Source of the DNA: Eledone cirrhosa
Lineage: Eukaryota
DNA length: 64,000 nt
Assembly: GCA_964016885.1 (NCBI GenBank)
Contig: OZ024763.1
Coordinates: 18,104,001 to 18,168,000, forward strand
Direction of reading: 5' to 3'
Part shown: positions 1-64,000 of the stretch, one piece after another
Numbering within the stretch: position 1 is the first letter of the stretch
Layout: every line of letters starts with the position of its first letter
Made by a program: the position numbers and the translations under genes
The notes under the pieces: model-generated
What the model saw: only the letters and a program-made list of their open reading frames with translations
Database searches by the model: none
Told to the model about the DNA's origin: nothing

Positions 1-86
1 ATATATATCTGTGTGTATGTATATATATATATCTGTGTGTATGTATATATATATGTGTGTGTGTATGTATATATATATATACATAC

Positions 87-118
<32 letters not shown>

Positions 119-544
119 ATGAACCTGTAGCATCGTGTGAAATTATAAGGGCACTGTTGATATATGTCTATATAACCACACACACACACACACACACACA
201 CACAGGGGTAGTGAATAAATATGGAAGAAGGAACACAATCTGGGGGCAGATGGTGATATATATTTAAAAATAAAATATATTGCGATTATTATTATTTTTT
301 TTTTTTCCCATTATTTATTTTCATTTTCTGTTGCTGAATTCCAATTCCAATGAGTAAAACAGAAGAATCACATGTCCTGCTTCAATGTCATCTTATCACT
401 GACACGTGTAGCTTATGATGTCGGCTGCTTCATAGAAACATAAAAAAAACACATAATGTGATGGCGGTTTGTTATTTTACAAGTGGCCCCATGCTGTCTA
501 TAATGGCAGCAATAGCATTGAATATGTTTAATTTTTGAAGATCA

Positions 545-700
545 GGCCTGGCTTAGTGGTTAGAGAGCTAGGTTTGGAGTTGTGAGGTTGTAAGTTAGAT
601 TCCTGGATCAAGGGATGCATTGTGTTCTTGAGCAAGATGTTCCAGTGTAGAATTGAGTTGATATCACTGGTGCCAAGTTGTATTAGCGATTGCCTTTCTC
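545..700 (+). mobile_element. Degenerate tRNA-derived CORE-type SINE
   Basis: TGGCTTAGTGG A box, GTTAGATTCC B-box-like motif, GTGTTCTTGAGCAAG CORE-like segment; diverged relative of the SINE at 15388. Confidence 0.65.
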
Positions 701-737
701 TTGGACAACATATTTAGTATATATATATTATTCATTC

Positions 738-1690
738 ATTTTACGTCTGCTTTTTCCCTGCTTGCAAGGGTGGGACGGGAACTGATTCTGGCTTGATTTC
801 TACAGCTGGATGCCCTTCCTAACACCAACCTCATTTACAGTGTGGACTGGGTGCTATTTGTCATGATACTTACACAACCACTTTACAGTGTGGACTGGGT
901 GTTTTTTGTCATTACACTTACACAACCACTTTACAGTGTGGACTGGGTGCTTTTTGTCATGACACTTACTCAACCACTTTACAGTGTGGACTGGGTGCTT
1001 TTTGTCATTACACTTACACAACCACTTTACAGTGTGGACTGGGTGCTTTTTGTCATGACACTTACTCAACCACTTTACAGTGTGGACTGGGTGCTTTTTG
1101 TCATGACACTTACTCAACCACTTTACAGTGTGGACTGGGTGCTTTTTGTCATGACACTTACTCAACCACTTTACAGTGTGGACTGGGTGCTTTTTGTCAT
1201 GACACCTACACAACCACTTTACAGTGTGGACTGGGTGCTTTTTGTCATGACACTTACTCAACCACTTTACAGTGTGGACTGGGTGCTTTTTGTCATGACA
1301 CCTACACAACCACTTTACAGTGTGGACTGGGTGCTTTTTGTCATGACACTTACTCAACCACTTTACAGTGTGGACTGGGTGCTTTTTGTCATGACACTTA
1401 CTCAACCACTTTACAGTGTGGACTGGGTGCTTTTTGTCATGACACTTACACAACCACTTTACAGTGTGGACTGGGTGCTTTTTGTCATGACACTTACACA
1501 ACCACTTTGCAGTGGGAGGGTGGGGTGGGGCATTCTGTATATATGCTTCAGCTTCAGCCTATACCCATTGGAAGTGGGGTCTTCTCTATAACTGACGCCA
1601 TAACATAACACCAGAGATCTAGTTCCTGTGTCATCAGCTTTGAGAGGTGCAATTTGGCAAGGCTTTTATCACCTCATCCCAAGTCTTCCA
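738..1690 (-). mobile_element. Composite retroelement: RTE C-terminal remnant + 48-bp VNTR + SINE/RTE 3' tail
   Basis: 738-835 is the reverse complement of the SINE 3' tail; 835-1512 is the 48-bp array; 1512-1690 is homologous to 27410-27590, which encodes an RTE C-terminus on the minus strand. Confidence 0.75.
835..1512. repeat. 48-bp tandem repeat, about 14 copies
   Basis: Unit TTTACAGTGTGGACTGGGTGCTTTTTGTCATGACACTTACACAACCAC; 16-aa periodicity in the ORF track. Confidence 0.95.
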
Positions 1691-1844
1691 TATATATATA
1701 TATATGTAAAATGTAAACAGATATATATATATAATATAACTAACAAAAGGTTTACATGCCAACACATGAGCAAGAATGAGGGGCTCATTCTACTGACATG
1801 GCTTAAAAGAGGCTGGCTGCATGATTGCAAACGAATCGAATATT

Positions 1845-2027
1845 ATTGGCAGTATCGTTAGAGGGTCGGACGCCAAGCATTGCAAGATGGAGTTACGGGC
1901 CTTTACGATCTGAGTTCAAATCCCACCGAGGTTAACTTTGCCTTTCATCCTTACGGGATCAATAAAATAAAGTACCAGTAATGCACTGGGATAATTGCTG
2001 GCCTGTGCCAAAAGTAGAAACAATTAT
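1845..2027 (+). mobile_element. SINE family B (tRNA-like head, GCCTTTCATCCTTACGGGGTCGATAAAATAAAGTACC body, (ATT)n tail)
   Basis: TGGCAGTATCG A-box-like motif, GAGTTCAAATCC B box; more than 15 full or partial copies in the window. Confidence 0.85.
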
Positions 2028-2048
2028 TAATATTCGAAAAACTCAGAT

Positions 2049-2089
<41 letters not shown>

Positions 2090-2145
2090 TCCAATTGTTT
2101 GTGTGACTAAGCTTGGTAGAGCTTATGCTCAGCACTGTGTTTTTG

Positions 2146-2205
2146 TTTATTATGCTCTGATGATTCCTGCCCAACGGTATGGATGAAACATTGTCAGCAA
2201 ATAAA
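2146..2205 (+). ncRNA. Type I hammerhead ribozyme motif
   Basis: TGCT-CTGATGA-ttcctgcccaacggtatggat-GAAAC-att-GTC-AGCA; stem I TGCT/AGCA, stem II TCC/GGA plus TGCC/GGTA. Confidence 0.75.
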
Positions 2206-2944
2206 AAAACTGTTTGAGTATGTAAGCGTTTTTTTAATTTCTTTTACATATAATGGCTCCGTTCTCGTACATTGAGCTTATACAATATTGTCAAAATACG
2301 ACACGGTACATATGTGTTTATACACATATTTCCCGTGCTCTACGTAAATATATATATATATATATCACATTTACGGTGCACACTGCAAATGTAGTTGGCA
2401 TTAGGAAGGGTGTACAGCCATAGAAACCAAGCCAGAATCAATTCAGTATGAAGACATGGTCATCAGATCTGACTTGTCGCACAACAGGACAACCTGTCTA
2501 AACCATGCTAGCTTGGAAAAATGGATGTTAAATGATGATGTGTATGTGTTTATGTCTCCTAACTTAGCAGCTCAAGGAAAGTGAAATTGATAAAATAAAT
2601 ACTATTAGTAGGGCGAGGAGAGGAGGGGGGTGTTGATATGATCAATCAACAACAGATTCCTTTTTAAGACTGTAGTGTCCCAGCATGGCCACAGTCTATT
2701 ATCTGAAACCTGTAACATGGAGGCACTAGAAGGAGAAATAAAACTGTCAGACTTAAAGTTACAATCTTCCTAAAGTTGGTTAGTGAAGTTCACAACAGCA
2801 GCAGCAGCAGAAGTAGATGATGGGAGGGGAGGTGAAGAAGAAGGAAGAAGGCAGAAAAAGGTGAAGAAAGAAGCAAGAAAGCAAAAGAGGAAGAAAGCAG
2901 AAGAAGAAATGGTTATTTTTTGTTTCTTTTGCAGAAATTCTTTT

Positions 2945-2965
2945 CACCTCACCACCACCAACATT

Positions 2966-2996
<31 letters not shown>

Positions 2997-5020
2997 CCAA
3001 TAGCACCACTACCACCACTACTACCACCACCACCATCACCACCATTACTACCACCACCACCATCATCATCATCACCAATAACACCACTACCTCCACCACT
3101 ACCACCACCACCATCATCATCATCACCAATAACACCACTACCACCACTACTACCACCACCACCATCACCACCATTACTACCACCACCACCATCATCATCA
3201 TCACCAATAACACCACTACCTCCACTACTACCACCACCATCATCATCACCAATAACACCACTACCTCCACTACTACCACCACCACCACCACTACCACTTT
3301 ACCACAATTGAAACCACTACCACCACCACCACCACTACCACTTTACCACAATTGAAACCACTACCACCACCACCAACCACTTTACCACAATTGAAACCAC
3401 CACCACCTACCACTTTACCACAATTGAAACCACTACCACCACCACCACCACTACCACTTTACCACAATTGAAACCACTACCACCACCACCACCACTACCA
3501 CTTTACCACAATTGAAACCACTACCACCACCACCACCACTACCACTTTACCACAATTGAAACCACTACCACCACCACCACCACTACCACTTTACCACAAT
3601 TGAAACCACTACCACCACCACCAACCACTTTACCACAATTGAAACCACCACCACCTACCACTTTACCACAATTGAAACCACTACCACCACCACCACCACC
3701 TACCACTTTACCACAATTGAAACCACTACCACCACCACCACCACTACCACTTTACCACAATTGAAACCACTACCACCACCACCACCACTACCACTTTACC
3801 ACAATTGAAACCACTACCACCACCACCAACCACTTTACCACAATTGAAACCACCACCACCTACCACTTTACCACAATTGAAACCACTACCACCACCACCA
3901 CCACCTACCACTTTACCACAATTGAAACCACTACCACTACCACCACTACCACCTTACCACCATTGAAACCACCACCACCACCACTACCACCTTACCATAA
4001 TTGAAACCACTACCACCACCACCACCACCATTACTACCACCATTGAAACCACCACCACTACCACCTTACCATAATTGAAACCACTACCACTACCACTTTA
4101 CCACAATTGAAACCACTACCACCACCACCACCACTACCACTTTACCACAATTGAAACCACTACCACCACCACCACTACCACTTTACCACAATTGAAACCA
4201 CCACCACCACCACTACCACTTTACCATAATTGAAACCACTACCACCACCACCACTACCACCTTACCACAATTGAAACCACTACCACCACCACCATTACTA
4301 CCACCACCACTACCACTTTACCACAATTGAAACCACTACCACCACCACCACCACCATTACTACCACCATTGAAACCACCACCACCACCACCACCATTACT
4401 ACCACCATTGAAACCACTACCACCACCACCACCACCACCACCACCTTACCACCATCACCACCATTACTACCACCACCTTACCACAATTGAAACCACTACC
4501 ACCACCACTACCACCACCACTACTTCACAGCTATTAACACCACCACTACGACCCACATTTTCCCATCCCCACTACCCCTGTTCCACCTTCACACCCACCG
4601 CCACCACTTCTTCCCAACACTACCACCCACACACCACCTCACCAGCCAGTTTCTTTCTGTCATCACTATCACACCCCACCACCGCCACCTTCACTACAAC
4701 CACTGCCATTTGTAGCCCCTTGCCACCACCACCACCCACCATCACCCCTACCAATTTCACTACCCCCCCACAACTACCACCATCAATACCCCCACCACCA
4801 CCACCACCACCAACAACAATACTACACCATCATCGCCCTCCCCACCACCACCACCACCAACAACAATACTACACCATCGCCCTCCCCACCTCCACCATCA
4901 CCACCACTAACAACAATACTACCCCCACCATCACTGCTCCCCCCTCGCCTCCACCACTACTTCCCCCATCATCACTGTCTTCCTCCTCACCACCACCACT
5001 ACCACCACACTATCCCCCCA
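2945..5020. repeat. (ACC/ATC)n low-complexity tract containing a CCACAATTGAAACCACTACC-based minisatellite (about 3290-4500)
   Basis: Direct reading of the repeats. Confidence 0.9.
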
Positions 5021-5049
5021 CCACATATAGCCAGACAGACAGATAGCTA

Positions 5050-5117
5050 TCTACCCGTCTCTCTCTCTCTCTCCCTATACATATATATATATATGATTCT
5101 CTCTCACTATCTGTCCG

Positions 5118-5162
<45 letters not shown>

Positions 5163-5185
5163 GATTCTCTCTCACTATCTGTCCG

Positions 5186-5232
<47 letters not shown>

Positions 5233-5254
5233 GATTCTCTCTCACTATCTGTCC

Positions 5255-5328
<74 letters not shown>

Positions 5329-5351
5329 GATTCTCTCTCACTATCTGTCCG

Positions 5352-5388
<37 letters not shown>

Positions 5389-5411
5389 GATTCTCTCTCA
5401 CTATCTGTCCG

Positions 5412-5450
<39 letters not shown>
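5050..5450. repeat. Compound tandem repeat: GATTCTCTCTCACTATCTGTCCGT-(CT)n-(AT)n, about 6 units
   Basis: Constant core separated by variable-length microsatellites. Confidence 0.9.
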
Positions 5451-5466
5451 GACCCTCCCAAAGTAT

Positions 5467-5498
<32 letters not shown>

Positions 5499-5831
5499 GA
5501 ACAAAAGATGGTTAAAGGAGTTCCATGTATTTTATTATGCGCATTTCAAATACATGGAACTCCTTTAACCATCTTTTGTTCTTATATATTATGTATACTC
5601 CAGTCCCACAAACTGTAGAGTGCTTCTTATCCGATATCTGCATTGCTTTATTGTACTACAATAAAACTCACCTCCTACATATATATATATATATATAAAG
5701 TGGAAGTTGTATTTAATTTGTTGGAAATCCGACAAACATAAATGTTTATAACTGATTTAGAGCACTCAATAAGTCACTGGAGTAACTTAATGATATTAAA
5801 TAAATGGAAACTATATTTATAAAACCATATT

Positions 5832-5896
5832 TATTTTATTATCTATATTTCAAGGGTAACCAAGACAACATTGGTACGCTTTCATCAGATAAAATA
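5832..5896 (-). ncRNA. Type I hammerhead ribozyme motif
   Basis: Minus strand TATTTTAT-CTGATGA-aagcgtacca...tggttaccctt-GAAA-tataga-TA-ATAAAATA; perfect 8-bp stem I. Confidence 0.75.
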
Positions 5897-5974
5897 CAAA
5901 GTTTGTTTTATAAATAGAGACGTACCCATGAAAATCATACCTTATCGGTTGGAAATTCACTGGATAGTGAAAAT

Positions 5975-6198
5975 GTATGACCCCGACGGCAGAGCTCAAG
6001 CCGTTTCGACGGCTATTTCTGGACTAAAATAGAATTTTACCACGCTAAAATTTTTTATTTTAGTCCAGAAAAAGCCGTCGAAACGGCTTGAGCTCTGCCG
6101 TCGGGGTCATACTTTCTCCTATTACCCACTCTACTACCCTAAGTATTGAGTACTCTGGTGCGTTATGGTCCATCTGGTTCCTTATAACACTTCCTTCG

Positions 6199-6200
<2 letters not shown>
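5975..6200. mobile_element. Short (TA)n-embedded interspersed element 'P1' with fold-back end (putative Penelope-like terminus)
   Basis: GACCCCGACGGCAGAGCTCAAGCCGTTTCGACGGC and its reverse complement; further copies near 8885, 9973, 10172, 30735, 37820 and 43645. Confidence 0.6.
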
Positions 6201-6239
<39 letters not shown>

Positions 6240-6512
6240 ACCCTTGCAAGCAGGGAAAAGCGGACGTAAAATGATGATGATGATGATGATGATGATGATA
6301 TATATATATATATATATATGCAAAAGTTCTATTTAAATTGTTGGGATACAACAAGCAAATATTTTTATAACTGATATAAAGGACTCAATGAAATAAATAT
6401 GGTTTTATAAATATAGTTTCCATTTGTTAATATCGTATATATATATATTTATGTCCGTCTGTCGCTATATATATATCTCTCTTTCTCTCTCTGTTTCACT
6501 ATAATATTAATA

Positions 6513-6780
6513 ATTGTTTCTAATTTTGGCACAAGGCCAGCAATACCCAGTGCATTACTGGTACTTTATTTTATCGACTCCGTAAGGATGAAAGGCAAAG
6601 TTAACCTCGACGGGATTTGAACTCAGACCGTAATGGTTTCTAATTTAGACACAAGGACAGCAATTTGGAAAGCAGGGGGGGGGGGTGATTAAATGTAACC
6701 CCCAGCGTGTTACGGGTACTTTATTTTATCGACCCACATAGCCTCGGCAGGATTCGAACTCAGGACAGGATGTAAAGAAC
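6513..6780 (-). mobile_element. Two partial SINE family B copies
   Basis: Reverse complement of the family B body and tail. Confidence 0.8.
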
Positions 6781-7294
6781 TGTAACAAACTCAGATATAT
6801 TGGAATATATGTAAACATACTTTAGTTGTAGAAGTGACGTCCGAACGAGTATCTTCCATCGTCAACTAACTTACCTTCCGCCTCTGACTCCCAGCAGACG
6901 ACAGCCAGGAATGCCACGAGACATTTCGTTCGACACTTGTGTCTTGTCCTTATATTGTCTGAATAACTGAATAATAATGCGTGTATATTTATATATTGCC
7001 AAATATACTATACATACATTCATGTATACATCGCTATTTCAGAGCACCAATCCTATATATATATATATATATATTTATTTATTAAAATAACAGATTAAAG
7101 TTTAAGCAAAGAATCGCTGCTTTCACCCTTAACGGGATCTTCTTAAGATCCTGTTAAGGGTGAAAGCAGCGATTCTTTGCTTGAACTTTAATCTGTTATA
7201 TTAATAAACATTTGCTCTACGGTTCTTATATATTTGATATATATTTATCCTTATCGAGCCCTCTTTGGATTTTAGTCTTCAAATTTATTATTAT

Positions 7295-7343
<49 letters not shown>

Positions 7344-7636
7344 AAGGTTAAACAAGGTTCAATGAATAAATCAAAGAATGAGTTTTACAATAGATTGGAA
7401 GCACTCAATAGAATTGGTTTTCCGGAGTTATTAATATTAATTCAAAATATTAACAAAAATAGACATTCGTGTGATCAAGTATATTTTATTATAGTTAGCT
7501 CAGTACCTCTGAAATATGTATAATAAAATATACTTGATCACACGAATGTCTATTTTTGTTAATATTTTGAATTAATAAATATATATATATACATATAGGA
7601 TATATTTATATATATATATATAGGATATATATATAC

Positions 7637-7687
<51 letters not shown>

Positions 7688-7730
7688 CCAATTCCACTGC
7701 GCGCACACACTCCCATTCACACATATATAT

Positions 7731-7763
<33 letters not shown>

Positions 7764-8309
7764 CCAATTCCAGCACTTACATACATACACACACACACAC
7801 ACATATATATATATACCAATTCCACCACTCACACATACGGGGATACACACACACACACATACGGGGATACACACACAAGCCGAGTATATTTAGGGAGCCA
7901 AGGCCAAAAGCAAAACAAGAACTCAAAACAGAAGTAAACGAATGTCCCCTCCCTAAAAAAAAAATGATTGAAACCCCCCTTTTTTTATGGTTTCTTTGAA
8001 ACCCTTAAATCCCCGTTGCCTCAACCTACCCCAACCTCACCAACCAGCCTAACTTCAGCCCCTCTCGTTCTCCCGTTCTCTCTACATAGGGATCAGTACC
8101 CGGGAATTCTGTTAAAGCTACGTGTCTTCTGCAAGAGGACCAATAACATATAGAGAGAGGGGGGGTTGAGAGGGAGGAGAGAGAAGGGGGCAGTGGATGT
8201 AGGAGCTTATATGGAGGGTGGAGGGGGTTAATATAGAGAGAGAAAGTGAGGGAGAGAAGGGGGGGGGAAGTGGATGTAGGAACTTGTGGCGAGTGGAGGG
8301 GGTTAATAT

Positions 8310-8341
<32 letters not shown>

Positions 8342-8491
8342 GGGGGAAGGCGCAGAGGATGGAGGAACTTATATGCAGGAGGGGGGGGGGTAGTACTGGT
8401 ACATATATATATATATGGTTATATATATATATATATGGTTATATATATATATATTATATGGTTATATATACATAGATATGTACATAAATGC

Positions 8492-8530
<39 letters not shown>

Positions 8531-8617
8531 AAGGGGCGAAGGGGGACTGAGGATGGAGAAACTTATACGGTGAGAGGAAGGGGTGTTAGTAGTGGTAGTA
8601 GTAGTAGTAGAATGTAA

Positions 8618-8670
<53 letters not shown>

Positions 8671-8726
8671 CATACATATATATACATATATATATATATA
8701 TTTTCATATATTGATATATTTACATA

Positions 8727-8803
8727 CAGGATGTCCCCCAAAAATGTATACACGCTTTGATTAGAATGCTGTTAAAGTACGTATACATTTTTGGGACACC
8801 TTG
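8727..8803. mobile_element. About 80-bp Tc1/mariner-type MITE
   Basis: TA-CAGGATGTCCC...GGGACACCTTG-TA terminal inverted repeats. Confidence 0.7.
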
Positions 8804-8935
8804 TAAATATATATATATATATATCCAGGGAATGTAACGTAATGAAGGCTTAACCAATTGTCCTTGTATTATTAAATATATATGAGTTCGGATCTAGCTG
8901 TGGAAACGGCCGGAGCTCAGCCGTCGGGGTCCTTT

Positions 8936-8991
<56 letters not shown>

Positions 8992-9045
8992 AAACAGTTT
9001 GACCATTACTCACTAGAGTAATGAATTTTTCATTATATATATATT

Positions 9046-9124
<79 letters not shown>

Positions 9125-9238
9125 GTATATAAAAAGAGAGAGAGTATGTGTGAGAGAGAGTGGGAAGAAAGAGAATGAGTGTGTATGAGAACCAGAGAAC
9201 TTGCTTGAGAGAGAGAGAGAGATATAGAGAGAGGGTGT

Positions 9239-9272
<34 letters not shown>

Positions 9273-9307
9273 AAGAGTGAGAGAGAGTGAGAAATAGAGA
9301 GAGGGTG

Positions 9308-9340
<33 letters not shown>

Positions 9341-9440
9341 AAGAGTGAAGGGGAGAAATAGAGAGAGGGTGTGATATATATATATATATAGAGAGAGAGA
9401 AAGTGAGAGAAAGAGAGAGAGGGGGAAATAGAGAGAGGAT

Positions 9441-9496
<56 letters not shown>

Positions 9497-9529
9497 AAGA
9501 GTGAAGGGGAGAAATAGAGAGAGGGTGTG

Positions 9530-9571
<42 letters not shown>

Positions 9572-10487
9572 GAGGGGATGATAGACAGAGTGAAAGAGAG
9601 AGGGTGTTATAGATAGATAGAGAGAGAGGGGAGGGGGAGACGATATCTCTATATGAATGGATAAATAAATAAAATACTATAAACAAATAAAATAAAAATT
9701 CGGCAGACGGCAACAAACGAAGGAAGCAAGCAACAGCTTTTGCCAAAAACTTTCTTTACCATTTCACGTTGGTTTTTTCATGTAAGTACACAACTACATC
9801 TAACTTTATTATGTATATATAATATATATTATATGTATAATATATATTATATATATAGAATAATATATATTATATGTATAATATATATTATATATATAGA
9901 ATATATATTGTAGGTGCGTTATGAGTGTATTTTGTGTTTACCGTAATATATACAGATATATATATATATATATAGGAACGAGTAGGACCCCGACGGCTGA
10001 GCTCAAGCCGTTTCGACTCAGAATTAGCCGTCGAAACGGCTTGAGCTCAGCCGTCGGGGTCCTACTCGTTCCTATTACCCACTCTAATACCCTAAGTATT
10101 GAGTACTCTGGTGTGTTATGGTCCACCTGGTTCCTTACCACATTTCCTTCGTTATATATATATATATATATAACGAAGGAGTTGTGGTAAGGAACCAGAT
10201 GGACCATAGCGCACCAGAGTACTCAATACCTTAGGGTAGTAGAGTGGGTAATAGGAGAAAGTATGACCCCGACGGCAGAGCTCAAGCCGTTTCGACGGCT
10301 ATTTCTGAACTCTTATATATATATATATATATATATATAAGTTATTCTGGGTTGAAACGGAGGTAACCACAGTAAGTAAGGTACTCAATACATAGCAGAG
10401 TATAAAAGTTTTAATATAGAAGAGCTTCTACAGGACTAGATGATTTCTCACGAATGAAACAGTTCTAGTCCTGTAGAAGCTCTCCTC

Positions 10488-10522
<35 letters not shown>

Positions 10523-10532
10523 ATACACATGC

Positions 10533-10623
10533 ACAGGGAGTCCTCCCAAAAATGTATAAAATATAAACACACTTTGATTAGAATGGCATTGAAGTATGTA
10601 TACATTTTTTTGGAACACCCTGT

Positions 10624-10673
<50 letters not shown>

Positions 10674-10755
10674 GGTGTCCCTCCTTAAAATGTATATATG
10701 CTTTGATTAGAATGGTATTGAAGTATGTATACATTTTTGGGGAACACCCTGTGTA

Positions 10756-10786
<31 letters not shown>

Positions 10787-10868
10787 GCAGGGTGTCCCCT
10801 GCTAAAATGTATATATGCTCTGATTAGAATAGTATTGAAGTGTGTATACATTTTTAGGGGACACCCTG
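10533..10868. mobile_element. Three consecutive about 80-bp Tc1/mariner-type MITEs in (TA)n
   Basis: CAGGGTGTCCC...AAAATGTATA / TATACATTTTT...ACACCCTG inverted repeats at about 10533, 10671 and 10788; another copy at 13872-13936. Confidence 0.75.
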
Positions 10869-11689
10869 TGTGTGTGTCTATATATATATATTTTACATAC
10901 ACACGCACACACACATATATATATACATACACACACACACATATATATATACATACACACACATATATACACACACACACACATATATATATATCTACAC
11001 ACATACATATATATATACATAAATATATACACACATATATATATACATATATATACACAAATATATATATATATTCATACACACGCATACACACACATAT
11101 ATATACACACACACACATATATATACATACACACACACACATATATATATATATCTACACACACACATATATACATACATAAATATATATATACACACAT
11201 ATATATATACATATATATACACATATTTATATATTCATACACACGCACACACACATATATATACATACACACATATATATACATACACACATATATATAT
11301 ATACATACACACACATATATACATACACACACATATATATATATATACATGCACACACACATATATATACATACATACATACACACACATACATACATAC
11401 AATTTTGCATCTATCACTTCAGGATCTCCATACCATTCCTTCCACAAATCTCTCTTTCCTTCCTTCCTTCACTTATTACTGTTGCTACTACTACTACTGA
11501 TGATGATGATAATATTAATAATATTATTGATGTTCTGTATTGGTTTGAAGAACTGTAAACTTTCTGGCTAAAAATACTATTGGCTAACGCACATACACAC
11601 ACACAAACATATATACACTCACATACATACATGTATACACATACATACATGTATACACATACATAGATATACACACATTCAGGATCAAT

Positions 11690-12700
11690 TTTACAGTGTG
11701 GACTGGGTGCTGTTTCTTGTGACACCTACACAACCACTTTACAGTGTGGACTGGGTGCTGTTTCTTGTGACACCTACACAACCACTTTACAGTGTGGACT
11801 GGGTGCTGTTTCTTGTGACACCTACACAACCACTTTACAGTGTGGACTGGGTGCTGTTTCTTGTGACACCTACACAACCACTTTATTGTGGACTGGGTGC
11901 TGTTTCTTGTGACACCTACACAACCACTTTACAGTGTGGACTGGGTGCTGTTTCTTGTGACACCTACACAACCACTTTACAGTGTGGACTGGGTGCTGTT
12001 TCTTGTGACACACACCTACACAACCACTTTACAGTGTGGACTGGGTGCTGTTTCTTGTGACACCTACACAACCACTTTACAGTGTGGACTGGGTGCTGTT
12101 TCTTGTGACACCTACACAACCACTTTACAGTGTGGACTGGGTGCTGTTTCTTGTGACACCTACACAACCACTACAGTGTGGACTGGGTGCTGTTTCTTGT
12201 GACACCTACACAACCACTTTACAGTGTGGACTGGGTGCTGTTTCTTGTGACACCTACACAACCACTTTACAGTGTGGACTGGGTGCTGTTTCTTGTGACA
12301 CCTACACAACCACTTTAGTGTGGACTGGGTGCTGTTTCTTGTGACACCTACACAACCACTTTACAGTGTGGACTGGGTGCTGTTTCTTGTGACACCTACA
12401 CAACCACTTTACAGTGTGGACTGGGTGCTGTTTCTTGTGACACAGACCTACACAACCACTTTACAGTGTGGACTGGGTGCTGTTTCTTGTGACACCTACA
12501 CAACCACTTTACAGTGTGGACTGAGTGCTGTTTGTTGTGACACACACCTACACAACCACTTTACAGTGTGGACTAGGTGCTTTTTGTCGTGACACCTACA
12601 CAACCACTTTACAGTGTGAACTGGGTGCTTTTTTTACCATGGCTCCGACACAACCACTTTACAGTGTGGACTGGGTCTTTTTGTCGTGACACCTACACGA
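11690..12700. repeat. 48-bp tandem repeat, about 21 copies, same family as 835-1512
   Basis: Unit TTTACAGTGTGGACTGGGTGCTGTTTCTTGTGACACCTACACAACCAC with array-specific substitutions. Confidence 0.95.
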
Positions 12701-12840
12701 CCTTATTTATTTAGGACTGGATGTTGTGGTACTAACATAACTTTACATTGAAAGGGGTGGTGTTGGTGGGTGTAGGGGTAGTGGGATGGGGGTGTGGTTT
12801 GGTTAGGAGGTGCCTACTGACTGTAGGTTTCACTTTGTAC

Positions 12841-12932
12841 TTAGGCAAGGTGGGTCTTCTGTATTACTGCGTAGCGCCAAAGATCTCGGTCCAGTGACAT
12901 TGTCTTGGAGAGGTGAAAGTGTGTAAGGTTGG
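12841..12932 (-). mobile_element. RTE-clade LINE C-terminal coding remnant
   Basis: Translates HFHLSKTMSLDRDLWRYAVIQKTHLA*, homologous to 27450-27590 and similar to the end of the RTE ORF at 35161. Confidence 0.65.
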
Positions 12933-12933
12933 A

Positions 12934-12967
<34 letters not shown>

Positions 12968-13146
12968 AATAAATACAATATCGGAGAAAGCTTTTTAGCG
13001 ATACTCCGGCCAAATTCCAACTCACTCAACAAACATTAGGAAATAAGTGATTATATTCCCAATTATGCGTTCGGGTTGCTAACTAAAAGTATTGCGTGGA
13101 AAATTGGCTGTATTATTTCATATGAGACATATCGAATATATCTCTT

Positions 13147-13273
13147 CCCAGACGGACGTCTCGTTTCATTATAGGATTCCTACAATTTGGGTTAAATTAT
13201 ACCAATTTATGTAGGAGCTTGTATACCATCAATAGATATATATTCAAGTGGGCTCCTATAATTCATCAGTAGG
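13147..13273 (-). ncRNA. Type I hammerhead ribozyme motif with long branched stem II
   Basis: Minus strand CCTA-CTGATGA-ATTATAGGA...TCCTATAAT-GAAACG...CGTC-TGGG; 9-bp perfect stem II base. Confidence 0.7.
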
Positions 13274-13420
13274 TGCCCCAATAATACTAATATTGATAAT
13301 CTAACCAACATCAGTATTTAGCGATAATCATCATCTGTGCCTGAGGTATCTGTCAGGTTGCCAGTCCAACAATTCTAAAGAAATGCTCAAACTGATTCAA
13401 AAATGAGGAAGTAAATTACC

Positions 13421-13450
<30 letters not shown>

Positions 13451-13454
<4 letters not shown>

Positions 13455-13844
13455 GGCAATCCCAAAAGTAAGGTCTCCTTCCGATATTGCAACTTTTCCG
13501 TCAAAATCCTGTGGATGGTGCTTCGGGAAACCTCAGGAACCAAAATGCAGAGAGCTTCCAGAGTGATCCACCGATCTTTACGCATGTTTTCCCCGGAAGG
13601 AGACCTTACTTTTGGGGTTGCCCTCGTATATAATAACTGCGTGAAATTCGCACTTGGTGGTAGCGTTCAACGGGAGCTCCATTCTCAACGGCTGCCAAGC
13701 CAAGATTGAGCATCCCAGCGAAGCGGGCGCATGGTTGTTTGGGAGTGAAGGAAGCACCAATCACAACAGAGTTGCCAACAGCCGTACAAACAGTTACTCT
13801 GCGTCCCCATAGCTTTGGAGACCTTACTTTTGGGATTACCCTCG
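13451..13844 (-). mobile_element. Mariner-derived non-autonomous elements, nested, with transposase fragments
   Basis: Three 28-bp TIRs CGAGGGYAAYCCCAAAAGTAAGGTCTCC flanked by TA; peptides MELPLNATTKCEFHAVI and DRWITLEAL...VSRSTIHRILTEKLQYRK resemble the mariner N-terminal HTH region. Confidence 0.8.
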
Positions 13845-14641
13845 TATACACACACACACACACATATGTATACAGGGTGTATACACGCTTCAACAGCAGT
13901 CTAATAAATGTGTATACATTTTGGGGGGACACCCTGTGTGTATGTGTATGTCTGTATGTGTGTATGACTGTGTATGTGTATGTCTGTATGTGTCTGTACA
14001 TATGTACATGTGTTAGTGTGTGTCTGTACATGTTAGTGTGTGTCTATGTCAGTGTCTTTTAGTTTGTTAATAAGTGTGTCTATGTCACTGTGTATGTGTG
14101 TCAGTGTGTTTTAGTGTGTGGTTGAGTGTGTTAATGTGTGTGTGTGTGTGTGTGTGTGTGTCAGTGTGTTAATGTGTGTGTGTGTGTCAATGTGTTTTAG
14201 TGTGTGGTTGAGTGTGTTAATGTGTATGTGTCAGTGTGTGGTTGAGTGTGTTAATGTGTGTGTGTGGTTGAGTGTGTTAATGTGTGTGTCAGTGCGTGGT
14301 TGAGTGTGTTAATGTGTGTGTCAGTGCGTGGTTGAGTGTTAATGTGTGTGTGTGTGTGTCAGTGTGTTAATATGTGAGTGTGTGTGTGTGTGTCTGTATA
14401 TGTCAGTGTGTGGTTCAGTGTGTATACATGAGAACTTCCTGTACGTGTGGCAACAAGGAAATGACATATAAACAGCAAGATACCGACCACTCCAATTATG
14501 TAGAGAGCATCTCCATCTATACATACATATATATATGTATGTACATATATATATGTACATACATACATACATATATATATAGATAGATATATATATACAC
14601 ACACACATACATACATACAAACACCCATACAGACACGTGCA

Positions 14642-14684
<43 letters not shown>

Positions 14685-14715
14685 AGATCAAAAGATGGTT
14701 AAAGGAGTTCCATGT

Positions 14716-14784
14716 ATTTTATTATGCGCATTTCAAAAACAAACATCATCATGCAATAATATTTGTGTTTTCATCAGATAAAAC
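14716..14784 (-). ncRNA. Type I hammerhead ribozyme motif, left arm of palindrome
   Basis: Reverse complement of 14884-14952. Confidence 0.8.
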
Positions 14785-14883
14785 AGGAGGACATGATATG
14801 AAGGCTAAAAAACACTTGTGGATAGTGCAGTTTTAAATCAACATATCCACAAGTGTTTTTTAGCCTTCATATCATGTTCTCCT

Positions 14884-14952
14884 GTTTTATCTGATGAAAA
14901 CACAAATATTATTGCATGATGATGTTTGTTTTTGAAATGCGCATAATAAAAT
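14884..14952 (+). ncRNA. Type I hammerhead ribozyme motif, right arm of palindrome
   Basis: GTTTTAT-CTGATGA-aaacacaaatattat...atgatgtttgttttt-GAAA-TGCGCA-TA-ATAAAAT; palindromic stem III. Confidence 0.8.
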
Positions 14953-15083
14953 ACATGGAACTCCTTTAACCATCTTTTGATCTTATATTATGCATACTCC
15001 AGTCCTACAAACTGTAGAGTGCTTCTTATCCGATATCTGCATTGCTTTATTGTACTACAATAAAACTCACCTCCTACATATAT

Positions 15084-15137
<54 letters not shown>

Positions 15138-15387
15138 TTTCTGAATTTGTTTAGCAAGATTCTTTATCTGAAAATGCGTGTTGAAACCGATATTGTTATA
15201 CTTTGGGAGGGTCATGTTGCCAATAAGAAACACACACCAGTTGCTTTCACTTCAATTTATTATAATAAATTAATAAATTTAGGAATTTATAAATTTATTA
15301 TAATAAATTGAAGTGAAAGCAACTGGTGTGTGTGTTTCTTATTGGCAACATGACCCTCCCAAAGTATAACAATATATATATATATAT

Positions 15388-15721
15388 GGAGGCACATGGC
15401 TTAGTGGTTAGAGCATTGGCCTTGCAATCGAAAGGTTGTGAGTTCAATTCTCAGACCGGGTGATGTGTTGTTTCCTTGAGCAAGACACTTTATTTCAAAT
15501 TGCTCCAGTTTACTCAGCTGTAGAAATGAGATGAAAGGGACTGGGGTCCCTATCATTCCACTGCAAAGTGGTCATGGAGGTGCCACGGCAAAAAAGCACC
15601 CAGCACTCACTGTAATGAGGTTGGTGTTAGGAAGGGCATCCAACTGTAGAAATCAAGCCAGAATCAGTTCCCGTCCCACCCTTGCAAGCAGGGAAAAGCA
15701 GACGTAAAATGATGATGATGA
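15388..15721 (+). mobile_element. SINE family A, full length (tRNA head, CORE-like domain, RTE-type tail, (ATG)n)
   Basis: TGGCTTAGTGG A box, GAGTTCAATTC B box, CCTTGAGCAAGACACTT CORE-like segment, tail shared with the LINE at 35161-35612. Confidence 0.9.
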
Positions 15722-16043
15722 TATATATATACATACATGCAAACAGCCATACAGACACATGCACATATATATATGTATAGAAATATATGTATACATGGTG
15801 ATGATGATGACACATACATATACACACACATACATATATACATACATACACGCACACATATATGCATATATATATATATATATACACATACATACATACA
15901 TATACACATACATACACATATACATACATACACACACGTACAAATAGACACCCATATATACATACATACACACACGCACATGTATATATATACATACATA
16001 CACGCACATGTATATATACATACACGCACATGTATATATACAT

Positions 16044-16107
<64 letters not shown>

Positions 16108-16297
16108 GTTATTCCGGGTTGAATCGGAGGTAACCACAGTAAGTAAGGTACTCAATACATTGCAGAGTATAAAAGTTTTAATATAGATGAGATTCTACAG
16201 GACTAGAACTGTTTCATTCTTTAGAAATCATCAGGAATCATCAGAGATTCCTGATGATTTCTAAAGAATGAAACAGTTCTAGTCCTGTAGAATCTCA

Positions 16298-16351
<54 letters not shown>

Positions 16352-16587
16352 GACTTAGGCCACAAATTAAATTATATCTACTGGGGGGTGGGACAAGGGG
16401 GCGTTAGTGAGGAAGTGGGTACAGGTGTGAGAGGGGGTAGAAGTGGGGTGAGACCTTGACCCCCCTCTCCTCACACTCATATGTTCCTTCTTCCCTTTTT
16501 GCATGTGTTGGATGGGTCTTTTCTTAGTATTTCTTTGCTTTACTCTTTTAGTTGTGTTCCTTTCTCATCTCCAATGTCAGGTTCTGT

Positions 16588-17449
16588 TTAACCCCTTAGT
16601 ATTTAAACCGGCCATATCCGGCCAGAATTATCTCACCTCTTTCTGATCAAACTGGCTGTAATTGGTCACTCATACTGATGTTATGGTATTATTCTCAAGT
16701 AAAGCCTTTACAGTGAAAATACAGTAGTATTTTAGAGTAATGTAAATGCTAATGGGTTAATATGAGATCAGTTCTAGCAACCTTGGTCTTCCTCTACTGC
16801 AGCTTGCTTCCACCAGGATCTCTTACCACTTCTTCAGGTTCTGTTTAACCCTTTCATAACTGGCCAGAATTCTCTCACCCATTTCTGGCCAGACATTCCT
16901 TGGTCTTCCTCTACTGCAGCTTGCTTCTACCAGGATTTCTTGTCACTTCTTCAGGTTCTGTTTAACCCTTTCATAACTGGCCAGACATTCCTTGGTCTTC
17001 CTCTACTGCAGCTTGCTTCCACCAGGATCTCTTACCACTTCTTCAGGTTTTGTTTAACCCTTTCATAACTGGCCAGAATTCTCTCACCCATTTCTGGCCA
17101 GACATTCCTTGGTCTTCCTCTACTGCAGCTTGCTTCTACCAGGATTTCTTGTCACTTCTTCAGGTTCTGTTTAACCCTTTCATAACTGGCCAGACATTCC
17201 TTGGTCTTCCTCTACTGCAGCTTGCTTCCACCAGGGTCTCTTGCCACTTCTTCAGGTTCTGTTTAAATCAGCCATAATTGGCCAGAATTCTCTCACCTCT
17301 TTCTGTTTAAACCGGCTGGAACTGGTCACTCATACCAACGTTCTCAAAATAAATAATACCAAAATCTTAGATTCAATATTATGTGAAGTAAAGTGCTTAC
17401 CATGAAAATCTGACAGTATGTATAGAGTAATGTAAATGCTAAAGGGTTA
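16588..17449. mobile_element. piggyBac-like MITE fragments with tandemly duplicated RTE/MITE junction
   Basis: TTAACCC...GGGTTAA ends; repeated CCTTGGTCTTCCTCTACTGCAGCTTGCTTC blocks at 16770-17290. Confidence 0.55.
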
Positions 17450-18270
17450 ATGAGATCAGTTCTAGCAACCTTGGCCTTCCTCTACTGCAACTTCCTTCCA
17501 CCGACACACTTCTTCACCCAGCCAGCATTCATCATCTGTATGTATCATATGTCCATACCTGCAGTCTTCTCTCCTGCACATTATACTACCCTACATCTGA
17601 TTCCTGCACATTATACTACTCTACATCTGATTCCTGCACATCTACCCTACATCTGATTCCTGCACATCTACTCTACATCTGATTCCTGCACATCTACCCT
17701 ACATCTGATTCCTGCACATCTACCCTACATCTGATTCCGGCACATCTACTCTACATCTGATTCCTGCACATCTACCCTACATCTGATTCCTGCACATCTA
17801 CCCTACATCTGATTCCTGCACATCTACCCTACATCTGATTCCTGCACATCTACCCTACATCTGATTCCTGCACATCTACCTACATCTGATTCCTGCACAT
17901 CTACCCTACATCTGATTCCTCTTATAACCAGTTTTTCTCACAACTCATCCATGCCAAATACCTGCCATTTCTGGCCAGACATTCCTTGGTCTTCCTCTAC
18001 TGCAGCTTCCTTCCACCAGGATCTCTTACCACTTCTTTAGGTTCTGTTTAATATGAGATCAACTCTAACAACCTTGGTCTTCCTTTACTGCAGCTTCCTT
18101 CCACTGACATCTCTTGCTACTTCTTCAGGTTCTCTTGCCACTTCTTCACCCAGCAATCATCATCCATGCATATCACATGTCGATACCAGTGCAGTCTTCT
18201 TCTCCTGCACACCACGTGTGATTCCTCTTATAGCTAGTTTTTTTCTCTCAGCTCATTCATGCTGAGCAAT
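17450..18270 (-). mobile_element. Degenerate RTE LINE 3' fragments interrupted by a 26-bp minisatellite
   Basis: Minus strand resembles the RGIRC..QERRL.WYGH...SRGRPR motif of the ORF at 35161. Confidence 0.7.
17570..17920. repeat. 26-bp minisatellite, about 13 copies
   Basis: Unit ACATCTGATTCCTGCACATCTACCCT. Confidence 0.9.
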
Positions 18271-19056
18271 TGCTGTTATAGTAGATTCTGGGCAATATAG
18301 TTGGATAATCGAGGCAGATCAGTTGGAGACAGTTCCTTCTGACAGGGCCCGTTTGATGGAGTGTTTGAGGTCTCTGCCTCCACAACCCTCTCGATTTAAT
18401 CGACTTTCCCCTTCCCCAAAATTGCTGGCCTTGTGCCTATATAAGAAACCCTTATTATATTATCATTTGCTTTTCATCCTTACGGGGGTCGATAAAAAAA
18501 AATGCACTGGGTAATTGCTGGCCTTGTGCCAAAAGTAGAAATAATTATTATATTATCAAATCATCATTGTTGTTTTTTCCATACTTGCATGGGTTGGACA
18601 GGTACTTCTGTGTCTCATATCCTCTGTGATTCTCAGCAATTTGAGGTCAGCTCCCACCACCTCTGCCCAAGTCTTCCTTGATCTACCTCTACTGCGCTTT
18701 CCTTCTGCTGGCCTCCTTCATAACCAAAGTGTTAATAATAATAATAATAATTGTTTCTACTTTTGGCACAAGACCAGCAATTACCCCAGTGCATTACTGG
18801 TATTTTATTTTATCGACCCCGTAAGGTTGAAAGGCAAAGTTAACCTCAATGGAATTTGAACTCAAACCATAAAGGGGTGTAACTCTATGCTGCAAAGCAT
18901 CGTCCAACCCTCTACCGATACTGCCAATCCACCACCATGTAATAATAATGGTATCTACTATAGACACAAGGAGAGCAATTTTGGGGGAGGGGAAAGTCGA
19001 TTAAATCGACCCCCAGTGCTTGACTGGTACTTTATTTTATCGAGCCCTTAAGGATG

Positions 19057-19643
19057 TGTAGTGACCTACATTCCGCGGGCTCACATACATTCTCTGTGCG
19101 TGATTTGGCTCAGCTCAGCCAATCAGCACCAGTAGAAGAGGATGTATCCCTACGCGCCCTGAGGGAGAAATTCCCCGCGAAGATTTGAAGAATCTTCCTC
19201 TCGCACCCGGAACTTCGAACCAGCAACACGTACAACATGTGACGGTGAGATTTTGCACCTTAACCCGCCGGCTTTCCGGCGCAATGGCACATTCCCTTTT
19301 GTAACCTCATTTTATGTGTAACTTCAACCATACAAGTTAACCAACATTATTTGTGGATTGGCAGTATCGGTAGAGGGTCGGACGCCATGCTTTCCAGCAT
19401 AGTTACGTCCCTTTACGATCTGAGTTCAAATCCCGCCGAGGTTGACTTTGCCTTTCATCCTTACGGGGTCGATAAAATAAAGTACCAGTAATGCACTGGG
19501 TAATTGCTGGCCTTGTGCCTAAAGTAGAGACAATTATTTGTGCTACAACAAAAATAAACATACATTTCATCTCTAACTTCTGCTGTTGACATCATTATTG
19601 TGTTACTCGTGTCTCAATAACATTTATAATCCATGCTGCTAAA
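19057..19643 (+). mobile_element. Putative solo LTR
   Basis: Starts TGTAGTG, ends TGCTAAA (probably decayed TGCTACA), 4-bp TSD GATG splitting a SINE, CCAAT box, AATAAA near the 3' end, CpG-rich. Confidence 0.65.
19356..19532 (+). mobile_element. SINE family B nested in the solo LTR
   Basis: 10-bp TSD ATTATTTGTG on both sides. Confidence 0.85.
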
Positions 19644-20164
19644 GATGAAAGGCAAAGCTAACCTCGGCGGGATTTGAACTCGGTCCGTAAAGGGCCGTAA
19701 CTCTATGCTGAAAAGCATGGCGTCTGACCCTCTACCGATACTCTCAATCCACTGCCCTGTAATAATTGTTTCTACTTTGGGCACAAGGCCAGCAATTATC
19801 CCAGTGCATTACTGGTACGTTATTTTATCGGTCGGGCCCCGTAAGGATGAAAGGCAAAGCTAACCTCGGCGGGATTTGAACTCGGTCCGTAAAGGGCCGT
19901 AACTCTATGCTGAAAAGCATGGCGTCTGACCCTCTACCGATACTCTCAATCCACTGCCCTGTAATAATTGTTTCTACTTTGGGCACAAGGCCAGCAATTA
20001 TCCCAGTGCATTACTGGTACTTTATTTTATCGGTCGGGGCCCCGTAAGGATGAAAGGCAAAGCTAAACTCGGCGGGATTTGAACTCAGTCCGCAAAGGGC
20101 CGTAACTCTATGCCGCAAAGCATCGCGTCCGACCCTCTCTCCCGATAATGCTAATCCACCGCCC

Positions 20165-20345
20165 TGTAAGAATGTCCCACAGAAACACATCCTTCTTAGA
20201 CAGACAATATCCAACGCGGGAGGACTACCCAGATAGAGGTCTCCATTTGCGACTCTCTGTCGCCAAGATATGTTGGAAGAGTGTCCCAGCAGTCTTGTGT
20301 AACATCCATTTAGTCTTTTTTCAAGGGTTTTATTAAGCATTTATT
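20165..20345 (-). mobile_element. Non-LTR retrotransposon (RTE-like) ORF fragment
   Basis: TLEKRLNGCYTRLL...NISWRQRVANGDLY is typical of the post-RT region; related fragments at 21120-21355, 60860-61020 and 61735-61920 (RRLRLAGH). Confidence 0.7.
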
Positions 20346-20545
20346 TGGATATACTCCAAGATTCACTCAGTAGCTGCTTGTAGTCTTGTACTGGCTGATG
20401 TTCTGTGGGGTCATACATGTATATATACATATATACATACATATATATATACATATATATATTTTTTACTGCCAAATCAACCTCCCAAATGCAAGGTGAT
20501 TGAAAGGCATGTCGTATCTATTTATTTATAAGACTGTTTATATTG

Positions 20546-20611
20546 TATTTTGTCTGAAGAAGGCATAACATATTGTTAATATGATATCCCTGAAATATAT
20601 ATAACGAAATA
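20546..20611 (+). ncRNA. Type I hammerhead ribozyme motif
   Basis: TATTTTGT-CTGAAGA-AGG...catatt/aatatg...CCT-GAAA-TATATA-TA-ACGAAATA; downstream sequence shared with the element at 5750-5900. Confidence 0.75.
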
Positions 20612-20796
20612 AATATGGTTTTATAAATATAGTTTCCATTTATTTAATATCATAAATATACTCCAAATACTTGTTGAGTGCTATTATATCAGTTATAAAT
20701 ATTTACTCGTTGTTAACCCAACAATTTAAATATAACTTTCCATGTATATACATATATATATATATACATATATACATACATATATATATATGTATG

Positions 20797-20828
<32 letters not shown>

Positions 20829-20858
20829 CATATATACATACATATATATATATGTATG

Positions 20859-20890
<32 letters not shown>

Positions 20891-20916
20891 CATATATACA
20901 TACATATATATATATG

Positions 20917-20948
<32 letters not shown>

Positions 20949-21040
20949 CATATATACATACATATATATATATGTATATATATATACATATATATATATA
21001 TACATATATAGGTACATACATATATATATACATATATAGG

Positions 21041-21100
<60 letters not shown>

Positions 21101-21391
21101 CATCTATCTATCTAAGGCGGGTAAATTTCCCGAGATCCATGGACGAGTTCTCTCCAGCGGTCTCTGTCCCTCATTATCGCTGCCATGTCCTGCATCTCCA
21201 ACAGACCAGTGTCTGTCCTTAGGGCATCAACATATGTTAACCTTGGTCTTCCTCTTCTAGTGTGTCAATGTAGGGGCTCCCAAAGGAGCACTGAGTGCAA
21301 TGTCAACTCTGGATGTCGGTGAGCATGTCCAGCCAACCTCAGTCTCCTCTGTGTCACATATATAGGTACATACATATATACATATATATAT

Positions 21392-22005
21392 GGTGGCTGC
21401 CAACTCGTTTTCGAGTACGGCCACTACTTTATATCCATGTAGGAGAACCCCTACCAATGCGCTGAACGAGTGTGACTTTTTAGTCCAGCCAGCGACTTGA
21501 AAACTCTGGTACAAACACTACACCTGTGACAATTATTGACACATAGTGCTGGGCCCATGGTACCATGTGACGACAAGTGCAGAGAGATCAGAGATCTCCA
21601 GATATAAAGCAATGCCTGTGCCGTGAAGCTTTTATAGTGAGCAAAGGCACTGCACAAAGCCAGTCCCACTCTCTTAACCAAGATAATATTTACCAAAAAG
21701 AAGAACAAGTCAACATCATTGGATACCATCAGGGTTGCAGGTGTTATATCAGAGTTTTCCTTCTCCTAGAATTCTGCCTTGACAAAGGCTAAGGGGTCAT
21801 CTCTCCCAGTGATTTTGGATGGCCATTGACTCTAAAGAGCTCCTTTGCCCTTTGACAGGTTTTGTTTTTAGTCCTGCAGGATGTCCAAAGTCACCCTCCT
21901 CACCAAGAAATCTTGGTGGGGTTGCCAGTTTAGTCGCCAACGACCCGACCATGGGACAGGTTGTACTGGGATACATGTTACCAGTAGCACCAACTGGTGA
22001 CCTGA

Positions 22006-22006
<1 letters not shown>
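21392..22006 (-). mobile_element. Non-autonomous, internally deleted RTE-like element
   Basis: AGGAGAAGGAAAACTCTGAT segment resembling an RTE 5' UTR, joined to a C2H2-like C-terminus ([22 protein letters not shown]); second copy at 22543-22953 (+). Confidence 0.55.
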
Positions 22007-22090
<84 letters not shown>

Positions 22091-22093
<3 letters not shown>

Positions 22094-22303
22094 GGCGCAT
22101 GGCTGAGTGGTTAGGGAATTGGATTCACAATCTTGAGGTTGTGAGTTCGATTCCTGGACCGAGCGATGCGTTATGTCCTTGAGCAAGACACTTTATTTCA
22201 CGTTGTCCCTTCTACCTGGAGTTGCGACCGATAGATAGTATTAGCAATTGGAAAGACCAACGGAAACATTGTTCCCTCGGTCCGATTTGACGAAAGCCGA
22301 TCG
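22091..22303 (+). mobile_element. SINE family C (tRNA head, CORE-like domain, distinct tail)
   Basis: TGGCTGAGTGG A box, GAGTTCGATTCC B box, CCTTGAGCAAGACACTT; further copies at 30955-31168 and 31328-31534 (-). Confidence 0.85.
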
Positions 22304-22313
22304 CTTTTTTTTG

Positions 22314-22405
<92 letters not shown>

Positions 22406-22480
22406 AATATATATAAATGTATAGCTGTATGTATGTATGTTTATATATGTATGTTTATATATGTATAGCTGTATGTATGA

Positions 22481-22520
<40 letters not shown>

Positions 22521-22542
22521 ATATGTATGTATATATATATGT

Positions 22543-22953
22543 CCGGGAGAGATGACCCCTTAGCCTTTGTCAAGGCAGAATTCTAGGAGAAGGAAAACTC
22601 TGATATAACACCTGCAACCCTGATGGTATCCAATGATGTTGACTTGTTCTTCTTTTTGGTAAATATCATCTTGGTTAAGAGAGTGGGACTGGCTTTGTGC
22701 AGTGCCTTTGCTCACTATAAAAGCTTCACGGCACAGGCATTGCTTTATATCTGGAGATCTCTCTGCACTTGTCGTCACATGGTACCATGGGCCCAGCACT
22801 ATGCGTCAATGATTATCACAAGTGTAGTGTTTGTACCAGAGTTTTCAAGTCGCTGGCTGGACTAAAAAGTCACACTCGTTCAGTGCATCGGTAGGGGTTC
22901 TCCTACATGGATATAAAGTAGTGGCCGTACTCGAAAACGAGTTGGCAGCCACC
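22543..22953 (+). mobile_element. Second, 5'-truncated copy of the non-autonomous RTE-like element
   Basis: Near-identical reverse complement of 21392-21808. Confidence 0.7.
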
Positions 22954-23017
22954 ATATATATATGTATATGTATATATATGTACATATATACATATACATA
23001 TATATATACATACATAT

Positions 23018-23089
<72 letters not shown>

Positions 23090-23153
23090 TCATACATACA
23101 GCTATACATATATAAACATACATATATAAACATACATACATACAGCTATACAT

Positions 23154-23197
<44 letters not shown>

Positions 23198-23397
23198 ACA
23201 TACAAACATATATAATTGTGGGTATTTAGGTATGTGCAAGCATTTTTAAATACATACACACACAAATATATATATATATCATCATCATCATCATCGTCCA
23301 TCTTCCACGCTAGCATGGGTTTGGATATATATATATATATATATATACACAACATACACTCACACACATGTATATAAGTATGTGTAAGCGTCTTTAA

Positions 23398-23452
<55 letters not shown>

Positions 23453-23578
23453 TATAAACACTCGAAAGTTAGTCAGCACTTAGGTGTAACTATGATTAAG
23501 TCATGTGCAAGGGATGTGACATTACTGAGTGTCTTAGAGAGAAGAGGATATATATATATATATACACACACATATATC

Positions 23579-23657
<79 letters not shown>

Positions 23658-23776
23658 TATCATATATATATATATATGCACACACACATATATCATATAT
23701 ATATATATACACACACATATATCATATATATATATATATACACACACCCATATATATATATATACACACACATATC

Positions 23777-23833
<57 letters not shown>

Positions 23834-24308
23834 CACACACATATATCATATATATATATATACACACACATATATCATATATATATATATGCACACACAC
23901 ACGCATATATATATATATATATGCACACACACACGCATATATATATATATATGCACACACACACGCATATATATATATATATGCACACACACACATATAT
24001 ATATGCACACACACATATATATATGCATATATATATATTGAGAGAGAATTGGGGAATTAATCTAAATTTATGCCATTGGTCCACTTGTATTATTTGCCTA
24101 ATTTCAATATATATATGCATGTATATATATATATATATATATACATGCATATATATATACATGTATATATATATAATATATATACATGTATATATATATA
24201 CATGTATATAAATATATATATAATATATATATGTGTCTATGTATATGCACATATATATATGTATGTATATGTATGTATGTTTGTGTGTGTATATATATAT
24301 ATATATAC

Positions 24309-24357
<49 letters not shown>

Positions 24358-24474
24358 GTGTCTATGTATATGCATGTATATATATATATATAATATAATG
24401 TGTCTATGTATATGCACATATATATATGTATGTATGTATATATATGTATGTATGTATATGTATGTATGTATGTG

Positions 24475-24505
<31 letters not shown>

Positions 24506-25695
24506 ATACAAACATGGTGTTTAATATCAGCTACCAGTGTTTAATATCATCTCCAACACCCACCACCATCTTTAGTACCACTAGCACCATGTACTCTACC
24601 ACCACCACCACCACCACACCACCACCACCTTGGTACACAGACGCAAGGGCGTTGCCTCACCACCACTAAAAAACCATCTCAGTCACACACACACACACCC
24701 TGCTCGAATCTCCCTCACCACCACCACCACCACCACACCACCACCATTACCTCCCCCAATACCAAGCTCAACCTCACCACCACCACCACCACACCACCAC
24801 CATTACCTCCCTACAATACCAAGCTCAACCTCACCACCACCACACCACCACCACACCACCACCACCACCACACCACCACCATTACCTCCCCCAATACCAA
24901 GCTCAACCTCACCACCACCACCACCACCACACCACCACCAACCATTAATACTAACCTCAGCCTCACCACCACCACCACCATTCACTACCCCTATACCAAA
25001 CATCACCACCACCACCACCACCACCAACCATTAATACTAACTTCACCACCATTACCTACCCATATACCCTACCCCACTACCACCGACCCTTGCTAGTAGT
25101 GAGAAAGGGCTTTAAATGATGATGGTGATGATGATGATTATGGTTGTGATGGTGGCGTTTATGATTTATGATGGTCGTGATGATGATTATGGTGGTGGGG
25201 GTGATGATGATTATGATAGTGATGATGATGATTATGGTTGTGATGGTGGCGTTTATGATTTATGATGGTCGTGGTGATGATTGTGGTGGTGGTGGTGATG
25301 ATGATTATGATAGTGATGATGATGATTATGGTTGTGATGGTGGCGTTTATGATTTATGATTGTGGTGGTGATGATTTATGATTGTGGTGGTGATGATGAT
25401 TATGATAGTGATGATGGTGATCATGATGGTGATGATGATGACTTATATAATATTTCTCTTCAACCATCCATCATCATTTAATCCTCATAACACCGCACCC
25501 TCCCCCACCGCAGTCTATGTAACACATCCATGTAATGCTCCATTCATTTGGTTCTTTGGGGTAAAGAAATATGATAATAATCATAATTAACCCTTTATTT
25601 AACAACTCTAGCCAAAACTGGTTCTGGTTCTGGTTCCACGAGTCACCCATTTTAAATGTTTCCTATTTAAATTAACCCTATAGTTAATTCTACTC

Positions 25696-27592
25696 TCATC
25701 ATCATCATCATCATCACCGTTTTATGTCCGTTATTCCGCGCTAGCATGGGTTAGATGGGTTGTCCTGTTGTGGGCAATGCCAGGTCAGGTGACCATGTCT
25801 TGCTCATACAGAACTGATTTTGGTTTAATTTCTACAGCTGGATGCTTTTCCTAACACCAACCTTATTTACAGTTGGCACTGGGTACTTTTTGTCATGACA
25901 CCTACATAACCATTTTACAGTATGGACTGGGTGCTCTTTGTCATGACACCTACACAACCACTTTACAGTTGGGACTGGATGCTTTTTGTCGTGACACCTA
26001 CATGATCACTTTACAGTGTGGACTGGGTGCTTTTTGTCATGACACCTACACAACCACTTTACAGTTGGGACTGGATGCTTTTTGTCGTGACACCTACATG
26101 ATCACTTTACAGTGTGGACTGGGTGCTTTTTGTCATGACACCTACACAACCACTTTACAGTTGGGACTGGATGCTTTTTGTCGTGACACCTACATGATCA
26201 CTTTACAGTGTGGACTGGGTGCTTTTTGTCATGACACCTACACAACCACTTTACAGTTGGGACTGGATGCTTTTTGTCATGACACTTACACAACCACTTT
26301 ACAGTATGGACTGGGTGCTTTTTGTCATGACACTTACACAACCACTTTACAGTATGGACTGGGTGCTTTTTGTCATGACACCTACACAACCACTTTACAG
26401 TATGGACTGGGTGCTTTTTGTCATGACACTTACACAACCACTTTACAGTATGGACTGGGTGCTCTTTGTCGTGACACCTACACAACCACTTTACAGTTGG
26501 GACTGGATGCTTTTTGTCGTGACACCTACATGATCACTTTACAGTGTGGATTGGGTGCTTTTTGTCGTGACACTTACACAACCACTTTACAGTGTGGACT
26601 GGATGTTTTTTGTCGTGACACCTACATGATCACTTTACAGTGTGGATTGGGTGCTTTTTGTCGTGACACCTACACAACCACTTTACAGTTGGGACTGGAT
26701 GCTTTTTGTCATGACACCTACATGATCACTTTACAGTTGGGACTGGATGCTTTTTGTCGTGACACCTACATGATCACTTTACAGTGTGGATTGGGTGCTT
26801 TTTGTCGTGATACCTACATGATCACTTTACAGTATGGACTGGGTGCTTTTTGTCATGACACCTACACAACCACTTTACAGTTGGGACTGGATGCTTTTTG
26901 TCGTGACACCTACATGATCACTTTACAGTGTGGACTGGGTGCTTTTTGTCGTGACACCTACACAACCACTTTACAGTGTGGACTGGATGTTTTTTGTCGT
27001 GACACCTACATGATCACTTTACAGTGTGGATTGGGTGCTTTTTGTCGTGACACCTACATGATCACTTTACAGTGTGGATTGGGTGCTTTTTGTCGTGACA
27101 CCTACACAACCACTTTACAGTTGGGACTGGATGCTTTTTGTCGTGACACCTACATGATCACTTTACAGTGTGGATTGGGTGCTTTTTGTCGTGATACCTA
27201 CATGATCACTTTACAGTATGGACTGGGTGCTTTTTGTCATGACACCTACACAACCACTTTACAGTTGGGACTGGATGCTTTTTGTCATGACACCTACATG
27301 ATCACTTTACAGTGTGGACTGGGTGCTTTTTGTCATGACACCTACACAACCACTTTACAGTGTGGACTGGATGTTTTTTGTCGTGACACCTACATGATCA
27401 CTTTACAGTGGGAGAAGGTGAGGGCATACTGTCTATACACTTCAGCTTCGGCTTGTACCCGTGGGAAGTAGGGTCTTCCGTATTACTGTGTAACGCCAGA
27501 GGTCTCGCTCCTGTGTCATCGCCTTTGAGAGGTGCAATTGGGCAAGGTCAGCTTTTATCACCTCATCCCAGGTCTTCTTGGGTCTCCCCACT
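25696..27592 (-). mobile_element. Composite retroelement: RTE C-terminus + about 32 x 48-bp VNTR + alternative RTE-type tail with (ATG)n
   Basis: Minus strand GRPKKTWDEVIKADLAQLHLSKAMTQERDLWRYTVIRKTLLPTGTSRS*, then the array (25866-27410), then AGGAAAAGCATCCAGCTGTAG...CTAACCCATGCTAGC...(GAT)n. Confidence 0.8.
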
Positions 27593-27800
27593 CCATGGCT
27601 TCCATCGACTTTTAATGCTCCAATATTTTCATGGTAAAAGCTTTATCTCACATAATTATACCTTCACATAAGTTTGAACGGCTGGTTATGGCCAGTTTGA
27701 GCGGCTGGTTATAGCTAGTTTGAACAGAAAGAGAATTCTGGCTGGATTTAAATGCTAAAGGGTTAAAATCTTCCAACATAATTTTATATAAGAACCTTAC

Positions 27801-28042
27801 GTTAACCCTTTAGTTTACCAACCCAACCAAAACCAGTTCTGGTTCTATGAATGAAAGCCACCCATTTTAAAGGTTTCCAAGTTGAATTAAAATCTTCCAA
27901 CATAATTTTATATAATAACCTTACATTAAGTTACTTTCTTAGCAATGAAATAATTAAAAATGTTAGTAATTCCCTCAAAATTCTTCATTTATTAATTAAA
28001 ATAGAATGCATTTCAATAGAAATGTGGTCAAGAAAGGGTTAA
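27801..28042. mobile_element. piggyBac-like MITE
   Basis: TTAACCCTTT...AAAGGGTTAA termini. Confidence 0.6.
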
Positions 28043-28071
28043 GGGTTGAAGATGAGCAATTTTCTTTTCAG

Positions 28072-28161
28072 CGAAGCCCTGATTAACTTTTTCACGTTTC
28101 ACCTGAAGAGAAAAATGAAGGTGAAGAGAGAAGTGCTGCCTTCCAACAAATCTGTTGAAAG
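28072..28161 (+). other. Candidate exon, possibly a 5' exon of the downstream cornifelin-like gene
   Basis: TTTTCTTTTCAG acceptor and AAG|GTGAGT donor in unique sequence; contains an ATG at 28115. Confidence 0.4.
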
Positions 28162-28529
28162 GTGAGTGAGAGTGGGACGCATGGTCCAAGTGAATGGGCT
28201 TGCTGGTGTTTGGAACATAACTTAACAAAGGTTCTTACATAAAATTATAATTGTTTCTACTTTTGGCACAAGGCCAGCAATTACTCCAATGCATTACTGG
28301 TACTTTATTTTATCGACCCTGTAAAGATGAAAGGCAAAGTTAAACCTCGGCGGGATTTGAACTCAGAACATAAAGGGCCATAACTCTATGCTGCAAAGCA
28401 TAGTGTCTTACATGAAATTATAATGAAAGGTTTTTAGATAAATATAAAGCTCTTTGAATTGATCAACTTTATAACATAAAACCAAAGGTGGTTTTGGGCA
28501 GTTTGATTTCAAAAGGTTAAAACAGTTTT

Positions 28530-29832
28530 AAATCATAGAACCAGGGGTGGTATCAGGTGGTTTGGTATGAAATGGGTGAAAACAGTTTTGTATCATAGAA
28601 CCAGAGGTGGTTTCACATGGTTTGGTATCATAGAACCAGAGGTGGCTTCACATGGTTTGGTATCATAGAACCAGAGGTGGTTTCACATGGTTTGGTATCA
28701 TAGAACCAGAGGTGGTTTCACATGCTTTGGTAACAAACAGTTTTGTATCATAGAACCAGAGGTGGTTTCACATGGTTTGGTATCATAGAACCAGAGGTGG
28801 TTTCACATGCTTTGGTAACAAACAGTTTTGTATCATAGAACCAGAGGTGGTTTCACATGCTTTGGTAACAAACAGTTTTGTATCATAGAACCAGAGGTGG
28901 TTTCACATGGTTTGGTATCATAGAACCAGAGGTGGTTTCACATGCTTTGGTAACAAACAGTTTTGTATCATAGAACCAGAAGTGGTTTCACATGGTTTGG
29001 TATCATAGAACCAGAGGTGGTTTCATATGGTTTGGTATCAAACAGTTTTATATCATAGAACCAGAGGTAGTTTCACATGGTTTGGTATCAAACAGTTTTA
29101 TATCATAGAACCAGAGGTAGTTTCACATGGTTTGGTATCAAACATTTTGATATCATAGAACCAGAGGTGGTTTCATATGGTTTGGTATCAACCATTTTGA
29201 TATCATAGAACCAGAGGTGGTTTCATATGGTTTGGTATCATAGAACCAGAGGTGGTTTCATATGGTTTGGTATCAACCATTTTGATATCATAGAACCAGA
29301 GGTGGTTTCATATGGTTTGGTATCATAGAACCAGAGGTGGTTTCATATGGTTTGGTATCAAACAGTTTTATATCATAGAACCACAGGTGGTTTCACATGG
29401 TTTGGTATCATAGAACCAGAGGTGGTTTCAGCAGTTTTGTATCATAGAACTAGGGGTGGTTTTATGCTGGTTTGATATATTAGAACCAGGGGTGGTTTCG
29501 GGAGTTTCGTATATTAGAACCAGGGGTGGTTTCGGGAGTTTGGTATCATAGAACTATGGGTGATTTTAGGTGGTTTGGTATATTAGAACCAGGGGTGGTT
29601 TCGGGAGTTTGGTATATTAGAACCAGGGGTGGTTTCGGGAGTTTGGTATATTAGAACCAGGGGTGGTTTCGGGAGTTTGGTATATTAGAACCAGGGGTGG
29701 TTTCGGGAGTTTGGTATATTAGAATCAGGGGTGGTTTCGGGAGTTTGGTATATTAGAACCAGGGGTGGTTTCGGGAGTTTGGTATCATAGAACTATGGGT
29801 GATTTTAGGTGGTTTGGTATCAAAAGGATTAA
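28530..29832. repeat. 35/50-bp minisatellite
   Basis: Unit TATCATAGAACCAGAGGTGGTTTCACATGGTTTGG and variants; the reverse complement matches the MITE subterminal sequence at 27815-27850. Confidence 0.9.
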
Positions 29833-30096
29833 ATTGCTCCAACCCAAATGCATACAAAACCTGACTCCATTGAAATTCATCTCAAATAACCAGACTCCTG
29901 TGTTTATGTTTTTGGTAAAGGAGAATAAATTAAAAAAAAATAAATAAAGGAAATAAAATAAAAAGAAAATAAATAATTAAAAAATGACAACAGAGAAAGG
30001 TCATTTAAAAGGTCAACTAAGGTGGAAGATATGGGATCTATGCTAATCTTACAACACTATAGATATATGATATACTGTATGTATGTATCTATATAT

Positions 30097-30129
<33 letters not shown>

Positions 30130-30413
30130 TTTTTAATACATTAAATGTGTGTGTATATACATTATGTGTGTGTATGTATGTATATATATATATGTATATA
30201 TACAATTCTTTCTTGAATTTTTGATTCTCTAATTATATGATGAGGTATATCAAATACATATTTATATACACATCTATCTATTTATCTATATATATATATA
30301 TATATATTTATATAAATAGATAGATGTGTATATAAATATATATTTGATATACCTCGTCATATAATTAGAGAATCAAAAATTCAAAAAAGAATTGTATATA
30401 TACATATAATGTA

Positions 30414-30448
<35 letters not shown>

Positions 30449-30505
30449 GACACATACATACAGTATATCATATATCTATAGTGTTGTAAGATTAGCATAG
30501 ATCCC

Positions 30506-30560
<55 letters not shown>

Positions 30561-30954
30561 ACAGAAAAAACAACATATAATGAGATTCAATGAAGATATA
30601 TATATTAGTTTTACACTTAATATTGAAGGAATAGTCTTAACGTTTTGGATGCTAGTCCTTCATCAGAATATAAAGTGAGAAATCAAAGAAGAAAGATAGA
30701 AGAGTTGATATATATATATATATATATATAATAAAGAAGGTGTAGTAAGATACCAGGTGGACCATAACGTACCAGAGTACTCGATACATAGGGTAGTAGA
30801 GTGGGTAATTGGAAAAGAGTCAGGAACCTTATGGCTGAGCTCCAGCCATTTCGACAGCTAGATCCGAACAGTTCCGATGTAGCTGCCAAAACAGCCGGAG
30901 CTCAGCTGTCGGGGTCCTGGCTCTTTTCCTATATATATATATATATTTTTTAGG

Positions 30955-31178
30955 AACGATCGACTTTCGTCAAATCGGACCGAGGAAACAATGTTTCCGT
31001 TGGTCTTTCCAGTTGCTAATACTATCTATTGGTCACAACTCCAGGTAGAAGGAGCAACATGAAATAAAGTGTCTTGCTCAAGGACATAACGCATCGCCCG
31101 GTCCAGGAATCGAACTCACAACCTCACGATTGTGAATCCAATTCTCTAACCACTGAGCCACACGCCTTCACACATATA

Positions 31179-31214
<36 letters not shown>

Positions 31215-31534
31215 TGTATGTATGTATGTATGTATGTATGTATGTATGTATGTATGTATGTATGTATGTATGTATGTATGTATGTATGTATGTATGTATG
31301 TATGTATGTATGTATATCGACAGTCAATAGACTTTCATCAAATCGGACTGAGGAAACAATGTTTCCATTGGTCTTTCCAACTGCCAATACTCTCTATTGG
31401 TTGTAACTCCAGGTAGGAGTAAAGCGAAATAAAGTATCTTGTTCAAGGGCATAACGCATTGCCTGGTCCAGCAATCGAACTCACAACCTCACAATTGTGA
31501 ATCCAATTCTCTAACCATTTAGCCACGTGCCTTC
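30955..31534 (-). mobile_element. Two SINE family C copies separated by (TATG)n
   Basis: Reverse complement of 22091-22303. Confidence 0.85.
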
Positions 31535-31551
31535 ACATATATACAGTATAT

Positions 31552-32300
31552 ATGTTGTTATACTTTGGGAGGGTCATTGCTGCCAATAAAAACACACACA
31601 CTTTTTGGTTTTCATTTCAATTTATTATAAATTTCCTGTTGGTTGGTTGGATAACCGGAAGGTTGTTTATATATTGTCAAATCTCTTTCATCACACATTC
31701 TGTGACCTCCTTAGTGACTAGGTTTTTATTGTGTCTCCTTTGTTCTGTCCTCCACCATCTTGTTTTTGTGTGTTGTGTGTTGTATGCTTAGTTTACACAT
31801 GTGTTACATCTGAGTGTGTGTTTCTATTTATTTATGTGTTTATTTACTTGTCACTAGTTGGTTGTTTGTTCTGTCTGCATGTGTCTGGTTTGTTTTATTA
31901 GTTTGGTTCTTGTGTCTGTCTGTATGTCTTCATCTTCTCCTTAATTACTAGTTGTGATGTTGTTGCTATTCCACTCATGTTTTCTGTTTAGTTTTGGTTG
32001 GACTTCATTTATGTTTGTCACTTCTGTAATCTGTCAAATCATTGCATCTTTTCTGTGTGTGGATACAATTTTTATCTCTGTTCTCTAATGTGCCCCTATG
32101 TGTTCTATTTTGAAATGTTGGTGGAGTACTGATGAGTTTTTCCCATCTTGGAGTTCTCGCCAGTGTTCATTTATCCTTTCTCCTATGCTATGGGCTGTTT
32201 CCCCTATGTATGTTGTGTTCTTATTCCCACACTGTCCCTCAGTACATCTTATGTTATATACGACGTTCCTAGTTTTGAAGTTAGTTGTGGACTGCAAATA
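31552..32300 (-). mobile_element. Penelope-like element 3' fragment with GIY-YIG endonuclease remnant
   Basis: TRNVVYNIRC...C...TYIGETAHSIGERINEH...SSVLHQHF is the Penelope GIY-YIG signature; the terminus TGACCCTCCCAAAGTATAACAA is shared with 5450 and 15191-15373. Confidence 0.85.
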
Positions 32301-33061
32301 AAAAGGAATAAATGAAAAAGCATATAAATGGATAAATATAATTATTTTATTTGAAAACCTTTTTCTGACTCATTAAATAAAAAACTACTTGGCAGAAGGT
32401 TAGACAGCTGAGAAAGATTTTGAAGTTCGTTGAAATTAATAATGACCCTTACGACCTTCCATACTTACTGTTGTCCTAGTTTGTTTAGTTCTTGTGACTG
32501 GTGCGTGTGTGTGTTAGATGTGTGTTTGTGTTCTTGGTGTGCGTGTGTGTTTTAGTGGTATGTGTGGGTAGGTGATAGTAATGTGTGTGTGTTTTAGGGG
32601 TGTGTGTGTTAGGAATGTGTGTGTGTATATGTATTAATGGTGTGTGTATGTATATGTATTAATAGTGTGTGCGTGTTAGTGAAGTGCATGTTTGTGTGTG
32701 TGTGTGTTAATGAGTTCTCATGGGAAAGAAAACATTCTCTAGGATGTGTGTGTACATGTGTTCTTGCACATGTATGTGTATGTGCACCTGTGTTTATGTA
32801 TGTGTGTGCACTTGTGTGTATGTGTGCTTGTGCATGTATGTGTGTATATGTACATGTGTATTTATGTGTGTGTGCACATGTATTTATGTATGTGTGCATG
32901 TGTATTTATGTGTGTGTGTGTGTGTGCATGTGTATTTATGTATGTGTGTGTGTGTGCATGTGTATTTATGTATGTGTGCATGTGTATTTATGTGTGTATG
33001 TGTGTGTGCTTGTGTATTTATGTGTGTTATATTTGATGGGTGTGTATATATATATATATAT

Positions 33062-33400
33062 GGAGGCACATGGCTTAGTGGTTAGAGCATTGGCCTTGCA
33101 ATCGAAAGGTTGTGAGTTCAATTCTCAGACCGGGTGATGTGTTGTTTCCTTGAGCAAGGCACTTTATTTCACATTGCTCCAGTTTACTCAGCTGTAGAAA
33201 TGAGATGATAGGGACTGGGGTCCCTATCATTCCACTGCAAAGTTGTCGTGGAGGCGCCACGGCAAAAAAGCACCCAGCACTCACTGTAAATGAGGTTGGT
33301 GTTAGGAAGGGCATCCAGCTGTAGAAATCAACCCAGAATCAGTTCCCATCCTACCTTTGCAAGCAGGGAAAAGTGGACGTAAAATGATGATGATGATGAT
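33062..33400 (+). mobile_element. SINE family A, full length
   Basis: Near-identical to 15388-15721. Confidence 0.9.
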
Positions 33401-33461
33401 TATATATATATATACACACACATCCATTCACATCAAATACATGTTTCTTTGAGGTTGGTTG

Positions 33462-33528
33462 AATGATATACACATCTTCTGATGAGAATCCAATAAGATC
33501 TGAAAATCGATTAAAGGTGTTTATCATT
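33462..33528 (+). ncRNA. Minimal type I hammerhead ribozyme motif
   Basis: ACATCTT-CTGATGA-gaatccaataagatct-GAAA-ATCGAT-TA-AAGGTGT; palindromic stem III, stem I extended by AATGATA/TATCATT. Confidence 0.75.
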
Positions 33529-33529
33529 A

Positions 33530-33797
33530 TTAGGGTCGGACGCCATGCTTTCCAGCATAGTTACGTCCCTTTACAATCTGAGTTCAAATCCCGCCGAGGT
33601 TGACTTTGCCTTTCATCCTTACGGGGTCGATAAAATAAAGTACCAGTAATACACTGGGGTAATTGCTGGCCTTGTGCCAAAAGTAGAAACAATTATTTTA
33701 TAAACTTTGCCTTTCATCCTTACGGGGTCGATAAAATAAAGTACCAGTAATGCACTGGGTAATTGCTGGCCTTGTGCCTAAAGTAGAAACAATTATT
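33530..33797 (+). mobile_element. Two 5'-truncated SINE family B copies
   Basis: Family B body and tail. Confidence 0.85.
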
Positions 33798-34311
33798 TCA
33801 ATTAACAGGGAAATTAGAATGTTCTGGCATGTTTATATATCTACATATTAGATATGTGTGTATATATGATATATATACACACACATTGGTGCAGTCTTGG
33901 TTACACACTCTGTATGAATACCGATGTAACTTTATTGTACAATTTGGCTGCTAGTGCACTTTTTACTATATATATATATATATATACATACATCATCATC
34001 ATCATCATCATCACCGTTTTACATCTGTTCTTCCACGCTAGCATGGGTTAGACGGGTTGTCCTGTTGTGCGCAGTGTCCGGTTGGCTGACCTTTTCTTGC
34101 TCATATGGGAACTGATTCTGGCTTGATTTCTACAGCTGGATGCCCTTCCTAACACCAACCTCATATAAATCATCATCATCATCTTCGTTTAACGTCCATC
34201 TTCCACGCTAGCATGGGTTAGACGGAAGTTGTCCCACTTGAGGCAAGGCTGGTCGGGTGACCGTGTCTCGCTCATATAGGACTATCTGGCAGGTTTTCTA
34301 CGGCTGGATGC

Positions 34312-34369
<58 letters not shown>

Positions 34370-34729
34370 ATATACACACACGCGTGTGTATGTGTGTGTC
34401 TTGGGCGTGTATGTATCTGTGGGTGGTAGGTATATATATGTGTGTGTGTGTAGATGGGTGTGGGTGTGTAGTGTGTGTATGTGTGGGTGTGTAGAGTGTG
34501 TATATGTATGTGTGTATATGTGTGGTGTGTATATCTATGTATGGGAGGCGGGGAGATGTATATATATATATATATATGTGTGGGAGGTAGGTATATATAT
34601 ATATATATGTGTGTGTGTGTATGTATGTGGGTGTATTTATGTATGTATGTGTGGGTCTGTATGTATATATATTTATATATATGTAGATAAATCTACCAAA
34701 ATGAAGAACTCAATAAATATCATTATTTC

Positions 34730-34880
34730 TGATGCTTTCCAGCATAGTTACGTCCCTTTATGATCTGAGTTCAAATCCCGCCGAGGTTCACTTTGCCTAT
34801 CATCCTTACGGGGTCGATAAAATAAAGTACCAGTAATGCACTGGGTAATTGCTGGCCTTGTGCCTAAAGTAGAAACAATT
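34730..34880 (+). mobile_element. 5'-truncated SINE family B with TSD ATTATTTCTGA
   Basis: Direct repeat on both sides of the insertion. Confidence 0.8.
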
Positions 34881-35007
34881 ATTTCTGAAGACAGCATCTA
34901 TATGTGTAGGCATGTATATTCCTTCTGATAGTTTGTAAAAATGTTTACATAGATCTATAGGATATACATACCAACACTAACATATATCCTAGAAACGATA
35001 GTAAAAT
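34881..35007 (+). ncRNA. Type I hammerhead ribozyme motif with about 100-nt stem II
   Basis: ATTT-CTGAAGA...GAAAC-gata-GTA-AAAT; ATATGT/ACATAT and GGCATGTATATTCCT/AGGATATACATACC pair within stem II. Confidence 0.6.
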
Positions 35008-35115
35008 GATGAATTTTTTAATATAAGGAACTGTTTCTTTGTTTATTCATTATTTTTATTAATTTATATTTATATATATATATATATATATAATATATAT
35101 ATATATAATATATAT

Positions 35116-35146
<31 letters not shown>

Positions 35147-35147
<1 letters not shown>

Positions 35148-35612
35148 GTATGATGCCTGTGTGAGGAGCGCGATGCTGCATGGTAGTGAGACATGGGCAG
35201 CTACCGCAGAAGATATGCGACGGCTGGAGAGAAATGAGGCAAGCATGCTCCGTTGGATGTGCAGTGTAAATGTGCGTGAACGACCCAGCATAAATGTGTT
35301 GAGAGAGAAACTGTGTCTGAGAGGGATAGAATGTAGTGTACGGGAGGGAAGACTGAGGTGGTATGGCCATGTGATGCGCATGGAGGATGACCGATGGGTG
35401 AAGAAGTGCCAGGAAATGCCAGTTGAAGGAAGACGTGGTAGAGGTAGACCACGAAAAACATGGGTGGAGGTGGTGAGAACAGACCTCAGATCATTGAAGC
35501 TCACGGTGGAGATGACGAAGGACCGTGATGAGTGGAGAGATGCTGTGCTGAATAAGACCCGTCCCACCCTTGCAAGCAGGGAAGAGCGGACGTAAAATGA
35601 TGATGATGATGA
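35147..35612 (+). mobile_element. 5'-truncated RTE-clade LINE (intact C-terminal ORF portion and (ATG)n tail)
   Basis: MLHGSETW...LERNEASMLRWMC...RLRWYGHVMR...RGRGRPRKTW is the RTE post-RT region. Confidence 0.92.
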
Positions 35613-35684
35613 TATATATATACTAACACCAGCTACAATTGCCAGATGTCTGCAATAAAACATTCTATGGAACATCTCATCCCA

Positions 35685-37131
35685 TTGTTGTTGCTGGTGT
35701 TGTTGGTGTTGGTGGTGGTGTTGTTGGTGTTGTTGTTGCTGGTATTGGTGGTGGTGGTGTTGGTGTTGTTGCTGGTATTGGTGTTGGTGTTGTTGTTGCT
35801 GGTATTGGTGGTGGTGGTGTTGGTGTTGTTGTTGCTGGTATTGGTGGTGGTGTTGTTGTTGCTGGTGTTGGTGTTGTTGGTGTTGTTGTTGCTGGTATTG
35901 GTGGTGGTGGTGTTGGTGTTGTTGTTGCTGGTATTGGTGGTGGTGGTGTTGGTGTTGTTGTTGCTGGTATTGGTGTTGGTGTTGTTGTTGCTGGTATTGG
36001 TGTTGGTGTTGTTGGTGTTGTTGTTGCTGGTATTGGTGGTGGTGGTGTTGGTGTTGTTGTTGCTGGTATTGGTGGTGGTGGTGTTGGTGTTGTTGTTGCT
36101 GGTATTGGTGTTGGTGTTGTTGTTGCTGGTATTGGTGTTGGTGTTGTTGTTGCTGGTATTGGTGTTGGTGTTGTTGTTGCTGGTATTGGTGGTGGTGGTG
36201 TTGGTGTTGTTGTTGCTGGTATTGGTGTTGGTGTTGTTGTTGCTGGTATTGGTGTTGGTGTTGTTGTTGCTGGTATTGGTGTTGGTGTTGTTGTTGCTGG
36301 TATTGGTGTTGGTGTTGTTGTTGCTGGTATTGGTGTTGGTGTTGCTGTTGTGTTGTTGGTGTTGCTGTTGTGTTGTTGTTGCTGTTGTTGTTGTTGTAGC
36401 TGTTGTTGATTGTGTGTGAAATGGGAGCCAGGGAACTATTTAATTAGAGGCCATTGTATATATACCATCATCATCACCATCATCACCATTATCACTGCCA
36501 TCACCATTATCACCACCATCACCACCATCACCACCATCATCACCATCACCACCATCACCACCACCATCATCACCATTATCACTGCCATCACCATTATCAC
36601 CACCATCATCATCACCATTATCACTGCCATCACCATTATCACCATTACCATCACCACCATCACCACCACCATCATCACCACCACCACCATCATCACCACC
36701 ACCATCATCACCACCACCACCACCATCATCACTATCACCACCACCACCACCACCACCTCCACCACCACCACCATCACTGTTTAATGTCTATTTTTCCATG
36801 CTTGCAGTAACATTTGTTCATTGAGGGAGCTGGCTTGTTTTATATATTTAGTTGTTGTTGTTGTTGATTGGTGTTGTTGATTGGTGGTGGTGTTGGTGCT
36901 GGTGTTGTTGTTGCTGCTGCTGCTGCTGTTGTTGGTGTTGTTGTTGTTGTTGTTGCTGCTGATTGGTGTTGTTGTTGCTGCTGATTGGTGTTGTTGTTGT
37001 TGCTGATTGGTGTTGTTGTTGTTGCTGATTGGTGTTGGTGTTGTTGTTGTTTACTTATTTAGGTTGAAAATGCAAAGAGTATTTAGAGGTCACTGTATGG
37101 TGGGGGGGGGGGGGTCATCATTGTTGTGGCG

Positions 37132-37162
<31 letters not shown>

Positions 37163-37335
37163 GGGTGATGGTTGTGGTGGCGGCAGTAGTGACCATTGAG
37201 GTGACGGAAATAGCCATAGTAGTGGTGGCAGTGATGGTGATACTGGTGGTGGTGGTAGTGGTAGTAGTGATCGTGGTGATACTGGTGGAGGCTGAAGTAG
37301 CTGTAGTAGTAGTAGTAGTATTGGTGATGGTGGCA
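35685..37335. repeat. Triplet low-complexity tracts (GTT/GGT, ATC/ACC, GTA)
   Basis: Direct reading. Confidence 0.9.
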
Positions 37336-37440
37336 GTGGGGAGAGAGAGAATCTGCATGGGTGTTTATTGTAGAAACTGAAGACTTCCAATGTACTTTTA
37401 TGATAATATCTGATGGGAAAGGTTCCCTGCCAACTTTGAT

Positions 37441-37488
<48 letters not shown>

Positions 37489-37492
<4 letters not shown>

Positions 37493-37790
37493 TCATCATC
37501 ATCATCATCATCATCACCGTTTTACGTCCGTTCTTCCATGCTAGCATGGGTTAGACGGGTTGTCCTGTTGTGGGCAGTGTCTGGTTGGCTGACCATGCCT
37601 TGCTCATACAGGAACTGATTTGGCTTGATTTCTACAGCTGGATGCCCTTCCTAACACCAACCTCATTTACAGTGAGTGCTGGGTGCTTTTTTGCCGTGGC
37701 GCCTACACGACCACTTTACAGTGTGGGCTGGGTGCTTTTTTGCCGTGTCACCTCCACGACCACCTTGCGGTGGGGGGTGTGGGGGCATTA
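37489..37790 (-). mobile_element. Low-copy version (2 x 48-bp unit) of the composite VNTR element
   Basis: Same tail as 25696-25866, two 48-bp units, then the G-rich GGGGCAT junction also seen at 1512-1533. Confidence 0.7.
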
Positions 37791-38169
37791 TATATATATA
37801 TATGTATATATATATATTTATAACAAAGGAAATGTGATAAGGAACCAGGTGGACCATAACGCACCAAAGTACTCAATACTTAGGGTAGTAGAGTGGGTAA
37901 TGCGAACGAGTAGGACCCCGACGGCTGAGCTCAAGCCGTTTCGACGGCTAATACTGGACTAATATATATATATATATAAATTTTGAGTATGTGTTGGTTG
38001 TTTGCCGACACCTCAGTATGCAAGTAGGAGCACTCAACGGAGTGCGCAGGTTGATTCCAGTTCCTTTGAGGACTAACAACACACCCAGGAGCTGGACATA
38101 TCGATGAATTAATAGGGTAGAACCCATTACAACACCATGTTTTCCTGTTTTTTTTTCTGCCTTAATTCT

Positions 38170-38226
38170 TACTGCCTGATGAGGTCACAGCCAATAACAG
38201 CTGTCACTGAAATATATATAACAGCA
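38170..38226 (+). ncRNA. Degenerate hammerhead ribozyme motif
   Basis: CTGATGAG-gtcACAGC..GCTGTcac-TGAAA-TATATA-TA-acag; mismatches in stems I and II. Confidence 0.5.
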
Positions 38227-38294
38227 AATTGGAATAAACGAAGGCAACTTTAACATGTTTGACTTACACACATTATTTTATATATATATATATA

Positions 38295-38588
38295 TCATCA
38301 TCATCATTTTACGTCCGCTTTTCCCTGCTTGCAAGGGTGGGACGGGAATTGATCTACAGCTGGATGCCCTTCCTAACACCAACCTCATTTACAGTGAGTG
38401 CTGGGTGCTTTTTTTTCCGTGGCGCCTCCACAACCACTTTACAGTGGAATGATAGGGACCCGAGTCCCTATCACCTCATTTCTACAGCTGAGTAAACTGG
38501 AGCAATGTGAAATAAAGTCTCTTGCTCAAGGAAACAACACATCACCCGGTCTGAGAATAGAACTCACAACCTTTCGATTGCAAGGCCA
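38295..38588 (-). mobile_element. SINE family A
   Basis: Reverse complement of the 15388 element. Confidence 0.9.
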
Positions 38589-38592
38589 TATA

Positions 38593-38634
<42 letters not shown>

Positions 38635-38699
38635 CAAAGGTGTTTCTGGCTGGTTTTCTACGGCTGGATGCCCTTCCTAACGCCAATATATGCAATAAT

Positions 38700-39540
38700 A
38701 ATAATTGTTTCTACTATTGGCACTAGGCCAGCAATTATCCAGTACATTACTGGTACTTTATTTTGTTTCTACTTTAGGCACAAGGCCAGCAATTACCCAG
38801 TACATTACTGGTACTTTATTTTGTTTCTACTTTAGGCACAAGGCCAGCAAATACCCAGTGCATTATTGGTACTTTATTTTGTCGACCCCCGTAAGGATGA
38901 AAGGCAAAGTTAACCTCGGCGGGATTTGACTCAGACTGTAAAGGGCCGTAACTCTATGCTTCAAAGCATGGCATCCGACCCTCTACCGATACTGCCAATC
39001 CACCGCCTTTATATATAATAGTAATAATAATAAAAAGGACAAAGTGTTAGATCTTCATTACATTTATTGAGGTGTGATGAGCATGTTGCTATTGATCAGC
39101 TCAAGGTTCGATCTGTATTGATTTGGTCTGACTCTGGAATCAAAGGCTCATCAGACTTCTCTTACGGTAATGACAGGTAAATGCAGGTAATATCTTGGAA
39201 TGATTTAGCAGAAAATATCTTTAAAAACATTTAATAATGGTTTCTACGTTAGGCACAAGGCCAGCAAAATACCCAGTGTATTACTGGTACTTTATTTTAT
39301 CGACCCCGTAAGGATGAAAAGCAAAGTTAACCTCGGCGGGATTTGAACTCAGAATGGCAAGGGCCGTAACTCTATGCGCCAAAGCATGGCATCCGACACT
39401 CTACCAATATTGCCAATCCACCGCCTATTAAAAACATTTAATAATGGTTTCTTTCATAGGCACAAGGATAGCAATTTTGTGGCCATAACTCTATGCTGCA
39501 AAGCATGGTGTCTGACCCTCTACTGATACTGCCAATCCAC
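38700..39540 (-). mobile_element. SINE family B cluster with triplicated tail
   Basis: Family B sequence; the about 60-bp tail is repeated three times at 38703-38880. Confidence 0.8.
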
Positions 39541-40522
39541 AGAATTGGTAGAGCATCGAAGGGAGAAAGAGGTTGAGAGAGATATGAGTGAGAGATTGAG
39601 GGTAAAGAAAGGGAGATATGAGGGAGAGAGTGAGGGTAAAGAAAGGGAGATAGGAGGGAGAGAGTGAGAGAAAGGTAGAGAGAGAGAGACAAACTGACAA
39701 AGGTAGAGAGGAAGAGAGGGGAGGTTAGAGAGAGGAAAAGGTATATATGTTGTGTTTTTGTCTTTTGTTTACTTTTGTTGGTGTTGGTGTTGTTGTTGTT
39801 CAACTGCCCAGTTTTCTGTTCAATGAAACAACTTGTCTTCTGAAAAGATAAGCACCTTTACAGTTATTCTTGTAGACATCTTGATGGTGGTGGTGGTGTG
39901 GTGGTGATGTGGTGGTGGTGGTGTTGGTGGTGATGATGTGGTGGTGGTGTTGGTGATGATGTGGTGGTGGTGTTGATGGTGATGGTGTTGGTGGTGATGG
40001 TGTTGGTGTTGGTGATGATGTGGTGTTGGTGGTGATGATGATGGTGTTGATGTGGTGGTGATGTTGGTGATGATGTGGTGTTGGTGGTGATGATGATGGT
40101 GTTGATGTGGTGGTGGTGGTGTTGGTGATGATGTGGTGGTGGTGTTGGTGGTGGTGTTGGTGGTGATGGTGTTGATGTGGTGGTGGTGTTGATGTGGTGG
40201 TGGTGTTGATGTGGTGGTGGTGTTGATGATGTGGTGGTGGTGGTGATGGTGTTGATGTGGTGGTGGTGGTGTTGGTGGTGATGATGGTGGTCGCTGTGGC
40301 GGCAGCATTATTTGTGGTGGTGGCGGCGGCAGTGATGGTGATGATAGTGATGATGGCGTTGATTGTTAAGGTGTATATTCGATTATATAGGCGACCCTGT
40401 CTAACCCATGCAAGCATGGAAAAATAGACATTAAACGATGATGATGATGATGATGATGATGATAATACAGTAATTGGAACTCCTGACACTTCTTCAACCA
40501 AACAATCAGCATTTATATAGAT

Positions 40523-41555
40523 CAGATGTTCTCAAAGTGGGCACTCACCCCCACTCCATCCACCCATTGGAGGGGAGATCCAGGGGTCGCTGGGGGGGGG
40601 GGGGACATAGATATAAAAGTATATTAAATATCAAATGATACATATATATAAATATAGTAAAATAAAAAATATATAATATTTATTTATACATAGTATATAT
40701 ATTATATTATTTATTTATATACTACTAAAACTCTGTGATTGTGTGCTTGTCTGTAATTTAATACAGCCAAAACAGCACATTATTGGAAAATACTTTAAAA
40801 TGAGAATACAAATGGAACAAAACAAGTTTTGTGTAATTCGGTGCATGGGTTCCCGAGACACAGGGTTTTTCTGGGCACCTTCATAAATATAGAGAGAGAG
40901 AAGGATAGAGATAAAGGGATAGTGGTTGTGAGAGAGAAGATTGAAAGAGAGAGAGAGGCAGAGAAGGAAAATGGAAGAGAGAGAGAGCTGGTGGTGTTGT
41001 TGAATGAAATTATAACATGTGACTTGTGTGTGTGACCAGTGTATATAGGACACACATATATATATATACACACACACACATATATATATTATATATATAT
41101 ATATGTACACATACACACACACACATATATATATATGGGCCTTCCAATTTCATTTTACATTATATACATGTCTGTATATATTTCAATTATTTAAAAATTA
41201 TTTTTAAGTTAAAGTGACCCAGCGGGTCACAGGTGGTCTCATTATATATAAAATAATTGTTTCTACTTTAGGCACAAGGCCAGCAATTACCCAGTACATT
41301 ACTGGTACTTTATTTTATCGACCTCGTAAGGATGAAAAGCAAAGTCAACCTCGGCGGGATTTGAACTCAGATCGTAAAGGGACGTAACTATGCTGGAAAG
41401 CATGGCGTCCGACCCTCTACCGATACTGCCAATCCATTTATTATATATTATTTACAATTTGTGAGTAGGCAGTCTCTCTGGAAACAGGGGTGGGGGCACT
41501 GAGGGTATTATGTGGCCAGGAGATGGGCGTGCCCCGAAAAGTTTGAGAACCCCTG
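40523..41555. mobile_element. Non-autonomous hAT-type transposon with nested SINE B (41255-41437)
   Basis: TIRs CAGATGTTCTCAAA / TTTGAGAACCCCTG and perfect 8-bp TSD ATATAGAT. Confidence 0.8.
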
Positions 41556-41629
41556 ATATAGATTATGAGTCTCAAACCAGTACAACTTTCTCTCCTCCAC
41601 ACTATATCGTATTTCTCTCAAACCCAGTT

Positions 41630-42280
41630 TTCCCCCCTCTCAACGCCACCCTCTCTCAACTCCCCCCTCTCACAACTCCCCCCACCTTCAACTCGACCCA
41701 CCCTCCCTCCCTCAACTCTACCCACCCTCCCTCCCTCAACTCTCCCTCCCTCAACTCTCCCTCTCTCAACTCTCCCTCACTCAACCCTCCCTCACTCAAC
41801 CCTCCCTCACTCAACTCTCCCTCTCTCAACCTCCCTTCTCTCTACCCCCTTCTCTCTCAACTCTCCCTCTCTCTCTCTCAACTCTCCCTCAACTCTCCTC
41901 TCCCTCTCTCCCAACTCTCCCTCTCCCTCTCTCAACTCTCTTTCTCAACTCTCCCTCACTCTCTCAATTCTCCCTCACTCTCTCAACTCTCTTTCTCAAC
42001 TCTCCCTCTCTCAACCCCCCTTCTCTCCCTCTCTCAACCCCCCTTCTCTCCCTCTCTCAACCCCCCTTCTCTCTCAACTCTCTCCCTCTCTCAACCCCCC
42101 TTCTCTCTCAACTCTCTCTCTCTCAACTCTCAACTCTCAACTCTCTCTCTCTCAACTCTCTCTCTCTCTCAACTCTCTCTCTCTCAACTCTCCCCCCCTC
42201 AACTCTCCCTCCCTCAACTCTCCCTCCCTCAACTCTCCCTCCCTCAACTCCCCCCACTCTCTCAACCCCCCTCCCAACGT
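41630..42280. repeat. Pyrimidine-rich (CTCTCAAC-based) low-complexity repeat
   Basis: Direct reading. Confidence 0.9.
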
Positions 42281-42729
42281 CTTATTTGCTGTGTTCTGTC
42301 GTCCTTGTGCACTAAAACATTTCACATGCTACAGTTTAATAAAGTAGAGCAAAGGTATTTTAATTACAAACGACCTATTTTGTTAATTAGTAATTAACCC
42401 AGCCCTGTTGCCTCACTGAACACTCTAATGTTGGACCCGATTGCACCATATTCCTTGTAACAACAACAACAACATCTGTTACTTCACTTCCTGTGAGTTT
42501 TCTTTAACTAGAAACCTTATAAATAAAATACACAGACATATATAATGACAGTGAGAGAAAAAAACCCCACCAAAAATCCACTCGATTCAACCCTAAGTAT
42601 GTCATTCGGTGACACACCTCAAGGGTCATTGGAAATATTTTAGGCAAGCCAGCACATTCGCAGCATTACCATGAATATGAGGTTTATGATTAAGACTTCT
42701 GTACTTTAACTGTAATTCAGTCTTGTAAC

Positions 42730-43228
42730 ATTACCCCTTTAATTACCATATTTCTAATTAACTCTCCCATTACCATATTTCTAATGAAAGACACTGCCTA
42801 TGTCTTTAACCCTTTCATTACCATATTTCTAATGAAAGACACTGTCTATGTCTTTAACCCTTTCATTACCATATTTCTAATGAAAGACACTGTCTATGTC
42901 TTTAACCCTTTCATTACCATATTTCTAATGAAAGACACTGTCTATGTCTTTAACCCTTTCATTACCATATTTCTAATGAAAGACCCTGTCTATGTCTTTA
43001 ACCCTTTCATTACCACATTTCTAATGAAAGACACTGTCTATGTCATTAACCCTTTCATTACCATATATCTAATGAAAGACACTATCTCATTAACCCTTTC
43101 ATTACCATATTTCTAATGAAAGACACTGTCTATGTTTTTAACCCTTTCATTACCATATTTCTAATGAAAGACACTGTCTATGTCTTTAACCCTTTCATTA
43201 CCATATTTCTAATGAAAGACACTGCTCC
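42730..43228. repeat. 48-bp tandem repeat, about 10 copies, built on a TTAACCCTTT MITE-like terminus
   Basis: Unit TTAACCCTTTCATTACCATATTTCTAATGAAAGACACTGTCTATGTCT; unrelated to the other 48-bp family. Confidence 0.9.
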
Positions 43229-43801
43229 CTAAGGTTTTCAGATAATTTTGAAAATAATAACATTTTTTAAAGGATTTTAGTATTATGACTAACTTTCTTG
43301 TTACACTGGTTTTTTTAACATAATTTAACAAAGGTTCTTACATAAAATGATGACATTTTGGTCTTAATACCACCAAAACTAGGATAAGCACCGGTCTGAT
43401 GAACATGCGAGCTCAAGACAGACTTTAGAATGATTATGATGATGATGATGATGATGTTTAGTCTCCGCTCACTGCCCACCAAATCACCAAATATATGCAT
43501 ATGCATGTATTTCTCTCTCTCTCTCTCATTTCTTTATAGAAGATAGTCATCTTATACATACATATATTTGGTAATGATGATGCTGTAATGTTTCATTATA
43601 GGGTAAGTTCAAGTAACACCCATATATATATATAGAGAGAGAGAGGAACGAGTAGTAGGACTATAGTCCAGAATTAGCCGTCGAAACGGCTTGAGCTCAG
43701 CCGTCGGCGTCCTACTCGTTCCTATTACCCACTCTACTACCCTAAGTATTGAGTACTTTGGTGTGTTATGGTCCACCTGGTTCCTTACCACATTTCCTTC
43801 G

Positions 43802-43839
<38 letters not shown>

Positions 43840-44419
43840 GTGTTACTTGAACTTACCCTATAAAAAAACTGCGATAATATTGCTTTATGCTGAACTCCAT
43901 ATATTTTGTTGAGTTTTTTTTTTTAATGTTTTGACTGCTGTTTCTTGTAAACAGACATTCGTCTCATTCTGACGTCACTAGCCCTGTCTCCATGTGTGTT
44001 TATTAATTCAATTCCACACGAGGTTTGACTAGCCTGCTTTTAAATTCCCCTCTGGCATATTTTAGCTGTGGTACTTAGTTAACATGTTAACCACTACTGA
44101 GGAATGATTCCAACCGTCACTAACCCCGCTGAAAAGTTTCGTGAAATAGTCTTTTTAAGACTAAATAGTGCATTTGTAGATTTTTCCAAATTGACGGATA
44201 AGTATTTACTCTTAATTTTATTTTGAGTTAAGATTCTATTGGTTTTTTTCCCCGGATTACACAAAATCTGTGCATAAAATTTCTGGTCTTGACTTGTTTT
44301 GAATTGGGATTAAATTATTTTCCCATATCTTACGTTAAATATTTTTCATCTTGACGTAATAGTCACTTATATGTCTGGATTACTGTTGGCTTCTTGCTTA
44401 CATTAATTTCTCTATTTTC

Positions 44420-44610
44420 AGGGCGGTGGATTGGCAGTATCAGTAGAGGGTCGGACGCCATGCTTTCCAGCATAGTTACGTCCCTTTACGATCTGAGTTC
44501 AAATCCCGCTGAGGTTGACTTTGCCTTTCATCCTTACGGGGTCGATAAAATAAAGTACCAGTAATGCACTGGGTAATTGCTGGCCTTGTGCCTAAAGTAA
44601 AAACAATTAA
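44420..44610 (+). mobile_element. SINE family B, full length, TSD ATTAATTTCTCTATTTTCA
   Basis: Complete head GGGCGGTGGATTGGCAG, body, tail and flanking direct repeat. Confidence 0.9.
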
Positions 44611-44623
44611 TTTCTCTATTTTC

Positions 44624-44665
<42 letters not shown>

Positions 44666-44669
<4 letters not shown>

Positions 44670-44928
44670 TCAGACCGGGTGATGTGTTGTTTCCTTGAGC
44701 AAGACACTTTATTTCACATTGCTCCAGTTTACTCAGCTGTAGAAATGAGATGATAGGGACTGGGGTCCCTATCATTCCACTGCAGAGTGGTCGTGGAGGC
44801 GCCACGGCAAAAAAAAAAAGCATCCAGCACTCACTGTAAATGAGGTTGGTGTTAGGAAGGGCATCCAGCTGTAGAAATCAAGCCAGAATCAGTTCCCGTC
44901 CCACCCTTGCAAGCAGGGAAAAGTGGAC

Positions 44929-44932
<4 letters not shown>
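44666..44932 (+). mobile_element. SINE family A, 5'-truncated
   Basis: CORE-like domain and tail. Confidence 0.9.
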
Positions 44933-44964
<32 letters not shown>

Positions 44965-44989
44965 CATTTTATATATATATATATATATA

Positions 44990-45930
44990 TAATATACATT
45001 ATATATATTATATACATTATATATATTATATACATTATATAAAAGTATATATTTGATTGTATATATGTATCTATTTGTATATACATTTTTTAAAAGTATA
45101 TTTTGTATATACATTAAATAAAAGTATATATTTGTATATATATACATTATATAAAAGTATATATTTGTATATATATATACATTATATAAAAGTATATATT
45201 TGTATATATATATACATTATATAAAAGTATATATTTGTATATATATACATTATATAAAAGTATATATTTGTATACATATACATTAAATAAAAGTATATAT
45301 TTGTATATATATATACATTATATAAAAGTATATATTTGTATATATATATACATTAAATAAAAGTATATATTTGTATATATATACATTAAATAAAAGTATA
45401 TATTTGTATGTATATATATATATATATATATATGCAATATATAAAAGTATATATTTGTATATATATACATTAAATAAAAGTATATATTTGTATATATATA
45501 TATATATATATATACATTATATAAAAGTATATATTTGTATATATATACATTATATAAAAGTATATATTTGTATATATATACATTAAATAAAAGTATATAT
45601 TTGTATATATATATACATTAAATAAAAGTATATATTTGTATATATATACATTAAATAAAAGTATATATTTGTATGTGTATATATATATATATATATATAT
45701 GCATTATATAAAAGTATATATTTGTATGTATATATATATATATATATATACATTAAATAAAAGTATATATTTGTATATATATATACATTAAATAAAAGTA
45801 TATATTTGTATATATATACATTAAATAAAAGTATATATTTGTATATATATATATACATTATATAAAAGCATATATTTGTGTGTATATATATATATATATA
45901 CATTATATAAAAGCATATATTTGTTTATAT
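44990..45930. repeat. AT-rich about 34-36-bp minisatellite
   Basis: ACATTATATAAAAGTATATATTTG(TA)n units. Confidence 0.9.
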
Positions 45931-46454
45931 ATATATATATATATATATACAGTGCATATATATATATATATATACAGTGTATATATATATATATATATAT
46001 ACATATATACAGTGTATATATAATCTGTGAGCGTATGTACCACCGTCCCCACCACCATTCCTGTATCTAGCCATTCACACACACATTTCTACACTAACTG
46101 GCTGATACCAGTTTGTGTTAATAGTGACTCCACCTCAAATATAATATGTCTACAGCATCTCGGTTACATCGGCTGTAACCCTCCTGGGGCAGTAACTTGA
46201 ACTGACTATATAATGAAGTATTGCAGTAACAACAACAACATTATCATCATCATTGTCAATCAACATCATCACCATCATCACCATCATCATCACCATCATC
46301 AGTATCATTGTCATCATCACTATCACCATCACCATCACCATCATCACCATCGTCACCATCACAAACATCACCATCACAAACATCGCTATCACAAACAACA
46401 GCATCACTATCATCACAACCACCATGTGGGAGATCTGTAGCTCCACTTCAGTAC

Positions 46455-49400
46455 TGACCGTAAGTCCAACACCCTTACCACTAGGCCACACACTGTCACA
46501 CACCATACAACCCAGTCCAGGTATCAAACCTATGACATTATGACTGTAAGTCCAACACCCTTACCACTAGGCCACACACTGTCACACACCATACAACCCA
46601 GTCCAGGTATCAAACCTATGACATTATGACTGTAAGTCCAACACCCTTACCACTAGGCCACACACTGTCACACACCATACAACCCAGTCCAGGTATCAAA
46701 CCTATGACATTATGACTGTAAGTGCAACACCCTTACCACTAGGCCACACACTGTCACACACCATACGACCCAGTCCAGGTATCAAACCTATGACATTATG
46801 ACTGTAAGTCCAACACCCTTACCACTAGGCCACACACTGTCACACACCATACAACCCAGTCCAGGTATCAAACCTATGACATTATGACTGTAAGTCCAAC
46901 ACCCTTACCACTAGGCCACACACTGTCACACACCATACAACCCAGTCCAGGTATCAAACCTATGACATTATGACTGTAAGTCCAACACCCTTACCACTAG
47001 GCAACACACTGTCACACACCATACAACCCAGTCCAGGTATCACACCTATGACATTATGACTGTAAGTCCAACACCCTTACCACTAGGCCACACACTATCA
47101 CACACCATACAACCCAGTCCAGGTATCAAACCTATGACATTATGACTGTAAGTCCAACGACTTTACCACTAGGCCACACACTGTCACACACCATACAACC
47201 CAGTCCAGGTATCAAACCTATGACATTATGACTGTAAGTCCAACACCCTTACCACTAGGCCACACACTGTCACACACCATACAACCCAGTCCAGGTATCA
47301 AACCTATGACATTATGACTGTAAGTCCAACACCCTTACCACTAGGCCACACACTGTCACACACCATACAACCCAGTCCAGGTATCAAACCTATGACATTA
47401 TGACTGTAAGTCCAACACCCTTACCACTAGGCCACACACTGTCACACACCATACAACCCAGTCCAGGTATCAAACCTATGACATTATGACTGTAAGTCCA
47501 ACGACTTTACCGTTAGGCCACACACTGTCACACACCATACAACCCAGTCCAGGTATCAAACCTATGACATTATGACTGTAAGTCCAACACCCTTACCACT
47601 AGGCCACACACTGTCACACACCATACAACCCAGTCCAGGTATCAAACCTATGACATTATGACTGTAAGTCCAACACCCTTACCACTAGGCCACACACTGT
47701 CACACACCATACAACCCAGTCCAGGTATCAAACCTATGACATTATGACTGTAAGTCCAACACCCTTACCACTAGGCCACACACTATCACATACCATACAA
47801 CCCAGTCCAGGTATCAAACCTATGACATTATGACTGTAAGTCCAACGACTTTACCACTAGGCCACACACTGTCACACACCATACAACCCAGTCCAGGTAT
47901 CAAACCTATGACATTATGACTGTAAGTCCAACACCCTTACCACTAGGCCACACACTGTCACACACCATACAACCCAGTCCAGGTATCAAACCTATGACAT
48001 TATGACTGTAAGTCCAACGACTTTACCACTAGGCCACACACTGTCACACACCATACAACCCAGTCCAGGTATCAAACCTATGACATTATGACTGTAAGTC
48101 CAACACCCTTACCACTAGGCCACACACTGTCACACACCATACAACCCAGTCCAGGTATCAAACCTATGACATTATGACTGTAAGTCCAACACCCTTACCA
48201 CTAGGCCACACACTGTCACACACCATACAACCCAGTCCAGGTATCAAACCTATGACATTATGACTGTAAGTCCAACGACTTTACCACTAGGCCACACACT
48301 GTCACACACCATACAACCCAGTTCAGGTATCAAACCTATGACATTATGACTGTAAGTCCAACGACTTTACCACTAGGCCACACACTGTCACACACCATAC
48401 AACCCAGTCCAGGTATCAAACCTATGACATTATGACTGTAAGTCCAACACCCTTACCACTAGGCCATACACTGTCACACACCATACAACCCAGTCCAGGT
48501 ATCAAACCTATGACATTATGACTGTAAGTCCAACGACTTTACCACTAGGCCACACACTGTCACACACCATACAACCCAGTCCAGGTATCAAACCTATGAC
48601 ATTATGACTGTAAGTCCAACGACTTTACCACTAGGCCACACACTGTCACACACCATACAACCCAGTCCAGGTATCAAACCTATGACATTATGACTGTAAG
48701 TCCAACACCCTTACCACTAGGCCACACACTGTCACACACCATACAACCCAGTCCAGGTATCAAACCTATGACATTATGACTGTAAGTCCAACACCCTTAC
48801 CACTAGGCCACACACTGTCACACACCATACAACCCAGTCCAGGTATCAAACCTATGACATTATGACTGTAAGTCCAACACCCTTACCACTAGGCCACACA
48901 CTGTCACACACCATACAACCCAGTCCAGGTATCAAACCTATGACATTATGACTGTAAGTCCAACGACTTTACCGTTAGGCCACACACTGTCACACACCAT
49001 ACAACCCAGTCCAGGTATCAAACCTATGACATTATGACTGTAAGTCCAACACCCTTACCACTAGGCCACACACTGTCACACACCATACAACCCAGTCCAG
49101 GTATCAAACCTATGACATTATGACTGTAAGTCCAACACCCTTACCACTAGGCCACACACTGTCACACACCATACAACCCAGTCCAGGTATCAAACCTATG
49201 ACATTATGACTGTAAGTCCAACACCCTTACCACTAGGCCACACACTATCACACACCATACAACCCAGTCCAGGTATCAAACCTATGACATTATGACTGTA
49301 AGTCCAACGACTTTACCACTAGGCCACACACTGTCACACACCATACAACCCAGTCCAGGTATCAAACCTATGACATTATGACTGTAAGTCCAACACCCTT

Positions 49401-52400
49401 ACCACTAGGCCACACACTGTCACACACCATACAACCCAGTCCAGGTATCAAACCTATGACATTATGACTGTAAGTCCAACGACTTTACCACTAGGCCACA
49501 CACTGTCACACACCATACAACCCAGTCCAGGTATCAAACCTATGACATTATGACTGTAAGTCCAACACCCTTACCACTAGGCCACACACTGTCACACACC
49601 ATACAACCCAGTCCAGGTATCAAACCTATGACATTATGACTGTAAGTCCAACACCCTTACCACTAGGCCACACACTGTCACACACCATACAACCCAGTCC
49701 AGGTATCAAACCTATGACATTATGACTGTAAGTCCAACGACTTTACCACTAGGCCACACACTGTCACACACCATACAACCCAGTTCAGGTATCAAACCTA
49801 TGACATTATGACTGTAAGTCCAACGACTTTACCACTAGGCCACACACTGTCACACACCATACAACCCAGTCCAGGTATCAAACCTATGACATTATGACTG
49901 TAAGTCCAACACCCTTACCACTAGGCCATACACTGTCACACACCATACAACCCAGTCCAGGTATCAAACCTATGACATTATGACTGTAAGTCCAACGACT
50001 TTACCACTAGGCCACACACTGTCACACACCATACAACCCAGTCCAGGTATCAAACCTATGACATTATGACTGTAAGTCCAACGACTTTACCACTAGGCCA
50101 CACACTGTCACACACCATACAACCCAGTCCAGGTATCAAACCCACGACATTATGACCGTAAGTCCAACACCCTTACTCCTAGGCCACACACTGTCACACA
50201 CCATACAACCCAGTCCAGGTATCAAACCTATGACATTATGACTGTAAGTCCAACACCCTTACCACTAGGCCACACACTGTCACACACCATACAACCCAGT
50301 CCAGGTATCAAACCTATGACATTATGACTGTAAGTCCAACGACTTTACCACTAGGCCACACACTGCCACACACCATACAACCCAGTCCAGGTATCAAACC
50401 TATGACATTATGACTGTAAGTCCAACACCCTTACCACTAGGCCACACACTGTCACACACCATACAACCCAGTCCAGGTATCAAACCTATGACATTATGAC
50501 TGTAAGTCCAACACCCTTACCACTAGGCCACACACTGTCACACACCATACAACCCAGTCCAGGTATCAAACCTATGACATTATGACTGTAAGTCCAACAC
50601 CCTTACCACTAGGCCACACACTATCACACACCATACAACCCAGTCCAGGTATCAAACCTATGACATTATGACTGTAAGTCCAACGACTTTACCACTAGGC
50701 CACACACTGTCACACACCATACAACCCAGTCCAGGTATCAAACCTATGACATTATGACTGTAAGTCCAACACCCTTACCACTAGGCCACACACTGTCACA
50801 CACCATACAACCCAGTCCAGGTATCAAACCTATGACATTATGACTGTAAGTCCAACGACTTTACCACTAGGCCACACACTGTCACACACCATACAACCCA
50901 GTCCAGGTATCAAACCTATGACATTATGACTGTAAGTCCAACACCCTTACCACTAGGCCACACACTGTCACACACCATACAACCCAGTCCAGGTATCAAA
51001 CCTATGACATTATGACTGTAAGTCCAACACCCTTACCACTAGGCCACACACTGTCACACACCATACAACCCAGTCCAGGTATCAAACCTATGACATTATG
51101 ACTGTAAGTCCAACGACTTTACCACTAGGCCACACACTGTCACACACCATACAACCCAGTTCAGGTATCAAACCTATGACATTATGACTGTAAGTCCAAC
51201 GACTTTACCACTAGGCCACACACTGTCACACACCATACAACCCAGTCCAGGTATCAAACCTATGACATTATGACTGTAAGTCCAACACCCTTACCACTAG
51301 GCCATACACTGTCACACACCATACAACCCAGTCCAGGTATCAAACCTATGACATTATGACTGTAAGTCCAACGACTTTACCACTAGGCCACACACTGTCA
51401 CACACCATACAACCCAGTCCAGGTATCAAACCTATGACATTATGACTGTAAGTCCAACGACTTTACCACTAGGCCACACACTGTCACACACCATACAACC
51501 CAGTCCAGGTATCAAACCCACGACATTATGACCGTAAGTCCAACACCCTTACTCCTAGGCCACACACTGTCACACACCATACAACCCAGTCCAGGTATCA
51601 AACCAATGACATTATGACTGTAAGTCCAACACCCTTACCACTAGGCCACACACTGTCACACACCATACAACCCAGTCCAGGTATCAAACCTATGACATTA
51701 TGACTGTAAGTCCAACGACTTTACCACTAGGCCACACACTGCCACACACCATACAACCCAGTCCAGGTATCAAACCTATGACATTATGACTGTAAGTCCA
51801 ACACCCTTACCACTAGGCCACACACTGTCACACACCATACAACCCAGTCCAGGTATCAAACCTATGACATTATGACTGTAAGTCCAACGACTTTACCACT
51901 AGGCCACACACTGTCACACACCATACAACCCAGTCCAGGTATCAAACGTATGACATTATGACTGTAAGTCCAACACCCTTACCCCTAGGCCACACACTGT
52001 CACACACCATACAACCCAGTCCAGGTATCAAACCTATGACATTATGACTGTAAGTCCAACACCCTTACCACTAGGCCACACACTGTCACACACCATACAA
52101 CCCAGTCCAGGTATCAAACCTATGACATTATGACTGTAAGTCCAACACCCTTACCACTAGGCCACACACTGTCACACACCATACAACCCAGTCCAGGTAT
52201 CAAACCTATGACATTATGACTGTAAGTCCAACACCCTTACCACTAGGCCACACACTGTCACACACCATACAACCCAGTCCAGGTATCAAACCTATGACAT
52301 TATGACTGTAAGTCCAACACCCTTACCGCTAGGCCACACACTGTCACACACCATACAACCCAGTCCAGGTATCAAACCTATGACATTATGACTGTAAGTC

Positions 52401-55400
52401 CAACACCCTTACCACTAGGCCACACACTGTCACACACCATACAACCCAGTCCAGGTATCAAACCTATGACATTATGACTGTAAGTCCAACGACTTTACCA
52501 CTAGGCCACACACTGTCACACACCATACAACCCAGTCCAGGTATCAAACCTATGACATTATGACTGTAAGTCCAACGACTTTACCACTAGTCCACACACT
52601 GTCACACACCATACAACCCAGTCCAGGTATCAAACCTATGACATTATGACTGTAAGTCCAACACCCTTACCACTCGGCCACACACTGTCACACACCATAC
52701 AACCCAGTCCAGGTATCAAACCTATGACATTATGACTGTAAGTCCAACGACTTTACCACTAGGCCACACACTGTCACACACCATACAACCCAGTCCAGGT
52801 ATCAAACCTATGACATTATGACTGTAAGTCCAACACCCTTACCACTAGGCCACACACTGTCACACACCATACAACCCAGTCCAGGTATCAAACCTATGAC
52901 ATTATGACTGTAAGTCCAACGACTTTACCACTAGGCCACACACTGTCACACACCATACAACCCAGTCCAGGTATCAAACCTATGACATTATGACTGTAAG
53001 TCCAACACCCTTACCCCTAGGCCACACACTGTCACACACCATACAACCCAGTTCAGGTATCAAACCTATGACATTATGACTGTAAGTCCAACACCCTTAC
53101 CACTAGGCCACACACTGTCACACACCATACAACCCAGTCCAGGTATCAAACCTATGACATTATGACTGTAAGTCCAACACCCTTACCACTAGGCCACACA
53201 CTGTCACACACCAAACAACCCAGTCCAGGTATCAAACCTATGACATTATGACTGTAAGTCCAACACCCTTACCACTAGGCCACACACTGTCACACACCAT
53301 ACAACCCAGTCCAGGTATCAAACCTATGACATTATGACTGTAAGTCCAACACCCTTACCCCTAGGCCACACACTGTCACACACCATACAACCCAGTCCAG
53401 GTATCAAACCTATGACATTATGACTGTAAGTCCAACACCCTTACCCCTAGGCCACACACTGTCACACACCATACAACCCAGTCCAGGTATCAAACCTATG
53501 ACATTATGACTGTAAGTCCAACACCCTTACCACTAGGCCACACACTGTCATACACCATACAACCCAGTCCAGGTATCAAACCTATGACATTATGACTGTA
53601 AGTCCAACGACTTTACCACTAGTCCACACACTGTCACACACCATACAACCAAGTCCAGGTATCAAACCTATGACATTATGACTGTAAGTCCAACACCCTT
53701 ACCACTAGGCCACACACTGTCACACACCATACAACCCAGTCCAGGTATCAAACCTATGACATTATGACTGTAAGTCCAACGACTTTACCACTAGGCCACA
53801 CACTGTCACACACCATACAACCCAGTCCAGGTATCAAACCTATGACATTATGACTGTAAGTCCAACACCCTTACCACTAGGCCACACACTGTCACACACC
53901 ATACAACCCAGTCCAGGTATCAAACCTATGACATTATGACTGTAAGTCCAACGACTTTACCACTAGGCCACACAATGTCACACACCATACAACCCAGTCC
54001 AGGTATCAAACGTATGACATTATGACTGTAAGTCCAACACCCTTACCCCTAGGCCACACACTGTCACACACCATACAACCCAGTCCAGGTATCAAACCTA
54101 TGACATTATGACTGTAAGTCCAACACCCTTACCACTAGGCCACACACTGTCACACACCATACAACCCAGTCCAGGTATCAAACCTATGACATTATGACTG
54201 TAAGTCCAACACCCTTACCACTAGGCCACACACTGTCACACACCATACAACCCAGTCCAGGTATCAAACCTATGACATTATGACTGTAAGTCCAACACCC
54301 TTACCACTAGGCCACACACTGTCACACACCATACAACCCAGTCCAGGTATCAAACCTATGACATTATGACTGTAAGTCCAACACCCTTACCACTAGGCCA
54401 CACACTGTCACACACCATACAACCCAGTCCAGGTATCAAACCTATGACATTATGACTGTAAGTCCAACGACTTTACCACTAGGCCACACACTGCCACACA
54501 CCATACAACCCAGTCCAGGTATCAAACCTATGACATTATGACTGTAAGTCCAACACCCTTACCACTAGGCCACACACTGTCACACACCATACAACCCAGT
54601 CCAGGTATCAAACCTATGACATTATGACTGTAAGTCCAACGACTTTACCACTAGGCCACACACTGTCACACACCATACAACCCAGTCCAGGTATCAAACG
54701 TATGACATTATGACTGTAAGTCCAACACCCTTACCCCTAGGCCACACACTGTCACACACCATACAACCCAGTCCAGGTATCAAACCTATGACATTATGAC
54801 TGTAAGTCCAACACCCTTACCACTAGGCCACACACTGTCACACACCATACAACCCAGTCCAGGTATCAAACCTATGACATTATGACTGTAAGTCCAACAC
54901 CCTTACCACTAGGCCACACACTGTCACACACCATACAACCCAGTCCAGGTATCAAACCTATGACATTATGACTGTAAGTCCAACACCCTTACCACTAGGC
55001 CACACACTGTCACACACCATACAACCCAGTCCAGGTATCAAACCTATGACATTATGACTGTAAGTCCAACACCCTTACCGCTAGGCCACACACTGTCACA
55101 CACCATACAACCCAGTCCAGGTATCAAACCTATGACATTATGACTGTAAGTCCAACACCCTTACCACTAGGCCACACACTGTCACACACCATACAACCCA
55201 GTCCAGGTATCAAACCTATGACATTATGACTGTAAGTCCAACGACTTTACCACTAGGCCACACACTGTCACACACCATACAACCCAGTCCAGGTATCAAA
55301 CCTATGACATTATGACTGTAAGTCCAACGACTTTACCACTAGTCCACACACTGTCACACACCATACAACCCAGTCCAGGTATCAAACCTATGACATTATG

Positions 55401-58400
55401 ACTGTAAGTCCAACACCCTTACCACTCGGCCACACACTGTCACACACCATACAACCCAGTCCAGGTATCAAACCTATGACATTATGACTGTAAGTCCAAC
55501 GACTTTACCACTAGGCCACACACTGTCACACACCATACAACCCAGTCCAGGTATCAAACCTATGACATTATGACTGTAAGTCCAACACCCTTACCACTAG
55601 GCCACACACTGTCACACACCATACAACCCAGTCCAGGTATCAAACCTATGACATTATGACTGTAAGTCCAACGACTTTACCACTAGGCCACACACTGTCA
55701 CACACCATACAACCCAGTCCAGGTATCAAACCTATGACATTATGACTGTAAGTCCAACACCCTTACCCCTAGGCCACACACTGTCACACACCATACAACC
55801 CAGTTCAGGTATCAAACCTATGACATTATGACTGTAAGTCCAACACCCTTACCACTAGGCCACACACTGTCACACACCATACAACCCAGTCCAGGTATCA
55901 AACCTATGACATTATGACTGTAAGTCCAACACCCTTACCACTAGGCCACACACTGTCACACACCAAACAACCCAGTCCAGGTATCAAACCTATGACATTA
56001 TGACTGTAAGTCCAACACCCTTACCACTAGGCCACACACTGTCACACACCATACAACCCAGTCCAGGTATCAAACCTATGACATTATGACTGTAAGTCCA
56101 ACACCCTTACCCCTAGGCCACACACTGTCACACACCATACAACCCAGTCCAGGTATCAAACCTATGACATTATGACTGTAAGTCCAACACCCTTACCCCT
56201 AGGCCACACACTGTCACACACCATACAACCCAGTCCAGGTATCAAACCTATGACATTATGACTGTAAGTCCAACACCCTTACCACTAGGCCACACACTGT
56301 CATACACCATACAACCCAGTCCAGGTATCAAACCTATGACATTATGACTGTAAGTCCAACGACTTTACCACTAGTCCACACACTGTCACACACCATACAA
56401 CCAAGTCCAGGTATCAAACCTATGACATTATGACTGTAAGTCCAACACCCTTACCACTAGGCCACACACTGTCACACACCATACAACCCAGTCCAGGTAT
56501 CAAACCTATGACATTATGACTGTAAGTCCAACGACTTTACCACTAGGCCACACACTGTCACACACCATACAACCCAGTCCAGGTATCAAACCTATGACAT
56601 TATGACTGTAAGTCCAACACCCTTACCACTAGGCCACACACTGTCACACACCATACAACCCAGTCCAGGTATCAAACCTATGACATTATGACTGTAAGTC
56701 CAACGACTTTACCACTAGGCCACACAATGTCACACACCATACAACCCAGTCCAGGTATCAAACGTATGACATTATGACTGTAAGTCCAACACCCTTACCC
56801 CTAGGCCACACACTGTCACACACCATACAACCCAGTCCAGGTATCAAACCTATGACATTATGACTGTAAGTCCAACACCCTTACCACTAGGCCACACACT
56901 GTCACACACCATACAACCCAGTCCAGGTATCAAACCTATGACATTATGACTGTAAGTCCAACACCCTTACCACTAGGCCACACACTGTCACACACCATAC
57001 AACCCAGTCCAGGTATCAAACCTATGACATTATGACTGTAAGTCCAACACCCTTACCACTAGGCCACACACTGTCACACACCATACAACCCAGTCCAGGT
57101 ATCAAACCTATGACATTATGACTGTAAGTCCAACACCCTTACCACTAGGCCACACACTGTCACACACCATACAACCCAGTCCAGGTATCAAACCTATGAC
57201 ATTATGACTGTAAGTCCAACACCCTTACCACTAGGCCACACACTGTCACACACCATACAACCCAGTCCAGGTATCAAACCTATGACATTATGACTGTAAG
57301 TCCAACACCCTTACCACTAGGCCACACACTGTCACACACCATACAACCCAGTCCAGGTATCAAACCTATGACATTATGACTGTAAGTCCAACACCCTTAC
57401 CACTAGGCCACACACTGTCACACACCATACAACCCAGTCCAGGTATCAAACCTATGACATTATGACTGTAAGTCCAACACCCTTACCACTAGGCCACACA
57501 CTGTCACACACCATACAACCCAGTCCAGGTATCAAACCTATGACATTATGACTGTAAGTCCAACACCCTTACCACTAGGCCACACACTGTCACACACCAT
57601 ACAACCCAGACCAGGTATCAAACCTATGACATTATGACTGTAAGTCCAACGACTTTACCACTAGGCCACACACTGTCACTCACCATACAACCCAGTCCAG
57701 GTATCAAACCTATGACATTATGGCTGTAAGTCCAACGACTTTACCACTAGGCCACACACTGTCACACACCATACAACCCAGTCCAGGTATCAAACCTATG
57801 ACATTATGACTGTAAGTCCAACACCCTTACCACTAGGCCACACACTGTCACACACCATACAACCCAGTCCAGGTATCAAACCTATGACATTATGACTGTA
57901 AGTCCAACGACTTTACCACTAGGCCACACACTGTCACACACCATACAACCCAGTCCAGGTATCAAACCTATGACATTATGGCTGTAAGTCCAACACCCTT
58001 ACCACTAGGCCACACACTGTCACACACCATACAACCCAGTCCAGGTATCAAACCTATGACATTATGACTGTAAGTCCAACACCCTTACCCCTAGGCCACA
58101 CACTGTCACACACCATACAACCCAGTCCAGGTATCAAACCTATGACATTATGACTGTAAGTCCAACACCCTTACCACTAGGCCACACACTGTCACACACC
58201 ATACAACCCAGTCCAGGTATCAAACCTATGACATTATGACTGTAAGTCCAACGACTTTACCACTAGGCCACACACTGTCACACACCATACAACCCAGTCC
58301 AGGTATCAAACCTATGACATTATGACTGTAAGTCCAACGACTTTACCACTAGGCCACACACTGTCACACACCATACAACCCAGTCCAGGTATCAAACCTA

Positions 58401-58872
58401 TGACATTATGACTGTAAGTCCAACGACTTTTCCACTAGGCCACACACTGTCACACACCATACAACCCAGTCCAGGTATCAAACCTATGACATTATGACTG
58501 TAAGTCCAACGACTTTACCACTAGGCCACACACTGTCACACACCATACAACCCAGTCCAGGTATCAAACCTATGACATTATGACTGTAAGTCCAACGACT
58601 TTACCACTAGGCCACACACTGTCACACACCATACAACCCAGTCCAGGTATCAAACCTATGACATTATGACTGTAAGTCCAACGACTTTACCACTAGGCCA
58701 CACACTGTCACACACCATACAACCCAGTCCAGGTATCAAATCTATGACATGATGACTGTAAGTCCAACGACTTTACCACTAGGCCACACACTGTCACACA
58801 CCATACAACCCAGTCCAGGTATCAAACCTATGACATTATGACCGTAAGTCCAACGACTTTACCACTAGGCCA
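46455..58872 (-). repeat. 86-bp satellite, about 144 copies, derived from a tRNA-SINE head
   Basis: Plus-strand unit GACTGTAAGTCCAACACCCTTACCACTAGGCCACACACTGTCACACACCATACAACCCAGTCCAGGTATCAAACCTATGACATTAT; minus strand carries TGGCCTAGTGG and GGTTTGATACC. Confidence 0.95.
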
Positions 58873-59010
58873 GTGTGGACTGGAGCAACATGAAATAAAG
58901 TGTCTTGCTCAAGAACACAACACAACACAACACACAACCCAATCCAGGAATCAAACCCACGACATTATGATTGTAAGTCCAACATCCTTACCACGAGGCC
59001 ATACACCTCC
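58873..59010 (-). mobile_element. tRNA/CORE-type SINE 5' half, probable progenitor of the 86-bp satellite
   Basis: Minus strand GGAGGTGTATGGCCTCGTGGTAAGGATGTTGGACTTACAATCATAATGTCGTGGGTTTGATTCCTGG...CTTGAGCAAGACACTTTATTTC. Confidence 0.85.
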
Positions 59011-59114
59011 ATCATAATCATTGCTGTCCCTCATTCTATGAAATCCTTTTTAATTTTTTTTTTTTTTTCCCCTCTAGGTTAGTCACACATCTTTTTTTTT
59101 TTTTTTTTTGAATC

Positions 59115-59280
59115 ATGACTTCCAAACATCCGTCAACCCCGATAACACAACAGCCAAGGAGTACATCCAAGTTATCTCTTTCCTCTAAACTTATGTCCAG
59201 TCATCAAATGGACCATGAGATCTGTGAAAAAGCTTGGACATCTGGTCTCTGTGACTGTCAAGATGATGAAAAACACAATT
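59115..59280 (+). CDS. PLAC8/cornifelin-family protein, first coding exon
   Basis: MTSKHPSTPITQQP...AWTSGLCDCQDDEKHN(C); acceptor (T)nCCCCTCTAG at 59077, in-frame TGA just upstream of the ATG, GTAAGT donor in phase 1. Confidence 0.88.
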
Positions 59281-59624
59281 GTAAGTATTTATGATAACAA
59301 CTAAAATGTTTGTGTTCAGGAAACAACAAACAGGTACAAAAAGTCTTGTTAGTTTCACGGTTTATATGGAAAAGGGAAAAGAAAGTTTGACATGTCGGGC
59401 TTTAGCCCTTCTTCAGGAGTACAAAATAGAGACAGGATGACAAAGTATAGTTACAGAAAATAAAGGGTTGTCAAAGTAAAGTAAAAAAAAAATAAATAAA
59501 TAAAAAGTAAAAAAATTCAAACCATTAGGTAGTCTTGGTAACAATATTGGAACGCAAAGTGAAGTGTGTGTGTGTATTAGTGTTGATATTGTGTAAGTGT
59601 ATACATTATATATATATTCAAGGT

Positions 59625-60040
59625 ACAGGTAGTGGGTTCTAAGCCCACTTCTGTTCATCATAGATCTCCAGGCCATAACAGAGGGGTTTAAGACTGACTG
59701 TCCATGGGAACCTCTCTTGGCAGATGGTTGAATTTGGTCCTTACAGCTGAATCCATAAAAGAACTAGAAAATAAGTTCCAACTCGGGAAACAGAATTTGG
59801 AATCAAAGGGTCAGAGATTAAACTTAGCCAAAACTAAAGTGCTAGTGTGTAGGAAAGAAGAAAGAACCCTGATCCCTTCAGAAAAGTGGCCCTGCTCTAT
59901 ATGTAGAAAGGGAGTAGGTATAAATTCCATACTGTATACACAATGTAAATCTTAAGGTACACAGGAGACGTAGTGGGATAACAGGTAGACTAACAGGAAG
60001 GGAAGACTTTGTATGTAGAAGATACACAGGGGTAACCGAG
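59625..60040 (+). mobile_element. Degenerate RTE LINE RT-region fragment (intronic)
   Basis: LVLTAESIKELENKFQL..NLESKG.RLNLAKTKVL...KWPCSICRKGVGINSI. Confidence 0.8.
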
Positions 60041-60293
60041 CAGTGACATGCAGAGCTCTGGTGATGCCCAGGGCAAATCTTGATTGTATGCCCCAAAGAT
60101 TCAAATATAGGGCCCCTAATATACTGAGAAATTTTGAATATATAAACACAGATAAAACATGAAATAAACACTTTATTCAATTTTAATATAAATCAATCAA
60201 ATTTATTAAATTCTTTTCCCCAAATGATGCCCCATCCAAATGATGCCCAGGGCCAATGAACCATTCCCCCCCCCCCCCCTATGCATGCTACTG
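60041..60293. mobile_element. hAT-like MITE inserted in the RTE fragment
   Basis: TIRs CAGTGACATGCA / TGCATGCTACTG; degenerate 8-bp flanks. Confidence 0.5.
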
Positions 60294-60454
60294 CAACCAA
60301 AGGGAAGAGTGTCAGTGATATAAACATTTTGAAATCCCCCCAGAAGGGTCCACGAACTGTACTGACTTAGGTTCTTTATGTCTCCAATTACACCATATGT
60401 CCCTATATATATATACACAGCATGTTTATTTATATACTATGTATCTCTATATAT

Positions 60455-60794
60455 ACATATTACATGTCTATAATTATGCTGTATGTTTATATATATATAT
60501 ATATACTACATGTCTATAATATATATACACACACATATATATATATACATATTACATGTCTATAATTATGCTGTATGTTTATATATATATATACTACATG
60601 TCTATAATATATATACACACACATATATATATATACATATTACATGTCTATAATTATGCTGTATGTTTATATATATATATATACTACATGTCTATAATAT
60701 ATATACACACACATATATATATATACATATTACATGTCTATAATTATGCTGTATGTTTATATATATATATATACTACATGTCTATAATATATAT

Positions 60795-60840
<46 letters not shown>

Positions 60841-60860
60841 TACATGTCTATAATTATGCT
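60455..60860. repeat. About 90-bp AT-rich tandem repeat, about 4 copies
   Basis: TACATGTCTATAATTATGCTGTATGTT units. Confidence 0.85.
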
Positions 60861-61232
60861 ACGTCCTGCGTCTCCCAGAGACCAGTGTCTGTCCTTAGGG
60901 CATCAATATATGTCAACCTCGGTCTCCCTCTTCCAGTGTGTCCATGTAGGGGTTCCCACGGGATCACTGAGTGCTGTGTCAACTCTGAATGTCGGTGAAC
61001 ATGTCCAGCTAACCTCAGTCACCCCGGTATTACTTTGGAGCTGTGTGTATCATCATCATCATCACCGTTTTTATGTCCGTTCTTCCACGCTAGCATGGGT
61101 TAGACGGGTTGTCCTGTTGTGGGCAGTGTCCGGTCAGCTGACCTTGTCTTGCTCATACGGGAACTGATTCTGGCTCGATTTCTACAGATGGATGCCCTTC
61201 CTAACACCAACCTCATTTACAGTGAGTGCTGG

Positions 61233-61370
<138 letters not shown>

Positions 61371-61402
61371 GTATATATATATACGTATATATATATATAT
61401 GT

Positions 61403-61723
61403 CACATGGCTTGGTGGTTAGAGCATTGGCCTTGTAATCGAAAGGTTGTGAGTTCAATTCTCAGACCGGTTGATGTGTTGTTTCCTTGAGCAAGACACTT
61501 TATTTCACATTGCTCCAGTTTACTCAGCTGTAGAAATGAGATGCTAGGGACTGAGGTCTCTATCATTCCACTGCAAAGTGGTCGTGGAGGTGCCACGGCA
61601 AACAAGCACCCAGCACTCACTGTAAATGAGGTTGGTGTTAGGAAGGGCATCCAGCTGTAGAAATCAAGCCAGAATCAGTTCCCGTCCCACCCTTGCAAGC
61701 AGGGAAAAAGTGGACGTAAAATG
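61403..61723 (+). mobile_element. SINE family A
   Basis: Near-identical to 15388-15721. Confidence 0.9.
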
Positions 61724-61923
61724 AAAAATGAAATGATGTCAACCTCGGTCTCCCTCTTCTAGTGTGTCCGTGTAGGGGTTCCCACAGGAGCACCGAGTTC
61801 AGTGTCAACTATAAATGTTGGTGAGCATGCCCAGCTAACCTCAGTCTCCTCTGTGTTACTTTCAAACTGGCTTTTGGGAGGCTCCCATACAGCTCTGAGT
61901 TCATCCTCAGTGTATACTGATTA

Positions 61924-61955
<32 letters not shown>

Positions 61956-61973
61956 GTATATATATGTATATAT

Positions 61974-62346
61974 CAGTAGCGAAGGGTAACCTGGAAAGCA
62001 GGGCATGCAGTCCATTCGCCATGGCGGAAAGTGGGGCTGTGCAGCCCCCCCAATTCCCTCTAAATGACCCTCCTGGTCAAAGCCGCATGTAGTGTTATCT
62101 AGTGTGTGCGTGTTATCTTTTTATATGTCTACGATTTAGTAAGCAGTCAAAATTCTGCTTGCCCCAAAGCTGTCGTATGTGTATGTGTGTGTGTGTATGT
62201 ATGTGTGTGTGTGTGTTATCTTTTTATGTGTCTATACGTTTTAGTAAGCAGTCAAAATTCTGCTTGCTTCAACAGACGCAATTGATCAACTCAAGATTCT
62301 ATAACGCATGCACTGCATGCGTTGCATGCATGGACCCTTCACCCCT

Positions 62347-62347
<1 letters not shown>
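61974..62347. mobile_element. hAT-like MITE
   Basis: Imperfect TIRs CAGTAGCGAAGGGT / ACCCTTCACCCCTG with 8-bp TSD GTATATAT. Confidence 0.55.
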
Positions 62348-62379
<32 letters not shown>

Positions 62380-62618
62380 GGGGTAACAAATAATAGTTAA
62401 ATGCAGTCCACCTAGGTAAAGTCCAGTTATGGTATTCCAGGTAGTGGATGATATTAAAGTTAGATACATTATATACCCCCCACCTAAGTAATGTCAGGGT
62501 CTCCTTAAATAATTTATTGATAGCATTGTTGTAATTGTTGTTATTGTTCTAATTGAATGCCATTACTACTTCATATAGTAGCCTGTATATTCTTTTCTTG
62601 CCTGTGTATTTTCTTCAT

Positions 62619-62739
62619 TCTCGCATGCTCCGAAGATCTGACTGGTTATAATTTTGTATTGGCGATCGAGTAACGCGAAAATAAGCGAATAGCGATCTCT
62701 AGACCTACCAGTTCAGAGAAACAATTGTCAGCTATGAGA
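62619..62739 (+). ncRNA. Hammerhead ribozyme motif with long stem II and a U4C core change
   Basis: GCT-CCGAAGA-TCTGACTGGT...ACCAGTTCAGA-GAAAC-AATT-GTC-AGC. Confidence 0.6.
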
Positions 62740-62785
62740 TTAAAAACCTTTTTTGTATAGCAAACCATGTCAACCTTCTTTCCTG

Positions 62786-62847
<62 letters not shown>

Positions 62848-62914
62848 TAAATGTTCGTACACATCATCAATGTCTCTACAATGTATGTCTCTCTCTCTTT
62901 CTCTGCCATTCCAG

Positions 62915-63051
62915 GTCTGTCCTCTCTGTGTTGTTGGCCATTCTTTAAATATACGTTGGCTATGCGTGTCGGTGAATCTCCATTTGTCCCTCTCATCCCC
63001 TGTGCTATGTTTGCTCTACGTGTAAAACTAAGGACGGTCCTGAGTATAAAG
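62915..63051 (+). CDS. PLAC8/cornifelin-family protein, second coding exon; gene continues beyond the window
   Basis: (C)LSSLCCWPFFKYTLAMRVGESPFVPLIPCAMFALRVKLRTVLSIK; pyrimidine-rich CCAG acceptor, AAG|GTAAGT donor, phase compatible with the previous exon (T|GT = Cys). Confidence 0.88.
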
Positions 63052-63344
63052 GTAAGTGATGGTGGTTGTGGCAGCAGTGGTGGTGGGGGTGGGGGTGGTT
63101 GGGGCAGTGGTGGGCGGTGGTGGTGGGGATGGTGGTGGGGATGGTTGTAGTGGTGGTGGGATGGTAGTGGTGGTGGTGATTGGGGCAGCAGTGGTGGTGG
63201 GGATGGTAGCGGTGGTGGTGGTGTTGGTAGCAGTGGTGGTGGTGTTGGTAGCTGTGGTTACAGTGGTGGTGGTGGTGGTAGTGGTGGGAAAATGATTTCA
63301 TATTCCTACTGCTGATGACATAAGGTTTCTCCCTACACACAACA

Positions 63345-63520
63345 GGAAGGGTATATGATGCCTGTGTGAGGTGCATGATGCTGCAAGGTAGAGAAACATG
63401 GACTGTGACTGTAGAGGACATGATTAGACTGGAAAGAAATGAAGCAACCATGTTTTGTTGGATGTGCAATGTAAATGTAAAAGAAAGGCAGAGCTTGGAT
63501 GAATTAAGGGAGAAGCTGAG
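63345..63520 (+). mobile_element. Degenerate RTE LINE fragment
   Basis: YDACVRCMMLQGRETWTVTVEDMIRLERNEATMFCWMC, homologous to 35147. Confidence 0.8.
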
Positions 63521-64000
63521 TTTAACCCTTTAGCATTCACATTACTCTATATATACTATTGTATTTTCATGGTAAATGCTTTACCTCACATAATATCTCA
63601 CATAACATTCACATTACTCTATATATACTATTATATTTTCAGGGTAAAGGCTTTACCTCACATAATATCTCACATAACATTCACATTACTCTATATATAC
63701 TATTGTATTTTCATAGTAAATGCTTTACCTCACATAATATCTCACATAACATTTACATTACTCTATATATACTATTGTATTTTCATGGTAAATGCTTTAC
63801 CTCACATAATATCTCGCATAACATTCACATTACTCTATATATACTATTGTATTTTCATGGTAAATGCTTTACCTCACATAATATCTCGCATAACATTCAC
63901 ATTACTCTATATATACTATTGTATTTTCATGGTAAAGGCTTTACCTCACATAATATCTCGCATAACATTCACATTACTCTATATATACTATTGTATTTTC
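63521..64000. repeat. 72-bp tandem repeat starting at a TTAACCCTTTAGCATT MITE-like terminus
   Basis: ATTACTCTAT recurs at 63541, 63613 and 63685; similar to the reverse complement of 17380-17449. Confidence 0.9.

Follow-up and report, generated by a model that had tools for sequence, protein, structure and literature searches.

A 48-bp minisatellite in the 3′ region of a probable RTE-clade LINE subfamily of Eledone cirrhosa

Introduction

The known systems are described here from the available sections of the papers cited. LINEs of the RTE clade, with their single endonuclease and reverse transcriptase (RT) ORF, end in a 3′ microsatellite tail and are frequently present as 3′-only copies (PMC2887409). 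In RTE-2_OV of Octopus vulgaris the 3′ UTR is some 600 nt long and mostly ‘microsatellite’, and the element is described with a C2H2 finger (PMC9115989); its comparison with the present elements is by description only. PMC4758252 and PMC4824008 refer to CORE-SINEs of octopus, and tail exchange has been described for RTE-tailed SINEs (PMC5786205). The 3′ UTRs of transposable elements (TEs) are known to seed tandem repeats, and units bounded by short direct repeats expand (Alu, B1, the Ogre 3′ UTR arrays and the CR1 3′ UTR satellite), no cephalopod RTE LINE being among the cases in the available sections of PMC6947457 and PMC9659126. Composites of the SVA type (SVA, LAVA, PVA and FVA) hold an internal VNTR with units of 30–50 bp in variable copy number. 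Their 5′ domain is fixed and shared, their parts come from unrelated elements, and L1 mobilises them in trans (PMC4432496).

The window analysed here (64,000 nt of Eledone cirrhosa; GCA_964016885.1, contig OZ024763.1, 18,104,001–18,168,000) contains what is probably an RTE-clade LINE subfamily in 5′-truncated copies, in which a spacer, one or more 48-bp units and a conserved module lie between the ORF end and the terminal hairpin with (ATG)n, and whose arrays likely grew after insertion. The C-terminal motif series resembles that of RTE-clade LINEs with a PHD finger (P0152, P0158; Octopus P0003, P0151, P0389), but the canonical ORF of these relatives ends on the terminal hairpin, whereas the present elements contain a minisatellite and a separate conserved module in the 3′ UTR. 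With TE-derived minisatellites they share a direct-repeat-bounded unit that duplicates and expands inside a TE.

Structure of the four loci

Four loci carry arrays of the 48-bp unit (Table 1), and their copy numbers, put at about 14, 21, 32 and 2 in the first-pass annotation, are confirmed by TRF. The 26-nt core of the unit has 71 matches in the window, as against 0.00 expected from 100 shuffles, and with a unit GC content of about 48% (hand count) the VNTR is thus not GC-rich. The first-pass annotation correctly placed an RTE C-terminal remnant beside each large array, 5′ of all three, and described these remnants as homologous with a DLWRY motif; RTE homology holds at all three, but locus 1 reads DLWCY, with a 4-bp deletion and a 9-bp insertion, and the locus 2 remnant is only 77% identical to that of locus 3 and is followed by a longer and different spacer. 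Locus 3, initially bounded at 25696–27592, has a remnant that extends to 27620. Locus 4 is likely the unexpanded state of the array. The minus-strand orientation claimed for all is true of the four chosen loci, whereas the plus strand carries four of the five SINE A copies as well as the copy at 2376; a strand bias of the family was rejected as a product of which loci were chosen.

Table 1. Features of the 48-bp-unit family and associated repeats in the window
Feature	Position	Strand	Remarks
Locus 1	738–1690	−	RTE remnant (1549–1690) with two indels, spacer, 14 units, short tail; (TA)n both sides
Locus 1 array	826–1514	−	TRF, 14.3 copies; mean pairwise identity 0.97
Locus 2	11690–12932	−	More distant RTE remnant (12844–12932), longer spacer, 21 units, no tail; (TA)n on 5′ side
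Locus 2 array	11690–12702		TRF, 21.0 copies
Locus 3	25696–27620	−	RTE remnant, spacer, 32 units, long tail ending in (GAT)n
Locus 3 array	25866–27410	−	TRF, 32.2 copies; mosaic, higher-order duplications
Locus 3 remnant	27442–27620	−	C-terminal 58 open codons and stop of an RTE-clade ORF
Locus 4	37490–37790	−	Starts inside spacer; 2 CpG-rich units, long tail; (TA)n both sides
Locus 4 array	37666–37763		TRF, 2.0 copies, period 49
Shorter member	61049–61235	−	Starts inside last unit; long tail
Shorter member	33993–34167	−	Starts just after last unit; long tail
Shorter member	34169–34315	−	More diverged; starts inside conserved module
Old member	2376–2554	+	Diverged copy of long tail
Sister RTE 3′ fragment	35152–35612	+	No VNTR; ORF runs directly into terminal hairpin and (ATG)n
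SINE A	15388–15722	+	tRNA-like head, body, one unit, short tail
SINE A	33063–33397	+	
SINE A	38290–38590	−	5′-clipped
SINE A	44665–44934	+	5′-truncated
SINE A	61400–61725	+	
Terminal-inverted-repeat repeat	27621–27766	−	Unrelated; adjoins 5′ end of locus 3

Coding remnant and 5′ ends

The remnant shares homology with the endonuclease–RT ORF of RTE-clade LINEs. It matches 160 proteins at E ≤ 0.001 and, at E < 1e-3, 116 of 120 long RT proteins, the match ending a median of 12 residues from their C-termini, while the best BLASTP match among the proteins compared is a predicted protein of Octopus vulgaris (P0003; 54% over 48 aa). No Pfam family covers the remnant, its 61 aa gave nothing among 19 candidates in a word-based protein search, and a related-locus scan gave one distant match (L011, 39%) and none in viral contigs.

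Among the public matches listed (24 of 1,345 loose-end rows and 24 of 44,146 pieces), the remnant continues upstream as in-frame RTE coding sequence. Sequence behind 27611, 27612 or 27620 is present in 65 contigs (X1), 9 contigs (X5) and 4,499, 16,323 and 37,665 reads (X12), read numbers that are not copy counts, since the RAD reads end at one place and the matches are listed in part. The upstream letters, read over 30 letters only and translated by hand in the frame and register of the remnant, give nine residues, five identical to P0003 and three with conservative changes; these reads start at 27536 or later and therefore carry no link to the spacer or the VNTR. Contigs spanning the spacer and the remnant extend 87, 148 and 661 letters further on the ORF side (X4 records 12, 13 and 16; letters known by length alone), and the linkage of unit, spacer and remnant is also present in a contig under a second species label (X4 record 9). 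The spacer is covered at far lower depth than either the remnant or the unit, so the spacer of these loci may be missing from most remnant-like and unit-like sequences. Among the sequences analysed, no full-length ORF is connected to the VNTR. Because the remnant continues upstream in frame, its 5′ edge is a truncation, not the start of an element, and 27620 is the 5′ truncation point of locus 3.

As in RTE-clade LINEs, the copies are cut off at various points on the 5′ side and share one 3′ end wherever it is retained. The 5′ ends differ in all seven related copies (27620, ~27578, ~27550 and ~27437 in locus 3 coordinates, with three further copies beginning in the last unit or the tail), and six of the seven keep the common 3′ end. 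The four shorter or old members in Table 1 were missing from the first-pass annotation.

The copies could also derive from a non-autonomous master, either an internally deleted RTE or a SINE/Pol II transcript with a captured RTE 3′ fragment, comprising remnant, VNTR and tail, mobilised in trans by RTE proteins and having its true 5′ end further upstream than the reach of any copy in the window. Loci 1 and 3 do not differ preferentially at third positions (7/6/6 by codon position; 6/4/11 for locus 2), so coding constraint is not established for the immediate master. The remnants in the window are all short, and their 90–180 bp at all three long arrays could hint at a short master; two tails and two unit types are mixed among the copies, and bipartite non-autonomous RTE derivatives are documented together with tail exchange in the available sections of PMC5786205. 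However, the staggered 5′ ends and the in-frame upstream continuation argue against such a master, as do the open 58 codons of locus 3 and related ORFs such as P0271 (449 aa), known as proteins only, which have a similar non-canonical ending and are open through the RT domain. We consider this origin possible but unlikely.

Tails, terminal hairpin and SINE A

The three RTE-type tails in two versions reported previously are present, the short tail at locus 1 and the long tail at loci 3 and 4, with none at locus 2; the locus 3 tail is 13–16% diverged from other long tails. A 3′ microsatellite, (GAT)n or (ATG)n, is found at loci 3 and 4 and in the shorter members and is degenerate at locus 1, and it lies behind a predicted terminal hairpin, as in RTE-clade LINEs; the predicted fold of this hairpin is not above shuffles (z −1.06 and 0.11). 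Four of the five stretches folded are no better than shuffles, while the fifth, a locus 1 dimer (z −4.2), was set aside, since tandem repeats are not well controlled for by shuffling and a 10-bp palindrome in the unit explains the score. An Rfam search of 37400–38700 gave nothing near the gathering score, and thus no known ribozyme there. Even with two units the 3′ UTR is at least about 290 bp, unlike the very short 3′ UTR of lepidopteran RTEs, a trait that is typical of the clade but not defining.

The sister RTE and locus 3 agree up to the junction after the K-T codons and then diverge. The terminal hairpin of the sister RTE is found again where the long tail ends. The final ~50 bp of the sister RTE fragment are identical to the terminus of the short tail, so tail exchange likely produced locus 1 and SINE A. 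SINE A contains a single unit in its body in all five copies, in agreement with the earlier observation, and its last ~170 bp are shared with the RTE-related elements, which would be the usual SINE–LINE common tail. Its head has box A/B-like motifs read by eye, ARAGORN finds no tRNA, and its body is presumably CORE-like. The tRNA-like head and RTE-shared 3′ part liken SINE A, by description, to the RTE-tailed tRNA/CORE SINEs (octopus OR1/OR2 and Ceph-SINEs). A search of the PMC5786205 supplement text gave no match to the motif of the conserved module.

The first-pass annotation interpreted the element as an SVA-like non-autonomous composite. The central VNTR (48-bp unit, 2–32 copies) is indeed within the range of SVA-type elements, but these have a fixed 5′ domain and join unrelated parts, whereas the seven copies here have seven different ends with an ORF continuing upstream, and their 5′ part and terminal hairpin are both RTE-type, so that the pieces do not come from unrelated elements. 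The in-frame continuation also speaks against a non-autonomous element mobilised in trans, the codon positions of loci 1 and 3 giving no signal, and the arrays look expanded in place; the SVA-like interpretation is thus not upheld. A broader version, in which an RTE-driven non-autonomous VNTR composite would be the invertebrate counterpart of SVA, trade modules (coding stub, unit type, tail) with both a SINE and a sister LINE, and act as an octopod genome-wide source of 48-bp hypervariable minisatellites, is doubtful. The family is likely an octopus-type RTE LINE with a lengthened 3′ end.

Variation and growth of the arrays

Each array had been described as homogenised for its own variants, and 54 of the 64 scored units do have their nearest neighbour only within their own array; on the other hand, loci 1 and 3 have one identical unit in common and locus 3 contains 14 variants among 31 scored units. 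The locus 3 variant at 27398 occurs in 15 of those 31 units and is absent from 95% (X1) and 94% (X4) of public contig depth, while a locus 2 variant (16/20 units) and a locus 1 variant (7/14 units) are present in no other array. As variants that are rare elsewhere fill half of one array, expansion likely came after insertion. Seven identical locus 3 units each differ from the common unit by 6 changes, a level similar to the 13–16% divergence of the locus 3 tail.

If the elements are LINEs, the long arrays might nevertheless have pre-existed in source elements and been copied in, from a different master lineage at each locus. The three large arrays share one unit type distinct from that of locus 4 and SINE A, the identical unit at loci 1 and 3 allows a multi-unit master or inter-array exchange, and SVA VNTRs have subfamily-specific units (PMC4432496, available sections). 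This reading is improbable in view of the rarity of the dominant locus 3 variant among public contigs, the restriction of diagnostic variants to single arrays and the identical internal blocks of locus 3 beside an old tail.

The unit has a short imperfect direct repeat at its borders. None of the five single-unit SINE copies has expanded, whereas three of the four multi-unit LINE copies have. Many other TE pieces in the window are also amplified in tandem, and when 10 other arrays were used as queries, 7 matched dispersed repeats at other places in the window. The unit pattern has no match in metagenome or viral contigs; the module motif has none in the genome and viral contigs searched and is found at 10 metagenome loci without an RTE ORF, the unit core being present at 0 of 11 module-motif metagenome loci.

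Insertion sites

Most insertion sites of family members contain (TA)n. Among eight elements searched for target site duplications (TSDs), six give nothing beyond (TA)n or (CA)n matches and two give no match, a unique TSD being found at none of the eight. The far end of the repeat adjoining the 5′ end of locus 3 may resume at 25670–25696, 3′ of the locus, a weak match that is suggestive, as 69, 87 and 275 of 2,000 shuffles score equally well. Chance juxtaposition, in which independent minisatellites or SINE fragments would have landed beside RTE scraps at hot spots of (TA)n, gains from the preference of both RTE fragments and SINEs for (TA)n within the window, but is largely refuted by the shared junctions and highly improbable, as order, orientation and homologous spacer are repeated at three to four loci and the linkage recurs in contigs of two species labels.

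Proposed mechanism and implications

For an RTE-clade LINE with arrays grown after insertion, reverse transcription would start at the 3′ tail and stop early, usually just inside the ORF. The short imperfect direct repeat bounding the unit may permit a first duplication, after which two or more units would form a repeat long enough for slippage or unequal exchange; single-unit SINE A copies, which would carry the last ~170 bp as a LINE-type tail, would remain single below this putative threshold. The earlier suggestion of a mobile, RTE-related element with an internal expandable repeat that leaves minisatellites at dispersed sites is supported. The process is a well-known one in variant form, and the results do not point to any new mobile element class. 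If the preferred reading is true, the family would clearly exemplify a LINE whose 3′ UTR seeds minisatellites at dispersed sites, and in which the contrast between single-unit and multi-unit copies makes the threshold of minisatellite birth testable within one genome, with relevance to octopus repeat annotation, assembly and marker design.

Coding remnant and its truncation

The four minus-strand loci with arrays of the 48-bp unit (loci 1-4) are probably truncated RTE copies carrying an expandable 3' UTR unit. The 61-aa remnant, a C-terminal coding piece 5' of the array, matched 160 relatives (E ≤ 0.001), and its top BLASTP match among the stored proteins was a predicted protein from Octopus vulgaris (P0003), which makes an octopod origin of the window likely. 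Against a comparison set of 120 long RT proteins, retrieved using one remnant relative, 116 matches were obtained (E < 1e-3), with a median end 12 residues from the C-terminus. Many of these proteins consist of one ORF, about 1,050 aa long, with annotated endonuclease, RT and PHD domains. From the single-ORF layout and the C-terminal motif series, the remnant is putatively assigned to the RTE clade. One RTE-type protein, P0334, shares 66% identity with P0015; it is filed under a Herbaspirillum MAG and is likely to be host contamination there.

In locus 3 coordinates, the 5' ends of the four loci lie at 27620, ~27578, ~27550 and ~27437, three further copies start within the last unit or the tail, and the same 3' end is kept in six of seven copies. 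Four public runs were aligned to 27340-27760; among the rows listed (24 of 1,345 for loose ends, 24 of 44,146 for pieces), where depth is not equivalent to copy number, loose ends behind 27611/27612/27620 are present in 65 contigs of X1, 9 contigs of X5, and 4,499, 16,323 and 37,665 reads of X12. Translated by hand in the remnant frame, their letters give nine residues in register with P0003 (five identical positions, three conservative changes). Because this continuation is in frame and P0003-like, 27620 appears to mark where a longer ORF was cut short, as judged from 30 letters of continuation in reads ending short of the spacer. Contigs spanning spacer and remnant extend 87, 148 and 661 letters further on the ORF side. 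One X4 record, which carries a second species label, links the unit to the spacer and the remnant. Some contigs loop back within the coding remnant (joint 27576 to 27535), which suggests that in other genomic copies the coding part is itself tandemly repeated.

The first-pass annotation proposed an SVA-like non-autonomous composite. That a non-autonomous master lies behind the VNTR copies is unlikely. Two observations count against the truncated-RTE reading: no VNTR-bearing full-length parent was seen in the window or the listed public contigs and reads, and the codon-position differences between the remnants of loci 1 and 3 are even (7/6/6), thus giving no sign of constraint on their immediate master. 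By the same count, locus 2 shows 6/4/11 and the sister RTE 17/12/28. SVA-type composites, according to passages of PMC4432496, have a fixed 5' domain in common, join unrelated elements and depend on L1 in trans. Neither a fixed 5' domain nor the joining of unrelated elements was found here when tested, and the internal VNTR is the sole likeness to SVA.

Structure of the 3' end and insertion sites

The ORF of the sister RTE leads directly into a terminal hairpin followed by (ATG)n, and canonical relatives such as P0283 and P0153 have the same ORF-to-hairpin ending. Locus 3 tracks the sister RTE to a common junction just past the K-T codons, beyond which are found spacer, units, conserved module and terminal segment. 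On the simplest reading, a segment inserted between ORF end and hairpin would have lengthened the 3' UTR. P0271 (449 aa, RT and PHD), P0015 and P0003 have C-termini without the canonical motif, suggesting from protein sequences alone that non-canonical endings may exist on coding elements. The module motif is widespread, with 11 copies in the window and, in animal-like DNA, 10 metagenome loci that lack the 48-bp unit. It presumably also occurs among RTE-related elements elsewhere in the animals, and Octopus RTEs in public sequence probably have similarly long UTRs at their 3' ends, built on another tandem unit. The 3' UTR of RTE-2_OV is ~600 nt and filled with repeats (excerpt of PMC9115989). 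In O. vulgaris, 13 recently active RTE families are reported, with structures not given in the portion of PMC13282606 consulted.

The unit core has 71 matches in the window versus 0.00 by chance. Arrays were found where first annotated, three with a coding remnant on the 5' side, and the two described tail versions were recovered, short in locus 1 and long in loci 3 and 4; locus 2 stops in the array, without a tail. Also as described, SINE A, which has a tRNA-like head, contains one unit per copy (5/5 copies, four on the plus strand). Homology between SINE A and the element begins at the unit start, the rest being common to both. The short version is missing ~55 bp present in the long one, and its end is that of the sister RTE, whose family is the likely donor of the short tail. 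The locus 1 tail shares 92-97% identity with four SINE A tails, although its units are of array type. This pattern would represent a common SINE-LINE tail plus tail exchange, both of which are described in part of PMC5786205.

(TA)n borders loci 1 and 4 at either end and locus 2 at its 5' end, and no unique TSD was found among eight elements tested. Locus 3 adjoins a terminal-inverted-repeat repeat that normally continues differently; the 3' flank of locus 3 matches the far end of that repeat, correctly placed and weak against shuffles.

Features in the window
Feature	Position	Remarks
Locus 1	array, 826-1514 (-)	14.3 copies
Locus 2	array, 11690-12702 (-)	21.0 copies
Locus 3	array, 25866-27410 (-)	32.2 copies
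Locus 4	array, 37666-37763 (-)	2.0 copies
Shorter relatives	2376-2554; 33993-34167; 34169-34315; 61049-61235	overlooked in first-pass annotation
Sister RTE	35152-35612 (+)	147-codon open 3' fragment within (TA)n; 77% identical to P0283
Decayed same-clade RTE fragments	59636-60034 (+); 63300-63527 (+)	RT and PHD-region codons
C-terminal remnants, different LINE family	21127-21369 (-); 60887-61018 (-); 61737-61859 (-)	
Another dispersed (TA)n-bordered family	6056-6231; 10019-10170; 10155-10332; 30708-30860; 37810-37990; 43664-43834	83-95% identical; one copy immediately upstream of locus 4
86-bp array	46455-58872	x144, 97% matches; resembles SINE head and start of body; apparent 12-kb SINE head-derived satellite
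SINE adjoining 86-bp array	58860-59010	88% identity to unit
Compound 92/117/209-bp array	16781-17305; 17961-18246	minus-strand RTE C-terminal coding and terminal-inverted-repeat pieces
202 bp x2.6; 58 bp x3.1	19640-20173; 38705-38882	from second dispersed SINE-like family, many window copies
72-bp; unrelated 48-bp; 35/50/85-bp arrays	63534-64000; 42768-43224; 28515-29820	from small repeats, ends resembling TTAA-flanked inverted repeats; presumably piggyBac-like

Array growth

Mean unit identity is 0.97, 0.96 and 0.90 inside arrays, 0.85-0.89 between arrays and 0.76-0.77 against the SINE unit, computed from units of 40-60 bp without the final one in each of loci 2-4. Homogenisation of each array, as first claimed, holds for the 54 of 64 units whose nearest neighbour is only in their own array; it fails for an identical unit common to loci 1 and 3, which counts against growth in place. 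In X1 and X4, 94-95% of the contig depth lacks the variant at 27398, which 15 of 31 locus 3 units carry. Seven identical locus 3 units each differ from the common unit by six changes, a level similar to that at which the locus 3 tail has diverged from other long tails (13-16%), and amplification thus likely postdates the ageing of founder units in place. A short imperfect direct repeat, read from the sequence, flanks the unit, and such repeats are a starting point of minisatellites (PMC6947457, in part).

No published description of the 48-bp repeat was found in titles and abstract openings, while Repbase, Dfam, the Zenodo library and supplements may contain it. Spread of repeat families by RTE 3' fragments and TE-derived minisatellites are already known from parts of PMC2887409 and PMC9659126, respectively. 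Tandem growth is general in the window: of 10 queries taken from other arrays, 7 have matches in dispersed repeats, among them RTE coding pieces, the 202-bp repeat and the SINE head (the 144-copy 86-bp array).

Follow-up and report, generated by a model that had tools for sequence, protein, structure and literature searches.

A probable SINE-derived satellite of 86-bp units upstream of a cornifelin gene in the octopod Eledone cirrhosa

The window, a stretch of 64,000 nucleotides of the Eledone cirrhosa genome (GCA_964016885.1, contig OZ024763.1, positions 18,104,001 to 18,168,000; positions below count from its first letter), contains a cornifelin homolog of the PLAC8 family on the plus strand, of which the first coding exon (59115..59280, followed by a donor GT at 59281) and the second (62915..63051) were recognised by homology. 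The two exons are 80-84% and 87-91% identical, respectively, to those of five octopod cornifelin homologs that carry PF04749, and 11 of the 13 exon differences listed fall at codon position 3 (p = 2e-4); the host gene qualifies as a member of the cornifelin/PLAC8 group. Scanned one by one, the exons matched no Pfam family, and tblastn with P0006, which is 19 residues longer, found no upstream cornifelin exon. A polypyrimidine tract ending in CTAG (59047..59077, plus strand) resembles a splice acceptor and, judging by its letters, may be used as one. It lies 65 nt from the 5′ end of a truncated tRNA-type SINE that abuts a tandem array. The array is antisense to the cornifelin gene, just upstream of its first coding exon, and by position it is likely to sit in the cornifelin 5′UTR intron.

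The array (46455..58872, minus strand) was delimited by TRF (period 86, 144.4 copies, 97% matches) and by a script that counted 144 full units from 58872 downward and then a 34-nt partial unit (46455..46488, minus strand), where the array is cut mid-unit. An earlier note on this DNA had described an array of about 144 units and 12.4 kb, a SINE head running directly into it, and a minus strand lacking a T4 terminator. All three observations are borne out: the counts agree, 58873-59012 passes straight into unit 1, and no T4 run occurs on the minus strand across 46455-59012, the first one downstream of the array being at 45912. Each unit corresponds to nucleotides ~1-86 of the SINE, that is, to the tRNA-derived head with its A box and a B box carrying the change C56T. 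The spacing between units is 86 in all 144 cases, and that from the head to the first unit is 129. The units lie at a mean distance of 1.8% from their consensus and 2.8% from each other, with 30 distinct units among the 144 and two main variants, A (n = 93) and B (n = 51). At the far end of the array neither a SINE tail nor a target-site duplication was seen, and the sequence beyond it matches no repeat in the window.

Block duplications are evident in the array. An exact duplication of 32 units (51649..57152, minus strand) makes 54401-57152 identical to 51649-54400 (0 differences in 2752 bp), and identity at a lag of 2752 is exact over 2863 bp; the longest run of identical unit types is 32, against a maximum of 9 among 200 shuffles. 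Further block repeats of 16, 17 and 33 units (48638-51562, minus strand) are imperfect. The exactness of the 2.75-kb duplication, together with the fact that no contig of the compared sequencing runs spans the stretch, would suit an assembly artefact that lengthened a shorter true array, an explanation that we consider quite improbable in view of the other block repeats, whose imperfections are those expected of genuine duplications, and of the spacings, which are all 86. The array length of 144 units and the exact 32-unit duplication have the assembly as their sole source.

The three changes that define variant B are fully linked (51/51/51) and convert AGGGT to AAGTC, which exactly complements, in reverse, a GACTT four bases downstream; since the linked triple change is complementary to this downstream arm, variant B is likely to have arisen by one short-range template-switch mutation. 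G30, likely the ancestral base, is found in the terminal partial unit, in unit 1 and in the internal units 86 and 102, the last two of which also have the head-like G42 and G44. The units adjoining the head are of variant B and are the least head-like, with 11-13 differences compared with 9 for the bulk. The array is the relic of a duplication that happened long ago, and more recent duplications of blocks are likely to have made its units uniform again. DNA-hairpin-driven slippage was considered as the amplifier and rejected for the present units, which have DNA-parameter z scores of +0.6/+0.1 (variant A) and -0.6/-0.8 (variant B) in a comparison of 10 sequences on both strands.

The truncated SINE at 58873-59012 consists of a head and ~50 nt of body. 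The diverged, tRNA-derived leading head (58925..59012, minus strand) ends 3′ in a TGTTG expansion of 10 nt; the body segment (58871..58924, minus strand) is a conserved central stretch common to at least eight dispersed copies in the window, and at the junction the TG at 58872-58871 is common to the SINE continuation and unit 1. The alignment of unit and head that was reported earlier holds, with 68 of 77 positions identical to the unit consensus (BLAST E 7e-25). Over 63 nt, head and unit agree at 56 positions, compared with 39-45 for six dispersed copies in the window, and 10 changes common to head and unit are absent from all six; a common origin of head and unit is therefore well supported by sequence comparison. 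The remaining divergence of 11% comprises 3 head-only and 4 unit-only changes. Of the earlier claim that a SINE-to-satellite transition had been caught in place, the origin from the adjoining head is supported, given the 56 matches and the 10 shared changes; "caught in place" is too strong, as both branches have diverged and the units next to the head resemble it least. Because SINE body lies between the head and the array and not at the far end, a single event would not suffice. None of the six dispersed copies is of the same subfamily as the head, and contigs of run X6 show a third subfamily; what head and unit have in common may thus in part mark a subfamily, and a different locus could have supplied the seed of the array.

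The position of the SINE body, the variant B units next to the head with their 11-13 differences, agreement at only 6 of the first ten 5′ bases of unit and head, and a G30-type 86-bp unit in run X5 would also be expected if the unit had been born elsewhere and a piece of satellite had been copied into the SINE by homology-directed repair, the head being a landing pad and not the progenitor. This order of events is improbable, as it sits poorly with the 10 changes absent from the dispersed copies, with a divergence that is symmetric as after one duplication, and with the presence of G30 at both array ends and, accompanied by G42/G44, in two internal units. A hairpin-templated junction between head and array was dropped as unneeded, since 447 contigs of run X6 give a SINE subfamily that reads through the same letters into its tail.

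We consider it rather probable that a decayed SINE head, antisense in the probable cornifelin 5′UTR intron, was duplicated in place and amplified to 144 units, and that the result is functionless. The starting point is the SINE at 58873-59012, whose family is present in very high copy in octopods. Loss of the B-box C56 would predate amplification, since the T is found in the head and in all units. A switch from SINE nt ~142 to nt ~12 at the shared TG would have made a second head, and a second switch, involving the TG-rich stretches at both ends of the head, would have fixed the 86-bp unit. The blocks of 16, 17, 32 and 33 units suggest that duplications of this kind expanded and homogenised the array while older states stayed at its edges; at the far end, the array breaks off within a unit and no SINE tail is left. 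Amplification is likely to have proceeded by microhomology-guided template switching and then by unequal exchange.

A working role had been proposed for the units as Pol III promoters, either giving multimeric transcripts that are processed to tRNA-like RNAs or forming a TFIIIC boundary platform beside the cornifelin gene. The A box conforms to the consensus, the minus strand runs without T4 for 12.5 kb, pairing with G-U counted is 4/4 in the D arm and 4/5 in the T arm, and tRNA-like tandems such as newt PolIII/TAN are transcribable in vitro according to the available part of PMC10702118. The B box speaks against such a role: the T at C56 remarked on in the earlier note is present in the head and in 144/144 units, GGTTTGATACC occurs in 138 of the 144 units and GTTCGA in none, and the consensus GTTCRANNC has no match on either strand of 46455-59012; it is kept in five of the eight SINE copies examined. 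Nor are the boxes spared by mutation, for the A box is changed in 24 of the 144 units and 10 of 33 variant alleles fall within the 22 box positions (p = 0.55), without sign of constraint. The GACT-TAC-AGTC hairpin that had been placed at the anticodon position does exist, with a 4-bp stem and a 3-nt loop, but it is not a tRNA anticodon arm; when the unit is aligned in proper tRNA register, 3 of the 5 anticodon-stem pairs form and the acceptor stem has a gap. Scored as tRNA with Rfam RF00005, the array reached 17.7 bits against a cut-off of 29, in nine hits (E 3.7) that do not include the head, and ARAGORN called no tRNA gene. The predicted fold of the unit is a rod and not a cloverleaf. In cloverleaf score, ARAGORN call and B box the array falls short of a functional tRNA cluster, and with no GTTCRANNC, no box constraint and a sub-threshold score, neither Pol III multimers with tRNA-like products nor a TFIIIC platform is supported; either would be very surprising. 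From its sequence, the array is likely to be an ordinary neutral satellite and not a working tRNA-like gene cluster. Against a complete lack of function, 144 weak sites could add up, and C56T itself, as distinct from C56G, is not assayed in the literature consulted.

tRNA-derived heads such as that of BC1 are able to refold as rods. The unit spans exactly the rod-hairpin domain of four dispersed heads, of which two have the same sequence (z -4.2 to -8.6), a rod hairpin is predicted for variant A (z -2.8, compared with -0.8 for the leading head), and three units are predicted to form one nested duplex of -97.7 kcal/mol (z -4.8, a score inflated by repetition). By our own reading of the fold, the unit-only A44 and A53 would improve pairing and G31 and A42 would weaken it. 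The unit could be imagined as a self-contained rod-hairpin RNA module unchanged in distant octopods, the array then being a source not of tDNA function but of long nested double-stranded RNA, antisense to the 5′ intron of cornifelin, whose editing or dicing would tune the gene; we regard this model as far-fetched. A function as RNA in general, whether as a nested minus-strand duplex that is a substrate of ADAR or Dicer or through an effect of array length on splicing or expression, might gain from the 65-nt distance to the acceptor-like site and from an exact unit in a run of another organism (X5), yet it is highly unlikely in that the minus strand has no promoter, the plus (pre-mRNA) strand is predicted to be unstructured (z +2.8), the fold of variant B (51 of 144 units) does not surpass that of shuffled sequences (z -1.2), and the apical stem of the rod has decayed. 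The available parts of PMC10498592 and PMC5135761 contain no precedent for the rod fold.

Nine related SINE copies were found in the window, the dispersed ones being 230-350 nt long. The family has a very high copy number in octopods: 23,864 contigs of run X1 match a 1.6-kb stretch, and summed depth peaks over the SINE body. Three further arrays of 48-bp units in the window (x14, x21 and x32) are 76-83% identical to nt ~179-244 of the SINE copy at 33060. Their sequences indicate that a related SINE contributed its tail to them, and conversion of SINEs to tandem repeats therefore appears routine in the window. Tandems of 202 bp and 72 bp also match dispersed repeats. In an Rfam scan of 1-46700, the matches were dominated by microsatellites matching miRNA models (150 of 390 matches listed).

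Of the 17 sequencing runs listed, 14 contain part of the stretch and two contain half or more, with no RNA run listed among them; contigs were compared for four, and runs X7-X14 (share 0.04) and the RAD runs X15-X17 were left out. Joints at which the sequence "goes back" were found for the SINE body in runs X1, X4, X5 and X6 and for the head in X6 (weakly, at a likeness threshold of 82%), and hint faintly at other SINE tandems in those genomes. In run X4, the word share is 0.26 compared with ~0.20 expected from exon plus background, and summed depth is 170 in the unit bin (dispersed SINEs included) compared with 51 for the exon, which is small beside 144 units; this depth was not interpreted because contigs cannot reveal small or stranded RNA, and a joint of depth 96 there more likely represents a dispersed SINE than the array. 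Summed contig depth was rejected as a measure of copy number, as organism C yields a similar ratio from dispersed SINEs. One contig of run X5, from a distant organism, agrees with unit 1 at every one of 68 nt and is of the G30 type with an 86-bp period; the exon there is only 84% alike. Contamination is the likely source, and the match, if real, would not be neutral drift. Exact patterns had no match in metagenome contigs.

The head-to-tail array is likely to be a satellite derived from a SINE, a class for which reptiles provide published examples. In the available part of Vassetzky et al. 2023 (PMC10702118), the squamate sSat1-3 have tandem units that at 70-290 nt do not reach the length of their parent tRNA-SINE and that form multiple loci with a subtelomeric tendency and up to 320, ~950 and >1200 monomers, the long loci being highly homogeneous. 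The array shares with them at least four head-to-tail middle monomers (here 144), a unit that is shorter than the dispersed SINE of the genome to which it is homologous (39-44 of 63 positions agree with the six dispersed heads), one longer terminal unit leading into the parent SINE, homogeneity (2.8% pairwise) and locus-specific subvariants (A 93, B 51); head-derived variants (sSat3Ppi2, sSat3Gja2) are also described there. As far as that account goes, the array differs in its cephalopod host, in its position at the 5′ end of a gene, in that the unit of so long an array takes in the complete head and both boxes (head-only units are rare in long gecko loci), and in that the extension of the leading unit faces the array, contrary to the usual layout. 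The amphibian tandems PolIII/TAN (Hirt), OAX, Rana/polIII and Hy/polIII also repeat a tRNA-related segment, in units of 200-360 nt or longer with no parent SINE shown in the part available (PMC10702118); unlike PolIII/TAN, transcribed in vitro, the present array has lost an intact B box and lies beside a clear parent SINE.

Among molluscs, tandem HCD-SINE arrays of 2-15 units in the bivalve Scapharca broughtonii, as presented in the available part of Martelossi et al. 2024 (PMC11481361), are likewise often intronic and likewise begin with a SINE whose head is full and whose 3′ part is truncated, the repeats after it being truncated too; their last unit has a complete tail and target-site duplication, whereas here there are 144 units and neither was seen. 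The parent resembles the tRNA-derived SINEs of octopuses (the three families of Ohshima and Okada 1994, with OR1 a CORE-SINE, in the available part of PMC4824008), compared by description only: it has a head with A and B boxes, a shared central body, very many copies and an octopod host. The adjoining copy lacks a tail and target-site duplication, which is truncation of this copy, and the SINE family claim stands. Our literature search found no SINE-to-satellite conversion in cephalopods, and the locus adds a clean case with a readable history: promoter decay before amplification, microhomology junctions, a template-switch variant, ancestral states kept at the edges, and nested block duplications. 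Its importance would be much greater only if the unit in run X5 were genuine or the minus-strand double-stranded RNA were made. The array might also serve as a length-polymorphic marker beside a conserved gene.

The 86-bp tandem array lies on the minus strand at 46455-58872 (TRF: period 86, 144.4 copies, 97% matches) and, when cut in register, yields 144 complete units plus a partial one of 34 nt, the spacing being 86 between all units and 129 from the head to the first unit. The units differ on average by 1.8% from their consensus and by 2.8% pairwise; 30 are distinct, 61 have the consensus sequence itself, and the array contains 70 CpG versus 518 expected. The adjoining leading element, a truncated tRNA-type SINE at 58873-59012, shares 68 of 77 positions with the unit, and no T4 occurs on the minus strand between 59012 and 46455. 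The earlier note, which described 144 units without T4 and an adjoining head that matches them, was accurate in this respect. The array is a real, well-resolved SINE-derived satellite, and quite probably a neutral one.

Head and body of the leading element are about 70-72% alike to dispersed copies at 15386, 22089, 31170, 31541, 33060 and 61398; at 38545 and 44679 only the SINE body is present, and near 549 there is a decayed copy. In sequencing run X1, from the source species, 23,864 contigs fell on a 1.6-kb test stretch, with a summed depth of 1.4 million at the SINE-body peak versus 7 in the unique exon, a figure that marks the SINE as a very abundant repeat and is not a copy number. In run X6 (organism C), 447 contigs with loose ends at 58871 represent a subfamily whose body runs through the array-junction letters into a tail segment that is that of the 15386 and 33060 copies. 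Because this subfamily continues past the junction, the leading element corresponds to SINE nucleotides 1 to roughly 142; it is cut at a TG with which unit 1, the unit adjoining the head, also begins.

The proposed SINE-to-satellite origin is supported, in that the head aligns with the unit: they agree at 56 of 63 ungapped positions (39-45 for six dispersed copies) and have ten positions in common that are absent in all six dispersed copies. Since those six represent other subfamilies, part of this agreement may reflect subfamily membership. The transition is probably not a recent one, however. Three positions are peculiar to the head and four to the unit, a symmetric split implying that the head-unit duplication is probably old (about 11% apart) and homogenisation much younger. 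The SINE body separates the head from the array, whose far end breaks off mid-unit without a tail; the 46 nt beyond that end match nothing else in the window. Since one in-place duplication would put the SINE body at the far end, at least two steps are inferred: the first would be a 129-nt jump back, and the second would fix the 86-nt unit between TG-rich stretches at both ends of the head. The array edges appear to preserve older sequence states: G30 is kept in unit 1 and in the last partial unit, and G30/G42/G44 are found in units 86 and 102. The eight units nearest the head are of variant B and are those that differ from it most (11-13 versus 9 differences).

SINE-derived satellites (sSats) of squamate reptiles, in the accessible part of PMC10702118, resemble the Eledone array in having one longer terminal unit and locus-specific subvariants; an sSat array can run to more than 1200 monomers, and some variants derive from the SINE head. 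Bivalve arrays, often intronic, open with a full-head, 3′-truncated SINE like the Eledone leading element (PMC11481361, in part). No cephalopod case of a SINE-derived satellite was among the papers listed in literature searches, and neither "satellite" nor "tandem" appears in the accessible text of PMC13652810.

The 32 units at 54401-57152 are identical to 51649-54400 (exact over 2863 bp), and further unit-type repeats have lags of 16, 17 and 33. In 200 shuffles of unit order no such run exceeded 9 units, versus 32 in the array. These block repeats have the pattern that unequal exchange or long slippage would leave; an assembly error is another possible source of the perfect 32-unit block. Hairpin-driven slippage was rejected as a present driver of amplification because the units form no hairpin under DNA parameters. 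Variant B (51 of 144 units; variant A, 93) carries three changes that lie within four bases and always occur together; they turn AGGGT into the reverse complement of GACTT four bases further on. Template switching between imperfect inverted repeats leaves a mutation signature (PMC8604942 and PMC5453318, accessible parts), and variant B is suggestive, though only suggestive, of such short-range switching; the chance of three given changes all pairing is about 1 in 27.

The earlier note also envisaged a Pol III/TFIIIC function. The B-box consensus GTTCRANNC is absent from both strands of 46455-59012 and retained in five of eight dispersed heads; T in place of B-box C56 predates amplification, since the head and all 144 units carry it. 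The loose-end consensuses of dispersed copies include T56 as well as C56 forms, which is what a CpG hotspot should produce. The boxes are not spared: 33 variant alleles fall 7 in the A box, 3 in the B box and 23 in the other 64 positions (p=0.55), and the A box is altered in 24 of 144 units. The Rfam tRNA model gave nine matches on 57000-60000 at 17.7 bits, below the cut-off of 29, and none on the head; ARAGORN found no tRNA gene in the window. Judged by these sequence features, a Pol III/TFIIIC role of the array is unlikely. The GACT-TAC-AGTC hairpin placed at the anticodon position is present but is not an anticodon arm, having a 4-bp stem and a 3-nt loop and pairing would-be anticodon-loop bases. 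Read in tRNA register, the unit pairs at 3 of 5 positions in the anticodon stem, 4 of 5 in the T stem and 4 of 4 in the D stem, where two of the variant A pairs are G-U.

Four dispersed heads, two of them identical, are predicted to fold into a single rod of about 80 nt, not a cloverleaf (z -4.2 to -8.6). The predicted rod is retained in unit A (z -2.8), and the unit ends fall at its base; predicted folds of unit B (z -1.2) and of the head (z -0.8) are no better than shuffles. Three units on the minus strand are predicted to form a nested long duplex (z -4.8, inflated by repetition), and the plus strand is predicted to be unstructured (z +2.8). Of the tRNA-derived heads at 15386, 22089, 31170 and 33060, which cover both dispersed subfamilies and share the predicted rod, several have a GNRA-type loop. 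The host lineage has high RNA editing; dispersed SINE heads are possible ADAR substrates.

The cornifelin context of the array is new in this analysis. Two plus-strand coding exons of a cornifelin (PLAC8-family) homolog lie at 59115-59280 (ATG 59115, donor GT 59281) and 62915-63051. Compared with the cornifelin homologs (PF04749) from three Octopus species and Argonauta hians, the first exon has 80-84% and the second 87-91% identity, matches that identify the host as an octopod; a third exon lies beyond the window. Between organism C and the first exon, 11 of the 13 differences listed affect the third base of a codon (p=2e-4). In run X4, a contig of depth 51 is identical to 59119-59282 and continues with 252 other letters. 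The match runs two bases beyond the donor because the second exon begins with GT, so that X4 probably represents spliced RNA. A T18 run lies directly 5′ of the ATG. An acceptor-like polypyrimidine tract with CTAG at its end (59077) lies between SINE and ATG, 65 nt from the SINE 5′ end and 37 nt upstream of the ATG, so the array is likely antisense within a cornifelin 5′UTR intron; tblastn found no cornifelin exon upstream of 59115.

In run X5 (organism B), a 116-nt contig of depth 5.65 aligns with unit 1 over 68 bases (58787-58854) without a mismatch, G30 included, while the X5 contig of the exon (depth 3.7) differs at 25 of 156 positions. At word length 31, a closed 86-bp cycle would come out at 116 nt (86+30); the contig appears to be such a cycle, and the X5 word share of 0.12 fits the whole unit (0.086) plus background. 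Contamination is very probably the explanation, although G30 is rare in the Eledone array (3 of 144 units) and X5 gives no cover of a repeat at 59327-59434 that abounds in X1; the isolated low-depth cycle points to traces of DNA from a species whose array is large and of the G30 type. There is a small opening for a unit truly conserved in a more distant organism.

Weak signs of back-jumping were seen as 37-45 nt joints in the SINE body in all four runs compared and as a 64-nt joint in the head in X6 (58994 to 58931; depth 142, one contig). From the latter joint, organism C appears to have a separate tandem of about 69 bp, made of a related SINE head. Arrays of 48 bp occur at 826-1514 (14 copies), 11690-12702 (21), 25866-27410 (32) and 37666-37763 (2); the first three match the tail portion of the 33060 SINE copy at 76-83%, the arrays being independent expansions, at several loci, of one 15386/33060-type tail segment. 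Further tandems are at 16781-17305 (92/117/209 bp), 19640-20173 (202 bp), 28515-29820 (35/50/85 bp), 38705-38882 (58 bp), 42768-43224 (48 bp) and 63534-64000 (72 bp), and the 202-, 72- and 92-bp units are also dispersed as single copies in the window. Near-perfect inverted repeats at 10121-10204 (centred on a TA run) and 15207-15359, seen in Rfam alignments, are likely small MITE-like or template-switch palindromes.
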